From contig CASFCL010000002.1 of NCBI GenBank assembly GCA_949293255.1, positions 30,395 to 94,394 of the forward strand: 64,000 nucleotides of DNA, read 5' to 3'. The notes under the pieces were generated by a model. The model saw nothing but the letters and a program-made list of their open reading frames with translations. It was not told the DNA's origin and did no database searches. How positions within the stretch are numbered: position 1 is the first letter of the stretch; every line of letters starts with the position of its first letter. Source of the DNA: an uncultured bacterium. Lineage in GTDB: Bacteria > Bacillota_I > Bacilli_A > RFN20 > CAG-826. Made by a program: the position numbers and the translations under genes. Shown in pieces: positions 1 to 64,000 of the stretch.

Positions 1-1
1 C

Positions 2-283
2 TTTTATGAGAAAACTTTAAACTCAAGATTTGCTAAATTTAACGCTAAATTCACTGACTATATTATTGCAAAATCTTTAGAAGATAGGGAATTTGCAGTG
101 AATTTGCTTTTTAAATTGATAAAAAATGTAAAAAGCGAAGATAATGGAGAGGTTAGTTTAGATTTAAAAACTTCTATTAGATTATTAAGGATTGAATATC
201 AAAAAGAAAGTGAAGAAGTTAGAAAAAAAGCTCGTACAATGCTTAGCGAACTTATTAATGTAATAATAAAAGGATTGATTTAA
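2..283 (+). CDS. Hypothetical protein, 3' part only (runs off the left edge)
   Basis: The frame of ORF 98..283 is open back to position 2 (FYEKTLNSRF...), so the GTG at 98 is not the real start. No family recognised. Confidence 0.75.
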   Translation, partial: FYEKTLNSRFAKFNAKFTDYIIAKSLEDREFAVNLLFKLIKNVKSEDNGEVSLDLKTSIRLLRIEYQKESEEVRKKARTMLSELINVIIKGLI

Positions 284-287
284 AAAG

Positions 288-881
288 ATGAAATATCATA
301 TTTTTGGACATATAAAAACAGTTTTAACTCATAAACATTATGTGTTTATTTATTGTTGCAAATGTGGAATTCCTTTTAGAGGGTTCGTTCATGATTTTTC
401 TAAATTTTCTCCTTCTGAATTTTTCCCATCAAGTAAATATTATCAAGGTACTTCTTCTCCTATTTTAGTCCAAAGGCAATCTGAAGAAGGATATTCTTCT
501 ATAACTGTTCATCACACAAATAAAAATAAACACCATTTTGAATATTGGATTGATCTTTTTAAAGGTAATTTAGTTTTAAAACAAATGCCTTATAAGTACG
601 CAATTGAATATGTTTGTGATGTTATTGCAGCTAGTAAAACTTATAACAAGAAAAATTTTAAAAGAAATCTTCCTTTAGATTATTTTAATCAAAGAAAAGA
701 TAGTTACTTAATGGCAAAAGGTACAAAAGAATTTGTTACTAAACTTTTTGAAAAATATAGAGACTTCGGATTTAAAAAATTAAAGAAAAAATATACGAAA
801 AAACTGCATCAAGAAATATCTAAAAAATACCCTCAAACCGAGACTATTCCACTATTTTCTATAAGAAATTACATAAATTAA
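288..881 (+). CDS. DUF5662-like (HD-type) protein
   Basis: HK-x-VF...GFVHDFSKFSPSEF...HHTNKNKHHFEYW pattern matches my recollection of DUF5662. Confidence 0.7.
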   Translation: MKYHIFGHIKTVLTHKHYVFIYCCKCGIPFRGFVHDFSKFSPSEFFPSSKYYQGTSSPILVQRQSEEGYSSITVHHTNKNKHHFEYWIDLFKGNLVLKQMPYKYAIEYVCDVIAASKTYNKKNFKRNLPLDYFNQRKDSYLMAKGTKEFVTKLFEKYRDFGFKKLKKKYTKKLHQEISKKYPQTETIPLFSIRNYIN

Positions 882-887
882 AAATTT

Positions 888-944
888 TTTGGTAAATTTT
901 TGAAATTGCGACAATCTTGTTAGTATAAGGAGGTAGTAATTTCA
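888..944 (+). repeat. Copy 1 of ~48-nt structured repeat (element A) with SD in loop
   Basis: About 40 of 47 nt identical to the reverse complement of 24523..24570. Stem TGAAATTGC(901-909)/GTAATTTCA(936-944), AAGGAGGT at 927-934. Confidence 0.75.
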
Positions 945-1058
945 TGATTTAAATTTTAAATTTTATTTAAAATTATCTTTTCATTAAAAACGCATTTTCT
1001 TGATGTAGTATTCTCTAATATCTAGTAAAATATTACCGGCTAAAAAGGGGCGTATAAA

Positions 1059-2474
1059 ATGAAATTTGATGTAGCAATTGTTGGTGCCGGACCATGTGGT
1101 TATTTCTGTGCTTATGAATTAATAAATAAAAATCCAAATTTAAAAATTGCCTTAATTGACAGAGGCTTGGATATTAACAAAAGAAACTGTCCTGTTTTAA
1201 AACACACAATCGATAAATGTCCTGTTGGAAAATCTGGAAGACAAGAATGTTTTCCTGCTTGTTCTATCACTAATGGATTTGGTGGAGCAGGTGCATATAG
1301 TGACGGAAAATTCAATATAACTACCGAGTTTGGAGGATGGCTTGCAAATTATACTGGCGACGAAAAATTAATGGAATTAATCGATTATGCCGATAAAATT
1401 AACTTACATTTTGGTGCTACAGAAGTTATCACCGACCCAACTACCCCTAAAGTTAGAGAAATCGAACATAGAGCAATGTCTTATGGTGTTAAACTTTTAA
1501 GAAGTAAAGTTAGACATTTAGGAACTGAAGAAAACTTTAAAATTTTAAAGAAAATATATGATTATTTAGATACAAAAATCACTATGTTTTTCCAAAAGGA
1601 AGTAAACGATATTATCGTTAAAAACGGAAAAATATGTGGTTTAGAGTTTACTAATTCCGCTGACATTGAAGCTGATCATGTTGTTTTAGCTGTTGGAAGA
1701 GAAGGAAGCAAATGGCTTAATAACGTCTTTGAAAAACGCGGAATTAAAATGTCACAAAACCAAGTTGATATTGGTGTAAGAGTTGAAACCTCTAATTTAG
1801 TTATGGAAGAAATTAATAAAAACTTATATGAAGGTAAATTCTTATATAGAACATCATTTGGCACTACTGTTAGAACATTCTGCTCAAATCCATCAGGTCA
1901 TGTTGTTGTTGAAAACTATGAAGGTGTCGTTAATGTAAATGGACACTCTTATAACGATTCAAAATTAGGAAGTGAGAATACTAATTTTGCTCTTTTAGTT
2001 TCGCACCATTTTGAGGAACCATTTAATAAACCAAATGAATATGCATTAAAAGTTTCTTCGCTTGCCAATCAATTAGCTTGTGGAGGAGTTATTGTTCAAA
2101 GATTTGGAGATATTCTTGCTGGAAGAAGATCAACACCAAAAAGAATCAGAGAAAGTTTTATTAAACCAACTTTAAAAGAGGCTATCCCAGGAGATTTAAC
2201 TCTTGCTTTACCTCACAAAACAATGGCTTCTATTATTGAAATGATTAAGGTTTTAGATAAGATCACTCCAGGTCTTGCAACCGAACATACATTACTTTAT
2301 GGTGTTGAAGCTAAATACTATTCTGCACATCCTGAAACCACTAAACAACTTGAAGTTTCATCTATTAAAAATCTTTATGTTGGAGGAGATGGAGCAGGTA
2401 TCACAAGAGGCTTAGCTCAAGCTGGAGCATGTGGGATTTATATCGCAAGAAATATTATTGATTCTTTAAAATAA
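1059..2474 (+). CDS. NAD(P)/FAD-dependent oxidoreductase (COG2509-like, function unknown)
   Basis: N-terminal GAGPCG Rossmann motif, GFGGAGAYSDGK, C-terminal GDGAGITRGL. Confidence 0.85.
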   Translation: MKFDVAIVGAGPCGYFCAYELINKNPNLKIALIDRGLDINKRNCPVLKHTIDKCPVGKSGRQECFPACSITNGFGGAGAYSDGKFNITTEFGGWLANYTGDEKLMELIDYADKINLHFGATEVITDPTTPKVREIEHRAMSYGVKLLRSKVRHLGTEENFKILKKIYDYLDTKITMFFQKEVNDIIVKNGKICGLEFTNSADIEADHVVLAVGREGSKWLNNVFEKRGIKMSQNQVDIGVRVETSNLVMEEINKNLYEGKFLYRTSFGTTVRTFCSNPSGHVVVENYEGVVNVNGHSYNDSKLGSENTNFALLVSHHFEEPFNKPNEYALKVSSLANQLACGGVIVQRFGDILAGRRSTPKRIRESFIKPTLKEAIPGDLTLALPHKTMASIIEMIKVLDKITPGLATEHTLLYGVEAKYYSAHPETTKQLEVSSIKNLYVGGDGAGITRGLAQAGACGIYIARNIIDSLK

Positions 2475-2486
2475 GGAGGGTTTAGC

Positions 2487-3761
2487 ATGATTTATGTCAT
2501 CGAAGGAACACAATGGGGTGACGAAGGTAAAGGTAAAATTACTGATTATCTTGGTCAAAAAATGGATATTATAGTTAGACACCAAGGAGGTAATAACGCT
2601 GGTCACACTATTGTTATTGGCGAAGATAAATTTGCTTTATCAGCTCTCCCAAGTGGAATCGTAAATCCAAATATTACAAACGTTATCGCAAGCGGAGTTG
2701 TCCTTAATATTTCTCAACTTATTAGAGAACTTACAATGGTTAAGGAAAAGGGATTACCTTTTAAATTATTAATCTCAAATAGAGCACATATTATCATGCC
2801 TTATCATGTTGATCTTGATGGAGCTTATGAAGGATTGCTTTCAAAACACAAAATTGGAACAACAAAAAAAGGAATTGGTCCATGTTATCAAGATAAAGCT
2901 GCTCGTAGGGGCATCAGAGTTGGCGATTTATTAGAACCTTCTTACTTAAAAGAAAGACTTGCAAGCTGTCTTTTAATCAAAAATATGGAATTAAAATTAT
3001 TTGGAAAAGAAATCTATGATTTTAATTCTTTATATAAAAAGTTAATTCAATATGGTGAACTTTTAAAACCATATATTACTGATACTTCTAAATTTTTAAA
3101 TAAAGCAATTAAAGAAAATAAAAATATTTTATTTGAAGGTGCTCAAGGAAGTATGCTTTGTTTAAATTATGGAACTTATCCATATGTTACTTCTTCTTCA
3201 CCACTTGCAAACTCTGTACCATTAAACGCAGGTATTCCACCAAAATCAATTGATAAAGTAATCGGAATTATGAAAGCTTATACAACTAGAGTTGGTGAAG
3301 GTCCTTTTGTTACAGAATTACACGATAAAACTGCTAATCTTATTAGAACTAGAGGTCATGAATACGGAACTGTTACTAGAAGACCAAGAAGAGTTGGTTA
3401 TTTAGATTTAATGGTTGTTAAACACACCGTTGAACTTTCAGGTATGGATTCAGTAGCAATTATGTTACTCGATGTTTTAACAGGGGTAAAAGACTTAAAT
3501 GTTTGTGTTGGTTATAAATTAGATGGGCAAGAAATTGATTACATTCCTTCTACTATTAAAGAATTAGAAAGAGTTGTTCCAATTTATCGTTCGTTCCCAT
3601 CATGGCATGAAGATATTACTAAAGTTAGAAATTACGATGATCTTCCAAAAGAAGCCAAAGAATATATTGAATTTATTGAATCGTTCTTAGGTGTTCCGGC
3701 TTGTTTGATTTCAGTTGGACCAGAAAGAAACGACACAATTATTAAACACGATTTGTTTTAA
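2487..3761 (+). CDS. purA: Adenylosuccinate synthetase
   Basis: QWGDEGKGK, GGNNAGHT, EGAQG, GTYPYVTSS, TTRVGEGPF; SD GGAGG upstream. Confidence 0.97.
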   Translation: MIYVIEGTQWGDEGKGKITDYLGQKMDIIVRHQGGNNAGHTIVIGEDKFALSALPSGIVNPNITNVIASGVVLNISQLIRELTMVKEKGLPFKLLISNRAHIIMPYHVDLDGAYEGLLSKHKIGTTKKGIGPCYQDKAARRGIRVGDLLEPSYLKERLASCLLIKNMELKLFGKEIYDFNSLYKKLIQYGELLKPYITDTSKFLNKAIKENKNILFEGAQGSMLCLNYGTYPYVTSSSPLANSVPLNAGIPPKSIDKVIGIMKAYTTRVGEGPFVTELHDKTANLIRTRGHEYGTVTRRPRRVGYLDLMVVKHTVELSGMDSVAIMLLDVLTGVKDLNVCVGYKLDGQEIDYIPSTIKELERVVPIYRSFPSWHEDITKVRNYDDLPKEAKEYIEFIESFLGVPACLISVGPERNDTIIKHDLF

Positions 3762-3774
3762 TTAGGAGCATCTT

Positions 3775-5067
3775 ATGATTGATAGATATACAACAAAAGA
3801 AATGAGCAAAATATTCTCTTTAAAGAATAAATTTTCAAAATATTTATTAGTTGAAAAAGAAGTTTGCCACTATCTCTATAAAAATAATGTAATTTCTGAA
3901 GATGTGTATCTAAAAATTTTAAAAGATGCTAAATTTGACCTAAAAGGAATTCAAGAATTAGAAAAAGAAACAAAGCATGATGTTATCGCTTTTACAAGAA
4001 ACGTTTCTTCGTATTTAGGCGAAGAGAAAAAATGGATTCATTATGGATTAACCTCTACTGATGTTGTTGATACTGCTTCTGCTGTTATATATAAAGAAGC
4101 TAACAAAGTATTAATGAAAAGAATGCTTGAATTTAAAGATGCTTTAAAAGAAAAAGCCTTAGCTTATAAATACACTCCTTGTATTGGAAGAACACATGGA
4201 ATCCATGCTGATATTACATCATTTGGTTTAAAGTGGTGTTTATATTTTGATGAATTTAATAGGGATTTTGCAAGGTTTTTGATTGCAAAAGCTGAAATTG
4301 AGACCGGAAAGATTTCTGGTGCTGTCGGAACTTTTTCTCTTTTACCATCAAATTGCCAAGACTTTGTTTGTACTTGTTTAGGCATTAACTCTTCAAATAT
4401 TTCTACTCAAGTTTTACAAAGAGATCGTCATTCATTTTACTCTTCATGCATAACAGTTTTTGGTTCTTTACTTGAAAAAATTGCCCTCGAAATTAGAAAC
4501 CTTCAACGCACAGAAGTTCATGAAGTTGAAGAATATTTTTCTAAAAATCAAAAAGGTAGTTCAGCAATGCCACATAAGCATAATCCAATCGGAAGCGAAA
4601 ATATTTGTGGATGTGCAAGAATGTTAAGAGGATATAATGTTGCAATTTTAGAAGATAATGCACTATTTCATGAAAGAGATATTTCACATTCATCCGTTGA
4701 ACGTATCGCTTTAGCTGATTCAATTATCTTATTTGATTACATGCTTCAAAGAATGACATCAATTATTAAAAATTTAAATGTATATCCTGAAAATATGCTT
4801 AAAAACATTTCATTAACAAACAATGTTATTTATTCTCAATACGTAATGACAAGGTTGATTGAAAAAGGTTTTTCTAGAGAAAACGCATACGATCTTATCC
4901 AACCAATGGCCGTAAAAGCATACGAAGAAAACATAGACTTTTTTGACTTATTAAGAAAAAATCCTACTGTTTTGTCGGCTATTTCTATAGATGAATTAGA
5001 TAATTTTAAAGATTCAACATTCAAAAAACTTGATATTGATACTATTTATAAAAGAGTCGGTCTTTAA
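3775..5067 (+). CDS. purB: Adenylosuccinate lyase
   Basis: MIDRY, GLTSTDVVDT, GRTHG, GSSAMPHKHNP, HERDISHSSVER. Confidence 0.97.
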   Translation: MIDRYTTKEMSKIFSLKNKFSKYLLVEKEVCHYLYKNNVISEDVYLKILKDAKFDLKGIQELEKETKHDVIAFTRNVSSYLGEEKKWIHYGLTSTDVVDTASAVIYKEANKVLMKRMLEFKDALKEKALAYKYTPCIGRTHGIHADITSFGLKWCLYFDEFNRDFARFLIAKAEIETGKISGAVGTFSLLPSNCQDFVCTCLGINSSNISTQVLQRDRHSFYSSCITVFGSLLEKIALEIRNLQRTEVHEVEEYFSKNQKGSSAMPHKHNPIGSENICGCARMLRGYNVAILEDNALFHERDISHSSVERIALADSIILFDYMLQRMTSIIKNLNVYPENMLKNISLTNNVIYSQYVMTRLIEKGFSRENAYDLIQPMAVKAYEENIDFFDLLRKNPTVLSAISIDELDNFKDSTFKKLDIDTIYKRVGL

Positions 5068-6336
5068 TTAATTTGGAAGCGGATAATTCTTTAATAAATT
5101 AATAATTTCTTTTTTAATTTTTTCTAATAATTTTTCGTCATCTTTGTTGCTTAATACTTTATCAATATATTCAGCAACTTTTATAAATTCAGCTTCTTTA
5201 AACCCTCTAGTTGTCATGGCAGGAGTTCCTAATCTAATACCACTACAATAAGTTGGTTTTTCTTGATCGCCTGGAATTGAGTTTTTATTACAAGTAATAT
5301 TAACTTTTTCTAATAAAGTTTGTGCTTCTAATCCGGTTACGCCGTATTTTTCTTTAACATTAACTAATAAAAGATGGTTATCAGTTCCGCCACTAATTAC
5401 AGGACATCCTAATTCAATTAATTTATTTGCTAATGCTTTAGCGTTTTTACATACATTTTCTATATAAATTTTGTATTCTGGTTGTAAATCTTCATAAAAA
5501 GCTACTGCTTTCGCAGCAATTACATGCATTAAGGGTCCGCCTTGGCATCCTGGGAATACTTCTCTATTAATCTTTTTAATTAATTCTTCATCGTTAGTTA
5601 AAATGAGTCCACCTCGTGGTCCTCTAAGTGTTTTATGTGTAGTTGAAGTAACTACATGTGCATAAGAAACTGGATTTTGATGATAACCTGTGCAACAAAG
5701 TCCAGCAATATGAGCCATATCAACAAGTAAATATGCTCCGATTTCATCGGCAATTTTTCTAAATTCTTCAAAATCAATATTTCTAGGATAAGCACTTGCG
5801 CCTGCAATAATAAGATTTGGTTTTACTTCATGACAAATTTTTCTAACTTCATCATAATTAATAGTTCCGTTACTAACATCTACTCCATAGGTATAAGCTT
5901 CATAATCTTTTCCAGAAAAAGAAAGTTTATAACCGTGGGTTAAATGTCCTCCACTATCTAAAGACATTCCTAAAATTTTGTCACCTTTATTAATTAGTGC
6001 TCTTATTGCAGCCATATTAGCTTGAGATCCAGAATGGGGTTGTACATTTGCAAATTTTGCACCAAAAAGTTTTTTAGCTCTTTCGATTGCTAAAGTTTCA
6101 ACAACATCAACATATTCGCAACCGCCATAATAACGGTTTCCAGGGTAGCCTTCTGCATATTTGTTTGTTAAGACACTACCTTGAGCTTCCCTTACAGCCA
6201 TCGAAACAAAATTCTCGCTGGCAATAAGTTCGATGTTCTCGTTTTGCCTTCTTTCTTCTTTGGCTATTGCATCAAATAATTCTGAATCTGTTATTTTTAT
6301 ACTTTTTTTGTTTATCATAAGTCTAGATATAATCAT
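5068..6336 (-). CDS. glyA: Serine hydroxymethyltransferase (start may be ATG at 6318)
   Basis: [45 protein letters not shown]. Confidence 0.97.
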
Positions 6337-6430
6337 ATAACATTCTTAAGATTCTTTAAATTAAAAATTCTCTATTTTGTGTAATTGTTTTTGACTTTTA
6401 ATTTTCCTCAAAAACCTATAAATTTTTTGC

Positions 6431-6457
6431 AAAAACCTTGCAAAAACCAAATATTTT
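6431..6457 (+). repeat. Dispersed motif B (AAAAACCTTGCA-AAAACC-AAATATTTT), intergenic copy
   Basis: Matches copies at 13032, 34981, 39647, 44234 and in several CDS. TTGCAAAAACC is tandemly duplicated here (6427-6448). Confidence 0.7.
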
Positions 6458-6488
6458 TACAAATTTTTATAGATTTGAATAAAAATAA

Positions 6489-6508
6489 TAAATAGTATAT
6501 ACTATTTA
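6489..6508. promoter_or_regulatory. Perfect 20-bp palindrome over a TATACT -10 box, putative operator
   Basis: TAAATAGTATATACTATTTA, 21 nt before the ATG at 6530. Confidence 0.55.
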
Positions 6509-6529
6509 AGCAAATTTTGAGGTAACGAA

Positions 6530-7579
6530 ATGAGTAAAAGTAATGTTGTAAAAAAAGCAAACGTAGTAAAGCAAAAAAAGAAATTCCCATGGGGAAAAAT
6601 TTTCTATTATTTAAAAACTTTAATTAGTAACGAAAGAGTCGTTGATGTCGGGTTCCATACAAAATGGTATTGGTCCATCTTAGTAATGATCATCTCAATT
6701 GGTCTTTCAATAATTCCATTAGCAGTTAATACTGCTTCACAAAGAGGATCAAACTATCTTCAATATTCAACTCAATCAAACGTTTATTGGGATGAACCTT
6801 TTAGATATGGTTTACAAAAATTTGTTGAAGAAGGAACTGCTGATATTACATTCAATACCGAGACTAACAAAGCTTCTATCACTGGAACATTTGAAGGCAA
6901 TACTGTTTATGCATATAGAAGAACTATAAACGATGGTTCGGCAACCACTTCAAAACTAACATTAGAAATTTGTTATGCTTCTGAAGATTCATATGCCGCT
7001 ACATTAGAAAACTTACGTTCTTACGATATTGATGGAAACGCACGTTCTTCTTCATTTATTCTTTTTGGAGAAACAACTTTTGTTTCTTACGCTTATTCAA
7101 CCGGAACAACAACCTCTTCATCAATTTCTGGAAATTATAAAAATATGAGACAATTAGTTGGCGAAGGAACCACTACAATTTCATTAAAGTCATTCCTTTC
7201 TCAAGTTGATACCGGATCTTCAGTTACTTCCGATTCAATTTTTAATAATTATAAAACATTAGTTGACAACTTCTACATTGACAATTGTAATTACTTAACA
7301 GGTGTTTACATTGGAATTATTATTGCAGTCAATGTTGCTGTTGTCTTAATCATGTGGTTAGTCTTCTTCATTATGACAAGAGGAAAGAACAACCCATTAA
7401 AACCTTGGAAGTTCTATCACTTCTTTGGTGTTGCTTCATGGGCATCAATTACTCCAGCACTTTTATCATTAATCTTAGGATTTATGATGGCTGGTTACGA
7501 AATAATCTTATTTGTCTTAATTTATGGTTTCAGAGCTATGTGGTTAAGCATGAGACAATTAAGACCAGTTGTTCAATAA
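6530..7579 (+). CDS. Integral membrane protein of unknown function
   Basis: One N-terminal and three C-terminal hydrophobic segments around a Ser/Thr-rich extracellular region; SD GAGG. Confidence 0.8.
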   Translation: MSKSNVVKKANVVKQKKKFPWGKIFYYLKTLISNERVVDVGFHTKWYWSILVMIISIGLSIIPLAVNTASQRGSNYLQYSTQSNVYWDEPFRYGLQKFVEEGTADITFNTETNKASITGTFEGNTVYAYRRTINDGSATTSKLTLEICYASEDSYAATLENLRSYDIDGNARSSSFILFGETTFVSYAYSTGTTTSSSISGNYKNMRQLVGEGTTTISLKSFLSQVDTGSSVTSDSIFNNYKTLVDNFYIDNCNYLTGVYIGIIIAVNVAVVLIMWLVFFIMTRGKNNPLKPWKFYHFFGVASWASITPALLSLILGFMMAGYEIILFVLIYGFRAMWLSMRQLRPVVQ

Positions 7580-7592
7580 TTCAATTTAAATA

Positions 7593-7934
7593 TTAATCTT
7601 TCCAATCACTATCAGGATTTGATTTATTATCAATTGATAATTTTAATAGTCCTAAAATATCATCAATTTCTCTATAAATATATCCCTCTTTATAAACTAC
7701 AGGATTTTCATAATCAGCAGTAAAAATAACATGCTTATTTCTTTTTGTTGAATCAATAATTTCATCTACAATAAGTTCAAACTTACTTTCAAAATGATCT
7801 TTTATATATTCTAATTGCGTATAAAAATTAGGTTCAATATAACAATCACAATCTTCAATTTCAAAATGATCAATGTGTTTATAATCTTTGTCAGTTTTTA
7901 TAACTAATCCTTTATTAATAAATAAATCTTTCAT
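7593..7934 (-). CDS. Hypothetical acidic protein downstream of rlmH
   Basis: 113-aa ORF with SD AAGGAG; codon usage like its neighbours. Confidence 0.75.
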   Translation of the reverse strand: MKDLFINKGLVIKTDKDYKHIDHFEIEDCDCYIEPNFYTQLEYIKDHFESKFELIVDEIIDSTKRNKHVIFTADYENPVVYKEGYIYREIDDILGLLKLSIDNKSNPDSDWKD

Positions 7935-7948
7935 ATGATAACTCCTTT

Positions 7949-8419
7949 TTAATGATGATATGCTTCTTTATTTATAATTTTAAAAGCTCTATATATTTGT
8001 TCTACTAATATTAACCTTGCCATTTGATGTGGAAAAGTCATTTTACTAAAGCAAATTCTTGAATTTGCTCTTTTAATAACTTTTTCCGAAAATCCAAGAC
8101 TTCCACCTATCGCAATATTTATTGGAGAGCGACCTAAATCTATTAAATTTGATAAATTTTGAGAAAATTCTTCAGAAGTGTATTCTTTACCGTGCAAATC
8201 CATCAAAACTAAATAGTCATTTTGTTTTATTTTTTGAAGTAAGTCTTCTCCTTCTTTATCTTTAGTTGTTTTTTCGCCTAATCCTTGGATTTTTTGGTCT
8301 TTGATTTCAATTATTTTAATCTCGCAAAATTTTGAAAGTCTTTTAATATATTCATCAATTCCATCCTTAAAAAACTTTTCTTTTATTGAGCCAACAGCAA
8401 AAATATTTATTTTAATCAT
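7949..8419 (-). CDS. rlmH: 23S rRNA m3Psi1915 methyltransferase
   Basis: IGGSLG, SKMTFPHQMARLILVEQIYRAFKI...YHH. Confidence 0.95.
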   Translation of the reverse strand: MIKINIFAVGSIKEKFFKDGIDEYIKRLSKFCEIKIIEIKDQKIQGLGEKTTKDKEGEDLLQKIKQNDYLVLMDLHGKEYTSEEFSQNLSNLIDLGRSPINIAIGGSLGFSEKVIKRANSRICFSKMTFPHQMARLILVEQIYRAFKIINKEAYHH

Positions 8420-9860
8420 CTGATCTTGATGCTAATCTAGCAATATCTTCTTGGTTTGCAGGTTCATCGAATCTTCCAAATTCTTTAAAAAAATATAAGA
8501 ATGAAACACCTGTTTCACCATTTCTGTTTTTTGCAATCATTACATGAACTGTATCTGGAACTGGTTTTTTGTTAGGGTCATTAGGATTAAGAGGTTTAAC
8601 TTCTTCTGTTTTATCTTTATCCTTACCCTTTTTATTCAGAGAAATTCCTTGGCTTGTATAATAAGATTCTCTATATAAAAGTAAAACTTGGTCGGCATCT
8701 TGTTCAATAGCACCTGAAGATCTTAAATCAGCCATAGTTGGCTTTTTGCTATCTCTATCTTCAGCAGCTCTTTTAATTTGGCTTAAACATAAAATTGGAC
8801 AATTTAGTTCGCCTGCTAATTGTTTTAATCTTCTACTAAAGTAAGCAATTTTGACTTGTTCGGATTCAAATCTATGGCCACCTTCATTAATAAGACCGAT
8901 GTAATCGATCATAATCAAACCTAATTCGCCGAGATTTTCCTTTAATTTTCTACATTTTAAACATAATTCATCAATAGTTGTAGTTGATGCTGAATCAATA
9001 TACATTTTTACATCTTGCATTTCTTCAACTGCATCAGCAATCTTTAATCTATCCTTCTTATCAAGGAAACCAGTCATAATTTTCTTTAAATTTGTACTAG
9101 ATCTATTTGCAAAAAGTCTTTGCATGATAGATTTTGAATCCATTTCGAGTGAAAAAATAGCAACTGGTTTGCCACTTTTTTTAGCAGCAAGATAAGACAT
9201 ATTTAAAGCAAGTGCTGATTTACCAACAGAAGCACGAGCACCTAAAATAATCAAACTTCCAGGATTAAACCCGTTGATAATTTTATCAATATTTGGGAAT
9301 CCACAGCTTATACCTGTAATTGTATCAGCCGAACCATATGCAAGTTGAATTTGTGAACCAATAGTTTTTGCTAACTCACTAACTTTTTCAAAATCACCAA
9401 CTCTTCTTTTACTGGTAATATCGTTAATTTGCTTTTCACATTGAGAAATAAAGTCGGGAATATCTTTAATTTCTTTAGATTTGTAGAAATTTTGAATATC
9501 TCCAATTTTTATTAAAAGATTTCTTAAAATTGTTAAATCTTGTAATGATTTGATATAAAAATCAAGGTTACTAAAAGAAGTAACGTTATTTGTTAGCTCA
9601 ACTAAGTAATCAACGCCACCAACTACCTCTAATTTTTTTGTATTTTCAAGTTGTGATGTTACAGAAACAATATCAATAGGTTTATCTTGTTCTTGTAAGG
9701 CTAACATTACTTTAAAAATTTCTCTATTTTTAAAATTTGAACAATAAAAATCTTCTGGTGAAAGCGTTGTTAAAATATTGAAAGCTTGCTTTTTATCTAA
9801 TAAAGCAATACCCAAAACCGTTTTTTCAGCAAATTCGTTTTGTGGTAATTCGCCAGCCAT
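8412..9860 (-). CDS. dnaB: Replicative DNA helicase (Bacillus DnaC)
   Basis: ARASVGKS Walker A, FSLEM, DLRSSGAIEQDAD, IAKNRNG; follows rplI. Confidence 0.95.
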   Translation of the reverse strand: MAGELPQNEFAEKTVLGIALLDKKQAFNILTTLSPEDFYCSNFKNREIFKVMLALQEQDKPIDIVSVTSQLENTKKLEVVGGVDYLVELTNNVTSFSNLDFYIKSLQDLTILRNLLIKIGDIQNFYKSKEIKDIPDFISQCEKQINDITSKRRVGDFEKVSELAKTIGSQIQLAYGSADTITGISCGFPNIDKIINGFNPGSLIILGARASVGKSALALNMSYLAAKKSGKPVAIFSLEMDSKSIMQRLFANRSSTNLKKIMTGFLDKKDRLKIADAVEEMQDVKMYIDSASTTTIDELCLKCRKLKENLGELGLIMIDYIGLINEGGHRFESEQVKIAYFSRRLKQLAGELNCPILCLSQIKRAAEDRDSKKPTMADLRSSGAIEQDADQVLLLYRESYYTSQGISLNKKGKDKDKTEEVKPLNPNDPNKKPVPDTVHVMIAKNRNGETGVSFLYFFKEFGRFDEPANQEDIARLASRSDD

Positions 9861-10312
9861 TAATTTTTATCCTCCAAGACTTGAATTGTAATTGTCCCAA
9901 TAACGTTTTTATAAAGTTCAACTCTTAATTTGGTATAGCCAAAAGCATTAATTGTGAATTTATCGAGAATTTTTCTTTTATCAATTGTAATTTGATATTC
10001 ATCTTTAAGAGTTTTTTCAACTTCTTTTGTTGAAATTGTACCTGCCATTGAGCCGTTCTTTTGAGCTTTTGCAGTAAATTTAACAACAATTGTATCAAGT
10101 TGAGCTTTTATTTTTTCAGCTTCAGCTTTTAATTCACTTTGTCTTTTTTCTTCTTCGGCCTTTTGGTGATTTAATACTTTTACAGAACCTTCAGTTTTTC
10201 TTACAGCAAGTTTACGAGGAATTAAATAATTGGATGCATAGCCATCACTAACATTGATACATTCGCCTTTTTTACCTAATTTTTTTACATCTGCGAGTAA
10301 AATTACTTCCAT
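9860..10312 (-). CDS. rplI: 50S ribosomal protein L9
   Basis: MEVILLADVKKLGKKG...VSDGYASNYLIP. Confidence 0.97.
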   Translation of the reverse strand: MEVILLADVKKLGKKGECINVSDGYASNYLIPRKLAVRKTEGSVKVLNHQKAEEEKRQSELKAEAEKIKAQLDTIVVKFTAKAQKNGSMAGTISTKEVEKTLKDEYQITIDKRKILDKFTINAFGYTKLRVELYKNVIGTITIQVLEDKN

Positions 10313-10313
10313 A

Positions 10314-12344
10314 TTATTCTTCTCCTTTCACATCTTGTACGTTTTGCGCTTCAGTTAAATAGTCGTCTAAAACTTCTTTTAGTTGTTCTTCAGCTTGTCT
10401 GATACTTACATTTTTTAAAAGTGTTGCAGCTGATGAGAAATGTCCGCCACCGTTCATTTTTTCAACAAGGACTTGAACATTAATTGATCCATCGCTTCTT
10501 GCAGAAATTCTGACATCGTTTTCACCAGTTCTACCGATGACAAATGCTGCATGAATGTCTTTTAATTGCATACATTGATTTGCAACTTTTGCAAGCAATG
10601 TTCTTTCAACAACGTCATCATCATCACAACAACAATAAACAACTCCATAATAAGGCGTTTTCATTGTTCCAATAACTTTATTAATAAGTTTGTATTCTTC
10701 AAAATCATCTTTTAACATTTCATCAGCTTTACCGTTATCAGCTCCAAAATCTTTTAAAACCATACAAGCTTCAAATGTTCTATAACTTGTAGTTTTTGAT
10801 TTTAAGAATGTTGTATCTAAGAAAATTCCAGCAAGCATAAATGTTGCAATTGTTTGATTAATCTTAAAGTCTTTTGGCTTTTTGGTCATGTATCTTATAA
10901 ATTCAGCAACAATTTCACTAGCTGACGAGGCACCAGTTTCAACATATTGTAAAACAGGGCTTTCAATAAAGTCTTCACTTCTTCTATGATGATCAATAAC
11001 AACAACCTTTTTGGTTCTTTCTAAAAGATCAGGGCACATTGTAAGTCTAGGTCTAGAAACATCGACTACAATTAATAAAGTTGAGTTTTTAACTTTTTCA
11101 AGAGAGTCTCTATTAGAAACAAAAATTTCTGAATATTCTTCTTTTGAGAAAGTTCCTTTCATTGCTGTTCTTGTTTTCTTTTCAATATTTCTATCATCAA
11201 CAACAATATTTGCAGAAATTCCACATCCACGAACAATTCCATAAACACCTAAAGCTGCTCCAAGAGCATCCATATCCATATCGGTATGTCCCATAATAAG
11301 AACGTTTCCTGCTCTTTCAATTAAATTAACAAGAGAATCTGCTGTTTGACGGACGTGAACACGATTTCTTTTTGAAATTGATTCAGTTTTTCCACCAAAG
11401 AAAGCTAATTCATAACCATATTTATTAACAACTGCTTGGTCACCACCTCTAGACATCGCAATATCGACTGCATTTGATGCCATTTCATATAACTTATTAA
11501 CATCTGGGAACATGTGACCAATACCAATTGATAGGGTAGGTTGAACTTGATCATCTTTTGTGATTTGTTTTACTTTTTCAAGTAATGAGAATCCATCATT
11601 CTCTACTTCTGCTAAATCTTCATAAGTACAAACGCAAATGTAAGAGTCGTTTTTGAAGTTTTTCAAAAGCATTTTATGTTCTTTAGCGTATTGGATGATT
11701 TCGTTTTTAACTTTTGCGATTGTGTCACTAATATCATCATCATTACCACCGATATCTTGATAGTTATCAATTGTAATAATACCAACACAAGTTGCTTGAC
11801 CTTCACATTGTTTTCTCCACTTTTCACTAGTGGTAATATCTAAAAATACGAATACTCCGGCAGTTCTTAGATATTTAACATTGTAGGTATTATCTCCAAT
11901 ATTAACTGTTAATTCATATCCACCTTCACTTTTTGTGAAGTTATCAAACATTTTGTTCCATTCAAATATGTTTTGATTAACAATATCGATTCCTCTTGAA
12001 TATAAGAAATTTGATTGCCATAAGACAACTCCTTCTTTATCAACAGTAACCATGCCCATTTGGGCAAAGTTGTATGCTTCTTCAACATCGTTTCCTAAAA
12101 CTTGCTTTGTTCTTAAATCACCCTTTTTTCTTAAAGCTGAAACAGAATAAAGCATTGAGAATAAAAAGATGTTATCGATAAAAATTAAAACCAAAAATCC
12201 ATAAGCAAAATATTCTGGCTTTACTAAGTCATAAAGATCCCAAATATTAAGTAAATAGATGGTAATAAAAACTCCAACTACCACTATTTGGAAAAGAGAG
12301 ACGAATAATGTAACTAATTTATATTGATTAATTTTCTTGTTCAT
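10314..12344 (-). CDS. gdpP: c-di-AMP phosphodiesterase (TM-PAS-degenerate GGDEF-DHH-DHHA1)
   Basis: Two N-terminal TM segments, RGGDQAV, GHTDMDMDALG, IDHHR, GGGH; canonical gdpP-rplI-dnaB order. Confidence 0.93.
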   Translation of the reverse strand: MNKKINQYKLVTLFVSLFQIVVVGVFITIYLLNIWDLYDLVKPEYFAYGFLVLIFIDNIFLFSMLYSVSALRKKGDLRTKQVLGNDVEEAYNFAQMGMVTVDKEGVVLWQSNFLYSRGIDIVNQNIFEWNKMFDNFTKSEGGYELTVNIGDNTYNVKYLRTAGVFVFLDITTSEKWRKQCEGQATCVGIITIDNYQDIGGNDDDISDTIAKVKNEIIQYAKEHKMLLKNFKNDSYICVCTYEDLAEVENDGFSLLEKVKQITKDDQVQPTLSIGIGHMFPDVNKLYEMASNAVDIAMSRGGDQAVVNKYGYELAFFGGKTESISKRNRVHVRQTADSLVNLIERAGNVLIMGHTDMDMDALGAALGVYGIVRGCGISANIVVDDRNIEKKTRTAMKGTFSKEEYSEIFVSNRDSLEKVKNSTLLIVVDVSRPRLTMCPDLLERTKKVVVIDHHRRSEDFIESPVLQYVETGASSASEIVAEFIRYMTKKPKDFKINQTIATFMLAGIFLDTTFLKSKTTSYRTFEACMVLKDFGADNGKADEMLKDDFEEYKLINKVIGTMKTPYYGVVYCCCDDDDVVERTLLAKVANQCMQLKDIHAAFVIGRTGENDVRISARSDGSINVQVLVEKMNGGGHFSSAATLLKNVSIRQAEEQLKEVLDDYLTEAQNVQDVKGEE

Positions 12345-12354
12345 AAAATTTCAC

Positions 12355-12378
12355 TTTTTCTATTATACAATAGAAAAA
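12355..12378 (-). promoter_or_regulatory. gdpP promoter -10 (TGTATAAT) inside a 10-bp inverted repeat
   Basis: TTTTTCTATT-N4-AATAGAAAAA; TATAAT at 12367-12362. Confidence 0.55.
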
Positions 12379-12405
12379 ACTTAAAGTGTTAAAAAAACAG
12401 AAAAA

Positions 12406-12906
12406 TTATTTCTTCTTATTAGAGACGTTTAAATTGAACAATTGTTTTCCTTTTTTATAGATTTCTGTAATAAACTCACCGCTTTCATCGTAATCCTCTA
12501 AAAAATAAAGAAAAACTCTTTTTTGGAATTCGCTTTCGAGGTTTTCTTGTAGTTTAAATTTATTAATTGTTGTAATTTCTCCGCACACTAAAAACTCTAA
12601 AGAGCTCTTTTCATCGGCTTTTCCAATCGCATAATCTCCAAAAACATAACCTGATGTGGCGTTATATTTTAATAATATTGGAATTGAAATGAATTTAATT
12701 TGTTTAAGTTTATAAATTCCGTGATCTCTATCATACTTTACAATACTTCTAAGCCTAAAAAGAATTAATTCAGCTAACCAAGATGGCATTGAATTTGTTC
12801 CTTCTTCATAATTTTGATAGGTACGATAAGGCATATTTAATAATTGAGCTAATTCTTTTTGAGTATATCCGTTTTTTAATCTATATCTACGTAAACGACT
12901 GTTCAT
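12406..12906 (-). CDS. XRE HTH fused to a degenerate MNT-type nucleotidyltransferase domain
   Basis: TQKELAQLLNMPYRTYQNYEEG helix-turn-helix, then YVFGDYAIGKADEKSSLEFLV. Start moved to ATG 12906, 6 nt after TGTATAAT. Confidence 0.8.
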   Translation of the reverse strand: MNSRLRRYRLKNGYTQKELAQLLNMPYRTYQNYEEGTNSMPSWLAELILFRLRSIVKYDRDHGIYKLKQIKFISIPILLKYNATSGYVFGDYAIGKADEKSSLEFLVCGEITTINKFKLQENLESEFQKRVFLYFLEDYDESGEFITEIYKKGKQLFNLNVSNKKK

Positions 12907-13031
12907 AAATCGATTATACACCTATTAAGTGTGTTGTGAAAAATTAAAGTCAAAAAATTAAGGAATTTTTAGTCAAAAAAAGGCAAAAATTTTACTCATT
13001 TTTTGACACTATACAAAAATTAAAAATCATC

Positions 13032-13058
13032 AAAAACCTTGCATTTTTTAACTATTTT
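13032..13058 (+). repeat. Dispersed motif B, intergenic copy
   Basis: AAAAACCTTGCA-N6-AACTATTTT, same spacing as 39647 and 6431. Confidence 0.65.
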
Positions 13059-13249
13059 GGCCTTTTTTTGCTAATTTTTAACTAATTTTACTCACTAAAA
13101 AACTACTAATTTTTAATTACAAAAATTTAACTTTTATTTTTATAAAAAAGTCTTTATATTTTTAAGGCCTAAAGGAAAACAACATACTAAGTCGTTAAAA
13201 ACGGAAAGTAGTTTCATATTTTAGACGCCCACTTAAAAAGGAGAACGTT

Positions 13250-15631
13250 ATGATATCAGTAAAGAAAAGAGATGGAAAAATTGTTGATTTTGACTTACAC
13301 AAAATTGAATCCGCTATCGAAAGAGCATTTGTTGCTTGCGGAAAAGTTTACAATTCACAAATTATCGAACTTATCGCTTTAAAAGCAAGTTCAAACTTCA
13401 ACACAAAAATTGAAAATAATGTAGTATCAGTCGAAGATATTCAAGATGCTGTTGAAATTTCTTTAATTCAAGCAGGCTATGTTGATGTTGCTAAAGCCTA
13501 TATTAAATATAGACAACAACACGAAGCTTTAAGACAAATTAAACAAACAGAATTAGATTATAAGAAAACAGTCGACAACTACTTAAATATTAATGACTGG
13601 AGAGTTAAAGAAAATTCCACTGTTACTTATTCAGTTGGTGGTTTAATTCTTTCTAACAGCGGCGCTGTCACTGCTAACTATTGGTTAAGCGAAGTCTACG
13701 ATAAAGAAATCGCTGATGCACATAGAAATGCTGATATCCATCTTCATGATTTAAGTATGCTTACTGGCTACTGTGCTGGTTGGTCATTAAAGCAATTAAT
13801 TCAAGAAGGTCTTGGTGGAGTTACAGGAAAGATCACTTCTTCCCCTGCTTCTCACCTTTCAACCCTTTGCAATCAAATGGTTAACTTCTTAGGAATTATG
13901 CAAAATGAATGGGCTGGTGCTCAAGCTTTCTCCTCATTTGATACATATCTTGCTCCATTTGTTAAAGTTGATCACTTAACATACAAAGAAGTTAAACAAT
14001 GTATTCAATCATTTATCTTCGGTGTTAACACTCCATCAAGACGGGGAACTCAATCACCATTTACAAACATTACATTAGATTGGACAGTTCCAAATGATTT
14101 AGCTGAATTAAATTGTATTGTTGGTGGAAAAGAACAACCATTCAAATATAAAGATTGTAAAAAAGAAATGGATATGATCAATAAAGCATTCATCGAAGTT
14201 ATGATCGAAGGTGATGCTAATGGAAGAGGCTTCCAATATCCAATCCCAACATACTCAATTACAAAAGATTTTGATTGGTCAGATACTGAAAATAATAGAT
14301 TATTATTCGAAATGACCGCAAAATACGGTACTCCATACTTCTCAAACTATATCAATTCAGATATGCAACCAAGCGATGTTAGAAGTATGTGCTGTAGATT
14401 AAGATTAGATCTTAGAGAATTAAGAAAGAAATCAGGCGGCTTCTTTGGAAGCGGTGAATCTACCGGTAGTATTGGTGTTGTTACAATCAATATGCCAAGA
14501 ATTGCTTACCTTTCAACAGATGAAAATGATTTCTATGCAAGATTAGAAAAATTAATGAACATTGCAGCAAGATCATTAAAAATTAAACGTGATTTTGTTA
14601 CAAAACTTCTCGAAGCAGGATTATATCCATATACAAAGAGATATTTAGGAACATTCAACAACCACTTCTCCACTATCGGATTAGTTGGTATGAATGAAGC
14701 TTGTTTAAATGCTAGATGGATTAAAGAAGATTTAACTCATGAAAAAGCTGAAGAATTCACAGTAAATGTTCTTAACTTCATGAGAACAAAATTATCTGAC
14801 TATCAAGTTCAATATGGAGACTTATATAACCTTGAAGCTACTCCAGCAGAATCAACATCTTATCGTTTAGCAAAGCATGATAAAGAAAGATATCCAGACA
14901 TTATTACTGCTAGTATGAATGGAGAAACTCCATATTATACAAACTCAAGCCACTTACCAGTTGGTTATACAGAAGATTTATTTGAAGCTCTTGATAAAGA
15001 AGATCAATTCCAAACATTATACACATCAGGTACAGTCTTCCACTGTTTCTTAGGTCAAAAATTACCAGATTGGAAATCATGTATGAATCTTGTAAGAAAG
15101 ATTGCTGAAAATTACAAACTTCCTTACTACACCATGTCTCCAACATATTCTGTCTGTAAAAACCATGGTTACCTTGAAGGCGAACAAAAAGTTTGTCCAC
15201 ACTGTGGTTCAGCAACTGAAGTCTACTCAAGAATTACTGGTTACTATAGACCTATTCAAAACCGGAACGATGGTAAAACTCAAGAATTCAAAGATAGAAA
15301 AGAATACGTTCTTGGATCATCACACTTAAAAGAAAGAAAAGTTGAAAAAGAAGTTGAAACTCTAAACATCATTCAATCTCAAAAAGCTGATGTTTCAGAA
15401 TTAATGCTCTTCACAACAAAGACATGTCCAAACTGTAAATTAGCAAAATCAATCCTCGATAAAGCAGGAATCCCATATAAAGTCATCGATGCTGAAGAAA
15501 ATAAAGACGTCGTTCAAGCATATGGAATTAAAAAAGCTCCAACACTCTTAGTTCCTGATAACGATGGATACGATTATTACGAAAACGCATCATTAATTAA
15601 AGGCTTTGTCGAAAGTCACAAAGCCATGTAA
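13250..15631 (+). CDS. nrdD: Anaerobic (class III) ribonucleoside-triphosphate reductase with N-terminal ATP cone and C-terminal glutaredoxin/NrdH-like domain
   Basis: ATP cone KKRDGKIVDFD, RSMCCRL, EATPAE, Zn site CKNH...CPHC, glycyl-radical RITGYYRP, C-terminal TCPNC redoxin; SD AAGGAG. Confidence 0.95.
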   Translation: MISVKKRDGKIVDFDLHKIESAIERAFVACGKVYNSQIIELIALKASSNFNTKIENNVVSVEDIQDAVEISLIQAGYVDVAKAYIKYRQQHEALRQIKQTELDYKKTVDNYLNINDWRVKENSTVTYSVGGLILSNSGAVTANYWLSEVYDKEIADAHRNADIHLHDLSMLTGYCAGWSLKQLIQEGLGGVTGKITSSPASHLSTLCNQMVNFLGIMQNEWAGAQAFSSFDTYLAPFVKVDHLTYKEVKQCIQSFIFGVNTPSRRGTQSPFTNITLDWTVPNDLAELNCIVGGKEQPFKYKDCKKEMDMINKAFIEVMIEGDANGRGFQYPIPTYSITKDFDWSDTENNRLLFEMTAKYGTPYFSNYINSDMQPSDVRSMCCRLRLDLRELRKKSGGFFGSGESTGSIGVVTINMPRIAYLSTDENDFYARLEKLMNIAARSLKIKRDFVTKLLEAGLYPYTKRYLGTFNNHFSTIGLVGMNEACLNARWIKEDLTHEKAEEFTVNVLNFMRTKLSDYQVQYGDLYNLEATPAESTSYRLAKHDKERYPDIITASMNGETPYYTNSSHLPVGYTEDLFEALDKEDQFQTLYTSGTVFHCFLGQKLPDWKSCMNLVRKIAENYKLPYYTMSPTYSVCKNHGYLEGEQKVCPHCGSATEVYSRITGYYRPIQNRNDGKTQEFKDRKEYVLGSSHLKERKVEKEVETLNIIQSQKADVSELMLFTTKTCPNCKLAKSILDKAGIPYKVIDAEENKDVVQAYGIKKAPTLLVPDNDGYDYYENASLIKGFVESHKAM

Positions 15632-15636
15632 ATCTT

Positions 15637-16560
15637 ATGATTAAAGATTTAATAGTAATAGGAGGTGGGCCTTCAGGGCTCACCTCTTGCTTATATGCCT
15701 TAAGAGCCGGTAAATCTGTATTACTTCTTGAAAAAGAAAATATTGGTGGTCAAATTTCAATCTCCCCAAGAGTTGAAAATTTCCCATCAATCAAAAAAAT
15801 CTCCGGGATGGAGCTCGCTAATAACTTATTTGAACAAATTAGCGATCTTGGAGTTGAATTTGAACTTGATTCTTGTAATAAAATTACAAAAACCGACCAT
15901 AATACCTTCTGGATTGAAGGCGATTTTTCCTGCTATGAAGCAAAAGCTGTAATTGTTGCTACCGGTGTTAAACATCGCCACATCAACGTTCCAAAAGAAC
16001 AAGAATTAATTGGTCATGGTGTCTCATATTGTGCTGTTTGTGATGGTGCCTTTTATAAAGGTGAAGATGTTTGCTTAATTGGAGATGCAAACACTGCATT
16101 ACAATATGCAATTTTGCTTTCTGGATATTGTAATAAAGTTTATTTAAATACGCTTTTCGATAAATTCTTTGGTGATGATATTTTAGTAAATGAAGTAAAA
16201 GCAAAACCTAATATTATCATTCAACAAAACTTAAATTTAGAAGAATTTTATACCGATGAAAAAGGTGAATTAAACGGATTAAGATTTAAAGATACAAAGA
16301 CTCAACAAGATTATAAATTTGATGTAAAAGGTTGCTTTATTGCAATCGGTCAAGTACCTGATAATCAAAAATTTGCCGATCTAGTCGAATTAAATCCAAA
16401 CGGATTCATCATTACAAACGAAAATATGCAAACAAAGACTCCAGGAATATTTGCTTCAGGTGATTGTAGAGAAAAAGCAGTTAGACAATTAACTACTGCT
16501 TGTGGAGATGGAGCTATTGCTGCTGTTTACGCTTGTAGATATATTGATTCATTAAAATAA
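15637..16560 (+). CDS. trxB: Thioredoxin reductase-type FAD oxidoreductase
   Basis: IGGGPSGL, GVSYCAVCDG, GIFASGD...RQLTTACGDGA. Confidence 0.9.
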   Translation: MIKDLIVIGGGPSGLTSCLYALRAGKSVLLLEKENIGGQISISPRVENFPSIKKISGMELANNLFEQISDLGVEFELDSCNKITKTDHNTFWIEGDFSCYEAKAVIVATGVKHRHINVPKEQELIGHGVSYCAVCDGAFYKGEDVCLIGDANTALQYAILLSGYCNKVYLNTLFDKFFGDDILVNEVKAKPNIIIQQNLNLEEFYTDEKGELNGLRFKDTKTQQDYKFDVKGCFIAIGQVPDNQKFADLVELNPNGFIITNENMQTKTPGIFASGDCREKAVRQLTTACGDGAIAAVYACRYIDSLK

Positions 16561-16561
16561 C

Positions 16562-16587
16562 AAAATGGTCGAAAGACCATTTTTTTT
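16562..16587. terminator. Bidirectional intrinsic terminator between trxB and the DUF1848 gene
   Basis: AAAATGGTC-GAAA-GACCATTTT plus T-run. Confidence 0.85.
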
Positions 16588-17476
16588 AATCGTGTCTTTC
16601 TACTATTTTTGAGGTAGATTTTACTCTTCCTATAAGTAAAGAAGAATTATCAAAGTGATTCATTAAGTTTTTAGAAATTGAATGTTCATCAAAATTTGCA
16701 TAACAATATTTACAATAATTTGAACAAGTATTGTATGCACCAATATCCACCACTTGCACACAATTACAAAACTTATTTTTTCTAGCGTTCCGTTTTGGAA
16801 ATTCTTTTCCTGTTAAATGTTTAATAAATTCCTTTCCTAAACATTCGCCTTTTATAAAACCATATTCAAAAAAATCATTTTCTTCTGCACAAGTTTGAAC
16901 TAATTTTCCGTTTTCATCGGCAATTTTTGAAAATTCTATGCCTATTTTCTTATAGTCTTCTTTCGTAAAAGGAATGATATTCAAATCTTTCATATTTTTC
17001 TTTACGTTTTTATAAATATCAATAAAAGAAACGATGATTGTTTTTATGTTTTTATCAAGTTGAGAGCACAATTTTTTAAAAGCTCTTATATGATAATCAA
17101 CATTATATTTTTTAATAAGAAAAACAGGATCATATCGAACAAAAACTCTATTTGGACCTAAAAGTCTAGCTAATCTATTTGTACATTCGATTATATCTAT
17201 TTTGTTTTTTACATTAGGCTCGATATCTTTTTGATAACCTGTAATTGTTACAAAAAATAAAGTTGGTTTTACCATAAATCGATACATATAATTTTCTATA
17301 TTTCGAGGATCTTTTGTTGAAAAAACATATATATCTACATCTTCAAAATAAATTCTTGAAACCATTTCTTTATTAAAAGGGTTTTCAACATCAACAAAAC
17401 CTTCATTTAATCTATTGATTAGCCAAGGTGTGAAATATTTAACAATATCTGTTCTTCCACTTATATGTAAAATCAT
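16586..17476 (-). CDS. DUF1848 family protein (radical-SAM-like CxxxCxxC)
   Basis: MILHISGRTDIVKYFTPWL...VENPFN, RYDPV, DIGAYNTCSNYCKYCYAN. Confidence 0.88.
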   Translation of the reverse strand: MILHISGRTDIVKYFTPWLINRLNEGFVDVENPFNKEMVSRIYFEDVDIYVFSTKDPRNIENYMYRFMVKPTLFFVTITGYQKDIEPNVKNKIDIIECTNRLARLLGPNRVFVRYDPVFLIKKYNVDYHIRAFKKLCSQLDKNIKTIIVSFIDIYKNVKKNMKDLNIIPFTKEDYKKIGIEFSKIADENGKLVQTCAEENDFFEYGFIKGECLGKEFIKHLTGKEFPKRNARKNKFCNCVQVVDIGAYNTCSNYCKYCYANFDEHSISKNLMNHFDNSSLLIGRVKSTSKIVERHD

Positions 17477-20400
17477 TTCTTTAAATCTATTTTTCCTTGA
17501 TTTGTGGTGAAATCTTTATAAAAAGCAAGGATGTAATCAATCATTTCTTTAATTTTTATTGAACTTTGTAAAGAAATTGAGCTCGCACCAAAAGCATAAC
17601 CGACTGATTTAATCATATCTTCTAAAGTTATTTCTCTTTGAAGTTTTAAAATTTCAATCATTGCATTTTTAACTTCAACAATTGGAAGTTGTTCTAAAGA
17701 TCTTTGATAAATAGATGACGTTCTATAATAATCCATAGTGTCTAAATTTATTGATAAAGGATAATAAAAATACCCATTAATTTCTGCAACTTTTTTACTT
17801 TTTACATATCTAAGTTGAATATTAAATAGTCTTTTAACTTTTGGACCAACTCTTTCAAGTCCGAAGAAGTCTTTAAATCTTTGAAGTAAGAGATTTTCTG
17901 AAATTGGACCTTCATAATTAATTACGTTTTCTAAACTTGTAACTAATTCAGGGTACATTCTTTCAACTTGATAGTTCTCATAATTGAACGAATTGAAAAC
18001 TTTATATTTTAAATAATCTTTCTTTCTATGAGATTCATTGGTTTCTGCTTTTTCAAAATTGACATCATCTACTTCAATTTCATCAACGTTATTATCTAAA
18101 TTTTCTAAATTCTCTAAAGCTTTTAAGATATCTTTTATGACTTGATCCTTGTTTTTAAAGTAATCAATTGTAAAAATACGAATTATTTTCCATTTTAATC
18201 TAGTTAAAATTAAAGAATGAACATAGTTTCTATCTCTACATGTAGGGGTGCTTAAATATGTATCACTATCACAAATAATACCTAAAATATACTTTCCTTC
18301 ACTGTTTTTGATACATAAATCAATTTTAAATTTAGAATCTCCGACATTAATATCAGATTCAATTCCTAATTTTGCTAAATCCTCTTTAATGAAATTTTGT
18401 ACACCAATTTCGCTAATAATTTGATTCTTATTTTCTATTTCTAAAGACTCTAATCCTTGTTCAGCATATAAAAGGAATGATTTTAAAACTGCTGCTCCTT
18501 TATTTTTAACTCTTCTTGCATCAATATCTGAAGATTTAATTGAAGAATAAATTATCATTTCTTTTCTAGCTCTAGTTATTGCAACATTTAATCTTCTTTC
18601 ACCTTTATCTAAAGAAAGTGGGCCAAAATTATGTAAAAATTTGCCTTCAGGATTATAACCAAAACCAACAGAGAAAATAATTACATCTCTTTCATCACCT
18701 TGAACGTTTTCTAAATTCTTAATAAATAAAGGATCTTCTTCATTATTAATTAATTCTAAATATTTTGGATTATCCATTACTTCTTTTTGTAATTCTTTAT
18801 AAACAAATTCTTGTTGTTTGATGTTAAAACAAACTATACCGATGCTTTGTTTACTTAAAATTGGGTCATCTAATCTATGAATAATTTCTTTAACAATTGC
18901 TTTAGCTTCAACTTTATTAATTCCTGATTCATAAACACCATCTTTTAAATAATTAAAGGAAACTTTTGATAATTTATTATCAGGAGATGGGAAAGTATAA
19001 AGATTATGATCATAGAAATAATTATTTGAGAAAGCAATTAATGACTCATGAGCAGATCTATAGTGCCATAAAAGTCTATTTCTCTTCATTTTTAAAGTTA
19101 TACAATCATCTAAAAGCGACTCTAAATCTTCATAAACAATGCTTTCATCATATTCATCCAACGATGTAATGTTTGCTTTAAAGAAATTTGTTGGTGGCAT
19201 TTGTTGAGGATCACCTGCAACTATTAAGCTGTTTCCTCTAGAAATTGCACCAATTGCTTCACATGTAGGAATTTGACTTGCTTCATCAAAAATAACGATA
19301 TCGAACTTTTTAGTATCAAGACTTAAATATTGAGCAGCTGATAAAGGAGACATGAAGAAGCAAGGACAGAATGTTCTAATTAAATCTTCATAATCTTCTA
19401 AAATTCCTCTAATAGTTTGTCCTCTTCCACCATTTTTAATTAATTTTCTTAAACTATAAATTTTACTTGATTCAGCATATCTAACATTAGAGACTGGGAA
19501 GTCTTGAGTTAAAATGTTTGCGGTTTTTTCGATAACAAGAGTTGAAAAATTACTAAGTAGCTCATCATATTTTTTAATTGCTTCATTAAAGAGGATGCCA
19601 TTGAATTCATTATAATAAGGATCTTTAAAATAATTGTTTAATATGACTTTATAAACAGAAACTAAAAATCTATTTTTTAGTTCTTCTACACTAAATATAC
19701 CAACTCTATATTTTTGAATTATGTATTTATAAAGACCTAAATCTTCTAGTTCCTTAAGCACACGATTAAAAATAATAAGGTTATAGATTTCGTTCTTTTC
19801 GTCTAATGCCTTATTGAGTGAAGCAATGCATGACCCCATATATGAGGAATCTATTTCGTCAAAATCAGTTAAGAAAACGAAATCATATTTGTTTGAAAAT
19901 TCCGCCTCATAATCTCGAACTTTAGATATTTCTTGAATCATTATTTCAATATTATTTTTGACATTTTCCCCGTCTTTTAAATCAAAAATCTCGCAGAACC
20001 TTAATTTATTTTCTAAAACCTCGTTTTCTGGCATGTCTTTTAAAAGAAGGTCTACCTTATTTAATAAATCTAATCCATTGTCAAATCTAACCAAAAGATT
20101 TTTAAAATTAACTTCAGTTAAATCTTCTGAAATTCTTTCAAATTGTTCTATATATTGAGTTTTTAAGTTTATAGATTGTTCTTCTTCTTTTATTAAATTT
20201 AATAAGAAAAGATACTTTTCAATCTCTTTATTTGTTAACTTATGTTCTTTAATTTCTAAATATGCTTTAAGTTCTCTTTTGATATTGTGCTTAGCAAAAA
20301 ATTTAGTAAAAACATTTCCAGATTTAAGAGTTTCGATAACTTCTTTAATATAATCTTCGTCAATATTTAAAACAGATTTTTTAAATGTTTTAAATAAATA

Positions 20401-23262
20401 AGCGTAGTCTTCACTTAATTTAACGCCTTGGATGATAGTTTCTTTAATTGTTTCATAGTTTCTAACAAAATCTTGTTCAAAAATGTTATTAAGAACACAT
20501 TTATTTTGCATCAAAATTTCTAATATTTTGTTAAAAAACATTACGTTTTTGCGGGTCTTTTTAAAAGTAAAGTTAAATTCACCAAGAAAACTAGTTAAAC
20601 GAATATAATAATTTATCAACGCATCTCTTAAATCAGTAACCAAAGAGAAAAACTTATCATTAATCTTTGTATTATCCAAAATTAGGAGTCCCCTATATGG
20701 ATTTTCACAAAGTTTACCTCTTTGAGATTCTATTTCTTTTAATGTATTTAATCCGTCTACTATTTCTTTTATCCTTTTGTCGTCAAGATGAAGGGCTGCA
20801 AAATAATTGTCACTTTCTTTAAAATCAAACTCTCTTAATTCTTCATATCTTAATACTGCATCGTGTAAAGAATAGATGTACTTCCTCTCTGTAGTTTTGT
20901 TAATAAGTTGATTTAAATATTTCTTTTTTTCTTCTAAATCATTTAAATGGTCATCAAATTCTTTTGGAGAGACAATTCTTTCTAATTCCATAGATTGCTC
21001 AATTTGATTTAAGAAGTCTCTTTTATTTGATTTGCTCGAATGAAGTTCTAAACAGAAGTTACCTAAATGGATTTCATCAATTCTTTTTTTAACAACTTCA
21101 AGAGCAACCATTTTTTCAGCAACAAATAAGACTGATTTTTTGTTATAAAGTGCATTAACAATCATGTTGACGATGGTTTGAGATTTTCCGGTTCCTGGAG
21201 GACCATCTAAAACAAAACTTTCACCTTTTCCACAATCTAAAATAGCTTTTACTTGGGATGAATCAGCACCTAAAGGTATTGCAACATCATCAATTTGAAT
21301 ATTTTTATCGATATCTTTTAAATCAGTATCTTCTTCACTATTTCTATATGGTTTTCCTTCAACAAGACATTTAATAATGTCGTTTTTTAATAGTTCTTCT
21401 TTTCTATTAGAAATATCGTTCCAAATAATATAATTAGCAAAATATAAAATTGATAAATAACATTTATCGTCTTCTACTGTTATTTCACAATCTTCTGATG
21501 ATTTTGATCTAATAAGATTAATAATTGTGTTGTAATCTCTTTCTAAATTTTCTTTATTAACTGAATAAATTTCGTCTAAAGAGATGAGGAAATTTTGTTT
21601 AAGATACTCAAAAAGTGTCGTATTTATCGTAATTGCATCAAAGTTTAAATCTAATTCATAACTGTTATTTGAACCTTTAACTTTAGAAAAAGCTGGTACT
21701 AAAAATAAAGGTGCATAAAAATCTCTTTTACTTCCTCGAGGAGTAAATCTTACAAGACCTAAACTTAAATAAAGAGCGTTCGAACCGGTTTCTTCTACTA
21801 TTCCAACCGCTTTTCTACATAAGCTTCTATAATCATCAACTGATCCAGTAATTGCAAATTTGCCGTTTCTTTCATATTCACGGATTTCAATTAATGAAAC
21901 TTTTTGAATATCGTCGAGATTATTATCAATTTTTGTTGGTACAACTTTTAATTTTTCACTATTAGTAATACTTTCAATAAAGGTTCTTATTGTGCTAATA
22001 AAGATATATGGAGATTTTGAATTAAACTTAAAATTAATTAATCTATTTCTTAAAGAAAGGTCTAATAATTTCCTGCTCCAATAGAAAAACTTATCGTTTT
22101 CCTGCTTCTTTGAGGTAAAAATTACCCCATTATCCGCTGTTGACTTAACTTCAAAATCAACATCGTGCATGATAGGAAAATCGATTATTTCTTCATTTTG
22201 ATCGTTATATTTTATTTCTGGTATTGGTCGATAAATATATTGATGACATTTAAAAATATCAATTGCTTCAAAATATCCATGATAATTTCTTAAATGATTT
22301 CTTGCGGCTTCGTTTGCACCTCTAAATGTTGCCTCTTCCTTATCGTTTGTTAAAAGTGTGCATTCAACTAATTCTATTTGAGTGTTATTGTATGCTGATA
22401 AGTTATAAATATAAGAAGGTGACTCTAAAAAGTACGATTCAAACGTATTTTCACTTAAAAAGCATCCCGCAAAAGCATGACCTTCTTTAATAATCAAAAT
22501 TGGTCTTAATCCAACTGATTCTAAACAAGAACAATATAAAATTGCTAAATCTAAACAAGTTCCTTTTCCATTTATAACGACGTCTTTAGGAAGTCTAACT
22601 TTTTGAAATTCATTAAATGAGGCGGGCGGTAAAACATAAGAGATACCTTTTCTTTTAATAGCTTTAAAAATTGCCATCATTTCTTCTCTAACACTATCAA
22701 TATCGTTAGAAAGATATCCATAAAAAGCAGTTTCTTTGTTTCTTATTCCTTTTAATTCATAAAAAGCACTGTTGATAATTTTTCCAACAATATCATTATT
22801 TGGAGTAACAAATGAACTTAAAATACAAACATCTTCTTTTATTGAAGAAATTTCATTTATTGGGTTTAAAGTGAATAAAATTTGTTCGCTTAAAAGTTCT
22901 TCATAAGTTTTTTCGTTATATAGTTTTACAGTTATATTTACTGGAACTTCTTCGGTTAATTTATATAATTCTTTAACATTTAAATTTATTTTTATTCCTT
23001 CAGAAATATATGTTGTCGATCTTTTAAAAATTGAGGCAATATTTATGTTTTCAATTTGAATAATATCGTTATTGCTTTCAAAAGAAATTACACAATTAGA
23101 ATAATCATCATCTGATTCATTTGTAATAATTATTTTCTCAATTAAAGAATATGGAGTTGTTTTGATTGTTGAGTTTTTTTGCTTATAAAAACAATCAGTT
23201 TGATAATAAACGTAGTTATATTCTTTTCGGTGTATGAATTCTAATTTGATCCCTTTCTCCAT
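17473..23262 (-). CDS. Giant DUF4011 / SF1 helicase / Vsr-like nuclease / DUF3320 protein (Hhe-like) with N-terminal transglutaminase-like domain
   Basis: GTCLD...GHAFAG, WSRKLLDLSLRNRLINF, GPPGTGKSQT, DEASQ, WHYRS, NLENVQGDERD, RRLNVAITRA. Start moved to ATG 23262 (6 nt after TGCTATAAT). Confidence 0.88.
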   Translation of the reverse strand: MEKGIKLEFIHRKEYNYVYYQTDCFYKQKNSTIKTTPYSLIEKIIITNESDDDYSNCVISFESNNDIIQIENINIASIFKRSTTYISEGIKINLNVKELYKLTEEVPVNITVKLYNEKTYEELLSEQILFTLNPINEISSIKEDVCILSSFVTPNNDIVGKIINSAFYELKGIRNKETAFYGYLSNDIDSVREEMMAIFKAIKRKGISYVLPPASFNEFQKVRLPKDVVINGKGTCLDLAILYCSCLESVGLRPILIIKEGHAFAGCFLSENTFESYFLESPSYIYNLSAYNNTQIELVECTLLTNDKEEATFRGANEAARNHLRNYHGYFEAIDIFKCHQYIYRPIPEIKYNDQNEEIIDFPIMHDVDFEVKSTADNGVIFTSKKQENDKFFYWSRKLLDLSLRNRLINFKFNSKSPYIFISTIRTFIESITNSEKLKVVPTKIDNNLDDIQKVSLIEIREYERNGKFAITGSVDDYRSLCRKAVGIVEETGSNALYLSLGLVRFTPRGSKRDFYAPLFLVPAFSKVKGSNNSYELDLNFDAITINTTLFEYLKQNFLISLDEIYSVNKENLERDYNTIINLIRSKSSEDCEITVEDDKCYLSILYFANYIIWNDISNRKEELLKNDIIKCLVEGKPYRNSEEDTDLKDIDKNIQIDDVAIPLGADSSQVKAILDCGKGESFVLDGPPGTGKSQTIVNMIVNALYNKKSVLFVAEKMVALEVVKKRIDEIHLGNFCLELHSSKSNKRDFLNQIEQSMELERIVSPKEFDDHLNDLEEKKKYLNQLINKTTERKYIYSLHDAVLRYEELREFDFKESDNYFAALHLDDKRIKEIVDGLNTLKEIESQRGKLCENPYRGLLILDNTKINDKFFSLVTDLRDALINYYIRLTSFLGEFNFTFKKTRKNVMFFNKILEILMQNKCVLNNIFEQDFVRNYETIKETIIQGVKLSEDYAYLFKTFKKSVLNIDEDYIKEVIETLKSGNVFTKFFAKHNIKRELKAYLEIKEHKLTNKEIEKYLFLLNLIKEEEQSINLKTQYIEQFERISEDLTEVNFKNLLVRFDNGLDLLNKVDLLLKDMPENEVLENKLRFCEIFDLKDGENVKNNIEIMIQEISKVRDYEAEFSNKYDFVFLTDFDEIDSSYMGSCIASLNKALDEKNEIYNLIIFNRVLKELEDLGLYKYIIQKYRVGIFSVEELKNRFLVSVYKVILNNYFKDPYYNEFNGILFNEAIKKYDELLSNFSTLVIEKTANILTQDFPVSNVRYAESSKIYSLRKLIKNGGRGQTIRGILEDYEDLIRTFCPCFFMSPLSAAQYLSLDTKKFDIVIFDEASQIPTCEAIGAISRGNSLIVAGDPQQMPPTNFFKANITSLDEYDESIVYEDLESLLDDCITLKMKRNRLLWHYRSAHESLIAFSNNYFYDHNLYTFPSPDNKLSKVSFNYLKDGVYESGINKVEAKAIVKEIIHRLDDPILSKQSIGIVCFNIKQQEFVYKELQKEVMDNPKYLELINNEEDPLFIKNLENVQGDERDVIIFSVGFGYNPEGKFLHNFGPLSLDKGERRLNVAITRARKEMIIYSSIKSSDIDARRVKNKGAAVLKSFLLYAEQGLESLEIENKNQIISEIGVQNFIKEDLAKLGIESDINVGDSKFKIDLCIKNSEGKYILGIICDSDTYLSTPTCRDRNYVHSLILTRLKWKIIRIFTIDYFKNKDQVIKDILKALENLENLDNNVDEIEVDDVNFEKAETNESHRKKDYLKYKVFNSFNYENYQVERMYPELVTSLENVINYEGPISENLLLQRFKDFFGLERVGPKVKRLFNIQLRYVKSKKVAEINGYFYYPLSINLDTMDYYRTSSIYQRSLEQLPIVEVKNAMIEILKLQREITLEDMIKSVGYAFGASSISLQSSIKIKEMIDYILAFYKDFTTNQGKIDLKK

Positions 23263-23373
23263 AAAAAAATTATAGCACAAGTGTATTTTCTATTATTACA
23301 CATTTTATATTAAATTTTTATAAAAATTTTAATTTTATCCACGATTAGCGCGTTTTTTTGGGACATAAAAAAT

Positions 23374-23398
23374 AAAAAAAGCCCTAATTTCTTAGGAC
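23374..23398 (-). terminator. Intrinsic terminator after rpsR
   Basis: GTCCTAA-GAAA-TTAGGGC followed by T7 on the minus strand. Confidence 0.8.
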
Positions 23399-23418
23399 CT
23401 TATACACTTCTATTTCAA

Positions 23419-23646
23419 TTAGTCAGCGATATATGGTAATAAAGCCATGTATCTTGCTCTTTTAATTGCTCTAGCAAGTTCTCTTTGATATTTAGCACTT
23501 GTTCCGGTTAATCTACGTGGTGAGATTCTTCCGCTTGGAGTGATAAATTTCTTTAAAGTTTCTACATCTTTATAATCAATATATTTGATTTTATTTTTTG
23601 TAAAGTAGCAAACTTTTTTTCTAGCTCTTTTCTTAATAAATGCCAT
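23419..23646 (-). CDS. rpsR: 30S ribosomal protein S18
   Basis: KKVCYF...IDYKD...[11 protein letters not shown]...[13 protein letters not shown]. Confidence 0.98.
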
Positions 23647-23665
23647 CTTTAAGTCTCCTTATAAA

Positions 23666-24097
23666 TTAGAATGGAAGATCGTCGTCAGCTACATCATTTC
23701 CAAGGACATCATCGATTGAAGCATCATCATCCATTGTTGAATCAGTTAATGATACGCTGTCACTTGTTGTGTTGGTATTTGACTTAGCGCTTCCAGTAAG
23801 TTGAATGTTGTCAGCAACAATTTCAATTGTGCTAACATTTGTGCCGTCTTGTCTTTGGTATTTGTTTTCTTGTAATCTTCCTTCAAGAACAAGTTGACTA
23901 CCCTTTTTACCATAATTGCAAATATACTCAGCAGTCTTATTAAATACAGAAACTCTTACAAAGTTGCTTTTATTGTTTTCTTTTGAATAAGATGAATCAA
24001 AAGCAACACTTAATGTAGTAACAGCAGTTCCTGTAGATGTTCTTCTTAATTCTGGATCACGAGCTAAACGACCTAATAAAACAACACGATTAATCAT
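23666..24097 (-). CDS. ssb: Single-stranded DNA-binding protein
   Basis: MINRVVLLGRLARDPELR; C-terminal DDDLPF. Confidence 0.97.
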   Translation of the reverse strand: MINRVVLLGRLARDPELRRTSTGTAVTTLSVAFDSSYSKENNKSNFVRVSVFNKTAEYICNYGKKGSQLVLEGRLQENKYQRQDGTNVSTIEIVADNIQLTGSAKSNTNTTSDSVSLTDSTMDDDASIDDVLGNDVADDDLPF

Positions 24098-24113
24098 AAA
24101 TTTTTCCTCCCAA

Positions 24114-24404
24114 TTAATCTTGATCGACAGTAATTAAATATCTTAATACATTGCTATCGATTTTACTGAGACGGTCAAATTCTTTAGTTTCATCTGCACT
24201 GTCGCATTCAATCTTTAAAATGACGTAATATCCTTTTGGTTGTTTTTTGATAGGATATGCAAGATCTTTTACACCCCATTCAGTAACCTTTGTAATTTTG
24301 GTTCCTGCTTTGGTAAGGTGTCCATGGAGTTTATCCATTTCTGCTTTTCTTGCGGCGTCATCAAGGTCTGCTTTTAAGATGTACATAATTTCGTACTTTT
24401 TCAT
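24114..24404 (-). CDS. rpsF: 30S ribosomal protein S6
   Basis: MKKYEIMYIL...WGVKDLAYPIKK..GYY...VLRYL. Confidence 0.98.
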   Translation of the reverse strand: MKKYEIMYILKADLDDAARKAEMDKLHGHLTKAGTKITKVTEWGVKDLAYPIKKQPKGYYVILKIECDSADETKEFDRLSKIDSNVLRYLITVDQD

Positions 24405-24477
24405 ACCTTTACCTCCCTTTGGACAATCTGCCCCAACTTAAGCCACCGTTGAGGAGAGAAGAGCACAAATTTGTGCT
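24405..24477 (-). promoter_or_regulatory. rpsF leader (S6:S18 autoregulatory RNA-like)
   Basis: Hairpin CTCCTCAAC...GTTGGGG then GTCCAAAGGGAGGT next to the SD, resembling Firmicutes rpsF leaders; 16-bp palindrome AGCACAAATTTGTGCT at 24462-24477. Confidence 0.6.
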
Positions 24478-24488
24478 GTAATATTTTA

Positions 24489-24570
24489 TCGAAATTCCCC
24501 ACTCTTTGTAAAGAATAATTTGACCTCCCCTTTACTAACAAGATTGCTGGAATTTCGAAAAATTACCAAA
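24489..24570 (-). repeat. Copy 2 of ~48-nt structured repeat (element A)
   Basis: Minus strand TTTGGTAATTTTTCGAAATTCCAGCAATCTTGTTAGTAAAGGGGAGGT; 10-bp stem TCGAAATTCC/GGAATTTCGA (24549-24558 with 24489-24498). Confidence 0.75.
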
Positions 24571-24576
24571 CTTTTT

Positions 24577-26061
24577 TTATTTTTCGTCTTTCATTGTTGG
24601 GAACAAGATAACTTCCCTAATGTTTTGGACTCCTAATAAGAGCATTACAAGTCTATCGATACCGATTCCAATACCACCAGCTGGAGGCATACCATAATTA
24701 AGAGCATCTAAGAAGTTGTAATCCATTTCATTAGCTTCATCATCTCCTAATTCTTTTGCTTTTAATTGAGCAATAAATCTTTCTTTTTGATCGATAGGAT
24801 CGTTTAATTCGCTATATGCGTTAGCATATTCGGTTCCGTTTACATAAAATTCAAATCTTTCTGTAAATCTTGGGTCTTTTCCTTTTTTGGTTAATGGTGA
24901 AATTTCAATTGGGTGACCATAAAGGAATGTTGGTTGAACTAAATCTTTTTCACAGAATTCTTCGAATAATGCATTTAATAAATATCCATTACTTGTCCAA
25001 TGTTTTTCAACTTTAATTCCTTTGGATTCGGTGAATTTCTTTGCTTCTTCAAATGAAATATCACTTGTAAAATCAATTCCTAATGTTTCTTTGACTAAAT
25101 CTGCCATTGAAACCCATTTAAATTCAGGATCAAAATCGATTTCAACATCACCACACATGACTTTTCTGGTTCCTAAAACTTCATCACAAACATTTCTGAT
25201 GACATTTTCTGTTAATCTTCTCATTGATTGTAAATCACCGAAAGCTTCATAAAGTTCAACGGTTGTAAATTCAGGATTATGCTTTGTATCCATACCTTCA
25301 TTTCTAAAAAGTCTTCCAAATTCATAAACTTTTTCTAAACCACCAACTAATAATTTTTTAAGTGGTAATTCGGTTGCAATTCTTAAATAGAAATCTTTAT
25401 TTAATGTATTGTGGTGAGTAATAAATGGTTTAGCATTTGCTCCACCTAAGATTGGTTGAAGAGTTGATGTTTCAACTTCAATAAAACCTAATGAATCAAA
25501 ATAATGTTGCATTGAACGAATAATTCTTGGTCTTAAAAGAGCAATTCTTTTACTATCTTCGTTCATGATTAAATCGACATATCTATGTCTAAATCTTTCC
25601 TCAACATCAGTTAAACCATGATATTTTTCAGGAAGTGGTTGTAATGATTTGGTTAAGAATGTGAATTTTTCAACTTTGATTGTTAATTCGCCGGTTCTTG
25701 TAAGCATTAAATAACCTTCAAGACCGACAATATCACCAACATCAACAAGTTTGAAAATGTTGTAATTTTCTTCACCAACACTATCAATTGAGATATATGC
25801 TTGAATTTTTCCTTCTTTATCTTGAATGTTTAAAAATGAAGCTTTTCCCATTTTTCTAAGGAACATAATTCTTCCTGCAACTTTAACTTCAATTTTATTT
25901 GCTTCTAATTCTTCGTTTGTTTTATCTTTTGCTTTTTCTCTACATGACTTTGATGAGTCAGTTCTATCATATCTTTGGCCCCATGGATCTACGCCTAATT
26001 CTTTTAACTTTTTTAACTTTTCTCTTCTGGCCAACACTTGATCATTTAATTTTTCTTCCAT
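24577..26061 (-). CDS. lysS: Lysine--tRNA ligase (class II)
   Basis: VAGRIMFLR, KYHGLTDVEERFRHRY, LRIATELPLK, FRNEG..HNPEFT, YGMPPAGGIGIGIDRL. Confidence 0.98.
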   Translation of the reverse strand: MEEKLNDQVLARREKLKKLKELGVDPWGQRYDRTDSSKSCREKAKDKTNEELEANKIEVKVAGRIMFLRKMGKASFLNIQDKEGKIQAYISIDSVGEENYNIFKLVDVGDIVGLEGYLMLTRTGELTIKVEKFTFLTKSLQPLPEKYHGLTDVEERFRHRYVDLIMNEDSKRIALLRPRIIRSMQHYFDSLGFIEVETSTLQPILGGANAKPFITHHNTLNKDFYLRIATELPLKKLLVGGLEKVYEFGRLFRNEGMDTKHNPEFTTVELYEAFGDLQSMRRLTENVIRNVCDEVLGTRKVMCGDVEIDFDPEFKWVSMADLVKETLGIDFTSDISFEEAKKFTESKGIKVEKHWTSNGYLLNALFEEFCEKDLVQPTFLYGHPIEISPLTKKGKDPRFTERFEFYVNGTEYANAYSELNDPIDQKERFIAQLKAKELGDDEANEMDYNFLDALNYGMPPAGGIGIGIDRLVMLLLGVQNIREVILFPTMKDEK

Positions 26062-26086
26062 GATTAGTCTCCTTTAAGTTCCCATA

Positions 26087-26108
26087 TTATACAAATTTAT
26101 TTGTATAA
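26087..26108 (-). promoter_or_regulatory. lysS promoter -10 (TGTATAAT) overlapping a 10-bp inverted repeat
   Basis: TTATACAAAT-TT-ATTTGTATAA; SD AAGGAG downstream. Confidence 0.5.
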
Positions 26109-26109
26109 A

Positions 26110-27087
26110 TTAAATTTTTTTATCTCTAATTTCGTTTAATATTTCGTCCAATTGGTCGATACTATTTAAATTTAATGCAATTTTTTGTCTAATTAGCTTT
26201 GAATTAACAAAATTTTGGAAAAATTTTGGTGCAATTCCTCTTAAAACTGCGCTTGCTCGGTTATTGCCTAATTCTTCTTTTAATAAATGCGAATACTCTC
26301 TTAAATATTCAATTTGTTCATCAATTATTACTGTTTCATTATACTCTTTTTTTTCTAAAGCAAGATTAATGTTTCTTACTAAATTTGGATTTCCAATTCC
26401 ACCTCTAGCTACCAAAATTGCATCTGCTTTTGTAATTTCTAAAGCATTAAGTGCGTCTTTTACAGTATAAATATCTCCACTTACTCCAAAAGGAATTTTT
26501 ATTAAGTTTCTGATATTTTTTAATGCTTCAAAATTTGGTTTACCAGTGTAGCCTTGATCTTTGGTTCTTGCATGAATTGCAATAAATTTTACTCCGGCTT
26601 TTTCAAGTGTTTGAACAGTTTCATCTATATTTATTTTTGAATAGCCTAATCTAACTTTTGCAGTTACTGGTTTTTTAGATTTTTTACAAATAGCCTCCAT
26701 CATTTCAAACATCTTTTCTTGGTCTAAAAGCCAGCTGCTGCCAGAATGATTTTTAGTAACTTTTGGAACTGGGCAAGCTAAATTAATATCTAAAAAATCA
26801 TAATCAACATTTAACTTTTCTAGTTGATCAATTGCCTTTAGTAAAGTTTCTTTTGACCCTCCAAAAAGTTGAATTGCAAGTGGTCTATCGCTTCTATCGC
26901 TTTGAATTAAATCTTTAGTTTTTTGATTATCATAAATTAATCCAAAATCACTAATCATTTCTGAATAAGTTAATCCACAACCAAACTTATTCATCAATTT
27001 TCTATAAGAAAAAGAAGTTATCCCCGCCATTGGAGCGAGGATAACTCTTGATTTAATTTCAATGTTATCAATGTAAAACGATGACAT
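26110..27087 (-). CDS. dusB: tRNA-dihydrouridine synthase
   Basis: LAPMAGIT, IQLFG, DINLACPVPKV, VTAKVRLG, IHART. Confidence 0.93.
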   Translation of the reverse strand: MSSFYIDNIEIKSRVILAPMAGITSFSYRKLMNKFGCGLTYSEMISDFGLIYDNQKTKDLIQSDRSDRPLAIQLFGGSKETLLKAIDQLEKLNVDYDFLDINLACPVPKVTKNHSGSSWLLDQEKMFEMMEAICKKSKKPVTAKVRLGYSKINIDETVQTLEKAGVKFIAIHARTKDQGYTGKPNFEALKNIRNLIKIPFGVSGDIYTVKDALNALEITKADAILVARGGIGNPNLVRNINLALEKKEYNETVIIDEQIEYLREYSHLLKEELGNNRASAVLRGIAPKFFQNFVNSKLIRQKIALNLNSIDQLDEILNEIRDKKI

Positions 27088-27099
27088 AAATTAATATTT

Positions 27100-29295
27100 T
27101 TATTCAGGATTAGAAGTGTTTTCGGTGTTTTCTTCTGGTTTTTGCTCTTCTGCAGCCTTTGGTTCTTCACCATTAATTTGTTCATCAGTAACAAACTTTT
27201 CTTTGTTTGCTTCAGATGCACTTCTTGCTGCTTCTTTTTGAGTTATTGATTCTTTTGGCATCTCACGATGTTCAAGTAAGTAAGCTATTTCTTCTTCATT
27301 AATTGTTTCATATTCAAGAAGAGTTTTGGCAATTAATTCGACATCTTCTCTTCTTTCTTTAATGATTCTAATTGCTTCGTTATGAGCAGAATCAATGATC
27401 TTTCTAATTTCTTTATCAATTTCATCAGCAACAGCAATTGAGAAATTCTTTTGAGCGTTACTATAATCTCTTCCTAAGAAAACTGAACCAGTGTTTTTCT
27501 CGTATTGAATTGGGCCTAATGATGACATACCGTATTCAACAACCATAAGTCTAGCAATATGGGTTGCTCTTTCGATATCATTACTTGCTCCGGTAGAAAC
27601 ATCTTCGAAGAATACTTCTTCTGAACTTCTTCCGCCTAATAATCCAATAATTTCTGCTTCAAGTTCTTTCTTAGTTAATAAGAATCTATCTTCTTCAGGT
27701 CCCATTAAGACGTGACCACCAGTTCTTCCTCTTGGAATAATGGTAATTTTTCTAACTTTATCAGCATGCTTTAATGTTAAACCGATAATTGCATGACCTG
27801 ATTCATGGTAAGCGACTTGTTGTCTTTCTTTTTCTTGCATACCTTTTGAAGATTTTGCTGGACCAGCAATTCTTCTATCGATAGCTTCATCAATATCAGC
27901 CATTGTAATTAATGGTCTATTTCCTCTAACTGTAAGAATTGCAGCTTCATTTAAGATATTTGCAATATCAGCACCTGAGAAACCAACTGTTCTTTTTGCA
28001 AGTTGTCCAAAATCGATTGATGGATCAAGTTTTTTATTTCTTGAATGGACTTTGAAGATTGCTTCTCTTCCAGCTTTATCTGGTAAGTTAACAGTAATTT
28101 GTCTATCAAATCTTCCAGCTCTTAATAAAGCAGGATCTAAAACATCATCTCTATTAGTTGCTGCAATTACAATGATTCCTGAATTTTCTTCAAAACCATC
28201 TAATTCAACAAGTAATTGGTTAAGTGTTTGTTCTCTTTCGTCGTTTCCACCACCTAAACCAGCTCCTCTTTCTCTACCGACAGCATCAATTTCATCAATA
28301 AAGATTAAACATGGGGCATTTTGTTTTGCGGTTTTGAAAAGATCTCTAACTCTTCCTGCGCCAACACCAACGAACATTTCAACAAAATCTGAACCAGAGA
28401 TTGAGAAGAATGGAACTCCTGCTTCTCCAGCAACTGCTTTTGCAAGTAATGTTTTACCTGTTCCTGGTGGGCCCACAAGTAATAATCCTTTTGGCAATTT
28501 AGCACCAACTTTTGTATATTTCTTTGGATCCTTTAAATAATCGACAACTTCAATTAATTCATTCTTTTCTTCATCACATCCTGCAACATCAGAGAATTTA
28601 ACTTTTGAATCATCAACTCTTCTAGCTCTAGATTTATTGAAATCCATTGCTCTGCTATTGCTTCCAGCAGATGATGTTAATAATCTAAAGAAGAATATTG
28701 CAACTACAACAAAGATAACTACTGTTAAAATTGTTGGCATCCATGATAAGAATGGATTTTCTTGATAAATTTCATCATTATAAGTAAGTTGATCTACTCT
28801 ATTAAATTGTGTTACTTGGTTATTTTGAAGAATATTAATTGCTCCGTTTGTTGCAATATATTCTTTGGTTCCTTCAATATCTTGATAGATAGCTGAATAA
28901 ACATTTAATGATGCATATTTATAAAAATGAGGTGTATCAACACCATTTTCTGATGTTATGTATGTACTATATCCCCAATCAGCACCTGTATTTTCACCAA
29001 CTTCGCTTAATAATTGGAAGGTATAATAATTAATTACATAGGTTTCGCCTTCAACTCTATCAGCTACAGCGACATTAACTTGTTTATAAGCACCATAATC
29101 TGTTGAATCATATCTTAAGATTCTATGGTTATCCTCTTCATCATCGTAAATTAATCTTATAGCATCTCCAGTTGTTAAAGTGGTGTAAGGATTTGAAAAT
29201 GCATTAACGACAAAATAAATAATTAATCCAGCTACGACAGCTATTACTAAATAGACAAGTAAACTGAACCAGACAGATCTTTTTCTTTCTTTCAT
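27100..29295 (-). CDS. ftsH: ATP-dependent zinc metalloprotease FtsH
   Basis: Two TM segments, [34 protein letters not shown]. Confidence 0.98.
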
Positions 29296-29317
29296 ATCGT
29301 TCCTCCTTTAACGTTAA

Positions 29318-30586
29318 TTATTCTATCAAAGTATTACTTTGTTTTTGAATATTTTTACATTCCTTTATCAATTTTGTTGAATTAAATATTAATAATGAGT
29401 TTTCATCGATTTTATAATCTTCTCTATATCTTGGTGTATATATAAGATTATTATCTTTATCATAAATCCCAGGCCAGACCTCTCTAAGATGCAAAGGCGT
29501 CTTCCAATCAATAAATAATCTATTAACTGTTTTTTGATATTTATTATTAATAATTAATTTATCTTTTTTATCTACAGGTTTTATGATTTTAGCCCCTTTT
29601 TTAACCATTTCTTTATATAAAATTGAGTTAGAATTTAAAGAAAACATAGTGTTTTCCTGCATCAATTCAGAAAAATCATAAGAGTATTTTTCTAAAGGAT
29701 ATTTATAGCAATAAATCTTTTTATATGAGCATTCTAATGCAACTCCGTTTTTAATATTTCTAAATGTTCCTTTGTGATTTAAACATTTAAATTTAAAGTC
29801 TAATAAATATTTTTTTGATAGTTGAACATAGATTTTTTTCTTCTTTAAAAACTCATAAATTAATGTTTGATATTCATCTTCTGAAAGGTCTTTTATATCT
29901 TCAACATTTAGGAATTCTTCATTTAAATATTTAGAAATTTTTAATTTTTGTAGGTTTTTTGCAAGGTTTTTGTTAAAAATATCGCCTTTTATTCTTTTAA
30001 TATCTTCTTCAGAATACTTAGAAACTACTGAATGTCTTAAATAATTTCTTCTAAATTTTTGATCAAAATTTGAATAGTCAATTGAGTATGGAATGTGGTT
30101 CTCATCACAATAATTTAAAAGCTCGGCTTTAGAATAATTTAATAATGGTCTAATAAAATTTACACCGCCTAATTCATAAAAAGATGATAGTCCATAACAG
30201 GTTACAAAATTCTTTCTTTCAAGTTGTAACAAATAAGTTTCAATAGAATCATTAAGATTATGAGCTACTAAAACATTTTTTATACCAAGTTTTTTTGATA
30301 GTTCTTTGAAAAAATCATATCTAATTGTTCTAGCAACTCCTTCTTCATTACCCATCTCTTTTGTAAAAAATAAAGACTTTACATAAAGTTTAATGTTATT
30401 TTTTTCACAATAATTTCTTAAATTTTCTTCGTCCTCATCGGCGTTTGTTAGAATATGATAGTTAACATGTGCAACTACAAAATTATATCCATCTTTTTTT
30501 AGTAGATCAAAAAGAGCCATTGAATCTGGACCATAAGAACAAGTTAGGATATATTTTTCTTTTCTTTCTAAATCAATTGTTATCAT
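29318..30586 (-). CDS. tilS: tRNA(Ile)-lysidine synthetase
   Basis: SYGPDSMAL, AHVNY, ARTIRY, AHNLND, RPLL; upstream of ftsH. Confidence 0.92.
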   Translation of the reverse strand: MITIDLERKEKYILTCSYGPDSMALFDLLKKDGYNFVVAHVNYHILTNADEDEENLRNYCEKNNIKLYVKSLFFTKEMGNEEGVARTIRYDFFKELSKKLGIKNVLVAHNLNDSIETYLLQLERKNFVTCYGLSSFYELGGVNFIRPLLNYSKAELLNYCDENHIPYSIDYSNFDQKFRRNYLRHSVVSKYSEEDIKRIKGDIFNKNLAKNLQKLKISKYLNEEFLNVEDIKDLSEDEYQTLIYEFLKKKKIYVQLSKKYLLDFKFKCLNHKGTFRNIKNGVALECSYKKIYCYKYPLEKYSYDFSELMQENTMFSLNSNSILYKEMVKKGAKIIKPVDKKDKLIINNKYQKTVNRLFIDWKTPLHLREVWPGIYDKDNNLIYTPRYREDYKIDENSLLIFNSTKLIKECKNIQKQSNTLIE

Positions 30587-30845
30587 TCTCTAAAATTACT
30601 TCATCTTTCAGCGTTTCATATAACGTTCCAACATCTTCTTTTTTTGAAGTTCTCATTGTTTTAATAACTCTTACAGTTAAAGCGTGTCTTCCTAAAAGCA
30701 AATATAAAATATCTCCTTCTTTAACTTCATTAGAAGGTTTTGCAACTTTGCCATTAATTTTAAAAATACCTCTATCAAGCAATTCTTTAGCAACAGTTCT
30801 TCTTTTAATTAATCTGGTAACTTTTAAATATTTATCAATTCTCAT
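30573..30845 (-). CDS. S4-domain RNA-binding protein (YabO/RqcP-like)
   Basis: MRIDKYLKVTRLIKRRTVAKE...INGKVAKPS; follows mfd. Confidence 0.9.
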   Translation of the reverse strand: MRIDKYLKVTRLIKRRTVAKELLDRGIFKINGKVAKPSNEVKEGDILYLLLGRHALTVRVIKTMRTSKKEDVGTLYETLKDEVILENDNN

Positions 30846-33800
30846 GCTTCCTCCAAGAGTTTTGCTCTCTCATTATCATTAAACAATTTTATAATTATTT
30901 CCATAACTTTAATTAATAAGTCCAACCAATTGTCGTTTTTGTTTAAGATTATTGATAATACTTTGTTTCGATAATCGACCCTCATTTGATTCATATATCT
31001 AGCTAAACTTTGGAAAAGTTTATTCCCGACACCATCAATTAAAGTAAATTGATTTGACATAATTAATGTAACTTTTTCATTTTCTTCTTTACAAGAAACA
31101 AAAAAATTTTTGTTGTTTAAATAGATGTCGACCTTTCTTTTTTTTATCAAAGTTTCAAAGCTTAAAGGAATCTTTCCATACATATCTTGAATGGTATATC
31201 TGAAGTTATTTAACTCTTTTATATCCTTACATTCTAAGATTTTTTGATATAACAATACCTTATCTTCATCGTTAGCAAATTCTTGTGGAATATAGGCATC
31301 AATTTTCAAATTCGATATGTTTTCCTGGGTCTTTTCCACTTTTTTGCCTGTTTTTTGCTCTATAATTGCTTCATTTAAAAGCTTGATATACATATCAACT
31401 CCAACTTCATCAACAAACCCAGCTTGTTGACTTCCTAAGATGTCTCCTGCACCTCTAATTAAAAGATCTCTTTGAGCAATTTTATATCCACTTCCTAATT
31501 CGGTAAAATCTTGAATTGCTTTTAATCTCTTCTTTGCAACTGGAGTAATTTTGCGTTTTGTATTGATCATTAAATAAGCAAAGGCAATTCTATCACCTCT
31601 ACCAACCCTACCTTTAAGTTGATAAAGTTGAGTTAAGCCTAAAATATCAGCATCTTCAATAATAATTAAGTTTGCATTTTTAATATCGATACCATTTTCA
31701 ATGATTGTTGTTGCAAATAAAACGTTTGTCTCTCCTGAATAAAATTTAGACATTTCTTCTTCAATTTCATCTTTACTTAAATCTGCATGAACGACACTAC
31801 TTTTTATTTCTGGAATTAAAATATCTAATCTATTCTTTTGCAAATATAAATTTTGAATGCTGTTACAAACATAATAAACTTGTCCGTTTCTTGATAATTC
31901 TCTTTTTATTAATTCTCTAACAATAGTTTCATCATATTTAATGACGTATGTTTGAACAGGATTTCTTCCTTCAGGTGAAGTTTCAATTGTTGAAACAGAT
32001 TTTAAACCGATGAGTGTTGTTTGAAGTGTTCTAGGAATTGGGGTTGCACTTAAAGATAAACAATCTACATTTCTGGCTTTTTCTTTAACATTTTCTTTAT
32101 CAACAACTCCAAATCTTTGCTCTTCATCAACTATTAATAACCCTAAATTTTTAAAATTAACCTTTTTAGATAAAAGTTTATGTGTTCCAATTGCTAAATC
32201 AATTTTTCCGTTATTGATAGCTTCGATATTTTGTTTATTGATTGAATCTTTATTCAATCTGGATAATGAACAAATATGGACACCATAATTTTTGAATCTT
32301 TCTAAGGCTAGATCATAGTGCTGTTTAGCTAAAATAGTGGTAGGACAAAGGAAACAAACTTGTTTACCATTTAAAATTGCTTTCATCGCAGCTCTAAAAG
32401 CAATTTCAGTTTTTCCAAAACCAACATCTCCGCATAAAAGTCTATCCATTGGATGAGGGCTTTCCATATCTTCTTTGATTTCTTTTAAAGATGTTTCTTG
32501 ATCTTTAGTTAATTTATATTCAAATTCATCTTCAAAAGATTTTTGAATCTCATCGTCTTTTTCAAAAGCAAAACCTTCGTCTTGTTGTCTTTCTTGATAA
32601 AGAGTTAGTAGTCTTAAAGCTAAATCGTTAATTTTTTCTTTAATTGCTTTTTTAGTGTTTTCCCATTTACTAGAACCTAGGGTGCTTAACCTGGGAGATA
32701 CTCCGTCTTTACCAACATATTTTCTAATCATATTAAATTGATAAAGAGGAACATAAAGTTTGTCGCCGTTGTTATATTCAATTTGTAAGAAGTCTTCGTG
32801 ATTTTTATTAACTTCTAAAGTTACAACACCTAAAAATTTTCCAATTCCATATTGTTCATGAACAACAAAATCACCTTTTTCTAATTCCAAATAAGAACCT
32901 AAAATTGTTCCTTCTTTAAATTTAGAAGCATAAGCAAAAGTCTTCTTTTTGTATCCAAATAGCTCTTTTGGAGTTAAAAACACTATGTTTTCTTGGCTAA
33001 TTTCTAATCCATTTGAAGAATCATCACTAATAATTGTTGCTTGTTTTAATGATTTTATATCTTTAGGAATTGAGTAGTCGTAGTCTATATCAAGTTGTTT
33101 TAAAGCAATTTCAATCGATTCTTTTTGAGTTTTATCTGAATAACCTAATATCATTTTATAATTTAAGCTCAAATAACCCTTTAAAATTAGCATCATGTTT
33201 TTATCGTTTACTAAACTTAAAGCAGGTCTTTTAATAGGGATTGTTACGGCATCATTATGAATGTAGAAATTGTTTAAAATAAAGGTTGACTTTGAGCCAA
33301 CATATATCGCTCTTCTTTCATCAAAATAAGCTAAATGTGAAATTGAAGTTCCGGCTTCCTGAAGATCAAGAAGGAATTTTCTAGCATCGTTAAATATGAT
33401 TTCTTTTGATTTTAAAAACTCTTCTTCGTTAGCATTTACAATACAAAAATCTGAGCAAAAATCCGTTAATTTTGAGTGAAAACTCTGCAGAAACCCAATA
33501 TATTTATAGTTTTTTATAGAAATGTTGTTTGACAAAAGTTCCTCTAAATCATCTTCAATTGTTGCACTTAAGTGTTCAATTTGAAGTGCTGATAAGTTTC
33601 TTTTATCAAGTTCAAATTGATTTAAAATCTTCTCTTTAATTTGGTTTTTTTCTTCTTTAGAAAATAAATAAACGCTAGCAGGTAAAATCTCAACTTCATC
33701 CATTTCTTCATATGAGGTTTGAGTGGCAATATCAAAAAGTCTAATTGAATCAATTTCATCACCAAAAAATTCAATTCTTATTGGATTTACATAATTTAAA

Positions 33801-34339
33801 GAAAATACATCAACAACGTCGCCTCTTGAAGCGAATTGCAAAGATGAATCAATCTTATTTACTTTAATATATCCTGCTTCTGCTAATTTCTTTTTAAACT
33901 CAATAAGGTCGATTTCATCGCCTTTTTTAATTTTAAAAGTATTTTGCAAAAAAGTTTCTTTGGTAGGGAAAAATCGATAAATTGTTGATGGAGCAAGGAT
34001 AATAATTTTATGTTTGCAATCAATTAATCTATTTAATCCATCAATTTGTTGAGCCAAAATCTCTTTTGAAGAGGAAATATATTCAACTCTTATCATTTCT
34101 TCTGAAGGAATTAAAATAATGTCTTTTTGATCAACAAGGTTGCTTAAAAAATTATAAATGTTATTAACATCAAAGTTGTTTGCTGTATATATAAAAGTAT
34201 TTACATCGCTTGTAATATAATTTTTATACGCAATTAAAGTGGATCCAATTAGTCCATCAACAACAAACTTATTGTTTTTTTCATTTATAGGATATGAAGG
34301 TACAAAATTTAAAATATAATTTAAAAAGTCTTTATCCAT
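30842..34339 (-). CDS. mfd: Transcription-repair coupling factor
   Basis: VVHEQYGIGKF (RID), GDVGFGKTE, VDEEQRFG, SATPIPRTL, QLKGRVGRG, RGAGDILG. Confidence 0.96.
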   Translation of the reverse strand: MDKDFLNYILNFVPSYPINEKNNKFVVDGLIGSTLIAYKNYITSDVNTFIYTANNFDVNNIYNFLSNLVDQKDIILIPSEEMIRVEYISSSKEILAQQIDGLNRLIDCKHKIIILAPSTIYRFFPTKETFLQNTFKIKKGDEIDLIEFKKKLAEAGYIKVNKIDSSLQFASRGDVVDVFSLNYVNPIRIEFFGDEIDSIRLFDIATQTSYEEMDEVEILPASVYLFSKEEKNQIKEKILNQFELDKRNLSALQIEHLSATIEDDLEELLSNNISIKNYKYIGFLQSFHSKLTDFCSDFCIVNANEEEFLKSKEIIFNDARKFLLDLQEAGTSISHLAYFDERRAIYVGSKSTFILNNFYIHNDAVTIPIKRPALSLVNDKNMMLILKGYLSLNYKMILGYSDKTQKESIEIALKQLDIDYDYSIPKDIKSLKQATIISDDSSNGLEISQENIVFLTPKELFGYKKKTFAYASKFKEGTILGSYLELEKGDFVVHEQYGIGKFLGVVTLEVNKNHEDFLQIEYNNGDKLYVPLYQFNMIRKYVGKDGVSPRLSTLGSSKWENTKKAIKEKINDLALRLLTLYQERQQDEGFAFEKDDEIQKSFEDEFEYKLTKDQETSLKEIKEDMESPHPMDRLLCGDVGFGKTEIAFRAAMKAILNGKQVCFLCPTTILAKQHYDLALERFKNYGVHICSLSRLNKDSINKQNIEAINNGKIDLAIGTHKLLSKKVNFKNLGLLIVDEEQRFGVVDKENVKEKARNVDCLSLSATPIPRTLQTTLIGLKSVSTIETSPEGRNPVQTYVIKYDETIVRELIKRELSRNGQVYYVCNSIQNLYLQKNRLDILIPEIKSSVVHADLSKDEIEEEMSKFYSGETNVLFATTIIENGIDIKNANLIIIEDADILGLTQLYQLKGRVGRGDRIAFAYLMINTKRKITPVAKKRLKAIQDFTELGSGYKIAQRDLLIRGAGDILGSQQAGFVDEVGVDMYIKLLNEAIIEQKTGKKVEKTQENISNLKIDAYIPQEFANDEDKVLLYQKILECKDIKELNNFRYTIQDMYGKIPLSFETLIKKRKVDIYLNNKNFFVSCKEENEKVTLIMSNQFTLIDGVGNKLFQSLARYMNQMRVDYRNKVLSIILNKNDNWLDLLIKVMEIIIKLFNDNERAKLLEEA

Positions 34340-34343
34340 GTAT

Positions 34344-34907
34344 TTATCTATTATATATAGTCATTGCTTTATTAAAACTTTCTTTTAAAGCCATTTTAAT
34401 AGCATCAACTGCATTTTTTATAGCTTCATCTACAGTATCTCTTTCTTCTTTACTAAATTTAGTTAAAACAAAGTCAATAACATCGTGATTTTCTGGATGT
34501 CCAATTCCGACTCTGATTCTTTTAAATTCTTCGTTTCCCCCAAGGTTAGCGATAATGGATTTAATACCATTATGTCCTCCGCTTGAACCTTTTTCTTTTA
34601 ATTTTAAGTGTCCAATTGGAATATCCATATCATCATGAATTACAATTAAATTTTCTTTAGGAATTTTATAAAAACCCATACAAGCTTTAATCGAATCTCC
34701 ACTAAGATTCATAAAAGTGGATGGTTTTAAAATAATCACATCTTTGTCAAAATATTTTAACTTTAAATAGGTTCCTTTAAAGCCTTCTTTTTCAATATTT
34801 TGACCCCAAGATTCAGCCAGTTTGTCTACCACATCAAACCCGACATTGTGTCTTGTGTGTTCATACTGTTTCCCAATATTTCCAAGTCCAACAATTAAAT
34901 AAATCAT
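34344..34907 (-). CDS. pth: Peptidyl-tRNA hydrolase
   Basis: MIYLIVGLGNIG..YEHTRHNVGF, FMNLSG, SSGGHNG. Start moved from TTG 34952 to ATG 34907. Confidence 0.97.
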   Translation of the reverse strand: MIYLIVGLGNIGKQYEHTRHNVGFDVVDKLAESWGQNIEKEGFKGTYLKLKYFDKDVIILKPSTFMNLSGDSIKACMGFYKIPKENLIVIHDDMDIPIGHLKLKEKGSSGGHNGIKSIIANLGGNEEFKRIRVGIGHPENHDVIDFVLTKFSKEERDTVDEAIKNAVDAIKMALKESFNKAMTIYNR

Positions 34908-34980
34908 AGTGTAATTAATGATACTATTAATCCTTATAAAATTAAATAGCAAAACAAGAAATTTTTTAATTATTTCAAGA

Positions 34981-35028
34981 AAAAACCCTGTAAAATCCCA
35001 AAAAGTCTCTCTAAACTCAACTATTTTT
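34981..35028 (+). repeat. Dispersed motif B copy plus the 16-bp repeat AAACTCAACTATTTTT (35013-35028)
   Basis: AAAAACCCTGTAAAATCC at 34981; the 16-mer is identical to 39659-39674. Confidence 0.6.
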
Positions 35029-35092
35029 AAAAAATGGTAAATTTTTGAAATTCAACAAAAAAGATAATTTATAAATTTTTACAATTCTTATA

Positions 35093-35120
35093 TTGACTTT
35101 TTAGTCATTAATAATATCAT
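35093..35120 (+). promoter_or_regulatory. tetR promoter (TTGACT-N16-TATCAT) with palindromic operator TGACT-N4-AGTCA over the -35
   Basis: -10 ends 7 nt before ATG 35128 (leaderless); palindrome at 35094-35107. Confidence 0.6.
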
Positions 35121-35127
35121 TTTAAAT

Positions 35128-35727
35128 ATGCCAAGAACGAGAGATCAAAACGAAGCAATTCGTGACAAAAGAAGAACCGACATTTTAAACGCAGCTATGC
35201 GTCTATTTGCTAATCGTGGTTATGATAATGTTTCAAGCGACGATATAACAAAAGCTGCGGGATGTTCGCACGGTCTTTTCTATCATTATTACAAGAACAA
35301 AGAAGACGTATTAAAAGATTTGTTTGAACAATCAAAAGCCGGATGTAAGGACACAATTAAATCAATAATTGAGAGCAATTCTAGAGCCATTGATGCCTTA
35401 ATTGCTTTAGAAAAATCTTTAACATCAGCCATCATGAGAGATCAAAAATCAGCTTATTCGATTTTTCTAGCTTTCTCAGTTCCTCTTTCAAAATCTTTTT
35501 CAAAATCTAAACCAGATAAGAAGTTCTTATTCTTCTTTATAGATTTAATTGAAAGAGCACAAAAGGAAGGAGATATTGTCCCTTGTGATGCAAATGCAGT
35601 AGGCAATACATTCCATTTCTTCATTTTAGGCTTATGTTATTCAAAAACCAGATATAAGAATCTAGATTTAAATTACTTGGCAGACAATGGAAGTCTGATA
35701 CACCTTCTTCAAACTAAAAAGGATTAA
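35128..35727 (+). CDS. TetR/AcrR family transcriptional regulator
   Basis: ILNAAMRLFANRGYDNVSSDDITKAAGCSHGLFYHYYKNKE. Confidence 0.95.
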   Translation: MPRTRDQNEAIRDKRRTDILNAAMRLFANRGYDNVSSDDITKAAGCSHGLFYHYYKNKEDVLKDLFEQSKAGCKDTIKSIIESNSRAIDALIALEKSLTSAIMRDQKSAYSIFLAFSVPLSKSFSKSKPDKKFLFFFIDLIERAQKEGDIVPCDANAVGNTFHFFILGLCYSKTRYKNLDLNYLADNGSLIHLLQTKKD

Positions 35728-35735
35728 TTTAAAAG

Positions 35736-37553
35736 ATGTTAAGAGTTATAAAAATACTTGGAGAAAAGTGGTATTTTGTTCTCCTTGTTGCAGTTTCAAT
35801 TATCGCTCAATGTTATTGCCAACTTGAACTCCCTACTTATATGGGAAATATTCAAAAGGCAATCACAATGCAAGAAGATATGAGCGTTATTTGGTCAACA
35901 GGAGGCATTATGATTGGTTTTGCCTTTGCTGTTTTTGTTTTGGCAATAATCCAAAACTTTTATGGAGCATACTTAGCTGCTTATGTTGGAAAAAGATTAA
36001 GAGAACAAGTATTTGAAAAAGTTAATTCGTTTAATTTAACTAATTATAATAAATTTGGAACCTCTACTTTGATCACCAGAACAACAAACGATGTTGAACA
36101 AGTTAGAAACTTCGTTGTTATGGCTGTTAGAGTTTTATTTATGTCTCCAACTTACATGATAATTGCAATCTTTAAGACTGTTACAATGGATGCAACTTTA
36201 GTTTCTGTCATCGCCATTTGTATACCTTTAATTCTTGTTGTTATGATCGTCTTATTGTGTCTTGCATCACCTTTATTTAAAAAGGTTCAAAAACAAACAG
36301 ATGATTTAACGGTTGTTGTTAGAGAAAATTTAACTGGTATTAGAGTCATTAGAGCATATTGCCAACAAGATAAAGAAAATGAAAAATTTGATTATGCAAA
36401 TACTCAAATTACAAAAACAATTTTAAAAGTTAATCGAATGATGACAATTGCTAATCCGTTTATCAATGTTATCTTTAATCTTTGTTATATAGGAATTTTT
36501 GCTTTAGGTTTCTACCTTTTAGAAGGGGAGTCTTCAACAGATTTATCAAGAATCTCAACTCAAATCACTAATATAAGTGTTGTTGCTCAATATTCTTCTC
36601 AAATCATGATGTCATTTTTAATGTTTACAATGGTATTTATCATGGTTCCTCAAGCTGTCGCTTCTTTAGGAAGAATTAACGCTATCATGAATCTTGAAAG
36701 TGGTGAAACAATTAGAGAATCCTCGAAAGAATTTGATGAAGAACTTAAAAATTCTTCCTTAAAAGGCGTTATTGAATTTAAAGATGTCTCATTTGCATAT
36801 CCAGATTCTAATTTACCTTGTATAGAACATATTTCATTTAAAACTACACCTGGTAAAACTACAGCAATTATTGGATCAACTGGAAGTGGTAAATCTACTT
36901 TAATTAACTTAATACCCAGATTTTATGATGCTACCGAAGGTCAGATCTTAATTGATGGCATTGATGTTAAAGATGTTTCGCAAAAAGAACTGAGAAAACA
37001 TATAGGTTTTGTTCCTCAACAAGCACTTTTATTTAAAGGAACAATTAAATCTAACATGCTTTTTGGAAACGATGATGCAACCGATGAAGACATAAATGAA
37101 GCCTTAAATATTGCTCAAGCTTATCGTTTTATTTCTAAATTACCTGATGGGGTCGATAGTTATGTTTCTCAAGGAGGAAAAAATTTCTCTGGAGGTCAAA
37201 AACAAAGATTATGTATTGCTAGAGCCTTAGTTAAAAAACCTGAAATTTACGTATTTGACGATTCTTTTAGTGCTTTAGATTTTAAAACAGACTCTCAACT
37301 TAGAAACGCTTTAAATAAATCAATTGGAGAAGAATCTAGTGTAATTGTAGTTGCTCAAAGAGTTTGTTCTATCTTAAATGCTGATAACATTATCGTTTTA
37401 AATGAAGGAAAATGCGTTGGTCAAGGAACACATGCTGAACTTTTAAAATCTTGTGAAGTTTATCAAGATATCGTTAGATCACAACTTGATCCTGAAGAAG
37501 TTGATAAAACAATTAAAATGTTCCAAAGCGCCGCTTTAGAAGGAGGTAAATAG
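35736..37553 (+). CDS. Heterodimeric ABC exporter subunit 1 (degenerate site, TM287/LmrC-like)
   Basis: TMD plus GSTGSGKS, FSGGQKQR, VFDDSFSALD (catalytic Glu replaced by Asp). Confidence 0.93.
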   Translation: MLRVIKILGEKWYFVLLVAVSIIAQCYCQLELPTYMGNIQKAITMQEDMSVIWSTGGIMIGFAFAVFVLAIIQNFYGAYLAAYVGKRLREQVFEKVNSFNLTNYNKFGTSTLITRTTNDVEQVRNFVVMAVRVLFMSPTYMIIAIFKTVTMDATLVSVIAICIPLILVVMIVLLCLASPLFKKVQKQTDDLTVVVRENLTGIRVIRAYCQQDKENEKFDYANTQITKTILKVNRMMTIANPFINVIFNLCYIGIFALGFYLLEGESSTDLSRISTQITNISVVAQYSSQIMMSFLMFTMVFIMVPQAVASLGRINAIMNLESGETIRESSKEFDEELKNSSLKGVIEFKDVSFAYPDSNLPCIEHISFKTTPGKTTAIIGSTGSGKSTLINLIPRFYDATEGQILIDGIDVKDVSQKELRKHIGFVPQQALLFKGTIKSNMLFGNDDATDEDINEALNIAQAYRFISKLPDGVDSYVSQGGKNFSGGQKQRLCIARALVKKPEIYVFDDSFSALDFKTDSQLRNALNKSIGEESSVIVVAQRVCSILNADNIIVLNEGKCVGQGTHAELLKSCEVYQDIVRSQLDPEEVDKTIKMFQSAALEGGK

Positions 37554-37554
37554 T

Positions 37555-39648
37555 ATGCCACCTAGAAGTAGAATAGTTTCAAAACCAAAGAATTTTAAAG
37601 GAACAGGTATAAGATTAATTAAAGACTTTAAGAAAAATCTTCCAATTATTTCTTGCATTATTGCTCTTGCTATTTTAAGTGCGGTTTTATCAATTTTTTC
37701 GCCTATATTAATTAATAGATTATTAAGTCAAGAAACATTAGCTGAAATGTTTGATGGTTCAACTGGTGTCATTCAAATTCAACGGCCTGTTTTCTTTTCA
37801 AATTTTGGAATAATTTTAGGAGTTTACTTAATTAGCGCTTTATTTTCTTGGTTATCTGAATTTTTAGCAGTTAACATAAGTGCAAATTATGCTAAAGAAA
37901 TGAGACAAAAAGTCCAAAGAAAATTAGATAGTTTGCCTTTATCTTATTACGATAGGGTCCCTTATGGAGATACACTTTCAGTCGCCATAAACGATGTTGA
38001 TAACATTGCTAGAAACCTTCAAACAATTATTACTCAAGTTTTTGCTTCATTAACTTTATTTATTGGTGCAATTATTGCGATGTTTGTCATTAGATGGGAA
38101 TTAGCATTTGTTGCGATCTGCTCGCTTCCTTTTACTATTTTAATTGTTATTTTTGTTGGTAAAATTTCAGGTAAGAAATTCGAATTATTTAGAAAACAAT
38201 TAGGTGAATTAAACGGAAAAATCGAAGAAAATTACGCCGGATTTAAGGTTATTAAATTATTTAATAAAGAAGAAGATATTGTCGTTGATTTTAATAAAAC
38301 TAACGAAGAAATGAGAAAATCTGATGGAATTTCACAATTTTTATCAGGTTTTATCTTCCCTTCAACAAACTTTATTAATAATTTAGCATATGTTGCAATT
38401 GCAGTTACTGCTGGATTATTAAGCGATGTTGCAGGAATGATCACTTTCTTCTTGCTTTTAAATTGTTTTACTAGACCTTTCCAACAATTAGGTCAAATCT
38501 TCTCAACAATTCAATCAGTTGTTGCTAGTGGAGAAAGAATTTACTCACTTCTTGATGAACCAGAAGTTAGAAAAGATAAAGAAGAAGCAATCGCAAGCGA
38601 AGATGAAATTAAAGGTAATTTCTCTTTCAATAATGTTTATTTCCAATACACCTACGATAAACCTTTAATTGAAAAATTCTTCCTTGATGTTAAAGCTGGA
38701 GATACAGTTGCAATCGTTGGACCAACTGGTGCAGGAAAAACCACAATGGTTAATTTAATCATGAGGTTTTACGACATTACAAATGTTGTTGATAACGACA
38801 ATTTAACTGAGAAAACACTAGGTTTTATTAACGCAGCTAACGATTTATTAAAGCTTCCAAAGGTTTCAAAAGAATCGATCCCAACGTTTAATTTAGACGA
38901 TTTAAATTTAGCTATTAAAGAAGCTTCTAAATATATTTATGAATATATTGAAATTGCTAGAACTCGCTGTGAATCTAAACTTTTACAAGACGAAAACACC
39001 AATCAAAAACTTTGTAAACTTGTCAATTTAATACCAAATCAAATCAATTTAGGTAACATTTATTTAGATGGAAGACCGCTCGATGATTACAAAGTTGATA
39101 CTTTAAGAGGAAGTATCGGTATGGTTTTACAGGATACGTGGTTATTTAAAGGAACTATTAAAGAAAATCTTCTTTTTGGTGATCAAAATGCAACTGATGA
39201 AGAGATTATTGAAGCTTGTAAAAAAGCTCATATACATCATTTTATTGAAACACTTCCTGGTGAATATAATTTTGAATTAAATGAAGATGGTACTAATATT
39301 TCTCAAGGCCAAAGACAACTTTTAACTATCGCTAGAGCTATTATTTCAAAGCCAAAAATCTTAATTTTAGATGAAGCTACAAGTAGTGTTGATACAAGAA
39401 CCGAACAAGCAATTCAAGATGCTTTAAATAACATTATGGTTAATAAAACCTCGTTTGTTATTGCTCATAGACTTTCAACAATTAAGAATTCGAAAATGAT
39501 TATTGTCATGAAAAAAGGCCATATTGTTGAAGTTGGAAATCATAAAGAACTACTTCAACAAGGCGGTTTCTACGCTGACTTATATAACTCACAATTTAGT
39601 GGTGTAAATCCAATGGAAAAACAAGAAGAAATCGTGTTTGACAGTTAA
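37555..39648 (+). CDS. Heterodimeric ABC exporter subunit 2 (TM288/LmrD-like) with ~89-aa NBD insertion
   Basis: TMD plus GPTGAGKT, ISQGQRQ, LDEATSSVD, IAHRLS. Confidence 0.93.
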   Translation: MPPRSRIVSKPKNFKGTGIRLIKDFKKNLPIISCIIALAILSAVLSIFSPILINRLLSQETLAEMFDGSTGVIQIQRPVFFSNFGIILGVYLISALFSWLSEFLAVNISANYAKEMRQKVQRKLDSLPLSYYDRVPYGDTLSVAINDVDNIARNLQTIITQVFASLTLFIGAIIAMFVIRWELAFVAICSLPFTILIVIFVGKISGKKFELFRKQLGELNGKIEENYAGFKVIKLFNKEEDIVVDFNKTNEEMRKSDGISQFLSGFIFPSTNFINNLAYVAIAVTAGLLSDVAGMITFFLLLNCFTRPFQQLGQIFSTIQSVVASGERIYSLLDEPEVRKDKEEAIASEDEIKGNFSFNNVYFQYTYDKPLIEKFFLDVKAGDTVAIVGPTGAGKTTMVNLIMRFYDITNVVDNDNLTEKTLGFINAANDLLKLPKVSKESIPTFNLDDLNLAIKEASKYIYEYIEIARTRCESKLLQDENTNQKLCKLVNLIPNQINLGNIYLDGRPLDDYKVDTLRGSIGMVLQDTWLFKGTIKENLLFGDQNATDEEIIEACKKAHIHHFIETLPGEYNFELNEDGTNISQGQRQLLTIARAIISKPKILILDEATSSVDTRTEQAIQDALNNIMVNKTSFVIAHRLSTIKNSKMIIVMKKGHIVEVGNHKELLQQGGFYADLYNSQFSGVNPMEKQEEIVFDS

Positions 39649-39674
39649 AAACCATGCAAAACTCAACTATTTTT
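39647..39674 (+). repeat. Dispersed motif B copy between convergent genes
   Basis: AAAAACCATGCA-AAACTC-AACTATTTTT. Confidence 0.65.
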
Positions 39675-39676
39675 TC

Positions 39677-41245
39677 TTATTTTATTGTTCCTTCATTGTT
39701 GGTTTGAAGGTATTCTGTAAGGTTTTTATAGGCTCTTTTTAAGGATGGATATAATTTTAAATAGACGTCATTATAAAGATATTTATATTTTTCTGCAGCC
39801 TCTTTATTTGGTTTGAATTCTTTAACATAATGAACCATATTTGCTTTAGCTTCTTCACTATTTTTATAAACTCCTAAAGCAATAAAAGTTGCCATTGCAC
39901 ATCCTAAAGAACTAGCTTCATATGTATCTGATTTTAAAACTGGGATGTTAAAAATATCTGCGGTGATTTGACAAATCGCATCTGATTTAGATCCGCCTCC
40001 AGCAACTGTTAAATATTTGATTTTGTTATGTCCTCTTTGAACCATTCCATCTAGCCCTTCTTTTAAGGCATAAGCAATTCCTTCAATAATGGCTCTATAA
40101 ATATGGAATTTAGTATGAACATCATAAAATCCAATAATTGCGCCTTTAGCTAAAGGTCTTCTTAAACCTGGCCCCCAATAAGGTTGAACTATAAGTCCAT
40201 CACTTCCTGGAGGTACATCCATAAGTTTTTTATTTAAAATTTCTTCAACAGACATTTTTTCAATTTGAGCTTCAATGTTTTCGCTATCAGCAAATTCATG
40301 AGAGAACCAAGAAAGCATCCAATAGCCTCTATATATTTGAACTTCTTCGTTATATACACCTTCATAGCATCCTGGATAAGCAGGCAAGAATGGTTCAGGA
40401 GAAAAATATCTTTTCGAAACAAAGGAAACCGAACTTGCAGTTCCATAACTTATATGTGCAACAGAATTATCAATTGCTCCAGAGCCAAGCTGCTCACAAG
40501 CCTTATCATTGCCTGTTGCAATATATTGTAAACCTTCAGGAATTCCTGTAAGTTCACTACATTCTTTAGTAACTTTTCCTATTTCTTCGCCAGTTTTAAA
40601 AATGGTTGGACATGTTTTTGGATCAATTCCATAAATAGAGCCTTTGATCGCATATTTTCCATACCATTTTTTCTTTTTGAAGTTAATTGGATAATGTCCA
40701 ACCATGTTTGATGGACCATCACCTAAAACTCCTAAAATTCTATAATTTAAATATGATGAAAGAGGAACGTAGTATTTAATTTTATTCCAATTTTCTTTTT
40801 CGTTTTCTTGAAGCCATAAAGCAGGTGTTCTTTTTCTATTTAAAATAACTGCCGATTTCATTCCAATAATTGAGAAAATTAAGGAATAAAGTTTAGGAAT
40901 TTTTCTTTCTAATTTTGCTTGTCTTTGATCTAACCAAATTATTGAAGGTCTAACTACATTAAAATCTTTGTCAAGAAAAACAGGAGTATCTCTAAAACAA
41001 GTTAAAGACATTGCTGAACATTTATTTAATAATTCGTTATGCTTTTCTTTTAATCTATTTGTAGCTTTTACCATTTGATTAAAATAATATTCAGGATGTT
41101 GTTCACAATAACCAGGTTTTAAAGAAAAATAAGGTTGATCATATTTTTCTTGCTCAAAGGCTAAAAATTCACCCTTTTGATTGATTATGCAAGCCCTAAC
41201 TGACTGGGTTCCAAAATCAATTGTAAGTACTAATTTGTCTTCCAT
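39677..41245 (-). CDS. FGGY-family carbohydrate kinase
   Basis: IDFGTQSVRA, WLDQR, ATGNDKACEQLGSG, RAIIEGIAY, VAGGGSKS. Start moved to ATG 41245 (7 nt after TATAAT). Confidence 0.9.
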   Translation of the reverse strand: MEDKLVLTIDFGTQSVRACIINQKGEFLAFEQEKYDQPYFSLKPGYCEQHPEYYFNQMVKATNRLKEKHNELLNKCSAMSLTCFRDTPVFLDKDFNVVRPSIIWLDQRQAKLERKIPKLYSLIFSIIGMKSAVILNRKRTPALWLQENEKENWNKIKYYVPLSSYLNYRILGVLGDGPSNMVGHYPINFKKKKWYGKYAIKGSIYGIDPKTCPTIFKTGEEIGKVTKECSELTGIPEGLQYIATGNDKACEQLGSGAIDNSVAHISYGTASSVSFVSKRYFSPEPFLPAYPGCYEGVYNEEVQIYRGYWMLSWFSHEFADSENIEAQIEKMSVEEILNKKLMDVPPGSDGLIVQPYWGPGLRRPLAKGAIIGFYDVHTKFHIYRAIIEGIAYALKEGLDGMVQRGHNKIKYLTVAGGGSKSDAICQITADIFNIPVLKSDTYEASSLGCAMATFIALGVYKNSEEAKANMVHYVKEFKPNKEAAEKYKYLYNDVYLKLYPSLKRAYKNLTEYLQTNNEGTIK

Positions 41246-41407
41246 AGACACAATTATAAATGTTTTTTGCCTACTTTGCGTAAATAAAATCAAAAATATC
41301 AAAATTTTTGAAATAAAATATCCTATTTTATTTTATATAGGCTTTAAAATTTGATACAATTTTAAACGAAGTTGTAAAACAACTGCCTATTTAGGAGGAT
41401 TATATTA

Positions 41408-44068
41408 ATGGCAAAAAAATACGTCTTCCTCTTTAAAGAAGCTCATGGATTAGGAAAAGAACTTCTTGGAGGAAAAGGTGCAGGTCTTGCTGAAATGACA
41501 CACATTGGTGTCCCAATCCCACAAGGATTCACTGTATCAACAGAAGCCTGTACACTTTATTATGAAAGCGGCAAAACAATGCCAGACTACTTAATCGAAC
41601 AAATCGATGAAGCAATTCACGCAGTCGAAAAAGAAGCAGGTAAATCATTTGGTGGCGTTGATAAATCAAAAATGCCTTTACTCGTCTCAGTCCGTAGTGG
41701 TGCTAGAGTTTCTATGCCAGGTATGATGGATACCATCCTTAACCTTGGTTTAAATGATGAATCAGTTGAATTATTAGCAAAAGCAGCTGGTAACGAAAGA
41801 TTTGCTTACGACTCATATCGTAGATTTATCTTAATGTTTACAAACATTGCAAAAGGTCACCCAAGAACCGATATGGATGCAATGCTTGATAAAATTAAAG
41901 AAGATAACGGTTATAAACTCGATACTGAAGTTACAACCGAACAATTAAAAGAATTAGTAAAAGCTTATAAAGCATACTATAAGAAAACATTTGGTGAAGA
42001 TTTCCCATCAGATCCATATGTCCAATTACATGAAGCTGTTACTGCAGTCTTTAGATCATGGGATAACCCAAGAGCTAACACATATAGAAAGATGAACTCA
42101 ATTCCTTATGCATGGGGTACTGCTGTTAACGTTCAATCAATGGTCTTCGGTAACTTAAACGAAGATTCAGGTACTGGTGTTGCTTTCTCAAGAGATCCAT
42201 CTACCGGTGAAAAGAAAATTTATGCTGAATACCTTCCACAAGCACAAGGTGAAGACGTTGTTGCAGGTATCAGAACTCCTCTTCATATCGATGAATTAAA
42301 GAAGAGAATGCCAGAAGTTTACGAACAATTCGCTACAACTATCAAGGCAATGGAAGCTCACTACAAAGATATGCAAGATATGGAATACACCGTTGAAAAT
42401 AAGAAATTATACTTCTTACAAACAAGAAACGGTAAGAGAACTGCTCAAGCTTCCTTACAAATCGCTCTCGATTTATTAGATGAAGGTGTCATCGATGAAC
42501 AAGAAGCAGTCTTAAGAGTCGAACCAAAATTACTTGATTCACTCCTTCACCCAACATTCGATGCTGCTGAACTTAAAAAAATAAAGCCAATTGCATCAGG
42601 TAACCCAGCTTCTCCAGGTGCAGGTGTCGGTCACTTAAGCTTCAATGCTAAAGATGCAGAAGAAAGACACGCAAAAGGAGAAAAAGTTGTCCTTGTTAGA
42701 GCAGAAACCTCACCAGAAGATATCGAAGGTATGGTCGCTGCAGAAGGTATCCTTACAATGCGTGGTGGTATGACTTCACACGCAGCAGTCGTTGCTCGTG
42801 GTATGGGTAAATGCTGTATCACTGGTTGTTCAGCTGCTGTTATCGACGAAGAAAACGAAACATGTACAATCAATGGTAAAGTTTATACAAAGAATGATAC
42901 AATCTCACTCTTTGGTTCAACCGGTGATGTCTACGATGGTGCTGTTAAATTAGTTCCAGCAGACACATCAGCAGGTAACTTTGGTAGAATGATGGCTCTT
43001 GCTGATAAATACAGAAGATTATCAATCAGAACCAACGCAGATACTCCAAAAGATGCTATCCAAGCTGCTACATTTGGTGCAGATGGAATCGGTTTATGTA
43101 GAACAGAACACATGTTCTTCAATAAAGACAGAATCTTCCACATGAGAAAGATGATTCTTGCTGATACAGTCGAAGAAAGAGAAGCAGCATTAGCAGAATT
43201 ACTTCCATATCAAAGAGATGACTTCTATGGATTATATATGTCCATGAAAGATTTAAAACACATCAATGTTAATGTCAGATTACTTGATCCACCTCTTCAC
43301 GAATTCTTACCACAAGAAGAAGATAAGATCGAAGAATTAGCAAAAGCATTAAATAAATCAGTTGCTGATATTAAAGCAAGAATCGAATATCTTCACGAAT
43401 TCAACCCAATGATGGGTCATAGAGGATGTAGATTAGATGTCACCTATCCAGAAATCGGTAGAATGCAAGCTCGTGCAATTATCGAAGCTGCTATCAAAGC
43501 AAGCAAAGATACAGGTAAGGATATCGAACCAGAAATCATGATTCCTCTTACCCTTGATATCAACGAATTCAAATATGTCAAAGGTATAATCACTGCTGAA
43601 GCAGATAAAGTTATCGCTGAAAACGGTGTTAACATGAAATACCATGTTGGTACAATGATCGAAATCCCAAGAGCTGCTCTTCTCTCCGGCGAAATCGCAA
43701 GCGAAGCAGAATTCTACAGCTTTGGTACAAACGATTTAACTCAAATGACATTCGGATTCTCGAGAGATGATGCTTCTAAATTCTTAGGTTCATACTATGA
43801 AAAGAAGATCTTCGAATCAGATCCATTCCAACACGTTGATCAAAAAGGTGTCGGCAAATTAATTAAGATGGCTGTCAAAGATGGTAGAGCTACAAGACCA
43901 GAATTACTTTGTGGTGTTTGTGGTGAACACGGCGGTGATCCAGAATCAATTTCATTCTTTAACGAAGTTGGACTTGATTATGTTTCCTGCTCACCATTCA
44001 GAGTCCCAATCGCAAGACTTGCTGCTGCTCAAGCAGAAATTCTTCGTAAAAGAAAAGAAGGAAAATAG
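41408..44068 (+). CDS. ppdK: Pyruvate, phosphate dikinase
   Basis: LLGGKGAGLAEM, SVRSGARVSMPGMMDT, GGMTSHAAVVARGMG, GIGLCRTEHMF, CGEHGGDP. Confidence 0.98.
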   Translation: MAKKYVFLFKEAHGLGKELLGGKGAGLAEMTHIGVPIPQGFTVSTEACTLYYESGKTMPDYLIEQIDEAIHAVEKEAGKSFGGVDKSKMPLLVSVRSGARVSMPGMMDTILNLGLNDESVELLAKAAGNERFAYDSYRRFILMFTNIAKGHPRTDMDAMLDKIKEDNGYKLDTEVTTEQLKELVKAYKAYYKKTFGEDFPSDPYVQLHEAVTAVFRSWDNPRANTYRKMNSIPYAWGTAVNVQSMVFGNLNEDSGTGVAFSRDPSTGEKKIYAEYLPQAQGEDVVAGIRTPLHIDELKKRMPEVYEQFATTIKAMEAHYKDMQDMEYTVENKKLYFLQTRNGKRTAQASLQIALDLLDEGVIDEQEAVLRVEPKLLDSLLHPTFDAAELKKIKPIASGNPASPGAGVGHLSFNAKDAEERHAKGEKVVLVRAETSPEDIEGMVAAEGILTMRGGMTSHAAVVARGMGKCCITGCSAAVIDEENETCTINGKVYTKNDTISLFGSTGDVYDGAVKLVPADTSAGNFGRMMALADKYRRLSIRTNADTPKDAIQAATFGADGIGLCRTEHMFFNKDRIFHMRKMILADTVEEREAALAELLPYQRDDFYGLYMSMKDLKHINVNVRLLDPPLHEFLPQEEDKIEELAKALNKSVADIKARIEYLHEFNPMMGHRGCRLDVTYPEIGRMQARAIIEAAIKASKDTGKDIEPEIMIPLTLDINEFKYVKGIITAEADKVIAENGVNMKYHVGTMIEIPRAALLSGEIASEAEFYSFGTNDLTQMTFGFSRDDASKFLGSYYEKKIFESDPFQHVDQKGVGKLIKMAVKDGRATRPELLCGVCGEHGGDPESISFFNEVGLDYVSCSPFRVPIARLAAAQAEILRKRKEGK

Positions 44069-44091
44069 TCTTTTCTAAAATTACCTAAAAC

Positions 44092-44127
44092 AAAGTGCCT
44101 TCTTGAAAAAGAAGGCACTTTTTATTT
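44092..44127 (+). terminator. ppdK intrinsic terminator
   Basis: AAAGTGCCTTCTT-GAAA-AAGAAGGCACTTT plus T-run. Confidence 0.9.
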
Positions 44128-44177
44128 GCTTTTTTATAGTTTTAACATATCAAAAATATGAAGTTAAAAGCAAAAAT

Positions 44178-44205
44178 AAAAACGCTAATTTTAAGCGTTT
44201 TTTTT
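44178..44205 (-). terminator. Probable terminator of the ispE operon
   Basis: AAAAACGCT-N7-AGCGTTTTT with T-runs on both sides. Confidence 0.65.
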
Positions 44206-44216
44206 GAGTTTAATTT

Positions 44217-44234
44217 AGGTTCTGCAGGGTTTTT
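44217..44234 (-). repeat. Dispersed motif B copy right after the ispE stop
   Basis: Minus strand AAAAACCCTGCAGAACCT. Confidence 0.6.
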
Positions 44235-44236
44235 GA

Positions 44237-45100
44237 TTAATTTTTAAGAGTTTTTGTTAATTCAATATTGTAATTTTTTGTTTCAAAATACTCATAAGCT
44301 TTTATTGCTTTTTTCTCGTCAGTAGTTAAAGCAAAAATTGAACTTCCAGCTCCACTCATTCTAACAAATTCAAATCCTTTTTGTTTTAGTTCATCTTTAA
44401 TTTGAGAAACTAAAGGTAAAATAACTGAAGCAGGTTTTTCTAAGTCATTAAAAGCAAGGGTATCTAATGTTTTTAAGTCGCCTGAATTAAGACAGTCGAC
44501 CATTTTATCATAATCAAGTGATTTATCAGTTGTTGGATCGTTTAATTCATCATATTTATTAAAAACATCAACAGTTGGTAAACCTTCTTGAGGTTTAACA
44601 ATTAACACCCAATATTGTTTTTTAAGTTTAACTGGATTAACAATTTCGCCTTTTTTCAAAACAATAGCAGGAACTGAGTGTAACGACCAAGGAATATCGC
44701 TACCTAGTTTAATAGATAAATCGATTAACTCTTCCATGGTTGTTTTAATTTTAAATAATTTAACAATTCCTAATAAAGTAGCGGCAGCATCAGCACTTCC
44801 TCCACCTAAACCGGCTTGTAAGAAGATGTTTTTATGTATATTTATAACAAGTTTGTCTTTAAATCCCCATTTATCTCTAGCTGCATTAATTATTTTATGA
44901 CAAACATTGTATCTAGATTTTTTTAATGTAAAATCATCACAAGTGACAAAGTCATCATAACCATTTTTATCTATTTTTATTTCAATACAATCGTGTAATT
45001 CTAAAGGCAAAAACAAGGACTCGATATCGTGATATCCGTCATCTCTTTTTGAAACAACTTTTAAGGCTAAATTTAGCTTGGCGTGTGCTTTTAAAAACAT
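44237..45100 (-). CDS. ispE: 4-diphosphocytidyl-2-C-methyl-D-erythritol kinase
   Basis: AHAKLNLAL..KRDDGYHDIES, KNIFLQAGLGGGSADAA, GSDIP, MSGAGS. Confidence 0.93.
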   Translation of the reverse strand: MFLKAHAKLNLALKVVSKRDDGYHDIESLFLPLELHDCIEIKIDKNGYDDFVTCDDFTLKKSRYNVCHKIINAARDKWGFKDKLVINIHKNIFLQAGLGGGSADAAATLLGIVKLFKIKTTMEELIDLSIKLGSDIPWSLHSVPAIVLKKGEIVNPVKLKKQYWVLIVKPQEGLPTVDVFNKYDELNDPTTDKSLDYDKMVDCLNSGDLKTLDTLAFNDLEKPASVILPLVSQIKDELKQKGFEFVRMSGAGSSIFALTTDEKKAIKAYEYFETKNYNIELTKTLKN

Positions 45101-45111
45101 AAGTAATAATA

Positions 45112-45933
45112 TTATAATTTCATAATTTTGAGTTGCAACAATGTATTTAATAAAGTTTCAAAATCTTCTAATTTTAAATTCTCTGCTCTTAAATTTTCAC
45201 TTAAATTATTATCTTTTAATATCTTAAGTGTGAGTTCTTTATCTTTTACAATGATATTCAAATTATTTAAGATAGTTTTTCTTCTGTTGTGGAACAAAAC
45301 TTTGCACATTTGCATCAATTTCCTTGCAAAACTCAACTCTTTTTCTTGCTTTCTTGTAATTTTGAATACTACAGACTCACAGTTTGGAATAGGAAAAAAA
45401 CTATCTTTTTTAACGTTTGTTATTCGTTTTATATCAAATAAATATTTTAAAACTATATTAATTACATTGTAGTCTTTTCCTTCGGTTGCAGTGATTCTTT
45501 TTATGAATTCATCTTGCACCATAAAAACAGCTTCTTTAAGATTTTCGTACTTTAAAATTACAAATTCTAAAATCTCTGTAGACATGTAATAAGGAAGATT
45601 TCCAATTACCTTTGTATAGTTGAATTCTTTATGTTTAACGATGTTGTTTTTATATATTTTTACATCATTTTCGTCGAATAATTTACTTAGGTAGTTAACA
45701 AACTTTTGATCATACTCAACTACTGAAAAACTATGTGTTTTCCCGACTAATTTTTCTGTTAAAGCACCTAAACCAGGTCCGATTTCAAGTAAAATGTCGT
45801 CTTTTTCAAGGTTTAAAGATTCAACTATTATGTCTCTAACTTCTGAGCTAACTAAAAAGTTTTGACCAAGTTCTTTTTTGGCATGTGAATTTTCTAATTT
45901 AAAGTATTCTTTAATGTCATTAACTGTTAGCAT
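45112..45933 (-). CDS. rsmA: 16S rRNA dimethyladenosine transferase (KsgA)
   Basis: KKELGQNFL, LEIGPGLGALT, GNLPYY, RRKTILNNL. Confidence 0.96.
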   Translation of the reverse strand: MLTVNDIKEYFKLENSHAKKELGQNFLVSSEVRDIIVESLNLEKDDILLEIGPGLGALTEKLVGKTHSFSVVEYDQKFVNYLSKLFDENDVKIYKNNIVKHKEFNYTKVIGNLPYYMSTEILEFVILKYENLKEAVFMVQDEFIKRITATEGKDYNVINIVLKYLFDIKRITNVKKDSFFPIPNCESVVFKITRKQEKELSFARKLMQMCKVLFHNRRKTILNNLNIIVKDKELTLKILKDNNLSENLRAENLKLEDFETLLNTLLQLKIMKL

Positions 45934-46468
45934 CTTTTAATACCTTTTTTAAATCTTCTTTAGTAATTTGTAAAATGTTCAACTTTTTTAATAATGTCTT
46001 TCCGTTTGAATGTCCGATCGAATAATAATCAGTTACTTTCTTTCTTAAACCTGAAGAATTTTCTTTACCTAATAAATCTAATTCATAAAGTTCGCTTAAA
46101 GTTATAGTTTCTTTAACAATATTATTAGAAATTTTAAGAAGATTTGAAAGAGCATTTTCAATTTCTTCTTTAGTAGATTCGGCTACACCAACTTTATGAT
46201 TTTTAATTGAAAATTCTTTTCTAACATAAGCGTTGTAACAACCTGAGATTTCTTCATTAATTTTGTTCCTTATTTGAGTTCCAGGAAAGTCAGGATCAGT
46301 AAGAATTATAATTTTTAAATTTTCTTTAGCTTTTTTAATAAAATTTATGTCTTTTTCGTTAATTGCAGATCCATTAACTGCATAAAAATTAGAATTTATA
46401 AAAGATTCTAAAAAAGTGATATCTGATTGACCTTCTACAACAATTAAAGAATCTATTAAATTAATCAT
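45920..46468 (-). CDS. rnmV: Ribonuclease M5
   Basis: IVVEGQSD, ILTDPDFPG..IR, VGVAE, NGKTLLKKLN; upstream of rsmA. Confidence 0.92.
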   Translation of the reverse strand: MINLIDSLIVVEGQSDITFLESFINSNFYAVNGSAINEKDINFIKKAKENLKIIILTDPDFPGTQIRNKINEEISGCYNAYVRKEFSIKNHKVGVAESTKEEIENALSNLLKISNNIVKETITLSELYELDLLGKENSSGLRKKVTDYYSIGHSNGKTLLKKLNILQITKEDLKKVLKDANS

Positions 46469-47243
46469 AAGTTTTCACGTGTAAACTTTTTAATGAATTT
46501 TTATAAGCCATGTCTTCTAATTCTTCTTGAGACACATTTCTTAATTCGGCAGCATATTTTACGGTTTCATAAATATATTCAGGTCGATTCATTTTTCCTC
46601 TATATGGAACAGGCGTTAAATATGGAGCATCAGTTTCAAAAACAATATCGTCTAAAGAAATTCCTAAAAATACTTCTTTAGAAACTTTAGAATTTTTAAA
46701 AGTAAGAACTCCTCCAAAAGCAATTTTAAAATCTAACTTAATAAATTCTCTAGCAGTTTCTAAAGATCCTGAATAGCAGTGAGCAATTCCAGCTTTTTCT
46801 ATTTTGTGTTCTTTTAAAATTTCTAAAGCATCTCCATAAGCATCTCTAATATGTAATGAGACAGGTAAATTTAATTTATTTGCGAGTTCGATTTGTTTAA
46901 TAAAAAGTTCTTTTTGTTTATTTCTAACTTCAATATCTTTTTCCCAGTAATAATCTAATCCAATTTCTCCAATTGCGATTACTTTATCGTTTTCTTGAGC
47001 TAATTTTTCTAAAAACAATATGTTTTCTAGGCTAAAATCATCAATAGAAGTTGGAATTATTCCAATTGCAGCGTATACATTATCAAAAGAATTTGCAATT
47101 TCGACTGCTTTTTTCGAGCTTTCAATATCCCACCCAACACATAAAAAGGCAGTTACACCTTTTTCTTTAGCTTCGTTAAGAAGTGAAGGAAGATTTTCTT
47201 CGTATTCTTCTGCGTTTAAATGTATGTGAGTATCAAAAATCAT
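46461..47243 (-). CDS. tatD: TatD family hydrolase
   Basis: DTHIHL, IGEIGLDYY, HIRDA, AHCYSG, ETDAPYLTP. Confidence 0.95.
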   Translation of the reverse strand: MIFDTHIHLNAEEYEENLPSLLNEAKEKGVTAFLCVGWDIESSKKAVEIANSFDNVYAAIGIIPTSIDDFSLENILFLEKLAQENDKVIAIGEIGLDYYWEKDIEVRNKQKELFIKQIELANKLNLPVSLHIRDAYGDALEILKEHKIEKAGIAHCYSGSLETAREFIKLDFKIAFGGVLTFKNSKVSKEVFLGISLDDIVFETDAPYLTPVPYRGKMNRPEYIYETVKYAAELRNVSQEELEDMAYKNSLKSLHVKTYD

Positions 47244-47244
47244 T

Positions 47245-48570
47245 TTATTTACCTACACAAAATCTTGAAAATATTTCTTTAGCAATGTCAAAATCATAAT
47301 CTTCACCAGTTAAAGATAATATTTTTAAATAAATTACTTGAATATCGCTAGCAAGAAGGTCGATTGGTTTATTATCTTTAATATCAAACAAAACATCTTC
47401 AAGTAATGTAACAATATTTTCCAAAATTGCAATTTCTCTAGTGTTATTAATTGATGGAAGATCATAATTTTTACTTTCTAAGCCTAATCTATTAATAATT
47501 TCTTTTTTTAATGGTTCAATATCGTTATTTAAAGCTGAAATATATAAATTATTTTCATCTTCTTGACCTATTAAATCTTTCTTATTAAATACAACGATGC
47601 TTTCTTTATCTTCAATTAAATTTAAAATTTCTTTATCTTCATCATCTAAAGTTGTTGAATCAAAAACAGCTATAACTAAATCTGCTTTTTCTAACTTTTC
47701 TTTAGACTTTTTAATACCAATTTCTTCGATAAAATCAGAACTTTCTCTAATTCCGGCTGTATCAAATAAATTTAATGTAATTCCATTTAAAACAATTTTT
47801 CCTTCAACAACATCACGAGTAGTACCTTTAATTGAAGAGACAATCGCTTTTTCTTCTTCTAAAAGAGAATTTAAAATTGATGATTTACCAACATTTGGTT
47901 TACCAACTATAGCAACATTGATTCCATCTTTAATGATTCTTCCTTTTTTACCATCTTTAATTAATTCTTTAATGTAATTAATATTTTTATTAGCAACATG
48001 TTCTATTTTTTCGTAATTTGCTTCTTCAATATCTTGGTATTCAGGGTAATCTATATTAACTTCGATGTTACTAAGTAAATCTCCAAAATCTTTTTTAATA
48101 GGTGCAATTAATTTTGAAGTCTTTCCTTGTAAAGAAAGTAATGATAATTTTTTAGATTCTTCAGTCTCAGCAAGAATTAAATCATTAATTGCTTCAGCTT
48201 GAATTAAATCCATTTTTCCATGCATATAACTTCTTGAAGAAAATTCTCCGTTTTTTGCATATCGAGCTCCGTTTTTAATACAAGCTTCTATAATTTTATT
48301 AAAGATTAAAGGTGATCCGTGACAAATGATTTCAGCACTATTTTCTCCAGTAAAAGAAAAAGGTTTTCTATAAAGAAGGAGAACTACTTCATCAATAATT
48401 TCCTCTCCATCTTTTAAAAAACCGTGCAGAATCCTATTTTTTTCTTCAAAATCGATTGATTTTGAGAAAATGTTTGAAACTATGTTAAAACAATCGTCCC
48501 CACTTAGACGAATTATTCCTAAAGCGCCTTTGAATGGTGGAGTCGCAAGTGCGACAATAGTTTCAAACAT
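47245..48570 (-). CDS. mnmE: tRNA modification GTPase
   Basis: TIVALATP, SFTGENSAEIICHG, GKPNVGKSS, DTAGIR, FSRFCVGK. Confidence 0.97.
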   Translation of the reverse strand: MFETIVALATPPFKGALGIIRLSGDDCFNIVSNIFSKSIDFEEKNRILHGFLKDGEEIIDEVVLLLYRKPFSFTGENSAEIICHGSPLIFNKIIEACIKNGARYAKNGEFSSRSYMHGKMDLIQAEAINDLILAETEESKKLSLLSLQGKTSKLIAPIKKDFGDLLSNIEVNIDYPEYQDIEEANYEKIEHVANKNINYIKELIKDGKKGRIIKDGINVAIVGKPNVGKSSILNSLLEEEKAIVSSIKGTTRDVVEGKIVLNGITLNLFDTAGIRESSDFIEEIGIKKSKEKLEKADLVIAVFDSTTLDDEDKEILNLIEDKESIVVFNKKDLIGQEDENNLYISALNNDIEPLKKEIINRLGLESKNYDLPSINNTREIAILENIVTLLEDVLFDIKDNKPIDLLASDIQVIYLKILSLTGEDYDFDIAKEIFSRFCVGK

Positions 48571-48586
48571 AATATATACTTATAAT

Positions 48587-49312
48587 TTATTCTTCTGATG
48601 ATTCAATAGCAACTTCAGTATTTGCAACTTCTTCTTTAACTTCTTCGTTTTCTTTTGGTGCTCTATCAAAGTTTTTACGATTTCTTGTTCTTCTTGGTTT
48701 GATAGGTTTTCCGTTTCCAACGTATTTGATTACGATTGATCTATCTTTTCCATCACCAATTGATTCGGTTTTAATATCGTTCCAATTTGCTAAAGCATTA
48801 TGGACTTTCTTTCTTTCATCTGGTGTCATTGGATCAAGTTTAGCATCAACGTGAGTTCTTTGAACTGTCTTAGCAACTCTTTTTGCGATACTAATAACTT
48901 TTCCGTATTTCTTTTCTTTATATTGAGAAATATCAATTAAAATTCTAAATTTTTTATGGAATTTTGAAGAAACAGCTAATTTAACTAATTCATTGAAAGC
49001 TTGTAATGTTTCTCCATTTTTTCCAATAATAACTGGATTATGATTAGTTTCAACTAAAATCTTAATTAATCCATCGTTAGCAAACGTTTTTAAACTTACT
49101 TCAATACCAAGTTCGTGGCAAATATCAGTGATATAAGTTTCAGCATATTCAATGATGTCGCTAACTTCAAAAACTGAAATTGTTGCTCTTTTTGTGAATA
49201 AGCCTTTTTTCTCTTCATTTACTTCATAAAGTAAATCTTCAACAGCTAATTCAAGTTCTGAACTAGCTAATTTAAGGCAATCATCGACTGTTTTAGCAGT
49301 GTACTTTTTCAT
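48587..49312 (-). CDS. jag: Jag/EloR (KhpB) KH-R3H RNA-binding protein
   Basis: IIGKNGETLQA, PMTPDERKKVHNAL, ESIGDG..R. Confidence 0.92.
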   Translation of the reverse strand: MKKYTAKTVDDCLKLASSELELAVEDLLYEVNEEKKGLFTKRATISVFEVSDIIEYAETYITDICHELGIEVSLKTFANDGLIKILVETNHNPVIIGKNGETLQAFNELVKLAVSSKFHKKFRILIDISQYKEKKYGKVISIAKRVAKTVQRTHVDAKLDPMTPDERKKVHNALANWNDIKTESIGDGKDRSIVIKYVGNGKPIKPRRTRNRKNFDRAPKENEEVKEEVANTEVAIESSEE

Positions 49313-49315
49313 AAA

Positions 49316-51154
49316 TTATCTCTCCTTTTTCTTTTTAACTAATATTAAATGCATTATTAAAGTTTGGATGATACTAAAGATAGCTCCACATAACCAATAA
49401 ACTCCCATTGCGCTTGGAAGTGTAAAGCCCATGAAGATGATCATACCAGTCATAAATATTTGTACCCATTTCATTGTTTTTTGTTGTTGGTTTTGAGATG
49501 GGCTAACGCCTAATTTTTGTATGTTTTTTGCTCTCTTTTTGCTTAAAATTTGAGGTAACATCATCGATACAATTTGAGCAGCAGACATTAATAAGATTAA
49601 TACTAAAGCTGTCCACCAACCCGCACTTGCTGGCCATCCTGCAAAGTTAGTTAATGTATTCCAAATTGTATCTGATAATCTTAATCCTAAAACTGCATCT
49701 CTAGATAAAGAAGCACTTCCGGTTAAGGCGTTCCAAACAGAAATAAATACTGGGAATTGAATAATAATTACTAAAAATGACGAGAATGGATGAACTTTAT
49801 GCTTTTTATATAAAGCCATTTGAGCTTGAGCATATCTTTGCTTTTCATAATCATTTGTAGTGTAATTTGGATATTTTTGTTGTAATTTTGCAAGTTCAGG
49901 TTGTAAATATTGCATTTTTTGAGTGCTTACTGTTGATGGGAATGTAACCAACATAAATAATCCTCTAACAATAAGTGTTACAAGTAAAACTGCTAAAATT
50001 TGTCCACCACCATTCATACCAAAGGCATGAGAGAATGTTTCAACCATTGTTGAAATTGGATAAACAAGTAAACCTTCTAAGAAACCATGTTGAGCAAAGG
50101 CATTTCCCCAACCTTCCCAGAAGTTAACAGCTTTTCCTTCAATTCTAACTGTATCTGAAAGTGGATCGTTTGAAGTATGTCCATAGAATCCATCTTCAAT
50201 TGTGATACAACTTCTAATGTTAGAAACTGTGTTATTTAAATTTGTTTGATAAGCAGATAAATAGTTGCTACTCATTGCTTGGTCATCTCCTAGAGTTTCT
50301 TGAATTTCTTTGTTCCAAGTTTCAATTTGTTCCCAAGCATCATATTCTTCACTTAAATTAGAATTATCAAATTTAAGATAACCTAACGTTGTTAAAAGTG
50401 AGTGATTCCTTCCAAAACCTGTCTCTCTAGTTCTTGAATCTTCAGGTTCACTTTCTTCTCCGCCTAATAAATAATTTAATTTTTCATCAGTTGGATTTTC
50501 TACATAATCTAAATAAGAAGAATATGAATAACCATATAAATCAGTAAAAGTAAGGTTTTCGCGTGTAATTTGACTATTTTCAAGCCATCCATAACCACAA
50601 GTAGAAGCATTGTTTAAAATTTTATCGATAACTTTTAAATCTAATTCTTCATAAAATGCTAAAGCAGGTGTTAAAACACCAGCACTTGCAGTTGAATTAA
50701 TAATAGAAGTTGAAAAAGAACTGAGACCAAAAGTTACATAACTATTGTAATTAGTTGATGATCCAGATTCGGTTTCAGTTGTTGTTTGATAGTAGATATT
50801 TTGTGGTTTTAAATAGACAAGATTATTGTTAAAAGTTCCGATAACATCGGATATATTTGCATCAGTAATAGCAACTTTTACTTTCTCCGTTCCGCTTTCG
50901 TTTAAGGAATAAATTTGAAGATCATTAATTGTTAAATTTTCACCATCAGTTACTCCATCAATGGTTTGAATTTGACTAATGATATAATCTTCAGCTTGTT
51001 CTTGAGTTTCAAAAAACCTTGTATTTATAGGGTCATAAGCATATCTAAAGTGTGCGGTGTCTTCGTTAGAACAGAATGAATTACAAGAAACTAAGATTCC
51101 AACTGTTGTAACTATTCCAACGATTCCGAGTGTTGTTTTAAGTGTTTTATTCAT
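49316..51154 (-). CDS. yidC: Membrane protein insertase with long lipoprotein-type N-terminal domain
   Basis: LVSC lipobox (Cys24), KMQYLQPELAKLQQKY, QFPVFISVW, LPSAMGVYW; rnpA-yidC-jag order. Confidence 0.93.
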   Translation of the reverse strand: MNKTLKTTLGIVGIVTTVGILVSCNSFCSNEDTAHFRYAYDPINTRFFETQEQAEDYIISQIQTIDGVTDGENLTINDLQIYSLNESGTEKVKVAITDANISDVIGTFNNNLVYLKPQNIYYQTTTETESGSSTNYNSYVTFGLSSFSTSIINSTASAGVLTPALAFYEELDLKVIDKILNNASTCGYGWLENSQITRENLTFTDLYGYSYSSYLDYVENPTDEKLNYLLGGEESEPEDSRTRETGFGRNHSLLTTLGYLKFDNSNLSEEYDAWEQIETWNKEIQETLGDDQAMSSNYLSAYQTNLNNTVSNIRSCITIEDGFYGHTSNDPLSDTVRIEGKAVNFWEGWGNAFAQHGFLEGLLVYPISTMVETFSHAFGMNGGGQILAVLLVTLIVRGLFMLVTFPSTVSTQKMQYLQPELAKLQQKYPNYTTNDYEKQRYAQAQMALYKKHKVHPFSSFLVIIIQFPVFISVWNALTGSASLSRDAVLGLRLSDTIWNTLTNFAGWPASAGWWTALVLILLMSAAQIVSMMLPQILSKKRAKNIQKLGVSPSQNQQQKTMKWVQIFMTGMIIFMGFTLPSAMGVYWLCGAIFSIIQTLIMHLILVKKKKER

Positions 51155-51485
51155 TGGTTTCCCCTTTGATAACTTTAAGTAATTCTGAAAGATTTTCTAA
51201 ATTACTTAAAAACTCTTCAGTGTCATAAGCTTTTGAAATTGTAACGACAAAATCATATTTTTCGCTAAATGTAAGAGTAGATGTAATAATTTCACGAACT
51301 TGTCTTTTGATTTTGTTTCTTCTTACTGCGTTTCCGTGTTTTTTAGTAATAAGGATTCCTACGCGTGAATAATCGAATTTTCTATCGTCAAAATAAACAG
51401 TAAATAATTTATTTCTTTTAAATTTTCTTTGATCGAGTATTTGTTTAAATTCGCGATATGTTTTTATTACATTCTTTTTCTTCAT
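51147..51485 (-). CDS. rnpA: RNase P protein component
   Basis: RVGILITKKHGNAVRRNKIKRQVRE. Confidence 0.96.
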   Translation of the reverse strand: MKKKNVIKTYREFKQILDQRKFKRNKLFTVYFDDRKFDYSRVGILITKKHGNAVRRNKIKRQVREIITSTLTFSEKYDFVVTISKAYDTEEFLSNLENLSELLKVIKGETNE

Positions 51486-51490
51486 TAAAA

Positions 51491-51631
51491 TTAAGCACTA
51501 ACAGTTAATGATTTTCTTCCTTTTGCTCTTCTTGCAGCTAAAACTTTTCTACCATTTGGTGTAGACATTCTTGCTCTAAATCCATGTGTTCTTAATTTAT
51601 GAATTTTGCTTGGTTGGTAAGTTCTTTTCAT
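51491..51631 (-). CDS. rpmH: 50S ribosomal protein L34 (not in the ORF track)
   Basis: Hand translation: [46 protein letters not shown]; SD GGAGG. Confidence 0.97.
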
Positions 51632-52090
51632 TTTTAATTTCCTCCATTTCGTTACGTAAAAATACGTGCAATAAATTATATATGTATTTATACATATAAG
51701 TCAAATTATAAAAAGTCATATTCTTAAAGTCAAAATGAAATCATATTCACACCTTTAATTTATAAAAATTGTTTAATTTTAATTTATTCACATTATGTGG
51801 AAAACTCAATTATTTTATGTTTAATATAATCTAAAACAAGCGATTTTATCGATATTTTTACAATGTGGAAAACTTTTAAAAATGTGCAATTTTTATCACA
51901 AATACACAATTTTCAACAGTGTAAATCTTTATTCACAAAGTTTTCCACATAAAAAGTTGTGGAAATTGCTTTTTTATCGATAAAATCATTGATTTTTATT
52001 AAGAAAAATGTGGACAAAATAATTTTGTGGTTTTTATCACTTTTTTTAATGTGTAAAAGTAGTAAAATTTTACACGAAAGGTTTTAAATT
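51632..52090. other. oriC part 1: DnaA-box cluster between rpmH and dnaA
   Basis: TTATTCACA 51784 and 51929, TGTGGAAAA 51796 and 51864, TTTTCCACA 51941; near matches at 51910, 51958, 52009. Confidence 0.9.
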
Positions 52091-53449
52091 ATGGCTTTAA
52101 ATACATTAAATGAGATCCAAAAACTTTGGTCTCGTGCATTAGAAGATTTAAAAAAGAAAATTAGTGACGTAAAAGTTTACGATGCTTTCTTTAAGACTGC
52201 TTATATTTATTCAATTGAAGGAAATAAGTTAGTTCTTGCTTGCGATTCAAAATTTGCTTTAACAATTTTGAAACAATACGCTGATTTAATTAAAGAAAGT
52301 ATTGATAAAGAATCTGGAAGTGATTTTCAAATTATTATTACTACTCAAGAAGATATCGAAAGTAAGCCTAAAGAAAAAATTATTGAAGAGAAACCTGTAT
52401 TTTTTAAGTCATCAATAGTTGATCCAAATTATACATTTGATAATTTTGTTGTTGGTTTATCAAATAAAGAAGCTTCTCAAGCAGGATTAATCGTTTCAGC
52501 TAACCCAGGAGATTTATATAATCCTTTATTTATATTTGGTGGAAGTGGATTAGGAAAAACGCATTTATTAAACGCAATTGGTAATCACATTAAAGAGACA
52601 AAACCTCTTAAAAAAATCCTTTGTATTACTGCTCAAGATTTCCTTTACCAATATCTTGAATATGTAAATAATTCGCAAAAAAATGAGGATTTAGCAGGGT
52701 TTATTAAAAATTTTGACGTGTTATTGCTCGATGATATTCAAATGTTAAATGATAAAAAGAAGACTCTTGAATTCTTCTTTGATATCTATCAATACTTCTT
52801 ACAAAACAAAAAATTAATCGTTCTCACAAGTGATAGATTGCCATCTGAACTTACCGGAATTGATGCTAGACTTGTCTCAAGATTTATGGATGGATTAACT
52901 GTTCAAATCACTCAACCAAATTCACAAATGTGTGAAGATATTCTTAAAAAGAAAATTGTTGGAGCAGGTTTAAGTTTAGATGAATTTGATGATGATGTAA
53001 TTTCGTTTGTAGCTGATAAATTTAAATCCACTGTTAGAGATCTTAATGGTGCATTAAATAGAATTATCTTCATTAAAAACCTTAGACACGCTGATCATAT
53101 CGACTTAGATTTAGCTACTGAAGCATTATCAAGCATCTTAAATGTTAGTAACGGTAAAAAATCAGTTAATGAATATAAAATTTTAAACACTGTTGGAAGT
53201 TATTACAATTTAAGCGTTCCTCAAATCACAGGAAAATTAAAAACAGGACAAATTGCTTTAGCTAGACATATTGCAATTTACTTAATTAGACAACAATTAG
53301 ACCTTCCACTTAAGAAAATTGGTGAATTGTTCTCTAATAGAGACCACACAACTATCATGTATAGTGTGTCTAAAGTAGATGAATTGTTGAAAACTAATGA
53401 ACAATATAAAATCGCTATCAACGAGATAAAAAAGCGATTAAACGGGTAA
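52091..53449 (+). CDS. dnaA: Chromosomal replication initiator
   Basis: YTFDNFVVG, YNPLFIFGGSGLGKTHLL, LLDDIQ, RDHTTIMY. Confidence 0.98.
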   Translation: MALNTLNEIQKLWSRALEDLKKKISDVKVYDAFFKTAYIYSIEGNKLVLACDSKFALTILKQYADLIKESIDKESGSDFQIIITTQEDIESKPKEKIIEEKPVFFKSSIVDPNYTFDNFVVGLSNKEASQAGLIVSANPGDLYNPLFIFGGSGLGKTHLLNAIGNHIKETKPLKKILCITAQDFLYQYLEYVNNSQKNEDLAGFIKNFDVLLLDDIQMLNDKKKTLEFFFDIYQYFLQNKKLIVLTSDRLPSELTGIDARLVSRFMDGLTVQITQPNSQMCEDILKKKIVGAGLSLDEFDDDVISFVADKFKSTVRDLNGALNRIIFIKNLRHADHIDLDLATEALSSILNVSNGKKSVNEYKILNTVGSYYNLSVPQITGKLKTGQIALARHIAIYLIRQQLDLPLKKIGELFSNRDHTTIMYSVSKVDELLKTNEQYKIAINEIKKRLNG

Positions 53450-53560
53450 AATTTGAATTCTAAGGTGTATAAAATTAGAGTTCTCCACCGTTTCAACAGA
53501 GGTTATTATTACTATTAATATTTAAAAATAAATTAATAAAAATATAAGAGGTAAGAAATT
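53450..53560. other. oriC part 2: probable unwinding element with two weak DnaA boxes and DnaA-trio-like run
   Basis: TTCTCCACC/GTTTCAACA at 53481-53498, then GAGG and TTATTATTACTATTAAT, then an AT-rich tract, as in the B. subtilis dnaA-dnaN spacer. Confidence 0.65.
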
Positions 53561-54685
53561 ATGAAATTTACAATTAAAAAAGACGAATTCCTAAAAGCAT
53601 TGTTAGTAGCTAACAAAGTTATTGGAGGTAAAATTGTTAATCCAGTTTATGTTAACTACAAAATTGAATTAGATGAAAGAGGATTAGTTATTACTTCTTC
53701 TAATTCAGAAATGTGTATTACTACTGTTGTTCCTTTCTATAAAAACAATTTAGAAGTTATTAGAGATGTAATCCCAGGAGGAACTTTAATAAACGCTAAA
53801 ACTTTAACAGAAATTATTAAATTGTCTAATGATGATGAAATTACTGTTGAAGATCTTGGTGATAATGAAATTAAAGTCTATTCCAAACATTCATACTACA
53901 ACTTACATTCAATAAGAATCGAAGAATATCCAGATATCGATTTTAATTTAAATGGAATAGAACTTGAGATGACATCAAAAGATTTTGTAGATGCAGTTAG
54001 CCAAGTTGCTTTCTCAGCTTCTACAAAAGATACAAAACCACTTTTAACCGCGATTAATGTTGAAGGAGCAAGCGAAACAATCACTTTTACAGCTACAGAT
54101 GGGTCTAGACTTGCAAAATCAACACTTCAAGTTGATGTTCAACAAAGATTCAATGTCAACATCCCAGCAAAAGCTATGGTCGAAGTTGCTAGAACAATTA
54201 CAACTGAAAAAGAAATTTATCTTTATGTTTCAGAAAAGAAAGTTATTTTCAAACTTGATAACGTATTGATTTCAAGTAGTTTAATCGTTGGTGACTATCC
54301 AAGAACAAATAACATTGTTCCAAAAGTCTTTAGCTACACACTTGAAGTCAATTCTCAAGAATTCTTAAGTGCAATGAATAGAGTTTCAATCTTCTCAACT
54401 GAAAGAGAAAATATTATTCATTTATCAATGAGTGAAAATAAAGTCAAAGTTTCCTCGAGATCTCAACAACTTGGATCAGGAGAAGAATCAATCTCATTAT
54501 TTAAATTCAACGGTGATGATTTTGAAATGTCATTCAATTGTGAATATGTTGCAAATGCTATCAGAGCATTGAGAAGTGAAGACGTAGTTTTAAGCTTTGT
54601 TGGTGAAATGAAGCCATTTACAGTATCAACAAAAGGCAATAAAAACGTTATTCAAGTTGTCACGCCTGTTAGAGCCTACTATTAA
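53561..54685 (+). CDS. dnaN: DNA polymerase III beta clamp
   Basis: MKFTIKK, ATDGSRLA, LIVGDYP, SFNCEYV, VVTPVR; follows dnaA. Confidence 0.96.
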   Translation: MKFTIKKDEFLKALLVANKVIGGKIVNPVYVNYKIELDERGLVITSSNSEMCITTVVPFYKNNLEVIRDVIPGGTLINAKTLTEIIKLSNDDEITVEDLGDNEIKVYSKHSYYNLHSIRIEEYPDIDFNLNGIELEMTSKDFVDAVSQVAFSASTKDTKPLLTAINVEGASETITFTATDGSRLAKSTLQVDVQQRFNVNIPAKAMVEVARTITTEKEIYLYVSEKKVIFKLDNVLISSSLIVGDYPRTNNIVPKVFSYTLEVNSQEFLSAMNRVSIFSTERENIIHLSMSENKVKVSSRSQQLGSGEESISLFKFNGDDFEMSFNCEYVANAIRALRSEDVVLSFVGEMKPFTVSTKGNKNVIQVVTPVRAYY

Positions 54686-54734
54686 AAATTTTGAAATTTA
54701 GGCCGTTTCCTTTTGATTTTTCTTTAAAATAACT

Positions 54735-54761
54735 TCCCTTTAATATATAATATTAAAGGGA
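54735..54761. promoter_or_regulatory. 12-bp inverted repeat spanning the -10 box and SD of yaaA-recF-gyrB-gyrA
   Basis: TCCCTTTAATAT-ATA-ATATTAAAGGGA; TATAAT at 54746-54751. Confidence 0.55.
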
Positions 54762-54767
54762 TTTTTT

Positions 54768-54995
54768 ATGGCTAGCGAGAATTACAAGGAAGTTAAAATC
54801 ACAACTGACTACATTACATTAGGTCAATTGCTTAAATTTTGTGATGTTATCGATAGTGGTTCATACGCAAAAATTTTTCTTAGTGAAAACACTGTTTTTG
54901 TTAATGGAACATTAACTTCTCAAAGAGGTAAAAAACTTTATCCAGGATCAAAAGTAATCATAAATAATTCGTTGTTTTTTGAAATAGTAAAATGA
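54768..54995 (+). CDS. yaaA: S4-domain protein YaaA
   Basis: YITLGQLLK...SGSYAK.FL..V.VNG...RGKKLY; position dnaN-yaaA-recF. Confidence 0.93.
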   Translation: MASENYKEVKITTDYITLGQLLKFCDVIDSGSYAKIFLSENTVFVNGTLTSQRGKKLYPGSKVIINNSLFFEIVK

Positions 54996-56071
54996 TTGTT
55001 GAATCTCTAACTTTAGAAAATTTTAGAAATTTTGACTCTTTAGAACTTAATTTTAATAAGGGTATTAATTTTATTTACGGACCTAACGGAAGTGGTAAAA
55101 CCAACCTTGTTGAAGCTATTTATTACTTGTCTTTAACTAGGAGCTTTAGGACAAATAATGAGGATTCACTTATTAATCTAAAAACTGATAATTTTAAAAT
55201 AAAAGCCAGGATTTGCAGGGATTTTTGTTCAAATTACGTATATATTTTCAAAAATAAAGAAGGAAAATATATTGAAATTAATAACAAAAACATTAAAAAA
55301 ATATCAGAAATTAATAAGAGTACAAACTGCTTAATTTTCAGTCCTAAAGATGTAAATTTATTGAAAGATTTACCTAAAGAAAGAAGAAATTTTATGAATC
55401 TATTGATCTCTAAAATTGATGATGAATATTTAAAAGATTTTATTCAATTCAATAAAATTTTGAAAAATAGAAACGCAATTTTAAAAGAAAATTCAATTGA
55501 TTTAAAACTTCTAAATGTAGTTACAAAACAACTCATCGAAGTTAGTAAAAAACTTTATTCGTTTAGAAAAAGATATTTAAAAAAACTTGATGAAGCTTTA
55601 AAAAACGCATATTCAAAAATTGCTAAAGATAAAAATAAACTTATCGAAATAGTTTATAAGCCAATTATAGATAATTTAGAAAGTTTTGAAGAAATAGCTA
55701 CTCGAATGTATAAAGATTCTTTAGAAGAAGATTTAAAAAAGAAAACTACTACAATTGGAGTTCATAAAGAAGACTTTATGATCAAAGTAAATGGTAAAAA
55801 TGTTGGAATGTATGGTTCTCAAGGAGAAAATCGTATTGCTACACTAGCATTAAAGTTGGCTCCTTATTACTTAAAAGAAAACAATAAACCAATAATTATT
55901 CTAGATGACGTTTTATCTGAATTAGATGATAAACATCAATCAAATTTACTATCAATGCTAAAAGATTTTGAACAAGTATTCATTACTTCAACCTTCAAAA
56001 TCGAAAATATACAAGAAAACATACGGTTTTTTAAGATAGATAACGCTAAATTTGTTAAGGAAGGAGCATAA
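54992..56071 (+). CDS. recF: DNA replication/repair protein RecF
   Basis: LENFRNF, GPNGSGKTN, SFRT, YGSQGE.R, LDDVLSELD. Confidence 0.96.
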   Translation: MIVESLTLENFRNFDSLELNFNKGINFIYGPNGSGKTNLVEAIYYLSLTRSFRTNNEDSLINLKTDNFKIKARICRDFCSNYVYIFKNKEGKYIEINNKNIKKISEINKSTNCLIFSPKDVNLLKDLPKERRNFMNLLISKIDDEYLKDFIQFNKILKNRNAILKENSIDLKLLNVVTKQLIEVSKKLYSFRKRYLKKLDEALKNAYSKIAKDKNKLIEIVYKPIIDNLESFEEIATRMYKDSLEEDLKKKTTTIGVHKEDFMIKVNGKNVGMYGSQGENRIATLALKLAPYYLKENNKPIIILDDVLSELDDKHQSNLLSMLKDFEQVFITSTFKIENIQENIRFFKIDNAKFVKEGA

Positions 56072-56074
56072 CCT

Positions 56075-58183
56075 ATGGAAGAAAAGAATGCAAAAGAACT
56101 AAATCAAACCGCTGAAAATGTTGAAGAAATCGAAAATCTAACAATTTCAGAAGATGAAGGTTTTGATGAACAAGAGAAAAATGTTGATTCTAAAATTGGT
56201 ACTGACATCATCAATATCGGAGATGAAAGACTTTTAGAAAAAGCTGATGAAAATTACGATTCTTCAAACATCGAAGTTTTAAGTGGTCTTGAAGCAGTTA
56301 GAAAAAGACCAGGTATGTACATCGGTACTACTTCTTCTACTGGTTTACACCATTTAATTTGGGAAATTGTCGATAACGCAATCGATGAAGCATTAGCTGG
56401 ATATTGTGATACAATTGAAGTGTTTTTAAACGAAGATAATACTGTTACTGTTACTGATAACGGAAGAGGAATTCCAATCGATACTGTTGAAAAAAGTGGT
56501 CTTTCAGGTGTTGAAACTGTCTATACGGTTTTACACGCAGGTGGAAAATTCGGTAAAGGCGGCGGCTATAAAGTTAGTGGCGGTTTACATGGCGTTGGTG
56601 CTAGTGTTGTTAATGCTCTTTCTACTAGAGTTGATGTCACTGTCCATAAAGATGGTGGAATTTATAACATCATTTTTGAAAACGGCGGTCACACAACTAA
56701 AAAACTAACTAGAATTGGTGATTGTGATGATCACGGAACTATCGTTACCTTTAAACCAGATCCTACAATCTTTAAAGAAACCACAATTTTTAATTATGAA
56801 ACAGTCAAAAACAGATTAAGACAAATGGCTTTCTTAAATAAAGGAGTCAAAATTATCTTAACCGATAGAAGAGATGATCCAAATACTGTTGAAGAATTCT
56901 GCTATCAAGGTGGTATTAAAGAATACGTTGAATTCATCAATAGAAATGCAACCAAAATTGAAAACGACATCATTTATTGTGAAGGTGCACAAAAATTCGA
57001 TGATAACGGCGAAGAAGAAATTATTTTAGTTGAAGTTGCTATGCAATATACAACAAGTTACAACAACACTATTCTTTCTTTCTGTAACAACGTTTCAACA
57101 GGAAACGGAGGTACTCATGAAGAAGGTTTCTCTTTAGCTTTGACTAGAATTTTTAATAACTACGCAAGAGAGTTTAAAGTTTTAAAAGATAACGATAAAG
57201 ATAAATTTACAATTGAAGACTGTAAAGAAGGCTTAACTGCTGTTATTTCAATTAAACATCCAAATCCACAATATGAAGGACAAACAAAAGGTAAATTAGG
57301 TAACCTTGAAGTTAAAAAGATTGCTTCAAATGTTGTCGGCGAACAATTAAATAAATATTTATTAGAAAATAAAGCTGAAGCTACTGCTATTTTAAGTAAG
57401 ATTAAATCAGCTTATGATGCTAGACTTGCAGCTAGAGCAGCAAAAGAAAATATTAGAAGAAAGAATGGTTTAGATATCACCACTCTTCCAGGAAAATTAA
57501 GTGATTGTGTCTCAAATAATCCTGAAGAATGTGAGTTATTTATTGTTGAAGGTAACTCCGCTGGAGGTAGTGCAAAAATCGGTAGAAATGTCAAAATCCA
57601 AGCTATTCTCCCATTAAGAGGAAAAATTCTTAATGTTCAAAAAGCTCAAATTCATAGAATTTTTGATAACGCTGAAGTTGGAAATATGATTTCTGCAATC
57701 GGTGCAGGATATGGTGAAGAGTTTGATATTACTAAAGCTAGATATCATAAAATTGTTATCATGACCGATGCTGATGTTGATGGTTCTCACATTAGAATTT
57801 TACTTTTAACATTCTTTAATAGATTTATGAAACCATTAATTGAACACGGTTATGTTTACATTGCTCAACCACCTTTATATAAGGTTGAATATAAAGGAAA
57901 AGATTACTATGCATACAGTGATGAACAATTAGAAGTTATTAGAAAAACACTTAATCTCAAGGTAGGTTTCTCCTATCAAAGATATAAAGGTCTTGGTGAA
58001 ATGGATCCAAAACAACTTGAAGAAACAACAATGGATCCAGAAAAGAGAAAGATGCTTAGAGTTACTGTTGAAGATGCAGCTCTTGCAGAACAAGTATTTA
58101 ACGATTTAATGGGTGAAGATGTTGAACCTAGAAGCGAATTCATTAAGAAAAATGCTAAATTCGTTAAGAATCTTGATATTTAA
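56075..58183 (+). CDS. gyrB: DNA gyrase subunit B with acidic N-terminal extension
   Basis: GLEAVRKRPGMYIG, DNAIDE, GGLHGVG, EGNSAGG, PLRGKILN, MTDADVDG. Confidence 0.97.
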   Translation: MEEKNAKELNQTAENVEEIENLTISEDEGFDEQEKNVDSKIGTDIINIGDERLLEKADENYDSSNIEVLSGLEAVRKRPGMYIGTTSSTGLHHLIWEIVDNAIDEALAGYCDTIEVFLNEDNTVTVTDNGRGIPIDTVEKSGLSGVETVYTVLHAGGKFGKGGGYKVSGGLHGVGASVVNALSTRVDVTVHKDGGIYNIIFENGGHTTKKLTRIGDCDDHGTIVTFKPDPTIFKETTIFNYETVKNRLRQMAFLNKGVKIILTDRRDDPNTVEEFCYQGGIKEYVEFINRNATKIENDIIYCEGAQKFDDNGEEEIILVEVAMQYTTSYNNTILSFCNNVSTGNGGTHEEGFSLALTRIFNNYAREFKVLKDNDKDKFTIEDCKEGLTAVISIKHPNPQYEGQTKGKLGNLEVKKIASNVVGEQLNKYLLENKAEATAILSKIKSAYDARLAARAAKENIRRKNGLDITTLPGKLSDCVSNNPEECELFIVEGNSAGGSAKIGRNVKIQAILPLRGKILNVQKAQIHRIFDNAEVGNMISAIGAGYGEEFDITKARYHKIVIMTDADVDGSHIRILLLTFFNRFMKPLIEHGYVYIAQPPLYKVEYKGKDYYAYSDEQLEVIRKTLNLKVGFSYQRYKGLGEMDPKQLEETTMDPEKRKMLRVTVEDAALAEQVFNDLMGEDVEPRSEFIKKNAKFVKNLDI

Positions 58184-58197
58184 GGAGGTAAATTAAA

Positions 58198-60783
58198 ATG
58201 GAAGAAAACGAAAAGCAAATCGATGAAATTGAAACTTCTGAAGAAGAATTAAATGAAGAAAACGCAGCATTAGAAGCTGGAATCACTGCCTCTTTAGAAA
58301 ATACTGAAATCACTACTCAAGTTAGACAATCATTCCTTGATTATGCAATGTCTGTTATTGTTTCACGTGCAATTCCAGAAGTAAAAGATGGTTTAAAACC
58401 AGTTCATAGAAGAGTTATTTATGGTATGTATAATGGTGGTTATACATATGATAAAAAATATGTCAAATGTGCAAAAGTTGTTGGTGATGTCATGGGTAAA
58501 TTTCACCCACATGGTGATGCTGCAATTTATGATACATTAGTTAGACTTGCTCAAGATTTCTCAATGAGATATCCACTCGTTGACGGTCATGGAAACTTTG
58601 GTAACATGGATGGCGACCAAGCTGCTGCTTCTCGTTACACTGAATGTAGAATGAATAAATTATCAAACGAGATGGTAAAAGATCTTGATTTTGATACAGT
58701 TGATTATATTCCTAACTATGATGGTAGTGAAAAAGAACCAGTTGTTTTACCAACTAGATTCCCAAATTTACTTGCAAACGGTAGCGATGGTATCGCTGTT
58801 GGTATGGCAACAAAAATGCCACCACACAATTTTGGAGAATTAATTGATGGAATTATCGCTTATTCACAAAACCCAGATATTACAACTGAAGATTTAATGA
58901 AATATATTAAAGGTCCTGATTTCCCAACAGGCGGAATTATTTATGGTCTTGGCGGAATTAGAGATGCTTATAATACAGGAAGAGGATCTTTTAAACTTAG
59001 AGCAAAAGCCGAAGTTAAAACAGAACCGAATGGTAAAGGAAAAATTATCGTTACTGAAATTCCTTACCAAGTAAGAAAAAGCGATTTAGTTTCAAAAATT
59101 GGTGAACTTGCCAGAGAAAAAGTTATTGATGGAATTACTTCTATTAAAGATTTCTCAAAAGAAAATGTTCATATTGAAATTGAAACTAGAAGAGATGTTG
59201 AACCATCAGTTATCTTAAATAAATTGTACAAAATGACACAACTTGAAATTTCTTATGGTGTCATTAATCTTTGTATTGTTGATGGTGTTCCAAAAGTCTT
59301 AAGTTTAAAAGAAATTTTAAGATTATATCTTGAATTCCAAATTGAATTAATTACAAGAAGAACCAATTATTTAAAAGAAAAAGACGAGAGAAGATGTCAT
59401 ATAATTGATGGTCTATTACTTGTTGTTGACAACATTGATGAGGTCGTAGAAATAGCAAAAACCTCACAGAACCAAACTATTTTTGCAGAAAACCTTAAAG
59501 AAAGATTCGGTTTGGATGACGAACAAGCTAAGTCAGTTGTTCAAATGACACTTGGTAGATTAACAGGTGTTGAGACTACAAAACTCATCGATGAAAGAAA
59601 CGTATTATTAAAAAATATTGAAGGTTATAACTTCATTCTTTCATCAAAAGAAAACACTCTTGCAGTTGTAATTGATGAACTTAATGTAATGAAAAAACAA
59701 TTCAATGATCCAAGAAGAACCGAAATTTCAACAAACATTATGTCTTTAAATGACGAAGATTTAATTGCCGAAGACGATATTGTTATTTGCTTAACTAAAA
59801 ACGGATACATTAAGAGAATGTCTACCTCCGAATTTAAAGTTCAAAATAGAGGCGGAGTTGGTGTTAAAGGTATGAGTACCTATGAAGATGATTCGGTAGT
59901 TAAAGTTGAATTTGCTTCTACTCATGCTGATATTTTATTCTTCTCATCAAAAGGTAGAGTTTATAGAAAAAGAGGTTATGAAATTAATGAATCTTCAAGA
60001 CAAAGTAAAGGTTTACCACTCGTTAACCTCTTAAATCTTGATAAAGATGAAAGTATTGTCTCAATAATTTGTATTAGAGATTATGAAGATGAAAAAGAAT
60101 ATGAAAACAAATTCTTATTCTTTGCAACCAAACAAGGTATCGTTAAACGTACATCTTTAAGTGAATTTGAAAGAATTAATGTAAATGGAAAAATTGCTCT
60201 TTCATTTAAAGAAGACGATAACTTATTAGATGTCAAAGTTACTGATGGGACAAGCAAGATTTTAATTGCTTCAAGAGATGGACAACTTTGTATGTTTGAT
60301 GAAAACGAAGTCAGAAGCATGGGAAGAACCGCTGCTGGTGTTCGTGGAATCAATTTAAAAGGAAGCGAAGTTGTTGGCGTAGCTACATCACTTGAAGGAG
60401 ACAAAGTTTTAGTTATTTCTGAAAAAGGATATGGAAAATTATCTCCAATTGATACTTATAGACTTACTCACAGAGGATCAAGCGGCGTCATCACCCTTAA
60501 AATCACTGAAAAAACAGGCGAACTTGTTTGTATGAAAGTTGTTAATGGCGAAGAAGATTATTTAGCTATTAAAACAAATGGTGTTGTAATTAGAAGTACA
60601 TTAACTCAAGTTAGAGAAGTTAATAGAAATGCTGTTGGTGTAAAAATGGTAAATCTTCAAAACGACGAAACAGTTTCTTCTGTTGCAATTCTTCCTCATG
60701 AAGATGAAGAAATTGACGAAGAAAACGCTGAGCAACCAGAAGAAAACGCTGAACCAGTCGAAGAAAATCAAGTTAATGAATAA
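58198..60783 (+). CDS. gyrA: DNA gyrase subunit A
   Basis: DGLKPVHRR, FHPHGD, AASRYTE, GyrA-box QNRGGVG, acidic C-tail. Confidence 0.97.
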   Translation: MEENEKQIDEIETSEEELNEENAALEAGITASLENTEITTQVRQSFLDYAMSVIVSRAIPEVKDGLKPVHRRVIYGMYNGGYTYDKKYVKCAKVVGDVMGKFHPHGDAAIYDTLVRLAQDFSMRYPLVDGHGNFGNMDGDQAAASRYTECRMNKLSNEMVKDLDFDTVDYIPNYDGSEKEPVVLPTRFPNLLANGSDGIAVGMATKMPPHNFGELIDGIIAYSQNPDITTEDLMKYIKGPDFPTGGIIYGLGGIRDAYNTGRGSFKLRAKAEVKTEPNGKGKIIVTEIPYQVRKSDLVSKIGELAREKVIDGITSIKDFSKENVHIEIETRRDVEPSVILNKLYKMTQLEISYGVINLCIVDGVPKVLSLKEILRLYLEFQIELITRRTNYLKEKDERRCHIIDGLLLVVDNIDEVVEIAKTSQNQTIFAENLKERFGLDDEQAKSVVQMTLGRLTGVETTKLIDERNVLLKNIEGYNFILSSKENTLAVVIDELNVMKKQFNDPRRTEISTNIMSLNDEDLIAEDDIVICLTKNGYIKRMSTSEFKVQNRGGVGVKGMSTYEDDSVVKVEFASTHADILFFSSKGRVYRKRGYEINESSRQSKGLPLVNLLNLDKDESIVSIICIRDYEDEKEYENKFLFFATKQGIVKRTSLSEFERINVNGKIALSFKEDDNLLDVKVTDGTSKILIASRDGQLCMFDENEVRSMGRTAAGVRGINLKGSEVVGVATSLEGDKVLVISEKGYGKLSPIDTYRLTHRGSSGVITLKITEKTGELVCMKVVNGEEDYLAIKTNGVVIRSTLTQVREVNRNAVGVKMVNLQNDETVSSVAILPHEDEEIDEENAEQPEENAEPVEENQVNE

Positions 60784-60787
60784 ATAA

Positions 60788-61819
60788 ATGCGAGTCTTAA
60801 TTTATAAAGATTTAAAAGAAGAAAATGATAATTTTGAAGCCTTAAGATTAAAGAAATCTTTAAAAAGGTCTTTAGAAATTAATAACGAAACTTACATTAA
60901 TCACTTTCTTTATAAAGAATATGATCTTGTTCAATTTACTGAATTAGATGAAGTTGCATTTAAGGCTGTCAAAAAAGAAGTAAATGACAACGTTAAATTT
61001 ATTGTCGGACTTCTTTATGGTGAATATGATTATAAAAGTAGTATTTTAGAGTTTAAAAAAGATGATATTGGAATTTTTCAACCATTTATCGATAAAAATT
61101 CTTTTAAATTAATTGAACAATTTGATTATGTTTTAGCTCCAACATTTAATGCGAAAAGATTTTTAATCAATCAAGGAGTTACAAAACCAATTTTTGTTCA
61201 TAATCCAAGCATTAATATCAACGAGTTCAATTTAGAATACTCAAAAATCAAAGATATTTGCTTTAGATTTTTACAACTTCACGAACATGAGCAAATTATA
61301 TTCACAATAATTAACTCTCAAGACATTGAAGCGTTCAAAAAACTATATGTTTTTGCGGATATCTTCAAAAATTTTAAATATGTCGTCATTTCAAAGACTG
61401 ACAAGAAGAAATTTCCAAAAGACATAAAAAAGATGATTAAAAAGGGTAAAAGTAATGTAATTATTAAAGATGTTTTACCTCAAGATGTTTATTATTCTTT
61501 AATTTTTAATTGCCTTGCTTATATCAATCTTTCTACTGATTATCCTCAATTTTTCCAATTTATGGAAGTTATGGCTGCTAAAAAAGAAATATTTTCTTTA
61601 GAAAATAAAGTTTATAACGATTTCTTAATTGATAAACAAAATGGGCATGTCTATAATAATTTGGACGGTTTAATTGAAGATTTTAAATTGTTTATTTTAG
61701 GAGATTTAGAAGAAACTAAAGGAAAAGCTTACGAGTTCATAAAAGAACGTAACTTAAAGAAAGAAGGAATTAATTTAATTAAAATTTATAATTCGTTAAT
61801 AAAGGAGTCTAACATATGA
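60788..61819 (+). CDS. Divergent GT4-like glycosyltransferase (CpoA/DGS-like), possibly inactive
   Basis: MRVLIY start, VLAPT..AKRFL...GVTKPI, MEVMAAKKEI, NGHVYN resemble GT-B/GT4 lipid glycosyltransferases. Confidence 0.6.
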   Translation: MRVLIYKDLKEENDNFEALRLKKSLKRSLEINNETYINHFLYKEYDLVQFTELDEVAFKAVKKEVNDNVKFIVGLLYGEYDYKSSILEFKKDDIGIFQPFIDKNSFKLIEQFDYVLAPTFNAKRFLINQGVTKPIFVHNPSININEFNLEYSKIKDICFRFLQLHEHEQIIFTIINSQDIEAFKKLYVFADIFKNFKYVVISKTDKKKFPKDIKKMIKKGKSNVIIKDVLPQDVYYSLIFNCLAYINLSTDYPQFFQFMEVMAAKKEIFSLENKVYNDFLIDKQNGHVYNNLDGLIEDFKLFILGDLEETKGKAYEFIKERNLKKEGINLIKIYNSLIKESNI

Positions 61820-63093
61820 TAGATATCAATTATATTTTAAAAAATAAAGATCACGTAAAAGAGTTATTAGCTAGAAAAGAATTTGAAGCTGATATTGATG
61901 GACTTTGCTCAAAGGTTGAAGAAAAAAGAAAAATTCAAAAGCAAGTTGAAGACAATAAAGCTGAACAAAATAGACTTTCAAAATCAGTTCCACAAGTTAA
62001 AAAAGAAGGCGGCGATGTTCAAGCAATTTTTAAAAAAAGCAAGGAATTAGCAGGGATAAATAAAGAAAACGAAGAAAAACTTGCTGTTTTAGAAGAAGAA
62101 ATTAACAAGATTTTATTTGCTCTTCCAAACCTTCCAGATGAAGATTTACTTGCTGGAGGAAAAGAAAATAACAAACCAATTTATGAATTCAAAACAAAAC
62201 CAGAATTTGATTTTGAAATTAAATCGCATGTCGATTTAGCTGAATCTTTAGGTTTAATTGATTATGAAAGAGGAGCAAAAGTTAGTGGCCGTGGAAGTTG
62301 GTTCTATACTAATTTAGGTGCTCGTCTTGAATGGGCTTTATTGAATTTCTTTATTAGCGAACACCTTAATGATGGATTCGCGTTTATGCTTCCTCCACAT
62401 TTATTAAATTACGAAAGTGGATTCACAGCTGGACAATTCCCAAAATTTGAAGAAGATGTTTTTGCTTTAAAAGATGTCTCACCATTCAAGTTTATTCTTC
62501 CAACTGCTGAAACAGCTTTAATTAACTATCATAGAAACGAAATTTTAAGTGAAGAAGATCTTCCTAAAAAATATTTTGCATATACTCCGTGTTATAGAAA
62601 AGAAGCTGGTGCATATAGAAGCGAAGAAAGAGGAATGATCAGAGGTTATCAATTCAATAAAGTTGAAATGGTTGAATATACAAAAGATGATGATTCTGAT
62701 AGAGCTTTTGAGGAATTAGTTAATAAAGCTAAAACTTTAGTTGAAAAATTAGGCTTACACTTTAGAATTTCTAAACTTGCTGCAGCAGATTGCTCACATT
62801 CAATGGCCAGAACTTATGATATTGAAGTTTATTTGCCATCTTTAAATATTTACAAAGAAGTTTCTTCAGTTTCAAATGCTAGAGATTATCAAGCAAGAAG
62901 AGGAATGATCAGATATAAAGATAAAGATGGAAAAATGCATTACTGTCACACTTTAAATGGTAGTGGACTTGCAACAAGTAGAATCTTCCCAGCAATTTTA
63001 GAGCAATATCAACAAAAAGATGGTTCCGTACTTGTTCCAGAAGTACTTCAACCATTTATGGGTGGAATTAAAGTCATCAAACCAGTTAAATAA
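61816..63093 (+). CDS. serS: Serine--tRNA ligase
   Basis: LPTAET, CYRKEAG...RGMIRGYQFNKVE, YKEVSSVSN, HTLNGSGLAT.R. Confidence 0.98.
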   Translation: MIDINYILKNKDHVKELLARKEFEADIDGLCSKVEEKRKIQKQVEDNKAEQNRLSKSVPQVKKEGGDVQAIFKKSKELAGINKENEEKLAVLEEEINKILFALPNLPDEDLLAGGKENNKPIYEFKTKPEFDFEIKSHVDLAESLGLIDYERGAKVSGRGSWFYTNLGARLEWALLNFFISEHLNDGFAFMLPPHLLNYESGFTAGQFPKFEEDVFALKDVSPFKFILPTAETALINYHRNEILSEEDLPKKYFAYTPCYRKEAGAYRSEERGMIRGYQFNKVEMVEYTKDDDSDRAFEELVNKAKTLVEKLGLHFRISKLAAADCSHSMARTYDIEVYLPSLNIYKEVSSVSNARDYQARRGMIRYKDKDGKMHYCHTLNGSGLATSRIFPAILEQYQQKDGSVLVPEVLQPFMGGIKVIKPVK

Positions 63094-63130
63094 AAACTAT
63101 TATTAATAAATTATTTTGATATAATTATTA

Positions 63131-63210
63131 AGCCATCGCGATTTATAACTTCGAACCAGGTCAGGATGGGAACATAGCAGCCTTAAGATACTTGTAATTG
63201 TGCGATGGTT
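63131..63210 (+). ncRNA. ffs: Small (Alu-less) signal recognition particle RNA
   Basis: CAGGTCAGG-ATG-GGAA-CAT-AGCAGC helix 8, closing stem AGCCATCGC/GCGATGGTT, TGATATAAT -10 box 5 nt upstream. Confidence 0.9.
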
Positions 63211-63229
63211 TTTATTTTATGATTAATAT

Positions 63230-63691
63230 ATGAAAAACATTGACGAACACTTCATGAAGATTGCCTTAAAAGAAGCTAACAAAGCTCTTTTAAAAGAGGA
63301 GATTCCAATTGGATGTGTTATTGTTGATGAAAATAATAAAATTATTGCTCGAGGACATAACATAAAAGAACAAAAAGAAGATGTTTCAGCACATGCTGAA
63401 ATTTTGGCAATTCGAAAAGCAGGAAAGAAAAGAAATAATTGGCGACTTAATGGCTGCACAATCTATATTACCCTTGAACCTTGCTTAATGTGTGCCTCTG
63501 CAATCATACAAGCAAGATTATCAAGAGTCGTATTTGGAGCAAGAGAAGATAATACTGGAGCATTTGGATCAAAATACAATATTTTAGAGTTAGAAAACCA
63601 AATTTTAGACGTCAAAAAAGACGTCTTAGGAGACGAAAGCAAGCGACTTTTGCAGGGTTTTTTTCAAAATAGAAGGAAAAAATCTAAATAA
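63230..63691 (+). CDS. tadA: tRNA adenosine(34) deaminase
   Basis: EIPIGCVIV, AHAEILAI, NWRL, TLEPCLMCASA. Confidence 0.95.
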   Translation: MKNIDEHFMKIALKEANKALLKEEIPIGCVIVDENNKIIARGHNIKEQKEDVSAHAEILAIRKAGKKRNNWRLNGCTIYITLEPCLMCASAIIQARLSRVVFGAREDNTGAFGSKYNILELENQILDVKKDVLGDESKRLLQGFFQNRRKKSK

Positions 63692-63757
63692 TTTTATGAC
63701 ACTGTAAAAAAATTTCTTGAATATCTAAAAAAGTGGTTTATACTTTTTAAAGTAACC

Positions 63758-64000
63758 ATGTTAGAGCTCAAACATATATTTAAAGATTACTATATAGATA
63801 AAGAACCTTTCCACGCATTGAAAGACATTTCGTTATTTTTTCCACGTTCACAATTTTGCTGTATTTTAGGTCCTTCAGGATGTGGTAAAACTACAACTTT
63901 AAATATAATTGGAGGCTTAGATCGCTATACAAGTGGCGACTTAATTATCGAAGGAATTTCTACAAAAACTTATAGTGATAAAGATTGGGATAATTACCGT
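63758..64000 (+). CDS. ABC transporter ATP-binding protein (MacB/LolD-like), 5' part only
   Basis: Hand translation: MLELKHIFKDY...ALKDISL...ILGPSGCGKTTTLNIIGGLD; runs off the right edge; promoter TTGAAT-N16-TATACT. Confidence 0.9.
   Translation, partial: MLELKHIFKDYYIDKEPFHALKDISLFFPRSQFCCILGPSGCGKTTTLNIIGGLDRYTSGDLIIEGISTKTYSDKDWDNYR

Follow-up and report, generated by a model that had tools for sequence, protein, structure and literature searches.

Short AT-rich interspersed repeats, probably derived from a terminator, in a lineage of uncultured Bacilli

Dispersed, short, intergenic and lineage-specific repeats able to bring along or disrupt expression signals include REP/BIME sequences and the MITE families (BOX, RUP and Correia elements). 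REPs are GC-rich imperfect palindromes, and MITEs combine terminal inverted repeats, target-site duplications and tight folding. A different kind of intergenic signal is STAB-SD, a 5' stabiliser of the cry3A mRNA in Bacillus thuringiensis, which has to be close to the 5' terminus of the mature transcript. Extended -10 (TGn) promoters occur in Gram-positive bacteria. SPRITEs have an 18-bp duplex with a long U-rich tract after it, carry AAAA/TTTT terminal repeats and are enriched between convergent genes (PMC3049150). The unit described here resembles REPs and MITEs in its dispersal, but it is not a GC-rich palindrome and has none of the three hallmarks of MITEs. Like SPRITEs, it is short and AT-rich, has tens of copies or fewer, is limited to one species plus its nearest relative, and lies near the 3' ends of coding sequences with an A-run at its start and an apparent link to terminators (PMC3049150). 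However, it has no sequence similarity to SPRITEs, lacks a conserved duplex or U-tract, lies between co-directional genes, and ends in purines that may act as a ribosome-binding site.

Two copies of the unit are present in the window, the 64-kb stretch of DNA from an uncultured gut bacterium analysed here (Table 1). The first-pass annotation had reported about 40 identical nucleotides of 47 between 888-934(+) and 24570-24523(-), and the alignment reproduces this with a single 1-nt gap; extended to 875-934 and 24584-24523, 49 of 62 columns are identical. The exact CAATCTTGTTAGTA noted in both copies is indeed there, followed as described by AAGGAGGT in copy 1 and GGGGAGGT in copy 2, and each copy directly follows a stop codon (TAA in both cases), as had also been said. 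The downstream genes start at 1059 on the copy 1 side and at 24404 on the copy 2 side. This pair is the top repeat of the window (46.8 bits), but from the window data alone it has no significance: an equal or better top pair arose in 11 of 60 order-3 Markov simulations, matches to the 14-nt core with up to two mismatches are at chance level in the window, and CAATCTTGTTAGTA has no third exact occurrence there.

The repeat is accepted as real because of data from outside the window: in four metagenome runs with the same species, many different contigs show the unit. In each of these runs (X1, X2, X3 and X5), 6-8 different contigs with unrelated flanks carry it with 0-9 mismatches. Over 888-923, contig depths add up to 10-17 times the flank value and drop to single copy by about 931, while 24529-24584 reaches about 10-15 times flank depth (6-8 contigs per run, 1-9 mismatches) and is single copy again by about 24528; summed unitig depth overstates copy number through k-1 overlaps, and the firmer figure is the number of loci. 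Further copies in the genome and its relatives, whose existence had been left to be checked, do exist: the unit occupies 7-8 or more loci in the same species and has 2-3 copies in the closest relative (L016). In X1, the depth of a 38-nt unitig that matches 888-925 exactly is 2.7 times that of the genome. Assemblies break within the unit, and one Logan contig (L145) ends inside copy 1. The two look-alike stretches are thus confirmed as a genuine repeated element. The two window copies are the ones read complete, the remaining copies being known through match statistics and 30-nt flanks.

From its 5' end, the unit consists of an A/T-tract block of the pattern AAAWTAAAAA-TTTTTTGGTAAATTTTTGAAATT, a variable linker of 3-4 nt (GCGA, CCAG, GCTG, GTTG or CAAG), a conserved core, 4-6 variable bases and a purine tail, AAGG(R)G. 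The family consensus of the core is GCA(A)TCTTGTTA, with TGGCATCTTGTTATATG and TTGGCATCTTGTTAAGTG at other loci, and the two conserved blocks have a fixed spacing of 7 nt from GAAATT to TCTTGTTA. The unit takes up the space from the stop codon of one gene to the promoter, or the start codon, of the gene that follows, in the orientation of its neighbours; the consensus, and the rule that the unit is always co-oriented and always follows a stop codon, are based on about 4-8 loci. The 5' part TGGTAAATTTTTGAAATT does recur exactly at 35035-35052, as the first reading of the DNA had it, but an exact AT-rich 18-mer is estimated to be near chance expectation in 64 kb at 30% GC, and the membership of this look-alike in the family is therefore doubtful.

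Table 1. Features of the two repeat copies and their surroundings in the window.
Feature	Position	Strand	Remarks
Copy 1 of repeat unit	875-931	+	Overlaps stop codon TAA 879-881 of DUF5662 gene; from alignment to copy 2
Block 1 (TTTGGTAAATTTTTGAAATT), A/T-tract block, copy 1	888-907	+	Most highly repeated part of unit
Conserved core CAATCTTGTTAGTA, copy 1	912-925	+	Exact in both copies
Purine tail AAGGAGGT, orphan SD-like, copy 1	927-934	+	Read directly
Previously noted hairpin, copy 1	901-944	+	Arms 901-909 / 936-944; inner pairs UCUUGU/AUAAGG
Two-codon mini-ORF ATG-ATT-TAA	944-952	+	9 nt past SD-like tail of copy 1; read directly
Copy 2 of repeat unit	24527-24584	-	Begins at or just past lysS stop codon TAA 24579-24577
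Block 1 equivalent, copy 2	24570-24551	-	
Conserved core CAATCTTGTTAGTA, copy 2	24533-24546	-	Exact in both copies
Purine tail GGGGAGGT, orphan SD-like, copy 2	24523-24530	-	Read directly
Previously noted hairpin, copy 2	24489-24558	-	Arms 24558-24549 / 24498-24489
rpsF-ssb-rpsR promoter	24483-24512	-	TTTACA 24512-24507, 18-nt spacer, TAAAAT 24488-24483; scan 10/12
Conserved rpsF leader, outside repeat	24405-24476	-	5'-terminal hairpin GCACAAATTTGTGC, UCUUCUCU tract, variable hairpin
Solitary block 1 look-alike	35027-35052	+	Divergent gap between pth (34344-34952, -) and TetR-family gene (35128-35727)

The purine tail had been read as a Shine-Dalgarno (SD) sequence that serves no gene. It is indeed orphan at both window copies: that of copy 1 leads only to the mini-ORF ATG-ATT-TAA, and that of copy 2 to no standard start codon, both as originally described. 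The full SD is not conserved, however; AAGG alone is constant among copies, the tails otherwise reading GGAGG, GGGGG, GGCAG, GGATAT, GGAAAA and others, and that of copy 2 is polymorphic (GGAGAGG in strain L006/X5). Another copy of the unit has ATG-ACT-TAA downstream. The second copy in the closest relative's species fills a whole intergenic gap, which reads GAATAA, TT, the unit, AAGGAGTAA and ATGAGATTTAAATTATTAACTTTTCTAACA, and one copy in the window species reads TAAGGGGGAAAATAATATGTTTACC. The tail would thus be a ribosome-binding site where a start codon directly follows, and would have no gene at the window copies, where the downstream operons appear to have a promoter and ribosome-binding site of their own about 120 nt further on.

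It had also been proposed that the copies form a covarying stem, with STAB-SD-like processing and ribosome-loading stabilisation or an SD decoy as possible roles. Such a device would be a transcribed stem that exposes or hides the SD. Both stems do fold in silico, at -13.6 kcal/mol (z -3.25 against shuffles) in copy 1 and -18.1 kcal/mol (z -3.07) in copy 2, a G-to-C difference in the 5' arm is compensated in the 3' arm, and a gene-less SD-like tail followed by a two-codon mini-ORF, as seen in copy 1 and one further copy, would suit such a role. A structured RNA with a covarying stem is not borne out, however, as the 3' arms lie beyond the repeated unit, where depth is already single copy, and that of copy 2 is the spacer of the rpsF promoter TTTACA-N18-TAAAAT. 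In addition, the covariation comes from two sequences, the stem is not kept in the ortholog of the closest relative (a different fold, z -1.8), at least five other copies have no complementary arm within 30 nt downstream, the bare unit has no consensus fold (-1.26 kcal/mol), and a comparison with Rfam gave no match to the unit even at E up to 10. The long stems formed with copy-specific flanking sequence are probably accidental.

The position and sequence of the rpsF promoter, downstream of the element, are conserved in about 50 relatives, and the rpsF-ssb-rpsR RNA contig of the closest relative begins 15 nt past the predicted +1 of this promoter. Because the start of the rpsF mRNA in this relative lies downstream of the element, that mRNA cannot carry a 5' stabiliser supplied by the element, and for copy 2 the stabiliser or decoy reading is unsupported. 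The tail is like STAB-SD in being SD-like, gene-less and upstream of an operon, but the downstream promoter keeps copy 2 out of the main rpsF transcript, and the SD is unconserved among copies. An RNA device is thus very unlikely; the stem, like the ribosome-binding site that goes unused, is most likely a by-product. The UCUUCUCU tract of the rpsF leader is complementary to the SD.

The unit may instead be a promoter or regulator cassette, in which an UP-like A/T block with TTGAAA and an extended -10 (TGT-TAGTAT), or a two-block regulator site, would serve the downstream gene. Constant co-orientation with that gene, two conserved blocks at fixed spacing around a variable linker, and a 45-nt core of copy 2 that is free of SNPs among about 10 strains are consistent with this. 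In sequence, TGTTAGTAT of copy 1 would fit the extended -10 pattern TGnTAnnnT, with A/T tracts upstream, and copy 1, like the copies identical to it, carries TGnTAGTAT, a credible extended -10; in a further copy (f), a proper SD and an ATG come next, suitably spaced for a transcript that begins about 7 nt past TAGTAT (TAGTATAAGGCAGTAAAAAGGAGGTGATAAAAATG), and CTTG-TAAAAT and TTG-TATAAT look like real -10 regions in relatives (L141; rpsF promoters). A related motif is found in L014-type genomes, in the divergent gap upstream of a thioredoxin-reductase-like gene (L014, L038, L045 and L065). However, promoter calling gives no sigma-70-type site within the unit, TTGAAA is 15 nt from the TAnnnn hexamer, and of all parts of the unit this hexamer varies most (TAGTAT, TAGTAA, TATATG, TAAGTG, TAAGAA), the -7 T being missing in most versions. 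Canonical promoters are present elsewhere in the genome, including the one downstream of copy 2, and a start 7 nt past the hexamer would remove the tail where the tail is the ribosome-binding site. The closest relative has no RNA contig over, across or starting at the element in one RNA run at a depth of about 10, at which a weak promoter would be missed. A cassette of this kind is therefore possible but unlikely; if it were real, about 10 transcription units would belong to one regulon.

The scar of a mobile element had been suggested as well, and of the four original hypotheses it comes closest, in that the repeat is genuine and dispersed or once mobile. Copies 1 and 2 have no terminal inverted repeats or recognisable target-site duplications, and no empty sites were seen. 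A non-autonomous element of the MITE/PATE type, mobilised in trans by the transposase of another locus in the genome, would account for a short, AT-rich, intergenic, multi-copy unit with some copies identical across at least 38 nt and an expansion in one lineage relative to its closest relative, and size, composition and position near gene 3' ends are SPRITE-like (PMC3049150). Against this, neither locus shows presence/absence polymorphism in 5-6 samples, orientation tracks the genes and is not random, plasmids and phages give no match to the unit, and the site of the rpsF copy is orthologous and ancient. Such an element is accordingly improbable.

The rpsF-adjacent copy is old, because a diverged ortholog of copy 2 is present in the closest relative (11492-11535). 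In that species, depth over its own version is raised about 2-2.5 times, and a second copy lies on another contig. Paralogs of the unit are more alike than orthologs. Apart from the diverged ortholog, 1.4 Mb of loci from relatives yielded no copy; an exact-pattern search of 185,579 GTDB species genomes gave no match, and the 45 matches in JGI metagenomes are all chance look-alikes. At the corresponding place upstream of rpsF, relatives carry TCTTGTAT...AAGR. Intrinsic terminators are called at the copy 2 slot in L039 and L023 (GGCGTCTTGTATATTGAAGACGCT followed by TTTT and AAATGCGTCTTGTATTATGAAGGCGCATTT followed by TT), and many further relatives look alike there. In these related Bacilli the upstream gene's terminator occupies the same slot as copy 2, from the stop codon to the rpsF -35 box, and its loop and 3' arm contain the core of the unit, TCTTGT(A/T)T...AAG(R), with small CUU/AAG closing pairs. 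It differs in having a GC-rich stem and a U-tract, both absent from the window and the closest relative, where no terminator is called at this slot, and the unit is multi-copy. Descent from a terminator is likely, because copy 2 sits at the terminator slot of the more distant relatives and that terminator holds the same core.

Another reading is that the unit still stops read-through, as a factor-dependent terminator or insulator in which a hypothetical block-binding protein or a pause signal replaces the lost intrinsic terminator. The place of copy 2 in the slot where relatives carry a terminator, with a stop codon before it and the next promoter just after, is consistent with this, as are the -35-like hexamers (TTTACA, TTTACC, TTGAAA, TTGCTA) 7-14 nt past the tail in several flanks, the absence of any other called terminator for lysS or the DUF5662 gene, and the lack of an RNA contig across the element in the closest relative. 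However, the single RNA run covers lysS too thinly for a transcript end to be visible, and some copies lie directly before a start codon inside apparent operons. This reading is highly improbable. Normal terminators are in use elsewhere in the genome.

The window copies are thus regarded, with modest confidence, as members of a lineage-specific family of AT-rich interspersed repeats of about 57 nt that derive from a terminator and are now a tolerated spacer. Most likely, an ancestral terminator or inter-operon spacer lost its GC stem and U-tract; the remnant would then have given rise to further copies in this lineage, through duplication or gene conversion, would need no RNA structure in its present role, and may have had its tail recruited as a ribosome-binding site at loci with a start codon right behind it. 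Two observations run counter to parts of this account. The divergent-gap motif in the four L014-type genomes is left unexplained by terminator descent. The fixed spacing of the blocks, the SNP-free core of copy 2 and the greater likeness of paralogs are also compatible with recognition of the unit by a protein, in which case it would have a real function and would not be a passive spacer. Otherwise, the unit is probably a small interspersed repeat of an ordinary kind, derived from a terminator.

The two copies of the AT-rich unit in the window (G+C 30%) are inverted relative to each other and 23.6 kb apart. The alignment in the first-pass annotation is reproduced, with 40 of 47 positions identical and one gap (49 of 62 columns after 5' extension), the 14-mer CAATCTTGTTAGTA is present unchanged in both copies, and also confirmed from that annotation are the SD-like tails, the mini-ORF (ATG-ATT-TAA) and, at 35035, the 18-mer. 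From the window alone, the pair is not beyond chance. It is the top repeat within the window (46.8 bits), an equal or better top pair is seen in 11 of 60 order-3 Markov simulations of the window, and the 14-mer at up to two mismatches occurs at a chance-level count. An invertible segment between the copies was considered and rejected, as the alternative junctions are absent from all contigs.

Repetition is shown by data from beyond the window, namely Logan contigs from four metagenome runs containing the window species (X1, X2, X3 and X5), aligned to both copies. Summed contig depth over 24529-24584 and 888-923 is 10-17x that of the single-copy flanks, a figure that overstates copy number since unitigs overlap by k-1. 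Per run, 6-8 distinct contigs match the unit (0-9 mismatches) and then diverge into unrelated flanks, and from the number of distinct contigs there are at least 7-8 such loci in each genome. A 38-nt unitig is exactly 888-925 and has 2.7x genome depth in X1; copy 1 therefore has identical twins. Assembly also ends within the unit, with the same-species contig L145 terminating at window position 917. Given the multiple contigs, the raised depth and the assembly break, the unit is a dispersed repeat of about 57 nt (approximately 875-931), whose copies, almost identical, are scattered over unrelated positions in one genome, as in small interspersed repeats generally. No further copies are found in about 18 kb of additional same-species sequence (L145, L148-L150).

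Positions of the repeat copies and of other features in the window and in related contigs
Feature	Position	Strand	Setting or composition
Copy 1	875-931	+	directly 3' of TAA 879-881 of the DUF5662 gene (Pfam annotation); FAD-oxidoreductase/purA/purB operon 125-170 nt downstream
Mini-ORF after copy 1	944-952	+	ATG-ATT-TAA
Copy 2	24527-24584	-	directly 3' of lysS stop 24579-24577, upstream of rpsF-ssb-rpsR
rpsF promoter	TTTACA 24512-24507, TAAAAT 24488-24483	-	18-nt spacer
rpsF leader	24405-24476	-	same region in related contigs L012-L095
Ordinary terminators	23401-23378; 16562-16583; 44092-44121		first after rpsR
CAAAAACC triplet	6409-6473	+	CAAAAACC-N13-CAAAAACC-TTG-CAAAAACC; divergent gap 5068-6336(-)/6530-7579(+)
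Weaker CAAAAACC look-alikes	33456, 39645, 59455; reverse at 4245, 29930, 44199, 49511
TetR-family gene (35128), promoter	35093-35130	+	TTGACT-16-TATCAT, end 7 nt before ATG
Direct repeat, 121 nt	37029-37149; 39142-39262		70% identity; adjacent ABC-transporter genes 35736-37553, 37555-39648
Tandem promoters	51675-51733	-	two, TTGACT-17/18-TATAAT, 11/12 each; 605-nt rpmH-dnaA gap
Bacterial small SRP RNA	63125-63221	+	Rfam RF00169, 61 bits
L016 rpsF promoter	TTTACA 11551, TAAAAT 11574-11579
L016 RNA contig	11601-12445		845 nt, spans rpsF-ssb-rpsR
Repeat-like motif, L014	~5040-5062	-	divergent gap before thioredoxin-reductase-like gene
Long form upstream of rpsF, L017	4342-4400
Long form upstream of rpsF, L018	1632-1700

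As reconstructed from two full copies, variant stretches and 30-nt loose ends, the family consists of an A-run and a T-run overlapping or following the upstream stop codon, block 1 (TTTGGTAAATTTTTGAAATT), a variable linker of 3-4 nt (GCGA, CCAG, GCTG, GTTG or CAAG), the core GCA(A)TCTTGTTA, 4-6 variable bases (GTAT, GTAA, TATG, AGTG or AGAA), and AAGG followed by purines that vary. The gap from GAAATT to TCTTGTTA is invariably 7 nt. AAGG is the sole constant part of the tail, with about half of the copies having a full GGAGG, and the tail of copy 2 differs between strains (GGGGAGG or GGAGAGG). The unit fills the slot between a stop codon and the next gene, in the same orientation as the genes, and its start lies within 0-6 nt of the stop codon in five copies: copy 1, copy 2 and one copy from run X5 in the window species, and, in the species of the closest relative L016, the L016 ortholog and a second copy. 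At copy 1 and at least one further copy (ATG-ACT-TAA), a two-codon mini-ORF is correctly spaced after the SD-like tail; these may be chance occurrences in AT-rich DNA. Gene order near the oxidoreductase-purA-purB operon is unlike that of every relative examined.

The unit has a G+C content of about 25% and no palindrome, and no consensus secondary structure is found for it (consensus fold -1.26 kcal/mol). The stems that had been proposed to covary between the copies do fold well in silico (z about -3 for both), but their 3' arms (936-944 and 24498-24489) fall beyond the repeated unit, the arm of copy 2 being the spacer of the rpsF promoter, next to the -10 box. In addition, the L016 ortholog folds differently, and the flanks visible at other copies contain nothing complementary to the 5' arm. 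Thus, the apparent covariation rests on two sequences with non-homologous arms that are not kept elsewhere, and a structured RNA is very improbable given that the compensatory stem is confined to the two window copies. At the gathering threshold, the SRP RNA is the sole Rfam match in the window, and copy 2 and the L018 region return only noise at E up to 10.

The rpsF promoter, (C)TTTAC(A/T)-N17/18-TA(T/A)AAT, is conserved together with its leader in about 50 related genomes. The RNA data are assembled contigs of one metatranscriptome containing the L016 species, in which the contig spanning the rpsF operon has its 5' end 15 nt past the +1 predicted from the promoter hexamers. Since this contig starts after the rpsF promoter, the main rpsF mRNA does not include the element, which argues against a promoter at the element as strong as that of rpsF. 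The STAB-SD-like role suggested earlier is difficult to maintain for copy 2, as its SD-like tail lies upstream of the conserved promoter and the L016 RNA starts past that promoter. No RNA contig overlies the L016 element in this metatranscriptome, such contigs proving presence and not absence, and coverage of the window species in its single metatranscriptome (X10) is almost nil.

The rpsF leader is itself strongly conserved in the same approximately 50 genomes. A hairpin at the predicted +1 forms its 5' terminus (GCACAAATTTGTGC in the window) and shows compensatory arm changes in relatives. The tract UCUUCUCU, complementary to the SD (AGGGAGG), is invariant, and a second hairpin shows arms covarying on inspection by eye (CCTCAAC/GTTGGGG, GCTCTAAC/GATTAGAGC and GCTATATA/TATATAGC). 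The whole looks like an S6:S18-type autoregulatory leader; a search against Rfam at E values as permissive as 10 finds no family.

The strongest rival is a function at the DNA level, with the unit acting as a promoter or regulator site, which we consider unlikely. The blocks have a fixed spacing around a variable linker, the core is free of SNPs and a related motif is found in the divergent gap of L014 and similar contigs, all as might be expected of such a site, but conservation within the unit is lowest at the -10-like hexamer, this hexamer lies 15 nt from TTGAAA, and transcript support is absent from the L016-species RNA contigs. No two-hexamer sigma-70 site is called in the unit; copy 1 has a sequence that agrees with an extended -10 (TGTTAGTAT), but copy 2 (TAGTAA) and other variants lack the -7 T. 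If the unit were a promoter, primary 5' ends would be found 6-8 nt past TAGTAT, or past TGGTAAATT. By eye, none of the PurR (PurBox), CodY box, sigma-54, ECF, SigH and TcdR-type motifs fits the positions conserved among the copies, and the best match, 11 of 15 positions to the CodY box, is unremarkable in 30% GC DNA. A fragment of the 16S rRNA 3' end was also rejected: ACCTCCTTA and TAACAAG on the opposite strand are similar, but in the wrong order.

The L014 motif reads AGTGAATATTTTT ... GCATTCTTGTATATAAAGGG, and the same repeat-like motif is seen at the same place in L045, L038 and L065. The purine tail of this motif is complementary to CCCTT further downstream, after which comes a T-run; in L038 the core of the motif is a perfect 14-bp palindrome (CTTGTATATACAAG). 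Promoter-like and repeated sequences also occur elsewhere in the window. The TetR-family gene, the divergent neighbor of which is peptidyl-tRNA hydrolase (pth), has a good promoter, the position of which suggests that the mRNA of this gene is leaderless. The two near-consensus tandem promoters share the rpmH-dnaA gap, which probably also contains the replication origin. The CAAAAACC triplet could be a regulator-binding array or chance, and the 121-nt direct repeat is likely to reflect gene paralogy and not a separate element.

The window organism belongs to an uncultured 30% GC Bacilli lineage of bird or chicken gut and fecal metagenomes. The species is absent from 185,579 GTDB species representatives, among which the closest is the uncultured Bacilli MAG L016 (LysS identity 84%); relatives include Candidatus Onthovivens. 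The exact pattern GAAATT-N4-CAATCTTGTTAGTA has no match in the 185,579 genomes, the 45 JGI metagenome matches to TTTTNGAAATT-N6-ATCTTGTTA are due to chance, none of them having the flanking blocks, and blastn of the unit against plasmids and phages gives no match below E about 2. At the loci of relatives, the unit is absent apart from the L016 ortholog, a lineage-restricted distribution of the kind expected for a small interspersed repeat. The L016 species has 2-3 copies, with an element depth of only about 2-2.5x. The paralogs of the window species are 82-100% alike, which exceeds the similarity of copy 2 to its L016 ortholog (roughly two thirds, judged by eye on the alignment) and, on this sequence comparison, points to expansion or homogenization inside the window lineage.

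In most relatives, the intrinsic terminator of the upstream gene lies directly 5' of the rpsF promoter, with a loop and 3' arm of the form TCTTGTAT(A/T)nTGAAG(A/G). Terminators are called in L039 (GGCGTCTTGTATATTGAAGACGCT, then TTTT) and L023 at the same position as copy 2, which thus occupies the terminator slot, and the core of the relatives' terminator is that of the window element (TCTTGTTAGTAAAGG). The gene before rpsF is guaA or fakA-like instead of lysS in L017 and L035 and the motif remains, so the motif goes with the gap preceding rpsF. The L016 copy upstream of rpsF is intermediate, being clearly orthologous and having both blocks (TTTGGGAATTTTCTTGAATTAATTGCATCTTGTTATTAAGGAG). No intrinsic terminator (GC hairpin plus U-tract) is called at copy 1, at copy 2 or at the L016 element, and ordinary terminators are used elsewhere in the window. 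That the unit is a factor-dependent terminator seems hardly probable.

A "long form" is seen upstream of rpsF in L017, L018, L026, L030, L035, L041 and L044, with CCCCC(C), 21-23 nt, ACTTGTATA..AAGGAGG and then, at about 21-27 nt upstream of the -35 box, another conserved box, TAGGC(C). L030 alone among these has a terminator-like appearance. The C-run was rejected as a structured RNA, as its pairing with the purine tail is not kept across the seven contigs.

The unit is a lineage-specific interspersed repeat of about 57 nt without a fold of its own. We hold it somewhat more probable than its alternatives together that this repeat is derived from a terminator, with its tail reused as an RBS. 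A terminator or inter-operon spacer would have lost its stem and U-tract and then multiplied, and the tail would serve as an RBS wherever a start codon follows. The second L016-species copy, on a 13-kb contig, occupies the whole gap from stop to ATG (GAATAA-TT-unit-AAGGAGTAA-ATGAGATTTAAATTATTAACTTTTCTAACA). The tails of the window copies may be orphans because the downstream operons carry their own signals. A true MITE is quite unlikely, as the ends AAATTAAAAA... and ...AAGGAGG are non-complementary and the terminal inverted repeats that define MITEs are therefore lacking. Neither copy 1 nor copy 2 is bordered by direct repeats of the kind left by target-site duplication. Relatives show a rearranged copy 1 locus and the closest relative already has an element at the copy 2 locus, which leaves no empty site to compare. 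REP/BIME elements are GC-rich imperfect palindromes of 20-40 nt, unlike the AT-rich, non-palindromic unit. The closest small-repeat analog in behavior and position is the pneumococcal SPRITE (PMC3049150), with which the unit shares nearness to the 3' ends of coding sequences; however, the long duplex, U-tract and terminal AAAA/TTTT repeats of SPRITE are all missing from it.

There is also an outside chance that the two conserved blocks at fixed spacing form a recognition module for a sequence-specific protein or factor, which would have arisen from an ordinary terminator before spreading, and would be replacing the lost hairpin terminator or coordinating about 10 transcription units. Such a module could be a roadblock-type terminator, an insulator or a compact regulon signal in this reduced-genome lineage, with rpsF-ssb-rpsR and purA-purB among the candidate units. 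It would mean hairpin-free termination, or regulon control in a genome where regulators are few.

The unit breaks short-read assemblies of the window species, and may mislead annotation through orphan RBSs, mini-ORFs and apparent hairpins. Comparison with relatives makes it plausible that a single-copy terminator became a multi-copy spacer with a tail reused as an RBS. If the terminator-derived reading is true, the unit would be an additional family of small interspersed repeats, in this case in uncultured small-genome Bacilli of the chicken or bird gut near Candidatus Onthovivens, and its interest would be modest unless the two blocks are a recognition site.

Follow-up and report, generated by a model that had tools for sequence, protein, structure and literature searches.

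A dispersed ~28-bp element of uncultured gut Bacilli, a candidate genome-wide 'self' tag

A 12-mer that recurs in the DNA of an uncultured bacterium proved to be the best-kept end of a ~28-bp element restricted to a single clade of uncultured, AT-rich gut Bacilli. The element is non-palindromic and unstructured. We consider it very probable that it is recognized in double-stranded DNA, irrespective of transcription, and that its copies arise by point mutation and are retained by selection or drive at the nucleotide level, even within genes. In the comparisons described below the element appears to behave most like the 'self' tags of DNA uptake in some bacteria, and we tentatively favor a genome-wide tag of the DNA-uptake-sequence type, a reading that is possible rather than probable.

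The 12-mer and the element around it

The initial annotation of the window (the whole 64-kb stretch of DNA analyzed) listed ten exact copies of AAAAACCNTGYA and put the chance expectation at well under one. All ten copies were found at the coordinates and on the strands claimed, the genes named for the copies in coding sequences were correct, and the expectation was 0.12-0.55 across null models: 0.25 in dinucleotide shuffles, 0.14-0.55 for Markov orders 0-6, and 0.12 and 0.32 in order-3 and order-5 simulations, respectively. Intergenic DNA makes up 5.9% of the window, yet holds half of the copies. For coding sequences we permuted synonymous codons while holding protein and codon usage constant; the enrichment stood, with 5 copies against 0.31 expected, a number reached by none of 500 shuffles. 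The sequence AACCNTGYA was preceded directly by AAA in 10 of 10 cases, and AAAAACC was followed directly by NTGYA in 10 of 33. One-mismatch versions of the 12-mer numbered 3 compared to ~5-6.5 expected, so that perfect and one-mismatch copies stood at 10 and 3, against 0.1 and 5.3 in shuffles.

The motif is rich in A and T within an AT-rich genome and was defined post hoc on the window itself, both of which might point to chance or to a side effect of base composition, codon usage or conserved peptides. Every null failed by 20-70 fold, however, the element was recovered in independent sequence, copies in genes use rare codons, and the tilS copy preserves the DNA despite a frame shift. A chance origin is thus effectively refuted, and its residual probability is negligible.

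The 12-mer itself is real but was incompletely defined. Eight of the ten exact copies continue with RAA, as had been reported, and the further extension AACTATTTT is present in three; together these belong to an element whose G-rich strand reads AAAAATAGTTGAGTTTTGCAnGGTTTTT. The element is asymmetric, with A/T tracts, and carries a 10-bp-phased direct repeat (GAGTTTT-gca-AGGTTTT). In ~26 AT-rich metagenome contigs, the flank lying outside the search pattern matched the consensus, whereas the flanks of high-GC metagenome matches were random. The flank is as informative as the core, and the mean match carries ~26 bits, compared to the 13-15 bits required for the observed density. Neither strand forms a hairpin (-0.2 and 0.0 kcal/mol, no better than the -1.35 kcal/mol of shuffles), the element has no terminal inverted repeats, and no conserved column, -10 box or other partner at a fixed distance was found outside the ~28-bp block. 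Rfam 15 gave nothing at the elements at E values up to 1, the sole match in the window being the SRP RNA. The lack of a hairpin, of a fixed -10 box and of an Rfam match, taken with the absence of orientation bias and the frame-shifted tilS copy, therefore argues for a recognition site in duplex DNA with a position-tolerant role.

Three known kinds of site were tried and rejected: an intrinsic terminator (no GC-rich hairpin and T run, and copies inside operons), a sigma-70-type promoter or classical operator (no fixed -10 spacing, and 13 of 39 classified intergenic copies in convergent gaps), and a site of the parS, Noc, SlmA or MatP type (an asymmetric consensus, and no relation to the origin-proximal region at 20 of 26 metagenome loci).

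Copies in the window and in related genomes

Intergenic copies vary in completeness. A perfect full-length element (39647..39674, + strand, 42 bits) occupies the whole 28-nt gap that separates the ABC-transporter gene from the convergent xylB-like gene; its orthologues are intact in L006, L010 and L195 but degenerate in L008, L141 and L142. A one-mismatch core at the 3' end of the xylB-like gene (39716..39727, -) is inverted relative to it, and the two form the only inverted pair, a weak one. Two divergent spacers hold full-length copies, AAAAACCTTGCAAAAACCAAATATTTTT between glyA and a hypothetical gene (6431..6458, +, 30-34 bits) and one with a degenerate centre between an HTH gene and nrdD (13032..13059, +, 22.9 bits). 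In the divergent pth/tetR-family spacer the element is split (34981..35028, +): the core (34981-34992) is separated by a ~20-nt insertion from a AACTCAACTATTTTT part that ends at 35028, and orthologous copies occur in L139-L143 and L195. A core copy lies 2 nt past the ispE stop codon with a hairpin terminator downstream of it (44223..44234, -), and has orthologues in L010, L143 and L008 and a degenerate counterpart in L006.

Copies in genes range from bare cores to full-length elements. The core-only copy in purB (4269..4280, -), with the G-rich strand sense, encodes F-A-R-F-L using AGG and TTG; the core copies in mnmE (48417..48428, +) and yidC (51012..51023, +) use AGG, CTG and CAC, and AGG, respectively, and toward the 3' end of tadA a core copy (63635..63662, -, 22 bits) uses CAG and TTG. 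Four of these codons are rare here, as had been claimed: CTG accounts for 0.4% of Leu codons, CAG for 2% of Gln codons, AGG for 4% of Arg codons and TTG for 6% of Leu codons. Near copies had also been noted in mfd, rsmA and recF. The first two are conserved orthologous elements: the degenerate mfd copy (33478..33505, +) is the orthologue of a perfect copy in the mfd gene of L195, and the rsmA element (45317..45344, +, G-rich strand sense, without the GGTTTTT end) has orthologous copies at the identical offset in L008, L140 and L143. The recF copy (55198..55225, -) is weak and degenerate, with one core mismatch and 17.5 bits. The gyrA gene, in which no copy had been seen, does contain a degenerate full-length one, AAAAACCTCACAGAACCAAACTATTTTT (59457..59484, +).

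Several comparisons show how genic copies come about. The mnmE copy is lineage-specific, involves synonymous and non-synonymous changes, and is without counterpart in relatives at ~70% MnmE identity; because MnmE is 441 aa long in all genomes compared, such copies arise by substitution and not by insertion. Copies in coding sequences avoid both stop-containing frames, and in rsmA the TAG of the element is changed to GAG, so that the reading frame stays open. The tilS copy (29944..29971, -), with the A-rich strand sense, has full-length orthologues in six relatives and lies in a shifted frame in the window; the nucleotides are retained despite this shift, and the peptide is unrelated in outgroups that lack the element. 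The frame shift, the rare codons and the codon-preserving null bear out the earlier view that the signal acts at the nucleotide level.

The element is not limited to the window. A model trained on metagenome instances alone and scanned against 80 named genome loci (1.63 Mb) gave 28 matches, compared to 1 in shuffles. Twenty-six of the 28 fell in six uncultured gut Bacilli/'Mollicutes' MAGs, those closest to the window, and 72 other Bacillota/Spirochaetota loci gave none; 12 additional elements were found in 152 kb of ascertained loci. Orthologous placement was seen at four intergenic junctions and in the rsmA, tilS and mfd coding sequences, and elements occurred in unrelated loci too: 20 of 26 metagenome loci have no gene in common with the window, and the flanking genes are unrelated housekeeping genes. 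In a sister strain, five of five sites were kept and the sole change was at a free N position. Orthologous copies persist over deep divergence although the surrounding spacers can no longer be aligned. The relatives' core is more degenerate (8 perfect and 19 one-mismatch cores, 12 of the latter expected by chance), with an excess of perfect cores about equal to the excess of one-mismatch cores. Held-out flanks from the window species (16.9 kb) contained no exact 12-mer and three degenerate elements, and all nine matches in phage contigs look like chance.

Placement relative to genes, transcription and replication

Of 73 instances, 43 (59%) are intergenic and 30 (41%) lie in coding sequences, compared to a non-coding fraction of 5-15%. 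This intergenic excess would suit a transcription-related site: a global regulator's operator, or a protein roadblock or insulator at the boundaries of transcription units. Copies do lie between divergent promoters (~60-90 nt upstream of those of pth and the tetR-family gene), and many are 0-11 nt from stop codons, beside terminators. On the other hand, the 39 classified intergenic copies are divided almost evenly among divergent (14), convergent (13) and tandem (12) gaps, so that one third are in gaps that have no promoter. The genic copies, at which a roadblock would do harm, lie in either orientation; tandem gaps show both orientations; no -10 box keeps a fixed distance; the flanking genes have no common function; and in L231 and L272 the element is inside an operon, between a stop codon and the next start codon. 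A role in transcription is therefore unlikely.

Copies directly after stop codons would be transcribed, which might suggest an RNA-level element such as a 3'-UTR signal or a site for an RNA-binding protein or sRNA. Relative to transcription, however, both orientations are equally frequent (16 sense and 14 antisense in coding sequences, 7 and 5 in tandem gaps, no bias). Hairpin terminators adjoin copies, which do not lie within them, and the side of the terminator occupied by the element flips between orthologous gaps. With no structure and no Rfam match at a permissive threshold, the RNA-level reading is disfavored and highly improbable.

In the window the G-rich strand is the coding strand in seven of eight genic copies, as reported initially, but the claimed leading-strand bias is not significant: the G-rich strand leads at 13 of 18 independent origin-proximal sites (p~0.1). 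Such a polarity would suit a self mark for recombination, repair or defense, for instance a Chi-like regulator of a helicase-nuclease or a site shielded from a defense system, as would an element that is over-represented, clade-specific, present in genes and spacers, and absent from phage contigs. Known Chi sites are 5-8 nt long and strongly polar. The 28-bp length and strong intergenic preference do not fit, nor does the lack of significant polarity or of transcription bias, and we regard this explanation as improbable.

A short, dispersed, mostly intergenic repeat of high identity, with tandem copies in L241, could instead be a small mobile or copied repeat (REP- or MITE-like) or its remnant. 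This reading is largely refuted, and what probability it keeps is very small. The element has no palindrome, hairpin or terminal inverted repeats, no transposase, RAYT-type or other mobile-element gene was found near copies, copies in genes arose with protein length unchanged, and copies are stable at orthologous positions. REP and BIME sequences are likewise short, abundant, mainly intergenic and often beside terminators. The element differs from them in having no dyad symmetry and no associated transposase, and in that ~40% of its copies are in genes, by substitution.

Comparison with nucleoid-protein sites and uptake sequences

The two roles proposed initially, an uptake signal and a nucleoid or segregation site, are still the two best candidates, although the low density, the lack of copies within terminators and the lack of origin clustering count against them. 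The window has ~0.17 copies per kb, compared to 0.2 per kb for the six relatives and 0.08 per kb for other loci. Origin-proximal loci are denser (~0.2 per kb) than other loci (0.08 per kb); clustering of the element at the origin, which would be expected of a segregation site, was not found among the metagenome loci.

A near-equal rival to the self tag, possible yet doubtful, is a putative clade-specific nucleoid-associated or chromosome-organizing protein that would bend or bridge DNA at the phased A/T tracts. The cell would require such sites at intervals of a few kb, and they would therefore be selected wherever tolerated, genes included. The conserved orthologous positions, the location and orientation independent of transcription, the denser origin-proximal loci, the ~30-bp period of the L241 tandem copies and the asymmetric, 10-bp-phased site are all consistent with this, as are copies in the rpmH-dnaA spacer of L223 and L226. 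Against it stand the surplus of information over that needed to specify the sites and the predominance of perfect cores in the window, which is unusual for such sites. The 64-kb window has no HU/IHF, ParB or Noc gene, which says little. We know of no analogue in Bacilli.

Like IHF, parS, Noc, SlmA and MatP sites, the element is a dispersed site in duplex DNA, independent of transcription, tolerated in genes and able to be conserved in position, and in two genomes it occurs in the oriC spacer. IHF-type sites consist of an A-tract followed by WATCAANNNNTTR and are bound by a DNABII protein with sequence preference. The layout of the ~28-bp asymmetric element with its A/T tracts (A-tract, ~9 bp, cTCAA-N4-TT; AAAAA-N9-aCTCAA-CTAT-TT) may resemble that of IHF sites; IHF is not known in Bacilli. 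In contrast to parS, Noc, SlmA and MatP sites, the element lacks palindromic symmetry, and it is not confined to the origin or terminus.

If the element is instead a self tag, the transformation machinery would include a putative surface or uptake protein with a binding preference for it. Conspecific fragments bearing the element would then be imported and recombined more frequently, and through this bias near-perfect copies would spread and persist at any site that tolerates the sequence. No competence genes were found within the 64-kb window. Sequence-specific uptake has been described in Neisseriaceae and Pasteurellaceae only (PMC1626085, PMC3630211, 10.1101/2025.10.24.684340), and the host of the element belongs to a Gram-positive-type lineage, where no uptake specificity has been described. 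For known uptake sequences the figure is ~1 per kb, with a maximum of 2.5 (PMC1626085, PMC3630211). The density of the element (0.08-0.2 per kb) is 5-10 times lower, and the only uptake-sequence density that resembles it is that of competence-defective H. ducreyi, with 199 copies (PMC1626085). Terminators contain about half of the known uptake sequences, in many cases as inverted pairs (10.1101/2025.10.24.684340); copies of the element, by contrast, do not belong to terminator hairpins and almost never form inverted pairs. Its flank, moreover, is as informative as its core, in contrast to those of DUS and USS.

DUS and USS show no orientation bias, more perfect than mismatched copies and a mutational origin, and USS have AT-rich flanks (PMC1626085); uptake sequences accumulate in permissive regions and avoid stop frames (10.1101/2025.10.24.684340). 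The element is likewise over-represented and clade-specific; its core is sharp, one of its flanks is AT-rich, and it is found without orientation bias in genes and spacers. Perfect copies exceed mismatched ones in the window, though not in relatives, and the mnmE, tilS and rsmA comparisons indicate that copies arise by mutation. They accumulate in spacers and weakly conserved gene regions, avoiding stop-containing frames, often near terminators, and persist at orthologous positions, although long-lived orthologous sites would be expected equally of a locus-specific binding site. Density and terminator placement do not fit an uptake-like self tag, but in these comparisons such a tag would fit most of the properties tested.

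Over-representation and anatomy of the element

All ten exact AAAAACCNTGYA copies reported by the initial annotation were present on the strands it gave, five between genes (6431+, 13032+, 34981+, 39647+ and 44234-) and five within coding sequences (purB 4280-, tilS 29971-, mnmE 48417+, yidC 51012+ and tadA 63662-), and its gene names for the latter were correct. Against these ten copies, dinucleotide shuffles gave an expectation of 0.25 per window, Markov models of orders 0-6 gave 0.14-0.55, and order-3 and order-5 simulations gave 0.12 and 0.32, respectively; the probability that the copies arose by chance is practically negligible. Intergenic DNA makes up 5.9% of the window, yet holds half of the copies. 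The word is sharply defined, with three one-mismatch 12-mers in the window compared to 5-6.5 expected, and its parts are linked internally: AAA precedes 10/10 occurrences of AACCNTGYA and NTGYA follows AAAAACC in 10 of 33 cases.

The element proper is longer, with the 12-mer at one of its ends. Similarity past its edges was already visible with a repeat finder in the window, and the orthologous spacers of relatives have in common a block of ~28 nt that reads AAAAATAGTTGAGTTTTGCAnGGTTTTT on the G-rich strand and includes the segments GAGTTTTGCA and GGTTTTT. A viral scan with a pattern of 14 specified bases returned at least 120 matches, scattered single chance ones, and we therefore used a pattern with 17 specified bases, GAGTTTTGCANGGTTTTT, for metagenomes and a protein query for genomes. 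Among the metagenome matches listed, about three quarters were due to chance, and these were sorted out by the flank that had not been searched. Since this flank was either conserved or random, real and chance matches could be told apart: the upstream AAAATAGTT, which lies outside the scan pattern, was reproduced in at least ~26 AT-rich contigs, while high-GC matches had random flanks.

Conservation ended at the block edges, and no -10 box, hairpin or fixed-distance second site was found around the block. Within it lies a direct repeat with 10-bp phasing (GAGTTTT / AGGTTTT), and the element may resemble an IHF site. Folding was no better than that of shuffled sequences (-0.2 compared to -1.35 kcal/mol), Rfam gave no match to the element even with E up to 1, and an element acting as RNA is highly improbable; a terminator or structured RNA was rejected, as was a bidirectional terminator (A-run ... 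T-run), for which no stem was found.

A full-element model found 6-8 sites in the window, including two that the 12-mer misses, in rsmA (45317-45344) and gyrA (59457-59484). Together with the 12-mer copies, this indicates that the window holds ~6 full-length elements and 5 core-only copies. As a hold-out test, 16.9 kb of adjoining sequence from the window species contained no exact 12-mer, while the full-element model alone detected three degenerate elements there compared to ~0.01 expected.

Carriers, locations and constraint within genes

The window comes from an uncultured, metagenome-assembled organism whose oriC lies between rpmH-rnpA and dnaA at ~51.5-52.1 kb. Among named genomes, a protein query placed gut 'Mollicutes'/Bacilli MAGs from uncultured organisms nearest (UMGS238, UMGS732 and ERR321628-bin.40, among others), presumably the RF39-like group. 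In 80 genome loci (1.63 Mb) a full-element model trained on metagenome instances alone gave 28 matches compared to 1 in shuffles, 26 of them in the six genomes nearest the window (L139-L143 and L195, 2-7 per ~23 kb). Two other loci, L145 and L146, had a single weak match apiece, and there was none in the remaining 72, among them loci of Erysipelothrix, Lactobacillus, Clostridia and Treponema. The exact 12-mer was distributed likewise, with 8 copies in 132 kb of those six genomes compared to 0.4 in shuffles and almost none in outgroups. The phage-contig matches, nine in all, had random flanks in 9/9 cases.

Some sites are orthologous across deep divergence (50-52% identity for Mfd, ~70% for MnmE), while the spacers around them cannot be aligned. 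Between genes, these sites are in the convergent gap of xylB and the ABC transporter, after ispE, in the divergent spacer of pth and the tetR-family gene, and in the ppdK/xylB spacer (empty in the window); within coding sequences, they are in rsmA, tilS and mfd. Other copies are lineage-specific, as in mnmE, where the copies in the window and in a relative (L008) are at different positions. A conserved ORF of ~83 aa with no Pfam match follows ispE in L008 (14366-14617) and, at the same position, in L009, L140, L143 and L146, and is absent from the window; in genomes that have it, the post-ispE element comes after it. Restriction to the origin domain was rejected because, among the matches listed, 20/26 metagenome loci had no gene in common with the window. 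Genes flanking the metagenome copies were unrelated housekeeping genes (enolase, amylase, argS, glycosyltransferase, SpoIIE-type phosphatase), no mobile-element genes were found among them, and 152 kb of these loci held 12 further elements.

Of 73 instances, 43 were intergenic (14 divergent, 13 convergent, 12 tandem and 4 at contig edges) and 30 were in coding sequences. The G-rich strand was sense in 16 and antisense in 14 of the latter, and 7 and 5, respectively, in tandem gaps. Among orthologous convergent gaps, the side of the hairpin terminator taken by the element varied; in the contigs L231 and L272 it filled the stop-to-start space within an operon, and L241 carried two tandem copies. 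Copies in convergent gaps and in both orientations, with no -10 partner, exclude a promoter or classical operator; promoter readings made by eye (-35 TTGCAA / TTGAGT, extended -10, sigma-54 -12 TTGCA, sigma-H-like AGG) likewise had no consistent -10, and a transcription boundary or regulator site is unlikely. In two metagenome contigs of GC 0.34-0.36 (L223 11128-11155 and L226 421-448) the element lies in the rnpA/rpmH-dnaA spacer, the presumed oriC. The leading-strand bias proposed initially proved weak, the G-rich strand being leading at 13/18 independent origin-proximal sites (p ~0.1) in ~0.6 Mb of sampled loci, of which many are near the origin or were ascertained via one copy. A Chi-like or defence mark is quite improbable.

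The proposal that enrichment within genes acts at the nucleotide level was borne out: permuting synonymous codons per gene left 0.31 copies where 5 were observed, and 5 were reached in 0/500 shuffles. The copies draw on the rarest codons of the window, and those named as rare are so (CTG, 0.4% of Leu; CAG, 2% of Gln; AGG, 4% of Arg). Substitutions, some synonymous and others not, created the mnmE copy without altering protein length, and rsmA has GAG in place of the consensus TAG, so that its frame stays open. In tilS, the element is translated as K-N-L-Q-N-(S/L)-T-I-L in 6/6 genomes that bear it, 4/6 using CTG, and three element-free outgroups have an unrelated peptide at the site; in the window the nucleotides are kept with the frame shifted (K-N-L-A-K-N-L-Q-K). 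A sister strain at 1.96% divergence kept 5/5 sites in the compared region, the sole change being at the free N, although with 1.5 changes expected the power is low. A REP- or MITE-type copied repeat was rejected, since there is no dyad symmetry and the CDS copies arose by substitution; copied repeats of any kind are very unlikely. A near-perfect element also occurs within coding sequence in four contigs (L334, L221, L273 and L276; GC 0.34-0.42), encoding ...GAIGKKVAEFCRVFDMNV... in the sole stop-free frame of the G-rich strand; this peptide is presumably from a 2-hydroxyacid-dehydrogenase NAD-binding region.

Other features of the window

The origin-proximal order at 44237-51485 is rnpA-yidC-jag-mnmE-tatD-(Toprim/DUF4093)-rsmA-ispE, and no mnmG, rsmG, noc, parA or parB was seen in the 64 kb around oriC. 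Inverted DnaA-box-like words in the rpmH-dnaA spacer (51942-51965; TTTCCACA ... TGTGGAAA) are consistent with oriC at this position, and the GC-skew minimum is at ~50-52 kb. A low-GC block (16586-23280; GC 0.25-0.26 compared to ~0.30-0.33 in its neighbours) consists of a DUF1848 gene with a helicase-like ORF of 1935 aa, has no element copy and was perhaps acquired as an island, possibly of defence type; the 17-kb copy-free stretch that includes the giant helicase is not significant (P=0.27). Two 56-nt sequences at 875-930 and 24528-24583, 80% alike and inverted, lie upstream of a FAD-dependent gene at 1059 and of rpsF, respectively. Each has a Shine-Dalgarno-like GGAGG at its end, a 2-codon mini-ORF comes after the first, and neither matches Rfam; the two may represent a common leader or promoter module. 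The 9-mer TTAGGCTTA occurs six times (12750, 31634, 35626, 47479, 52363 and 62749) compared to 0.47 expected, but as 5/6 copies encode Leu-Gly-Leu in frame on the sense strand, it looks like a codon or peptide effect rather than a DNA signal. A small SRP RNA lies between serS and tadA (63125-63221; Rfam RF00169, 61 bits).

Candidate roles and known systems

The element is a duplex-DNA recognition element, position-tolerant, transcription-independent and maintained at the nucleotide level, with a putative reader; the window yielded no candidate for it. A palindrome of the parS or Noc type was rejected. Likenesses to PurBox (AWWWCCGAAC), CsrA sites, the CtsR heptad repeat, RAT antiterminator, dif/XerS sites, marbox and ComK boxes were each rejected, either on direct comparison or because the sites are spread across convergent gaps and genes of unrelated function. 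Literature searches with literal element sequences returned unrelated papers alone, those on RF39 and repeats nothing relevant, and no description of the element was found in the literature searched.

Among concrete roles, we infer that a DNA-uptake-type self tag matches most of the tested properties, and we favor it tentatively. Such a tag would fit the lack of orientation bias, the mutational origin and stop-frame avoidance, the predominance of perfect over mismatched cores in the window, accumulation in spacers and poorly conserved gene parts, the AT-rich flank, clade-specific dialects and an information content that, at ~26 bits, is far above the 13-15 bits needed. A near-equal rival, itself possible but doubtful, is the site of a clade-specific nucleoid or architectural protein, which accounts for the long-lived orthologous sites, tandem copies and oriC copies but leaves the excess information and perfect-core predominance unexplained.

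Genomic words that are both dispersed and rich in information are rare, and they usually reflect a central DNA transaction (uptake, segregation or repair). The present word is characteristic of an entire clade of abundant uncultured gut bacteria with essentially no molecular genetics. An uptake tag, if true, would mean that sequence-biased transformation is not limited to two proteobacterial families, and would predict that members of the lineage actively exchange genes in the gut; a nucleoid-protein site, if true, would represent an undescribed chromosome-organising system where the sampled origin region shows no ParAB/Noc genes. In either role the 28-mer can be used as it stands to capture the reader protein, and it offers a practical means of binning clade contigs.

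Uptake-sequence benchmarks (PMC1626085, PMC3630211, 10.1101/2025.10.24.684340) allow comparison with known systems. Uptake specificity has been described in two proteobacterial families alone, which counts against the uptake role, and the element differs from known uptake sequences in its density, 5-10 times too low in the loci sampled, in copies that are not built into terminators and in the more degenerate cores of relatives. The closest outgroup, L138, which has no full elements, carries two inverted core-like words in its xylB/ABC-transporter gap (~3680-3765; AAAACTCCTGCA ... TACAGGGATTTT) that could pair as a hairpin, a layout like the typical terminator arrangement of uptake sequences. 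Perhaps, though we think it doubtful, the ~28-bp element is the first sequence-specific DNA-uptake tag outside the Proteobacteria, in an uncultured clade of reduced-genome gut Bacilli with lineage-specific dialects (a TGCAnGGTTTTT end in the window species, a TTGAGTTTTGCA centre in relatives). Dispersed genomic recognition words are known as a general class, to which the element belongs, but it fits no described family.

Follow-up and report, generated by a model that had tools for sequence, protein, structure and literature searches.

Results and discussion

CGG codons in the window

The window, by which we mean the whole 64-kb stretch of DNA analysed here, has a GC content of about 0.29 overall (0.27-0.36 in 4-kb windows) and contains 44 open reading frames (ORFs) of at least 100 amino acids, which amount to 19,903 codons and cover 93% of its length. 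A recount over these ORFs confirmed the claim of an earlier note on this DNA that only five in-frame CGG codons are found in the long coding sequences, and their coordinates agreed with those given there. The codons lie in nrdD, in a DUF1848 gene, in the gene for the second member of an ABC exporter pair and in recF, the last of which is part of the gene order dnaA-dnaN-recF-gyrB-gyrA. These features, together with a TadA-like gene discussed below, are as follows.

13250..15631, plus strand: nrdD, anaerobic ribonucleotide reductase (Pfam NRDD match 1-562 of 562, E 5.7e-192)
14042..14044, plus strand: CGG, NrdD codon 265, NTPSR[CGG]GTQ; W in 119/120 homologs
15263..15265, plus strand: CGG, NrdD codon 672, RPIQN[CGG]NDGK; W in 119/120 homologs
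16586..17476, minus strand: DUF1848 gene with one CGG (Pfam PF08902, E 6.9e-79)
16790..16792, minus strand: CGG, DUF1848 codon 229, FPK[CGG]NARK; W in 117/120 homologs
37555..39648, plus strand: ABC exporter pair, second subunit, with one CGG (Pfam ABC_membrane, ABC_tran)
37783..37785, plus strand: CGG, ABC subunit codon 77, QIQ[CGG]PVF
54992..56071, plus strand: recF with one CGG in its tail (Pfam SMC_N and related families)
56024..56026, plus strand: CGG, RecF codon 345, hypervariable C-terminal tail
63230..63691, plus strand: TadA-like tRNA adenosine deaminase (Pfam dCMP_cyt_deam_1 and MafB19-deam on the called product)

The other arginine codons of the same 44 ORFs were counted as AGA 643, CGT 49, AGG 34, CGA 23 and CGC 10, with TGG found 84 times; per 10,000 codons this corresponds to 323 for AGA, 42 for TGG and 2.5 for CGG. 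AGA is thus the dominant arginine codon and CGG is nearly extinct (fewer than 6 per 10,000), a combination that is a membership feature of the Onthovivens/UBA4855 code. Counted in all frames of the plus strand, CGG occurs 152 times and CCG 158 times, and in-frame CGG is about tenfold rarer than this all-frame rate. Small genes were also inspected (S18, S6, L34 and two S4-like genes) and held no further CGG. If read as tryptophan, CGG would make up about 6% of all Trp codons in the window species. The 44 long ORFs end in TAA (39), TAG (2) or TGA (3).

Most CGG codons align with conserved tryptophans

The NrdD protein carries an ATP-cone together with a glutaredoxin-like domain at its C-terminus, and its gene uses two CGG codons alongside eight TGG codons, the latter number having held up on recount. 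The earlier note had given motifs with Trp at both CGG sites, and alignment with 120 homologs bore this out, with all but one carrying Trp in each column and consensus sequences of NTPSRWGTQ at residue 265 and RP[ILV]QNWNDGK at residue 672. The solved NrdD 8p23 likewise has Trp in the matching ...DRWNSGK motif, at the counterpart of residue 672.

The 120 DUF1848 homologs were only 52-61% identical to the window protein and therefore lie mostly outside its clade; the column of codon 229 was almost uniformly Trp, as the earlier note had anticipated. Ten conspecific variants, as annotated, have Arg (nine) or Trp (one) at this residue, the codon itself having been confirmed as CGG in the window and in sister strain L009 only. 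Residue 77 of the ABC subunit is probably Trp, as it is in all three of the nearest 50%-cluster representatives (58, 41 and 35% identity), with remoter representatives varying at this position; its CGG is retained in sister strains L161 and L163. The column of RecF residue 345 is mostly Thr, Asn, Ser, Lys or Ala, with Trp and Arg found twice each among the homologs. The codon is CAG (Gln) in sister strain L001, and conspecific variants, as annotated, have Arg (eight) or Gln (four). With this CGG/CAG alternation in a non-Trp column, the RecF codon is neutral evidence and uninformative. Over the five CGG codons, comparison with homologs therefore sided with the earlier note: Trp was decisive at three, present among the nearest relatives at the fourth and uninformative in the RecF tail, and none of the five columns was an Arg column.

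The remaining arginine codons served as controls in the NrdD, DUF1848 and RecF alignments. Trp-majority columns were found for three of four CGG codons vs none of the 53 AGA, AGG, CGT and CGA codons (Fisher one-sided p = 1.4e-4). Arg columns accounted for 3/3 CGT, 34/42 AGA, 2/4 AGG and 1/4 CGA, and all nine TGG codons fell in Trp columns. The earlier note's statement that CGA and AGG mark conserved Arg positions stood in part. It applied to one of the four CGA codons, at DUF1848 residue 114, where the column is Arg in 119/119, and to two of the four AGG codons; the others fell in columns that vary and that are not Trp.

The three ORFs ending in TGA are each followed in frame by a further stop 0-5 codons on, and ORFs read with TGA as a stop matched Pfam models at full length, with their domains present end to end. 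These backup stops and complete domains indicate that TGA is a stop codon, as the earlier note had it. Translation table 4 (TGA to Trp) was rejected on the same observations, and the Absconditabacterales code (table 25 with CGA and CGG additionally read as Trp) was rejected because TGA is a stop here and no CGA was found in a Trp column.

CGG and TGG alternate among strains

Sister assemblies are ERZ16268276 scaffold_134, ERZ17292900 k87_18808609 and Logan ERR10610595. CGG sites were compared among sister strains of the window species. At codon 265 of nrdD, CGG was found in L165 and TGG in L009, L166 and L167, while at codon 672 CGG was found in L166 and L167 and TGG in L009 and L165. The five conspecific alleles, which come from independent assemblies of different samples, thus include CGG/CGG, TGG/TGG, CGG/TGG and TGG/CGG, and otherwise differ by 51 synonymous and 11 non-synonymous changes. 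The same four combinations were seen at residues 265 and 672 of conspecific NrdD protein variants. Since all four combinations of CGG and TGG are present among strains, the two codons behave as synonyms. Such strain-level data add what inference from a single genome cannot. CGG has begun to rebound in the window species.

A second species, ‘Ca. Onthovivens sp.’, represented by ten strains, had one CGG among about 67,000 codons, a TGG/CGG polymorphism at a Trp. A tRNA-synthetase gene of L151-L160 contained zero in-frame CGG. In L130, which belongs to another species, the lone CGG was codon 211 of a TrxB-like gene, in a variable and uninformative column (Asn in the window, Glu in L151). An NCBI copy of NrdD (P0371) is the same at both CGG sites.

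A tRNA(CCG) of Trp-like identity in related genomes

The earlier note had proposed looking for a tRNA with a CCG anticodon and G73, and one was found in relatives and not in the window itself. No tRNA gene was found in the 64-kb window or in 26 kb of flanks taken from sister contigs, namely L001 (9 kb further downstream, to the contig end), L006 (8 kb upstream) and L168. A scan across the species representatives of GTDB recovered five loci, in related low-GC Bacilli metagenome-assembled genomes (MAGs), that carry a 74-nt tRNA(CCG) of Trp-like identity with an anticodon stem of CCAAT/GTTGG. Its Trp-type features are A1:U72 (G1 in one locus), G5:C68, A9, G73 and an encoded CCA, and U20 is found in place of A20. 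The cloverleaf was judged by counting covariation and not by folding single sequences, as minimum-free-energy folds of individual tRNAs did not yield it in every case; 98.6% of cells were paired, and both sides had changed in 13 of 21 pairs. No locus from the pattern scan carried an Anaerococcus title, and a scan of viral contigs for the core of the clade tRNA gave 0 matches. A pattern built on the tRNA-Trp anticodon stem (GGTCTCCGRAACC...GTTCGAWTC) was discarded, as the metagenome-contig matches listed (at least 120) were without exception normal tRNA-Arg(CCG) whose loop reads CTCCGGA.

These five loci and the window with its flanks have zero genes in common. Two in-gene CGG codons of the tRNA(CCG) loci align with Trp in the orthologue of another locus. 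Overall identity of the tRNA was 0.62-0.73 to tRNA-Trp and at most 0.62-0.68 to tRNA-Arg(CCG), values which would not decide between descent from one or the other. The tRNA also retains two identity elements for Arg, C35 and G36. With these retained and overall identity barely nearer to tRNA-Trp, it is the identity elements alone that suggest charging with Trp, presumably by TrpRS. By extension from its relatives, the window genome would be expected to have a Trp-type tRNA(CCG) resembling AGGGGCTTAAGTTAATGGTA.ACT..CAATCTCCGAAGTTGG...CCCCTG, and to have neither tRNA(UCG) nor tRNA-Arg(CCG). The TadA-like gene of the window would fit this arrangement, with a tRNA-Arg converted from ACG to ICG reading CGU, CGC and CGA and CGG left to the dedicated tRNA; this role of TadA and tRNA-Arg(ICG) is that of the Codetta model, as given in PMC8629427.

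Proposed reassignment and alternative explanations

Taken from sequence comparison, the reading that we consider very probable is that this low-GC gut bacterium uses CGG for Trp in addition to TGG, retains CGU, CGC, CGA, AGA and AGG for Arg, and keeps TGA as a stop. Trp would then be the residue actually inserted at CGG. We propose that AT-biased mutation (GC about 0.29) may have taken CGG almost to extinction and that the tRNAs reading CGG as Arg may have been lost, leaving CGU, CGC and CGA to a tRNA-Arg(ICG) made by TadA. A dedicated tRNA(CCG) with G73, A1:U72, G5:C68, A9 and no A20, charged by TrpRS, would pair with CGG by Watson-Crick pairing. TGG-to-CGG transitions at Trp codons would now be synonymous and could drift in the population.

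An early-stage reassignment, in which CGG is decoded ambiguously or inefficiently, mostly as Trp with some Arg or ribosome stalling, would accommodate the continuing rarity of the codon (2.5 per 10,000 here and 1 in about 67,000 in the sister species), as well as the Arg determinants C35-G36 of a tRNA(CCG) that is only marginally nearer to tRNA-Trp overall; ambiguous translation is not excluded by the authors of PMC8629427. We nevertheless regard it as improbable, since CGG occupies two invariant Trp positions of NrdD, which is probably the sole ribonucleotide reductase of this anaerobe, since the nrdD codons segregate as four haplotypes in the manner of a neutral variant, and since the related tRNA(CCG) lacks A20, on which recognition by ArgRS mainly depends.

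Under the standard code, the CGG codons would instead be tolerated Trp-to-Arg substitutions or errors of sequencing or assembly. Each of them is indeed a single T-to-C change away from TGG, and annotation pipelines do give Arg, but three independent CGG codons in columns that are 97-99% Trp, compared with 0/53 of the other Arg codons (the p value of 1.4e-4 given above), argue strongly against this, as do the lack of any window CGG in an Arg column and the presence of a Trp-type tRNA(CCG) in relatives. Moreover, the same CGG codons were seen again in separate assemblies of different samples, a recurrence that rules out sequencing or assembly error, and we judge the standard code to be very improbable. 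Restoration of UGG by C-to-U editing of the mRNA before translation would likewise yield Trp at CGG sites, but it would need site-specific machinery acting at scattered, polymorphic sites, and the Trp-type tRNA(CCG) of relatives is a simpler account. We know of no C-to-U mRNA editing system in bacteria, and of the explanations considered this one seems to us the most far-fetched.

Clade placement and comparison with known reassignments

A CGG-to-Trp reassignment has been described by Shulgina and Eddy in 2021 (PMC8629427) for the GTDB genus UBA4855, now Onthovivens (order RFN20, family CAG-826), and PMC13092985 provides a second precedent in this clade. The suggestion in the earlier note that the window belongs to the Codetta clade is probably right: the best named NrdD matches are MAGs of ‘Candidatus Onthovivens sp.’ and ‘Mollicutes bacterium’ (81% identity). 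The nearest other species among those retrieved, L130, shares the gene order of the window at a mean protein identity of about 60% over 12 syntenic genes, and protein identity to L151 is 42-81%. At about 60% identity to the nearest relatives retrieved, the window species is probably not among the four species originally listed. It is well supported that the window represents a further species with a known reassignment, and not a discovery. Given the same low identity, we hold it possible, if rather unlikely, that the lineage lies outside the reported Onthovivens subclade, so that the reassignment either would be older and would extend over more of CAG-826 than known, or would have arisen independently. 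On this reading it would also be unusually advanced here, with CGG and TGG as neutral alleles, and the species would offer a natural setting for observing codon capture while it takes place.

The window resembles Onthovivens/UBA4855 in GC content (0.26-0.30 there, about 0.29 here), in the dominance of AGA, in CGG frequency (0.9-2.5 per 10,000 codons there, 2.5 here), in having CGG at conserved Trp sites and in the use of TGA as a stop; the dedicated tRNA(CCG) with G73 and no A20 was seen here only in related MAGs. Within-species CGG/TGG polymorphism, as found here, is a difference, not being described in the available portions of PMC8629427 or PMC13092985. Anaerococcus (Peptoniphilaceae) is likewise low in GC and shares CGG-to-Trp and a tRNA(CCG) bearing Trp features, but is an unrelated lineage (Clostridia) with rarer CGG (0.2-1.5 per 10,000), according to PMC8629427; gene content and homologs of the window point to RFN20 Bacilli and not to Anaerococcus. 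The Absconditabacterales also read CGG as Trp through a Trp-like tRNA, but theirs is a code with TGA to Gly and CGA to Trp, whereas here TGA is a stop and CGA is found at an invariant Arg. Mycoplasma capricolum (CGG unassigned) and the Mycoplasmatales (UGA-to-Trp, code 4) resemble the present case in AT pressure that empties a codon and in a further tRNA for Trp whose anticodon differs from CCA by one base. In contrast to both, CGG is used at functional sites here and TGA does not encode an amino acid.

Implications for annotation and proteomics

Reassignments of sense codons are very rare in bacteria, and CGG cases have so far been without protein-level proof; the accessible text of PMC8629427 and PMC13092985 reports no peptide evidence for CGG as Trp in the Onthovivens clade. 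The present gut lineage is a good target for metaproteomics and for study of the capture phase of codon reassignment. The tryptic peptide covering NrdD residue 265 would be WGTQSPFTNITLDW... if the residue is Trp and GTQSPFTNITLDW... if it is Arg, and that covering residue 672 would be ITGYYRPIQNWNDGK if Trp and ITGYYRPIQNR if Arg. Use of the variant code is advisable when genes of this clade are called or expressed in other hosts and when the structures of their products are predicted. Annotation with table 11 gives Arg at the invariant tryptophans W265 and W672 of NrdD and W229 of DUF1848, and Arg-for-Trp errors from CGG are already present in public protein databases.

Codon usage and homologue columns

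The window is a chromosomal origin region of Bacillota type (GC ~29%). Coding sequence takes up 93% of it, and 44 ORFs reach 100 aa or more. Its gene order is rnpA-yidC-jag-mnmE ... dnaA-dnaN-recF-gyrB-gyrA-serS-tadA, and it also carries purA, purB, glyA, dnaB, rplI, gdpP, nrdD, S6-SSB-S18, ftsH, tilS, mfd, pth, a TetR regulator with an ABC exporter pair, and ppdK. The features that matter here are:

13250-16560: nrdD (13250-15631, +; anaerobic ribonucleotide reductase, two CGG codons) and a thioredoxin-reductase-like flavoprotein gene (15637-16560)
16586-23280 (-): DUF1848 gene and a 1,935-aa gene
56012-56026: RecF codons 341-345
63230-63691: tadA-like deaminase gene

The presence of five in-frame CGG codons was confirmed, and their translation as Trp instead of Arg is supported to the point of being very probable. 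Codon counting over the 44 long ORFs (19,903 codons) returned CGG 5, TGG 84, AGA 643, AGG 34, CGT 49, CGC 10 and CGA 23, with TAA (39), TAG (2) and TGA (3) as stops. The positions and sequence contexts of the five CGG codons are exactly those claimed by the earlier note (NrdD residues 265 and 672, DUF1848 residue 229, ABC exporter subunit residue 77 and RecF residue 345), and its statement that TGG is still used, with eight codons in nrdD, agrees with our count. No CGG was found in the small ribosomal-protein genes of the window. Counting all five as Trp, CGG makes up 5/89 (about 6%) of the Trp-coding codons. Trp is itself scarce to an unusual degree, TGG amounting to 42 per 10,000 codons across the whole window.

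Both NrdD codons had been placed at Trp positions of class III ribonucleotide reductases, and this was borne out by the best 120 of more than 8,000 homologues (81-99% identical), in which residues 265 and 672 are each W in 119/120. Likewise, the DUF1848 codon falls at a Trp position of its homologues, as the earlier note stated: of the best 120, 117 have W at residue 229, two have S and one has R, the lone R being the representative of the same-species cluster. Outside that cluster identity is just 52-61%, which puts most of these homologues outside any reassigned clade. For the ABC subunit, phmmer was run library-wide against representatives of 50%-identity clusters; W stands at residue 77 in the closest three, at 58, 41 and 35% identity, and farther out the loop is variable. 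RecF residue 345 falls within a tail of low conservation, where homologues mostly have T, N, S, K or A (W twice, R twice), and it carries no information. This tail has a two-residue insertion near codons 341-345 relative to other species.

As a control, the NrdD, DUF1848 and RecF alignments were examined with conspecific rows removed. Arg-majority columns were found for 34/42 AGA, 3/3 CGT, 1/4 CGA (an invariant Arg) and 2/4 AGG codons; the earlier claim that CGA and AGG sit at conserved Arg sites thus held for these three codons but not for the remainder. None of these 53 codons fell in a Trp column, TGG did so in 9/9 cases, and CGG occupied W columns in 3/4 and Arg columns in 0/4 (CGG versus other Arg-family codons in Trp columns, Fisher one-sided p = 1.4e-4).

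Variation within and between species

Two sister contigs of this species, from other samples, were compared with the window. L009 (98.9% identical over 3250-25634) reads TGG at the two nrdD positions and retains CGG in DUF1848, while L001 (99.6% identical over 53231-64000) has CAG at the RecF site. The ABC subunit CGG is retained in two sister strains. At nrdD codons 265/672 the window reads CGG/CGG, L009 TGG/TGG, L165 CGG/TGG, and L166 and L167 TGG/CGG; overall, the nrdD alleles carry 51 synonymous and 11 other amino-acid differences. In 90%-identity protein clusters, ten full-length conspecific NrdD variants show WW, WR, RW and RR at these residues, DUF1848 has nine R variants and one W, and RecF has eight R and four Q at residue 345. 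In public protein databases the CGG sites of this species are translated as Arg. RecF codons 341-345 are hypervariable within the species, 341 being Q, R or P and 345 CGG or CAG.

The nearest species compared share only about 60% protein identity with the window. One of them, L130, shares the window's gene order; its NrdD is 88% identical, and across 12 genes the proteins average about 60% identity. Both of its nrdD sites read TGG, and the single CGG that it contains falls in a variable column. Ten strains of another species, which NCBI names 'Candidatus Onthovivens sp.' (L151-L160), have one CGG site among about 67,000 codons; it encodes a W of a DUF2804 protein and is TGG in nine strains and CGG in one. 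Between species (window versus L130 and L151), NrdD is 81-88% identical and its neighbours 42-69%, and RecF is at most 55% identical to any non-conspecific match; NrdD identity therefore overstates closeness to named Onthovivens.

tRNA(CCG) in related species

ARAGORN found no tRNA gene in the window, and none was found in the recovered flanks. A pattern scan of metagenome contigs, which assumed the tRNA-Trp anticodon stem, gave only ordinary tRNA-Arg(CCG) among the matches listed. A looser pattern (loop CTCCGRA, T-loop, acceptor end CCCCYG) applied to GTDB species representatives gave 18 matches. Five of these are on MAG contigs of low GC (0.276-0.296) that carry the label uncultured Bacilli, Bacillales or bacterium (L134, L135, L139, L142 and L148), each with a 74-nt tRNA having anticodon CCG in loop CUCCGAA, A1:U72 (G1 in L134), G5:C68, A9, G73 as discriminator and an encoded CCA; position 20, in a short D-loop (AAUGGUA), is U and not A. 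By the criteria that Shulgina and Eddy give for a Trp-type tRNA (G73 and no A20, with A/G1:U72 as support; PMC8629427), this tRNA is, as judged from its sequence, of the Trp and not the Arg type. Overall identity (0.62-0.73 to the Trp type versus a maximum of 0.62-0.68 to the Arg type) does not clearly separate a Trp from an Arg origin.

When the five were aligned with two CAG-826 tRNA-Trp(CCA) from the PMC13092985 supplement, 98.6% of cloverleaf cells were paired and both sides changed in 13/21 pairs, with none of the shuffle and slid controls as high. The anticodon stem has 5 bp in all five; both references have an A27-C43 mismatch. Since shared genes are 39-99% identical, the five loci come from related species. 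Their two in-gene CGG codons both lie opposite W in the L142 orthologue (...VKI[CGG]MQN versus ...IKIWMKN, and ...LQN[CGG]KVNG versus ...LQNWKVNG). No gene common to these loci and the window or its flanks was found, so the tRNA(CCG) is demonstrated in the clade rather than in the window's own genome.

Interpretation

True Trp-to-Arg substitutions or sequencing and assembly errors would also place CGG at Trp positions; the column statistics exclude them, together with the recurrence of the CGG codons across separate assemblies, which itself rules out sequencing error. Moreover, Trp and Arg would not segregate in all four combinations at two positions of an essential enzyme where Trp is invariant; as synonymous variants, the TGG and CGG alleles of nrdD are unremarkable. 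Restoration of Trp by C-to-U editing of CGG in mRNA is not needed, as the tRNA(CCG) makes it unnecessary, and to our knowledge it has no precedent in bacteria. Ambiguous or inefficient decoding of CGG is possible.

Reassignment of CGG to Trp is already known from a clade of uncultivated Bacilli, GTDB order RFN20 (Shulgina and Eddy, eLife 2021; PMC8629427), and its novelty here is low to moderate. The source data of that study list genus UBA4855 with GC 0.26-0.30, CGG at 0.9-2.5 per 10,000 codons, tRNA(CCG) and tRNA(ACG) present and tRNA(UCG) absent. A 2026 NAR paper names the UBA4855 lineage Onthovivens, its supplement placing GCA_002451465.1 (formerly UBA4855 sp002451465) as Onthovivens sp002451465 in family CAG-826 (PMC13092985). 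The available text of either paper reports no peptide evidence for this clade. Given this published reassignment, the window looks like a further species that carries it; what this analysis adds is the CGG/TGG polymorphism within one species and tRNA sequences of five species representatives. These results are consistent with the codon-capture route put forward in PMC8629427, whereby AT pressure would eliminate CGG, tRNA-Arg(ICG) would read CGU, CGC and CGA (the window holds the tadA-like deaminase gene), a dedicated Trp-charged tRNA(CCG) would capture CGG, and TGG-to-CGG transitions would thereafter be neutral.

Additional observations

NrdD carries a glutaredoxin/thioredoxin-like domain at its C-terminus (residues about 713-775), and the flavoprotein gene starts 5 nt downstream of nrdD, an arrangement also kept in L130 and L151. 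Together they look as if they supply the class III reductase with a reductant system of its own. The DUF1848 gene and the end of the 1,935-aa gene (DUF4011, AAA_11/AAA_12 helicase, MTES_1575 and DUF3320 domains) overlap by 4 nt and so probably form one operon; L130 has an Fe-ADH gene in place of DUF1848 beside the same giant helicase gene.

Other scan matches held further tRNA oddities. In L133 (JAFWJP010000191.1, 'MAG: Solobacterium sp. isolate RGIG5799', locus GC 0.51), a tRNA(CCG) at 1088-1161 (+), directly after tRNA-Glu, has loop CTCCGAA, A1:U72 and G73 and is built almost exactly like tRNA-Trp(CCA) of CAG-826 genus RUG14515. CGG is common at this locus (4-8 per gene) and occupies a conserved Arg of the YjeF_N motif, GNNGGDGFVIA[CGG]IL; the tRNA could be a recent tRNA-Trp anticodon mutant or an assembly variant, or it could cause mistranslation. 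L137 (PBFJ01000007.1, 'bacterium isolate SP3100', GC 0.32), an unrelated low-GC MAG, has a Trp-like tRNA(CCG) at 1907-1981 (-) with a GGTCTCCGAAACC arm and a CCCCTG end. Its long ORFs contain almost no TGG (zero in a 776-aa Clp-like ATPase), and it may come from another of the reported CGG-to-Trp lineages. In L136 (CAYOSS010000004.1, 4232-4428 (+), GC 0.60), tRNA-Trp(CCA) is followed about 70 nt on by a near-copy with an eight-base anticodon loop (CTCCGAAA) and no ARAGORN call, and L145 (6083-6236) has, after a tRNA-Trp, a partial copy of that tRNA's 3' half.

What the first reader, a model, noticed from the sequence alone, without database searches (positions are those of the whole stretch)
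16586..23262. Hhe-like giant helicase translationally coupled to a DUF1848 radical-SAM-like gene
The ~1929-aa protein has a Cys/His transglutaminase-like domain (GTCLD...GHAFAG, about 22460-22580), DUF4011, a split SF1 helicase, a Vsr-like domain and DUF3320. DUF4011-helicase-Vsr proteins are known single-gene antiphage systems (Hhe). Here the TGA stop overlaps the ATG (17473-17476) of a DUF1848 gene with CxxxCxxC (16702-16728). The pair interrupts housekeeping DNA between trxB and rpsR, has its own leaderless promoter and shares a terminator with trxB. I do not know this pairing as a described system. It could couple radical chemistry on modified or damaged DNA with a helicase effector.
Basis: partly seen in the sequence, partly recalled or inferred. 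Interest (0 to 1): 0.62.

Follow-up and report, generated by a model that had tools for sequence, protein, structure and literature searches.

The report
Known anti-phage helicase, chance DUF1848 neighbour
The giant gene belongs to an already described family of one-protein anti-phage helicase-nucleases (ProA, the "Prometheus" system), and the iron-sulfur gene of unknown function that overlaps its stop codon sits there in this one species only, so the two are not a conserved two-gene system.

Summary
A 1929-aa gene (17473-23262, minus strand) and a 296-aa DUF1848 gene (16586-17476, minus strand) overlap by ATGA. All the named domains and motifs are present.

The interpretation mostly fails. 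The helicase matches NCBIfam "anti-phage protein ProA" end to end, at 1413 bits against a cut-off of 1500. It also matches PADLOC PDC-S37 (936 bits) better than Hhe (465 bits). ProA is the validated single-protein Prometheus system. The N-terminal beta-sandwich plus transglutaminase-like domain recurs in the roughly 1,930-aa relatives.

The pairing with DUF1848 is confined to this species:
- None of 95 DUF1848 loci from other species has the helicase nearby.
- None of about 47 ProA-like loci has DUF1848 nearby.
- Twenty-three other genomes hold both genes, and they are never adjacent.

The closest sister species has ProA at the same rpsR-proximal site, but an iron-dependent alcohol dehydrogenase (Fe-ADH) gene stands where DUF1848 stands here.

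Both genes are under purifying selection between strains and are probably co-transcribed from a conserved leaderless-type promoter. A young functional link cannot be excluded, but nothing supports one.

This scan has met ProA-family genes before on other DNA.

In passing: CGG codons in DUF1848 and nrdD sit where relatives have TGG, which fits CGG being read as Trp.

The parts
23269..23277 (-). Extended -10 promoter element TGcTATAAT. It ends 6 nt before the helicase ATG, and no Shine-Dalgarno sequence is present, so a leaderless mRNA is inferred.
   Evidence: Sequence read. The sister species L144 has TGtTATAAT 7 nt before its ATG.
17473..23262 (-). ProA/Prometheus-like helicase-nuclease gene, 1929 aa plus a TGA stop
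   Evidence: ORF. NCBIfam NF058533 ProA scores 1413 bits against a cut-off of 1500, aligning residues 35-1894 to model positions 6-1902 of 1903. PADLOC scores PDC-S37 at 936 bits and Hhe at 465 bits. dN/dS is 0.088 against a conspecific strain.
22858..23262 (-). N-terminal beta-sandwich, residues about 1-135
   Evidence: AlphaFold2 model at pLDDT 86.6. Foldseek matches the beta-sandwiches of factor XIIIa and of PapD-type chaperones.
22228..22830 (-). Transglutaminase/PNGase-like core, residues about 145-345. The putative triad is Cys236 (GTCLD, 22549-22563), His262 (GHAFAG, 22465-22482) and Glu300 (LVECT, 22357-22371).
   Evidence: Pfam DUF553 or Transglut_core hits in 16 and 14 of 24 homologues. 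Foldseek matches TG3, TG2, PNGase and putative cysteine proteases. The three residues are kept or lost together across homologues.
21601..22071 (-). DUF4011 domain
   Evidence: Pfam E 8e-20. The same place was found by the genome search.
18565..21204 (-). Split SF1 (Upf1/DNA2-like) helicase core, with about 630 residues inserted between motif I and motif II. Motifs present: GPPGTGKS (21181-21204), DEASQ (19273-19287), GDPQQ (19201-19215), VQGDERD (18685-18705), ITRAR (18565-18579).
   Evidence: Pfam AAA_11, AAA_12 and AAA_19.
18115..18390 (-). MTES_1575 (Vsr-like, PD-(D/E)xK-type) nuclease domain
   Evidence: Pfam E 1.7e-19, 70.1 bits against a cut-off of 38.2.
17833..17946 (-). DUF3320 tail domain
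   Evidence: Pfam 27.3 bits against a cut-off of 25.
17473..17476 (-). ATGA overlap of the helicase stop codon and the DUF1848 start codon. Translational coupling is inferred.
   Evidence: No good Shine-Dalgarno sequence lies at the right distance upstream.
16586..17476 (-). DUF1848 gene, 296 aa. It encodes a predicted alpha/beta-barrel Fe-S enzyme with a C-terminal CxxxCxxC (Cys251/255/258, 16703-16726) and four further invariant Cys (196, 212, 237, 239).
   Evidence: Pfam E 6.9e-79. The AlphaFold2 model has pLDDT 91.9. Foldseek finds only weak generic TIM-barrel matches, with the radical SAM enzyme NifB at rank 34. dN/dS is 0.083.
16790..16792 (-). The only CGG codon of DUF1848, at residue 229. 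At least 90% of 40 homologues have Trp at this position.
16562..16583 (.). Hairpin between the convergent trxB-like and DUF1848 genes. It scores as a terminator on both strands.
23378..23401 (-). Terminator of rpsR. It separates the ribosomal-protein operon from the helicase gene.

Best explanation
The large gene encodes a ProA/Prometheus-type single-protein anti-phage helicase-nuclease. Its parts, in order:
- an N-terminal beta-sandwich plus transglutaminase-like domain (a sensor or protease-like function is inferred)
- DUF4011
- an intact Upf1/DNA2-like SF1 motor with a large insertion
- a Vsr-like MTES_1575 nuclease
- DUF3320

By analogy with ProA and Hhe, it most likely acts alone: it recognises a nucleic-acid structure produced during infection, translocates along it and cuts it. 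This mechanism is inferred, not shown.

DUF1848 is a separate accessory gene that moves independently. It encodes an Fe-S, probably radical-SAM-like, enzyme of unknown substrate. In its closest relatives it stands alone in ever-changing neighbourhoods.

In this one species DUF1848 occupies the slot between ProA and the trxB terminator. Its ATG overlaps the ProA stop codon, so it is probably transcribed from the ProA promoter and translated by coupling. The juxtaposition is a recent, lineage-specific gene-order event, an operon capture, and not a conserved defence system.
For: Family assignment:
- NCBIfam ProA matches end to end, at 1413 bits against a cut-off of 1500.
- PADLOC scores PDC-S37 at 936 bits and Hhe at 465 bits.
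- ProA of P. aeruginosa is described as an experimentally validated single-protein system in which all four domains are essential (PMC13700489, citing van den Berg et al. 2024).
- The roughly 1,930-aa architecture is widespread: 5368 database proteins match at E <= 1e-30, and most of the 120 listed cover 97-100% of the query.

The pairing is not conserved:
- Among 40 relatives, 9 have both genes and none has them adjacent.
- In a 400-genome sample of the phylum, 17 genomes including this one have both, and only this one has them adjacent. The nearest other case is about 6.5 kb apart and divergent.
- Fourteen DUF1848 loci from relatives share no conserved neighbour.
- Eighty DUF1848 loci from 80 species have no helicase within 10 kb and no recurrent neighbour.
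- The next-closest DUF1848 (61% identity) lies between CNNM and Fe-ADH genes.
- Seventeen helicase loci from relatives, three loci of the closest database homologues and about 27 metagenome loci all lack DUF1848.

Sister species (lysS 84%, nrdD 88% identical): it has ProA (49% identical) at the same site after rpsR, followed by Fe-ADH and then trxB-nrdD. No DUF1848 remnant is detectable.

The pair itself is found only in contigs about 97% identical to the window. Both genes are intact and under purifying selection (omega 0.088 and 0.083).
Against: - The 4-nt overlap, the lack of an internal promoter or terminator, and purifying selection on both genes are what a functional operon would also show.
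- Other DUF1848 subfamilies are reported next to defence-type genes. One is UG25 methylase-reverse transcriptases (PMC9226505), and PADLOC carries an 'RTasDUF1848' model that this protein hits at 111 bits. Earlier notes of this scan also report methyltransferase-helicase fusions; I did not check those.
- DUF4011 helicase-nucleases do occur in operons with NrdG-like radical-SAM proteins. One case in a relative was confirmed here.
- The samples are large but biased towards gut Bacilli. Other phyla were not sampled for adjacency.
Confidence: 0.8

Rival explanations
1. Nascent two-gene system. In this species DUF1848 has been recruited as a working partner of ProA. It might act by radical chemistry on modified or damaged nucleic acid that the helicase exposes, or by repairing self-damage caused by ProA.
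For: - ATGA overlap and a single promoter and terminator for both genes.
- Both genes are under purifying selection across strains that differ by about 2.8% in nucleotide sequence.
- Other DUF1848 subfamilies are defence-linked.
- A related helicase operon in a relative contains a radical-SAM activase.
Against: - No second lineage shows the pairing: 0 of 95 DUF1848 loci and 0 of about 47 helicase loci.
- The sister species keeps ProA at the same site without DUF1848.
- The close relatives of this DUF1848 stand alone.
- ProA is reported to work as a single protein.
Confidence: 0.1
2. The helicase is a housekeeping genome-maintenance enzyme of this lineage, for example in R-loop or repair processing, rather than a defence gene. 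DUF1848 would be a DNA/RNA repair enzyme sharing that role.
For: - The helicase is frequent in the genus (16 of 24 congeners).
- It sits among core genes and is kept at the same site in two species.
- Prometheus is described as related to eukaryotic enzymes that act on R-loops.
Against: - Congeneric copies lie at many different sites and are only 30-49% identical, while core proteins are 70-88% identical.
- Eight of 24 congeners lack it.
- This presence-absence pattern and fast divergence are typical of defence genes.
- The family prototype was validated as anti-phage.
Confidence: 0.07
3. DUF1848 and Fe-ADH once stood together behind ProA in the common ancestor and were then lost differentially. 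On this reading the link to ProA is older than it looks.
For: In a congener, the DUF1848 that is 61% identical to this one lies directly upstream of an Fe-ADH. That Fe-ADH is 74% identical to the one behind ProA in the sister species.
Against: - That congener has DUF1848 and Fe-ADH without any helicase nearby.
- No DUF1848 remnant is found in the sister species.
- Even if the scenario is true, loss of DUF1848 with retention of ProA argues against dependence.
Confidence: 0.15

Closest known systems
Prometheus / ProA (NCBIfam NF058533 'anti-phage protein ProA'; van den Berg et al. 2024, Cell Host Microbe 32:1427, as described in PMC13700489)
   Same: The alignment is end to end (residues 35-1894 to model positions 6-1902 of 1903). 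The domain order DUF4011, DNA2/Upf1-like helicase with insertion, MTES_1575 nuclease, DUF3320 is the same. Relatives have the same single-gene habit.
   Different: The score of 1413 bits is 6% below NCBI's equivalog cut-off of 1500. This copy has a gene overlapping its stop codon. Activity is untested. The primary paper was not held, so I could not compare sequences or read its mechanism.
PADLOC candidate PDC-S37
   Same: This is the best PADLOC hit, at 936 bits, covering residues 396-1916 against model positions 8-1532 of 1550.
   Different: The model lacks the roughly 390-residue N-terminal beta-sandwich plus transglutaminase-like domain. PDC-S37 is a computational candidate without a published test that I could find.
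Hhe (Gao et al. 2020; NCBIfam NF042953, PADLOC Hhe)
   Same: Hhe is also a single polypeptide with DUF4011, an SF1 helicase and a Vsr-like nuclease. It is active against lambda, T3, T7 and PhiV-1, and a nuclease-site mutant (E1731A) abolishes defence (10.1101/2022.06.16.496414).
   Different: The match is much weaker: 675 bits against a cut-off of 2000, covering mainly residues 993-1753, and 465 bits in PADLOC. Hhe is a sister family, not this family.
DUF1848 partner of UG25 methylase-reverse transcriptases (Mestre et al. 2022, PMC9226505; PADLOC 'RTasDUF1848')
   Same: It belongs to the same Pfam family (PF08902). The PADLOC model hits at 111 bits.
   Different: No reverse transcriptase or methyltransferase-like gene is present here. 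The protein scores far higher on the general Pfam model (266 bits). Its closest relatives stand alone in variable contexts.
DUF4011 helicase operons with a Ser/Thr kinase, a zinc-ribbon-FHA protein and an NrdG-like radical-SAM activase
   Same: These also combine a DUF4011 helicase-nuclease with an Fe-S radical-SAM-type gene. One instance in a same-order relative (G037, locus L029) was confirmed here.
   Different: The radical-SAM protein there is of the Fer4_12/PF04055 NrdG type, not DUF1848. That helicase lacks the transglutaminase-like N-terminus. That operon has several further genes that are absent here.

Membership tests
ProA / Prometheus (NF058533) | Whole-protein score above NCBI's curated equivalog cut-off (1500 bits) | tested here: not met
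   1413 bits, aligned end to end. The protein is a family-level homologue just under the naming threshold, so I call it ProA-like rather than an equivalog.
ProA / Prometheus (NF058533) | Four-domain single polypeptide: DUF4011, DNA2/Upf1-like helicase with an insertion, nuclease, DUF3320 | tested here: met
   All four domains are over Pfam cut-offs. Walker A, motif II, motif III and motifs V/VI are present.
ProA / Prometheus (NF058533) | Works as a single gene, with no conserved partner | tested here: met
   About 47 homologous loci have variable flanks and no recurrent downstream gene.
ProA / Prometheus (NF058533) | Confers resistance to phage | not testable with these tools
   This needs plaque assays in a laboratory host.
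Hhe (NF042953 / PADLOC Hhe) | Score above the curated cut-off (2000 bits) with full-length alignment | tested here: not met
   675 bits, with the best stretch at residues 993-1753 only. PADLOC Hhe scores 465 bits against 936 for PDC-S37.
Radical SAM superfamily (for the DUF1848 protein) | CxxxCxxC motif that binds a [4Fe-4S] cluster | tested here: met
   C251-x3-C255-x2-C258 is invariant in 18 and in 40 homologues. The motif lies near the C-terminus, not the N-terminus as in canonical members.
Radical SAM superfamily (for the DUF1848 protein) | Partial or full TIM-barrel fold that clearly resembles solved radical SAM enzymes | tested here: inconclusive
   The confident model (pLDDT 91.9) gives only weak generic TIM-barrel matches (best E 5e-4, TM about 0.3). 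NifB is at rank 34. A profile search of PDB sequences found nothing.
Radical SAM superfamily (for the DUF1848 protein) | SAM binding and reductive cleavage to the 5'-deoxyadenosyl radical | not testable with these tools
   This needs anaerobic reconstitution and a SAM-cleavage assay.
Proposed 'helicase + DUF1848' two-gene system | Adjacency conserved across unrelated lineages | tested here: not met
   0 of 95 DUF1848 loci, 0 of about 47 helicase loci and 0 of 23 other genomes with both genes show it.
Transglutaminase-like (papain-fold) domain | Fold and a Cys-His-Asp/Glu triad | tested here: met
   Foldseek matches TG2, TG3, FXIIIa and PNGase. Sub-threshold Pfam hits occur in 16 of 24 homologues. 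C236, H262 and E300 are present here. The three are lost together in a subset of homologues, including the sister-species orthologue.

The most novel reading that the evidence does not exclude
In this one gut Bacilli species a stand-alone DUF1848 Fe-S enzyme has recently been captured into the ProA transcription unit and now modulates it. It might remove or install a nucleic-acid modification that licenses or restrains the helicase-nuclease. That would be a two-gene defence system caught at birth.
Probability: 0.08. Interest if true: 0.55.

Novelty: new member of a known kind. Interest (0 to 1): 0.17.

Why it matters
This report removes a false lead. A tight 4-nt overlap and a shared promoter look like a system, but comparison with about 140 related loci shows a species-specific juxtaposition.

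It also places the giant gene in a named and validated family, ProA/Prometheus, and documents two things about that family. The N-terminal beta-sandwich plus transglutaminase-like module recurs in the roughly 1,930-aa relatives examined. Its Cys-His-Glu triad is kept in some lineages and lost as a unit in others, which bears on whether that domain is catalytic or only a sensor.

DUF1848 remains an uncharacterised and widespread Fe-S enzyme with seven invariant cysteines, and it deserves biochemistry in its own right. If the pair were functional after all, it would be a rare example of a defence gene acquiring an accessory enzyme very recently.

Tried and rejected
- **PDB sequence search.** A profile of DUF1848 found no meaningful hit.
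- **Foldseek with the DUF1848 model.** It returned only generic TIM barrels, so the fold does not name a function.
- **Conserved neighbours of DUF1848.** Clustering ORFs within three genes of DUF1848 in 80 loci found no recurrent partner. The most frequent cluster appeared 7 times.
- **P. aeruginosa 'DUF4011 plus radical SAM' core flank** (PMC10250203). I considered it as an independent instance of the pairing. I could not fetch that genome.
- **G387.** DUF1848 lies about 6.5 kb from a DUF4011 helicase. I rejected this as an operon because the genes are divergent, other genes lie between them, and the two genes are 40 kb apart in its congener G037.
- **Literature on 'ProA' and 'PDC-S37'.** The primary Prometheus paper is not held. 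I rely on its description in PMC13700489.
- **First metagenome scan.** The scan with the 16-sequence N-terminal alignment failed because no stretch was conserved enough. I repeated it with six sequences.
- **Sampling another phylum.** Centring the genome search on a Bacteroidales locus failed because that genome is not held.
- **Internal promoter for DUF1848.** Promoter-like matches in the region number 26, fewer than the 44 expected from shuffles, and none is well placed.

Full report
**What is there.** Two ORFs lie head to tail on the minus strand. The first is a 1929-aa gene whose ATG is at 23262 and whose stop is at 17475-17473. The second is a 296-aa gene at 17476-16586. The sequence aagaaATGAtt shows that the stop of the first overlaps the start of the second by four bases.

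Upstream, rpsR ends with its own terminator at 23401-23378. An extended -10 element, TGcTATAAT (23277-23269), ends six bases before the ATG, and there is no Shine-Dalgarno sequence. The orthologous gene of the sister species has TGtTATAAT seven bases before its ATG.

Downstream, a 9-bp-stem hairpin at 16562-16583 sits in the 25-bp gap between DUF1848 and the convergent trxB-like gene. It scores as a terminator on both strands.

**The large protein.** Pfam finds DUF4011, a split AAA_11/AAA_12 SF1 core, MTES_1575, DUF3320 and a weak transglutaminase-like hit. All the usual helicase motifs are present.

PADLOC's best model is the candidate PDC-S37, at 936 bits over residues 396-1916. Hhe scores 465 bits.

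NCBIfam gives the decisive name. 'Anti-phage protein ProA' (NF058533) aligns end to end, residues 35-1894 to model positions 6-1902 of 1903. The score is 1413 bits against a cut-off of 1500. Hhe reaches 675 bits against a cut-off of 2000.

ProA is the protein of the 'Prometheus' system. PMC13700489 cites van den Berg et al. 2024 (reference traced) and describes it as follows:
- It is a recently reported single-protein defence system validated in Pseudomonas aeruginosa.
- It has four domains, all of them essential.
- It is related to eukaryotic antiviral enzymes that act on R-loops.

I could not read the primary paper.

**The N-terminal domain.** An AlphaFold2 model of residues 1-400 (24-sequence alignment, pLDDT 86.6) shows a beta-sandwich followed by an alpha/beta core. 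Its best PDB matches are transglutaminases 3 and 2, factor XIIIa, PNGase and two bacterial putative cysteine proteases. Of the 24 homologous N-termini, 16 hit Pfam DUF553 and 14 hit Transglut_core, each below threshold.

Cys236, His262 and Glu300 are present here. Across 16 homologues the three are kept together or replaced together. The sister-species orthologue has Ile, Tyr and Asp at these positions.

Most of the 120 best database homologues cover 97-100% of the query, so this N-terminal module is common in the roughly 1,930-aa form of the family.

**DUF1848.** The Pfam match is strong (E 6.9e-79). Seven cysteines are invariant in alignments of 18 and of 40 sequences: 196, 212, 237, 239 and the C251-x3-C255-x2-C258 motif. 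This suggests a radical-SAM-type cluster plus an auxiliary cluster.

The AlphaFold2 model is confident (pLDDT 91.9). Foldseek nevertheless finds only weak generic TIM-barrel similarity, with the radical SAM enzyme NifB at rank 34. A profile search of PDB sequences finds nothing. 'Radical-SAM-like' is therefore plausible but not proven.

The only literature link I found is its association with UG25 methylase-reverse transcriptases (PMC9226505). That link is mirrored by PADLOC's RTasDUF1848 model, which this protein hits at 111 bits.

**Is the pair a system?** I tested adjacency from both sides.

*Whole genomes.*
- Among 40 relatives, 16 besides this genome have DUF1848 and 24 have DUF4011.
- Nine of them have both genes. 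In each case the genes lie on different contigs or 40-330 kb apart.
- In a 400-genome sample of the phylum, 52 genomes have DUF1848 and 163 have DUF4011.
- Seventeen of these, including this one, have both. Only this genome has them adjacent.
- The nearest other case, G387, has them about 6.5 kb apart and divergent. Its congener has them 40 kb apart.
- Across the two samples, 23 different other genomes hold both genes.

*From the DUF1848 side.*
- Fourteen loci from relatives share no conserved neighbour.
- Eighty loci from 80 other species, with up to 10 kb of flank on each side, contain no helicase homologue and no recurrent neighbour.
- The closest DUF1848 outside the species (61% identity) lies between CNNM and Fe-ADH genes.

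*From the helicase side.*
- Seventeen loci from relatives lack DUF1848.
- The three closest database homologues lack it.
- About 27 metagenome loci with downstream sequence lack it.
- The genes that do follow the helicase in relatives are unrelated to one another: NUDIX, DegV, FolD, GyrI-like, a kinase and unknowns.

*Where the pair does occur.* It was found only in six metagenome contigs with the same synteny. These are about 97% identical to the window in nucleotide sequence, so they are strains of the same species.

**History of the locus.** In eight congeners the order is dusB-lysS-rpsF-ssb-rpsR-gdpP-rplI-dnaB. The HTH-nrdD-trxB-like block lies elsewhere in those genomes, with nrdD 70-81% identical to the window's copy, so it is a vertically inherited core block.

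In this species about 11 kb lies between rpsR and gdpP. It holds ProA, DUF1848, the trxB-like gene, nrdD and the HTH gene.

The closest relative found is a metagenomic sister species. Its identities to the window are lysS 84%, nrdD 88%, rpsR 89%, the trxB-like gene 68% and ProA only 49%. It has the same rearranged locus, but an Fe-ADH gene with its own 200-bp upstream region stands in place of DUF1848. No DUF1848 remnant is detectable.

That Fe-ADH is 74% identical to the one that follows the 61%-identical DUF1848 in another congener. Two histories fit this. The slot may have been filled independently in the two species, or an ancestral DUF1848-Fe-ADH insert may have been lost differentially. 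Either way, ProA is retained without DUF1848.

The low ProA identity between species, beside 84-89% identical neighbours, is the usual signature of a defence gene. So are the 30-49% identity and the varied locations of ProA among congeners.

**What remains in favour of a link.** Both genes are intact and under purifying selection between strains. Omega is 0.088 for ProA and 0.083 for DUF1848, against 0.05-0.18 for lysS, nrdD and the trxB-like gene. The two genes very probably share one transcript.

Helicase-nucleases of this superfamily can sit in operons with radical-SAM proteins. In relative G037 a DUF4011 helicase that lacks the transglutaminase-like domain is followed by four genes:
- a Ser/Thr kinase
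- a 454-aa protein with no Pfam family
- a zinc-ribbon-FHA protein
- an NrdG-like Fer4_12/Radical_SAM protein

That is a different radical-SAM family in a different operon. I give a young functional coupling about 10%.

**Verdict.** The interpretation as a new two-gene system is not supported. The helicase is a new member of the known ProA/Prometheus kind, and DUF1848 is an independent gene of unknown function that happens to be its neighbour in one species.

**Earlier notes of this scan** had met ProA-family genes on other DNA. They supplied the 'Prometheus' lead, which I verified in PMC13700489.

Noticed in passing
window 16790-16792 (DUF1848 residue 229); 14042-14044 and 15263-15265 (nrdD residues 265 and 672): All three in-frame CGG codons of these genes fall where homologues have Trp. 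At both nrdD sites, nine relatives and a conspecific strain (about 97% identical) have TGG. At the DUF1848 site, at least 90% of 40 close homologues have Trp. ProA and the trxB-like gene contain no CGG. This fits CGG being read as Trp in this species. Heterologous expression would therefore need recoding.
   Followed up: partly
window 12406-23262, compared with loci L122-L134, L136-L143 and L144: The HTH-nrdD-trxB-like core block, which lies elsewhere in eight congeners, sits here and in the sister species between rpsR and gdpP together with ProA. This is an approximately 11-kb rearrangement of the otherwise conserved rpsF-ssb-rpsR-gdpP-rplI-dnaB region.
   Followed up: partly
L029 (G037:C2:58000-74000), 5906-15613: A same-order relative carries a DUF4011 helicase-nuclease of 1813 aa without the transglutaminase-like N-terminus. 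Four overlapping genes follow it: a Ser/Thr kinase, a 454-aa protein with no Pfam family, a zinc-ribbon-FHA protein and an NrdG-like radical-SAM protein. A genuine nrdG-nrdD pair lies divergently upstream.
   Followed up: partly
alignment A3, columns around window residues 236, 262 and 300: The putative Cys-His-Glu triad of the ProA transglutaminase-like domain is kept in 10 of 16 homologues. It is replaced at all three positions together in several others, including the syntenic sister-species orthologue. This suggests active and inactive versions of the domain.
   Followed up: partly
L018 4157-5035 and L021 3987-4871: In two congeners a 292-294-aa protein with no Pfam family lies 6-15 bp downstream of ProA on the same strand. 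It is conserved between the two genomes. It could be a lineage-specific ProA neighbour.
   Followed up: no
L056 9588-9950 and five other DUF1848 loci: A roughly 120-aa protein (MTKEEILFDKLSKSKFRSRFHL...) is among the most frequent neighbours of DUF1848, but it appears in only 6 of about 75 loci. It was not annotated.
   Followed up: no
L036 (ERZ16268052 scaffold_7102), 2-2181 and 7309-9747: In one conspecific metagenome contig the ProA gene is called in two pieces and gdpP is fused to rplI. This is probably caused by assembly indels rather than real pseudogenes.
   Followed up: no
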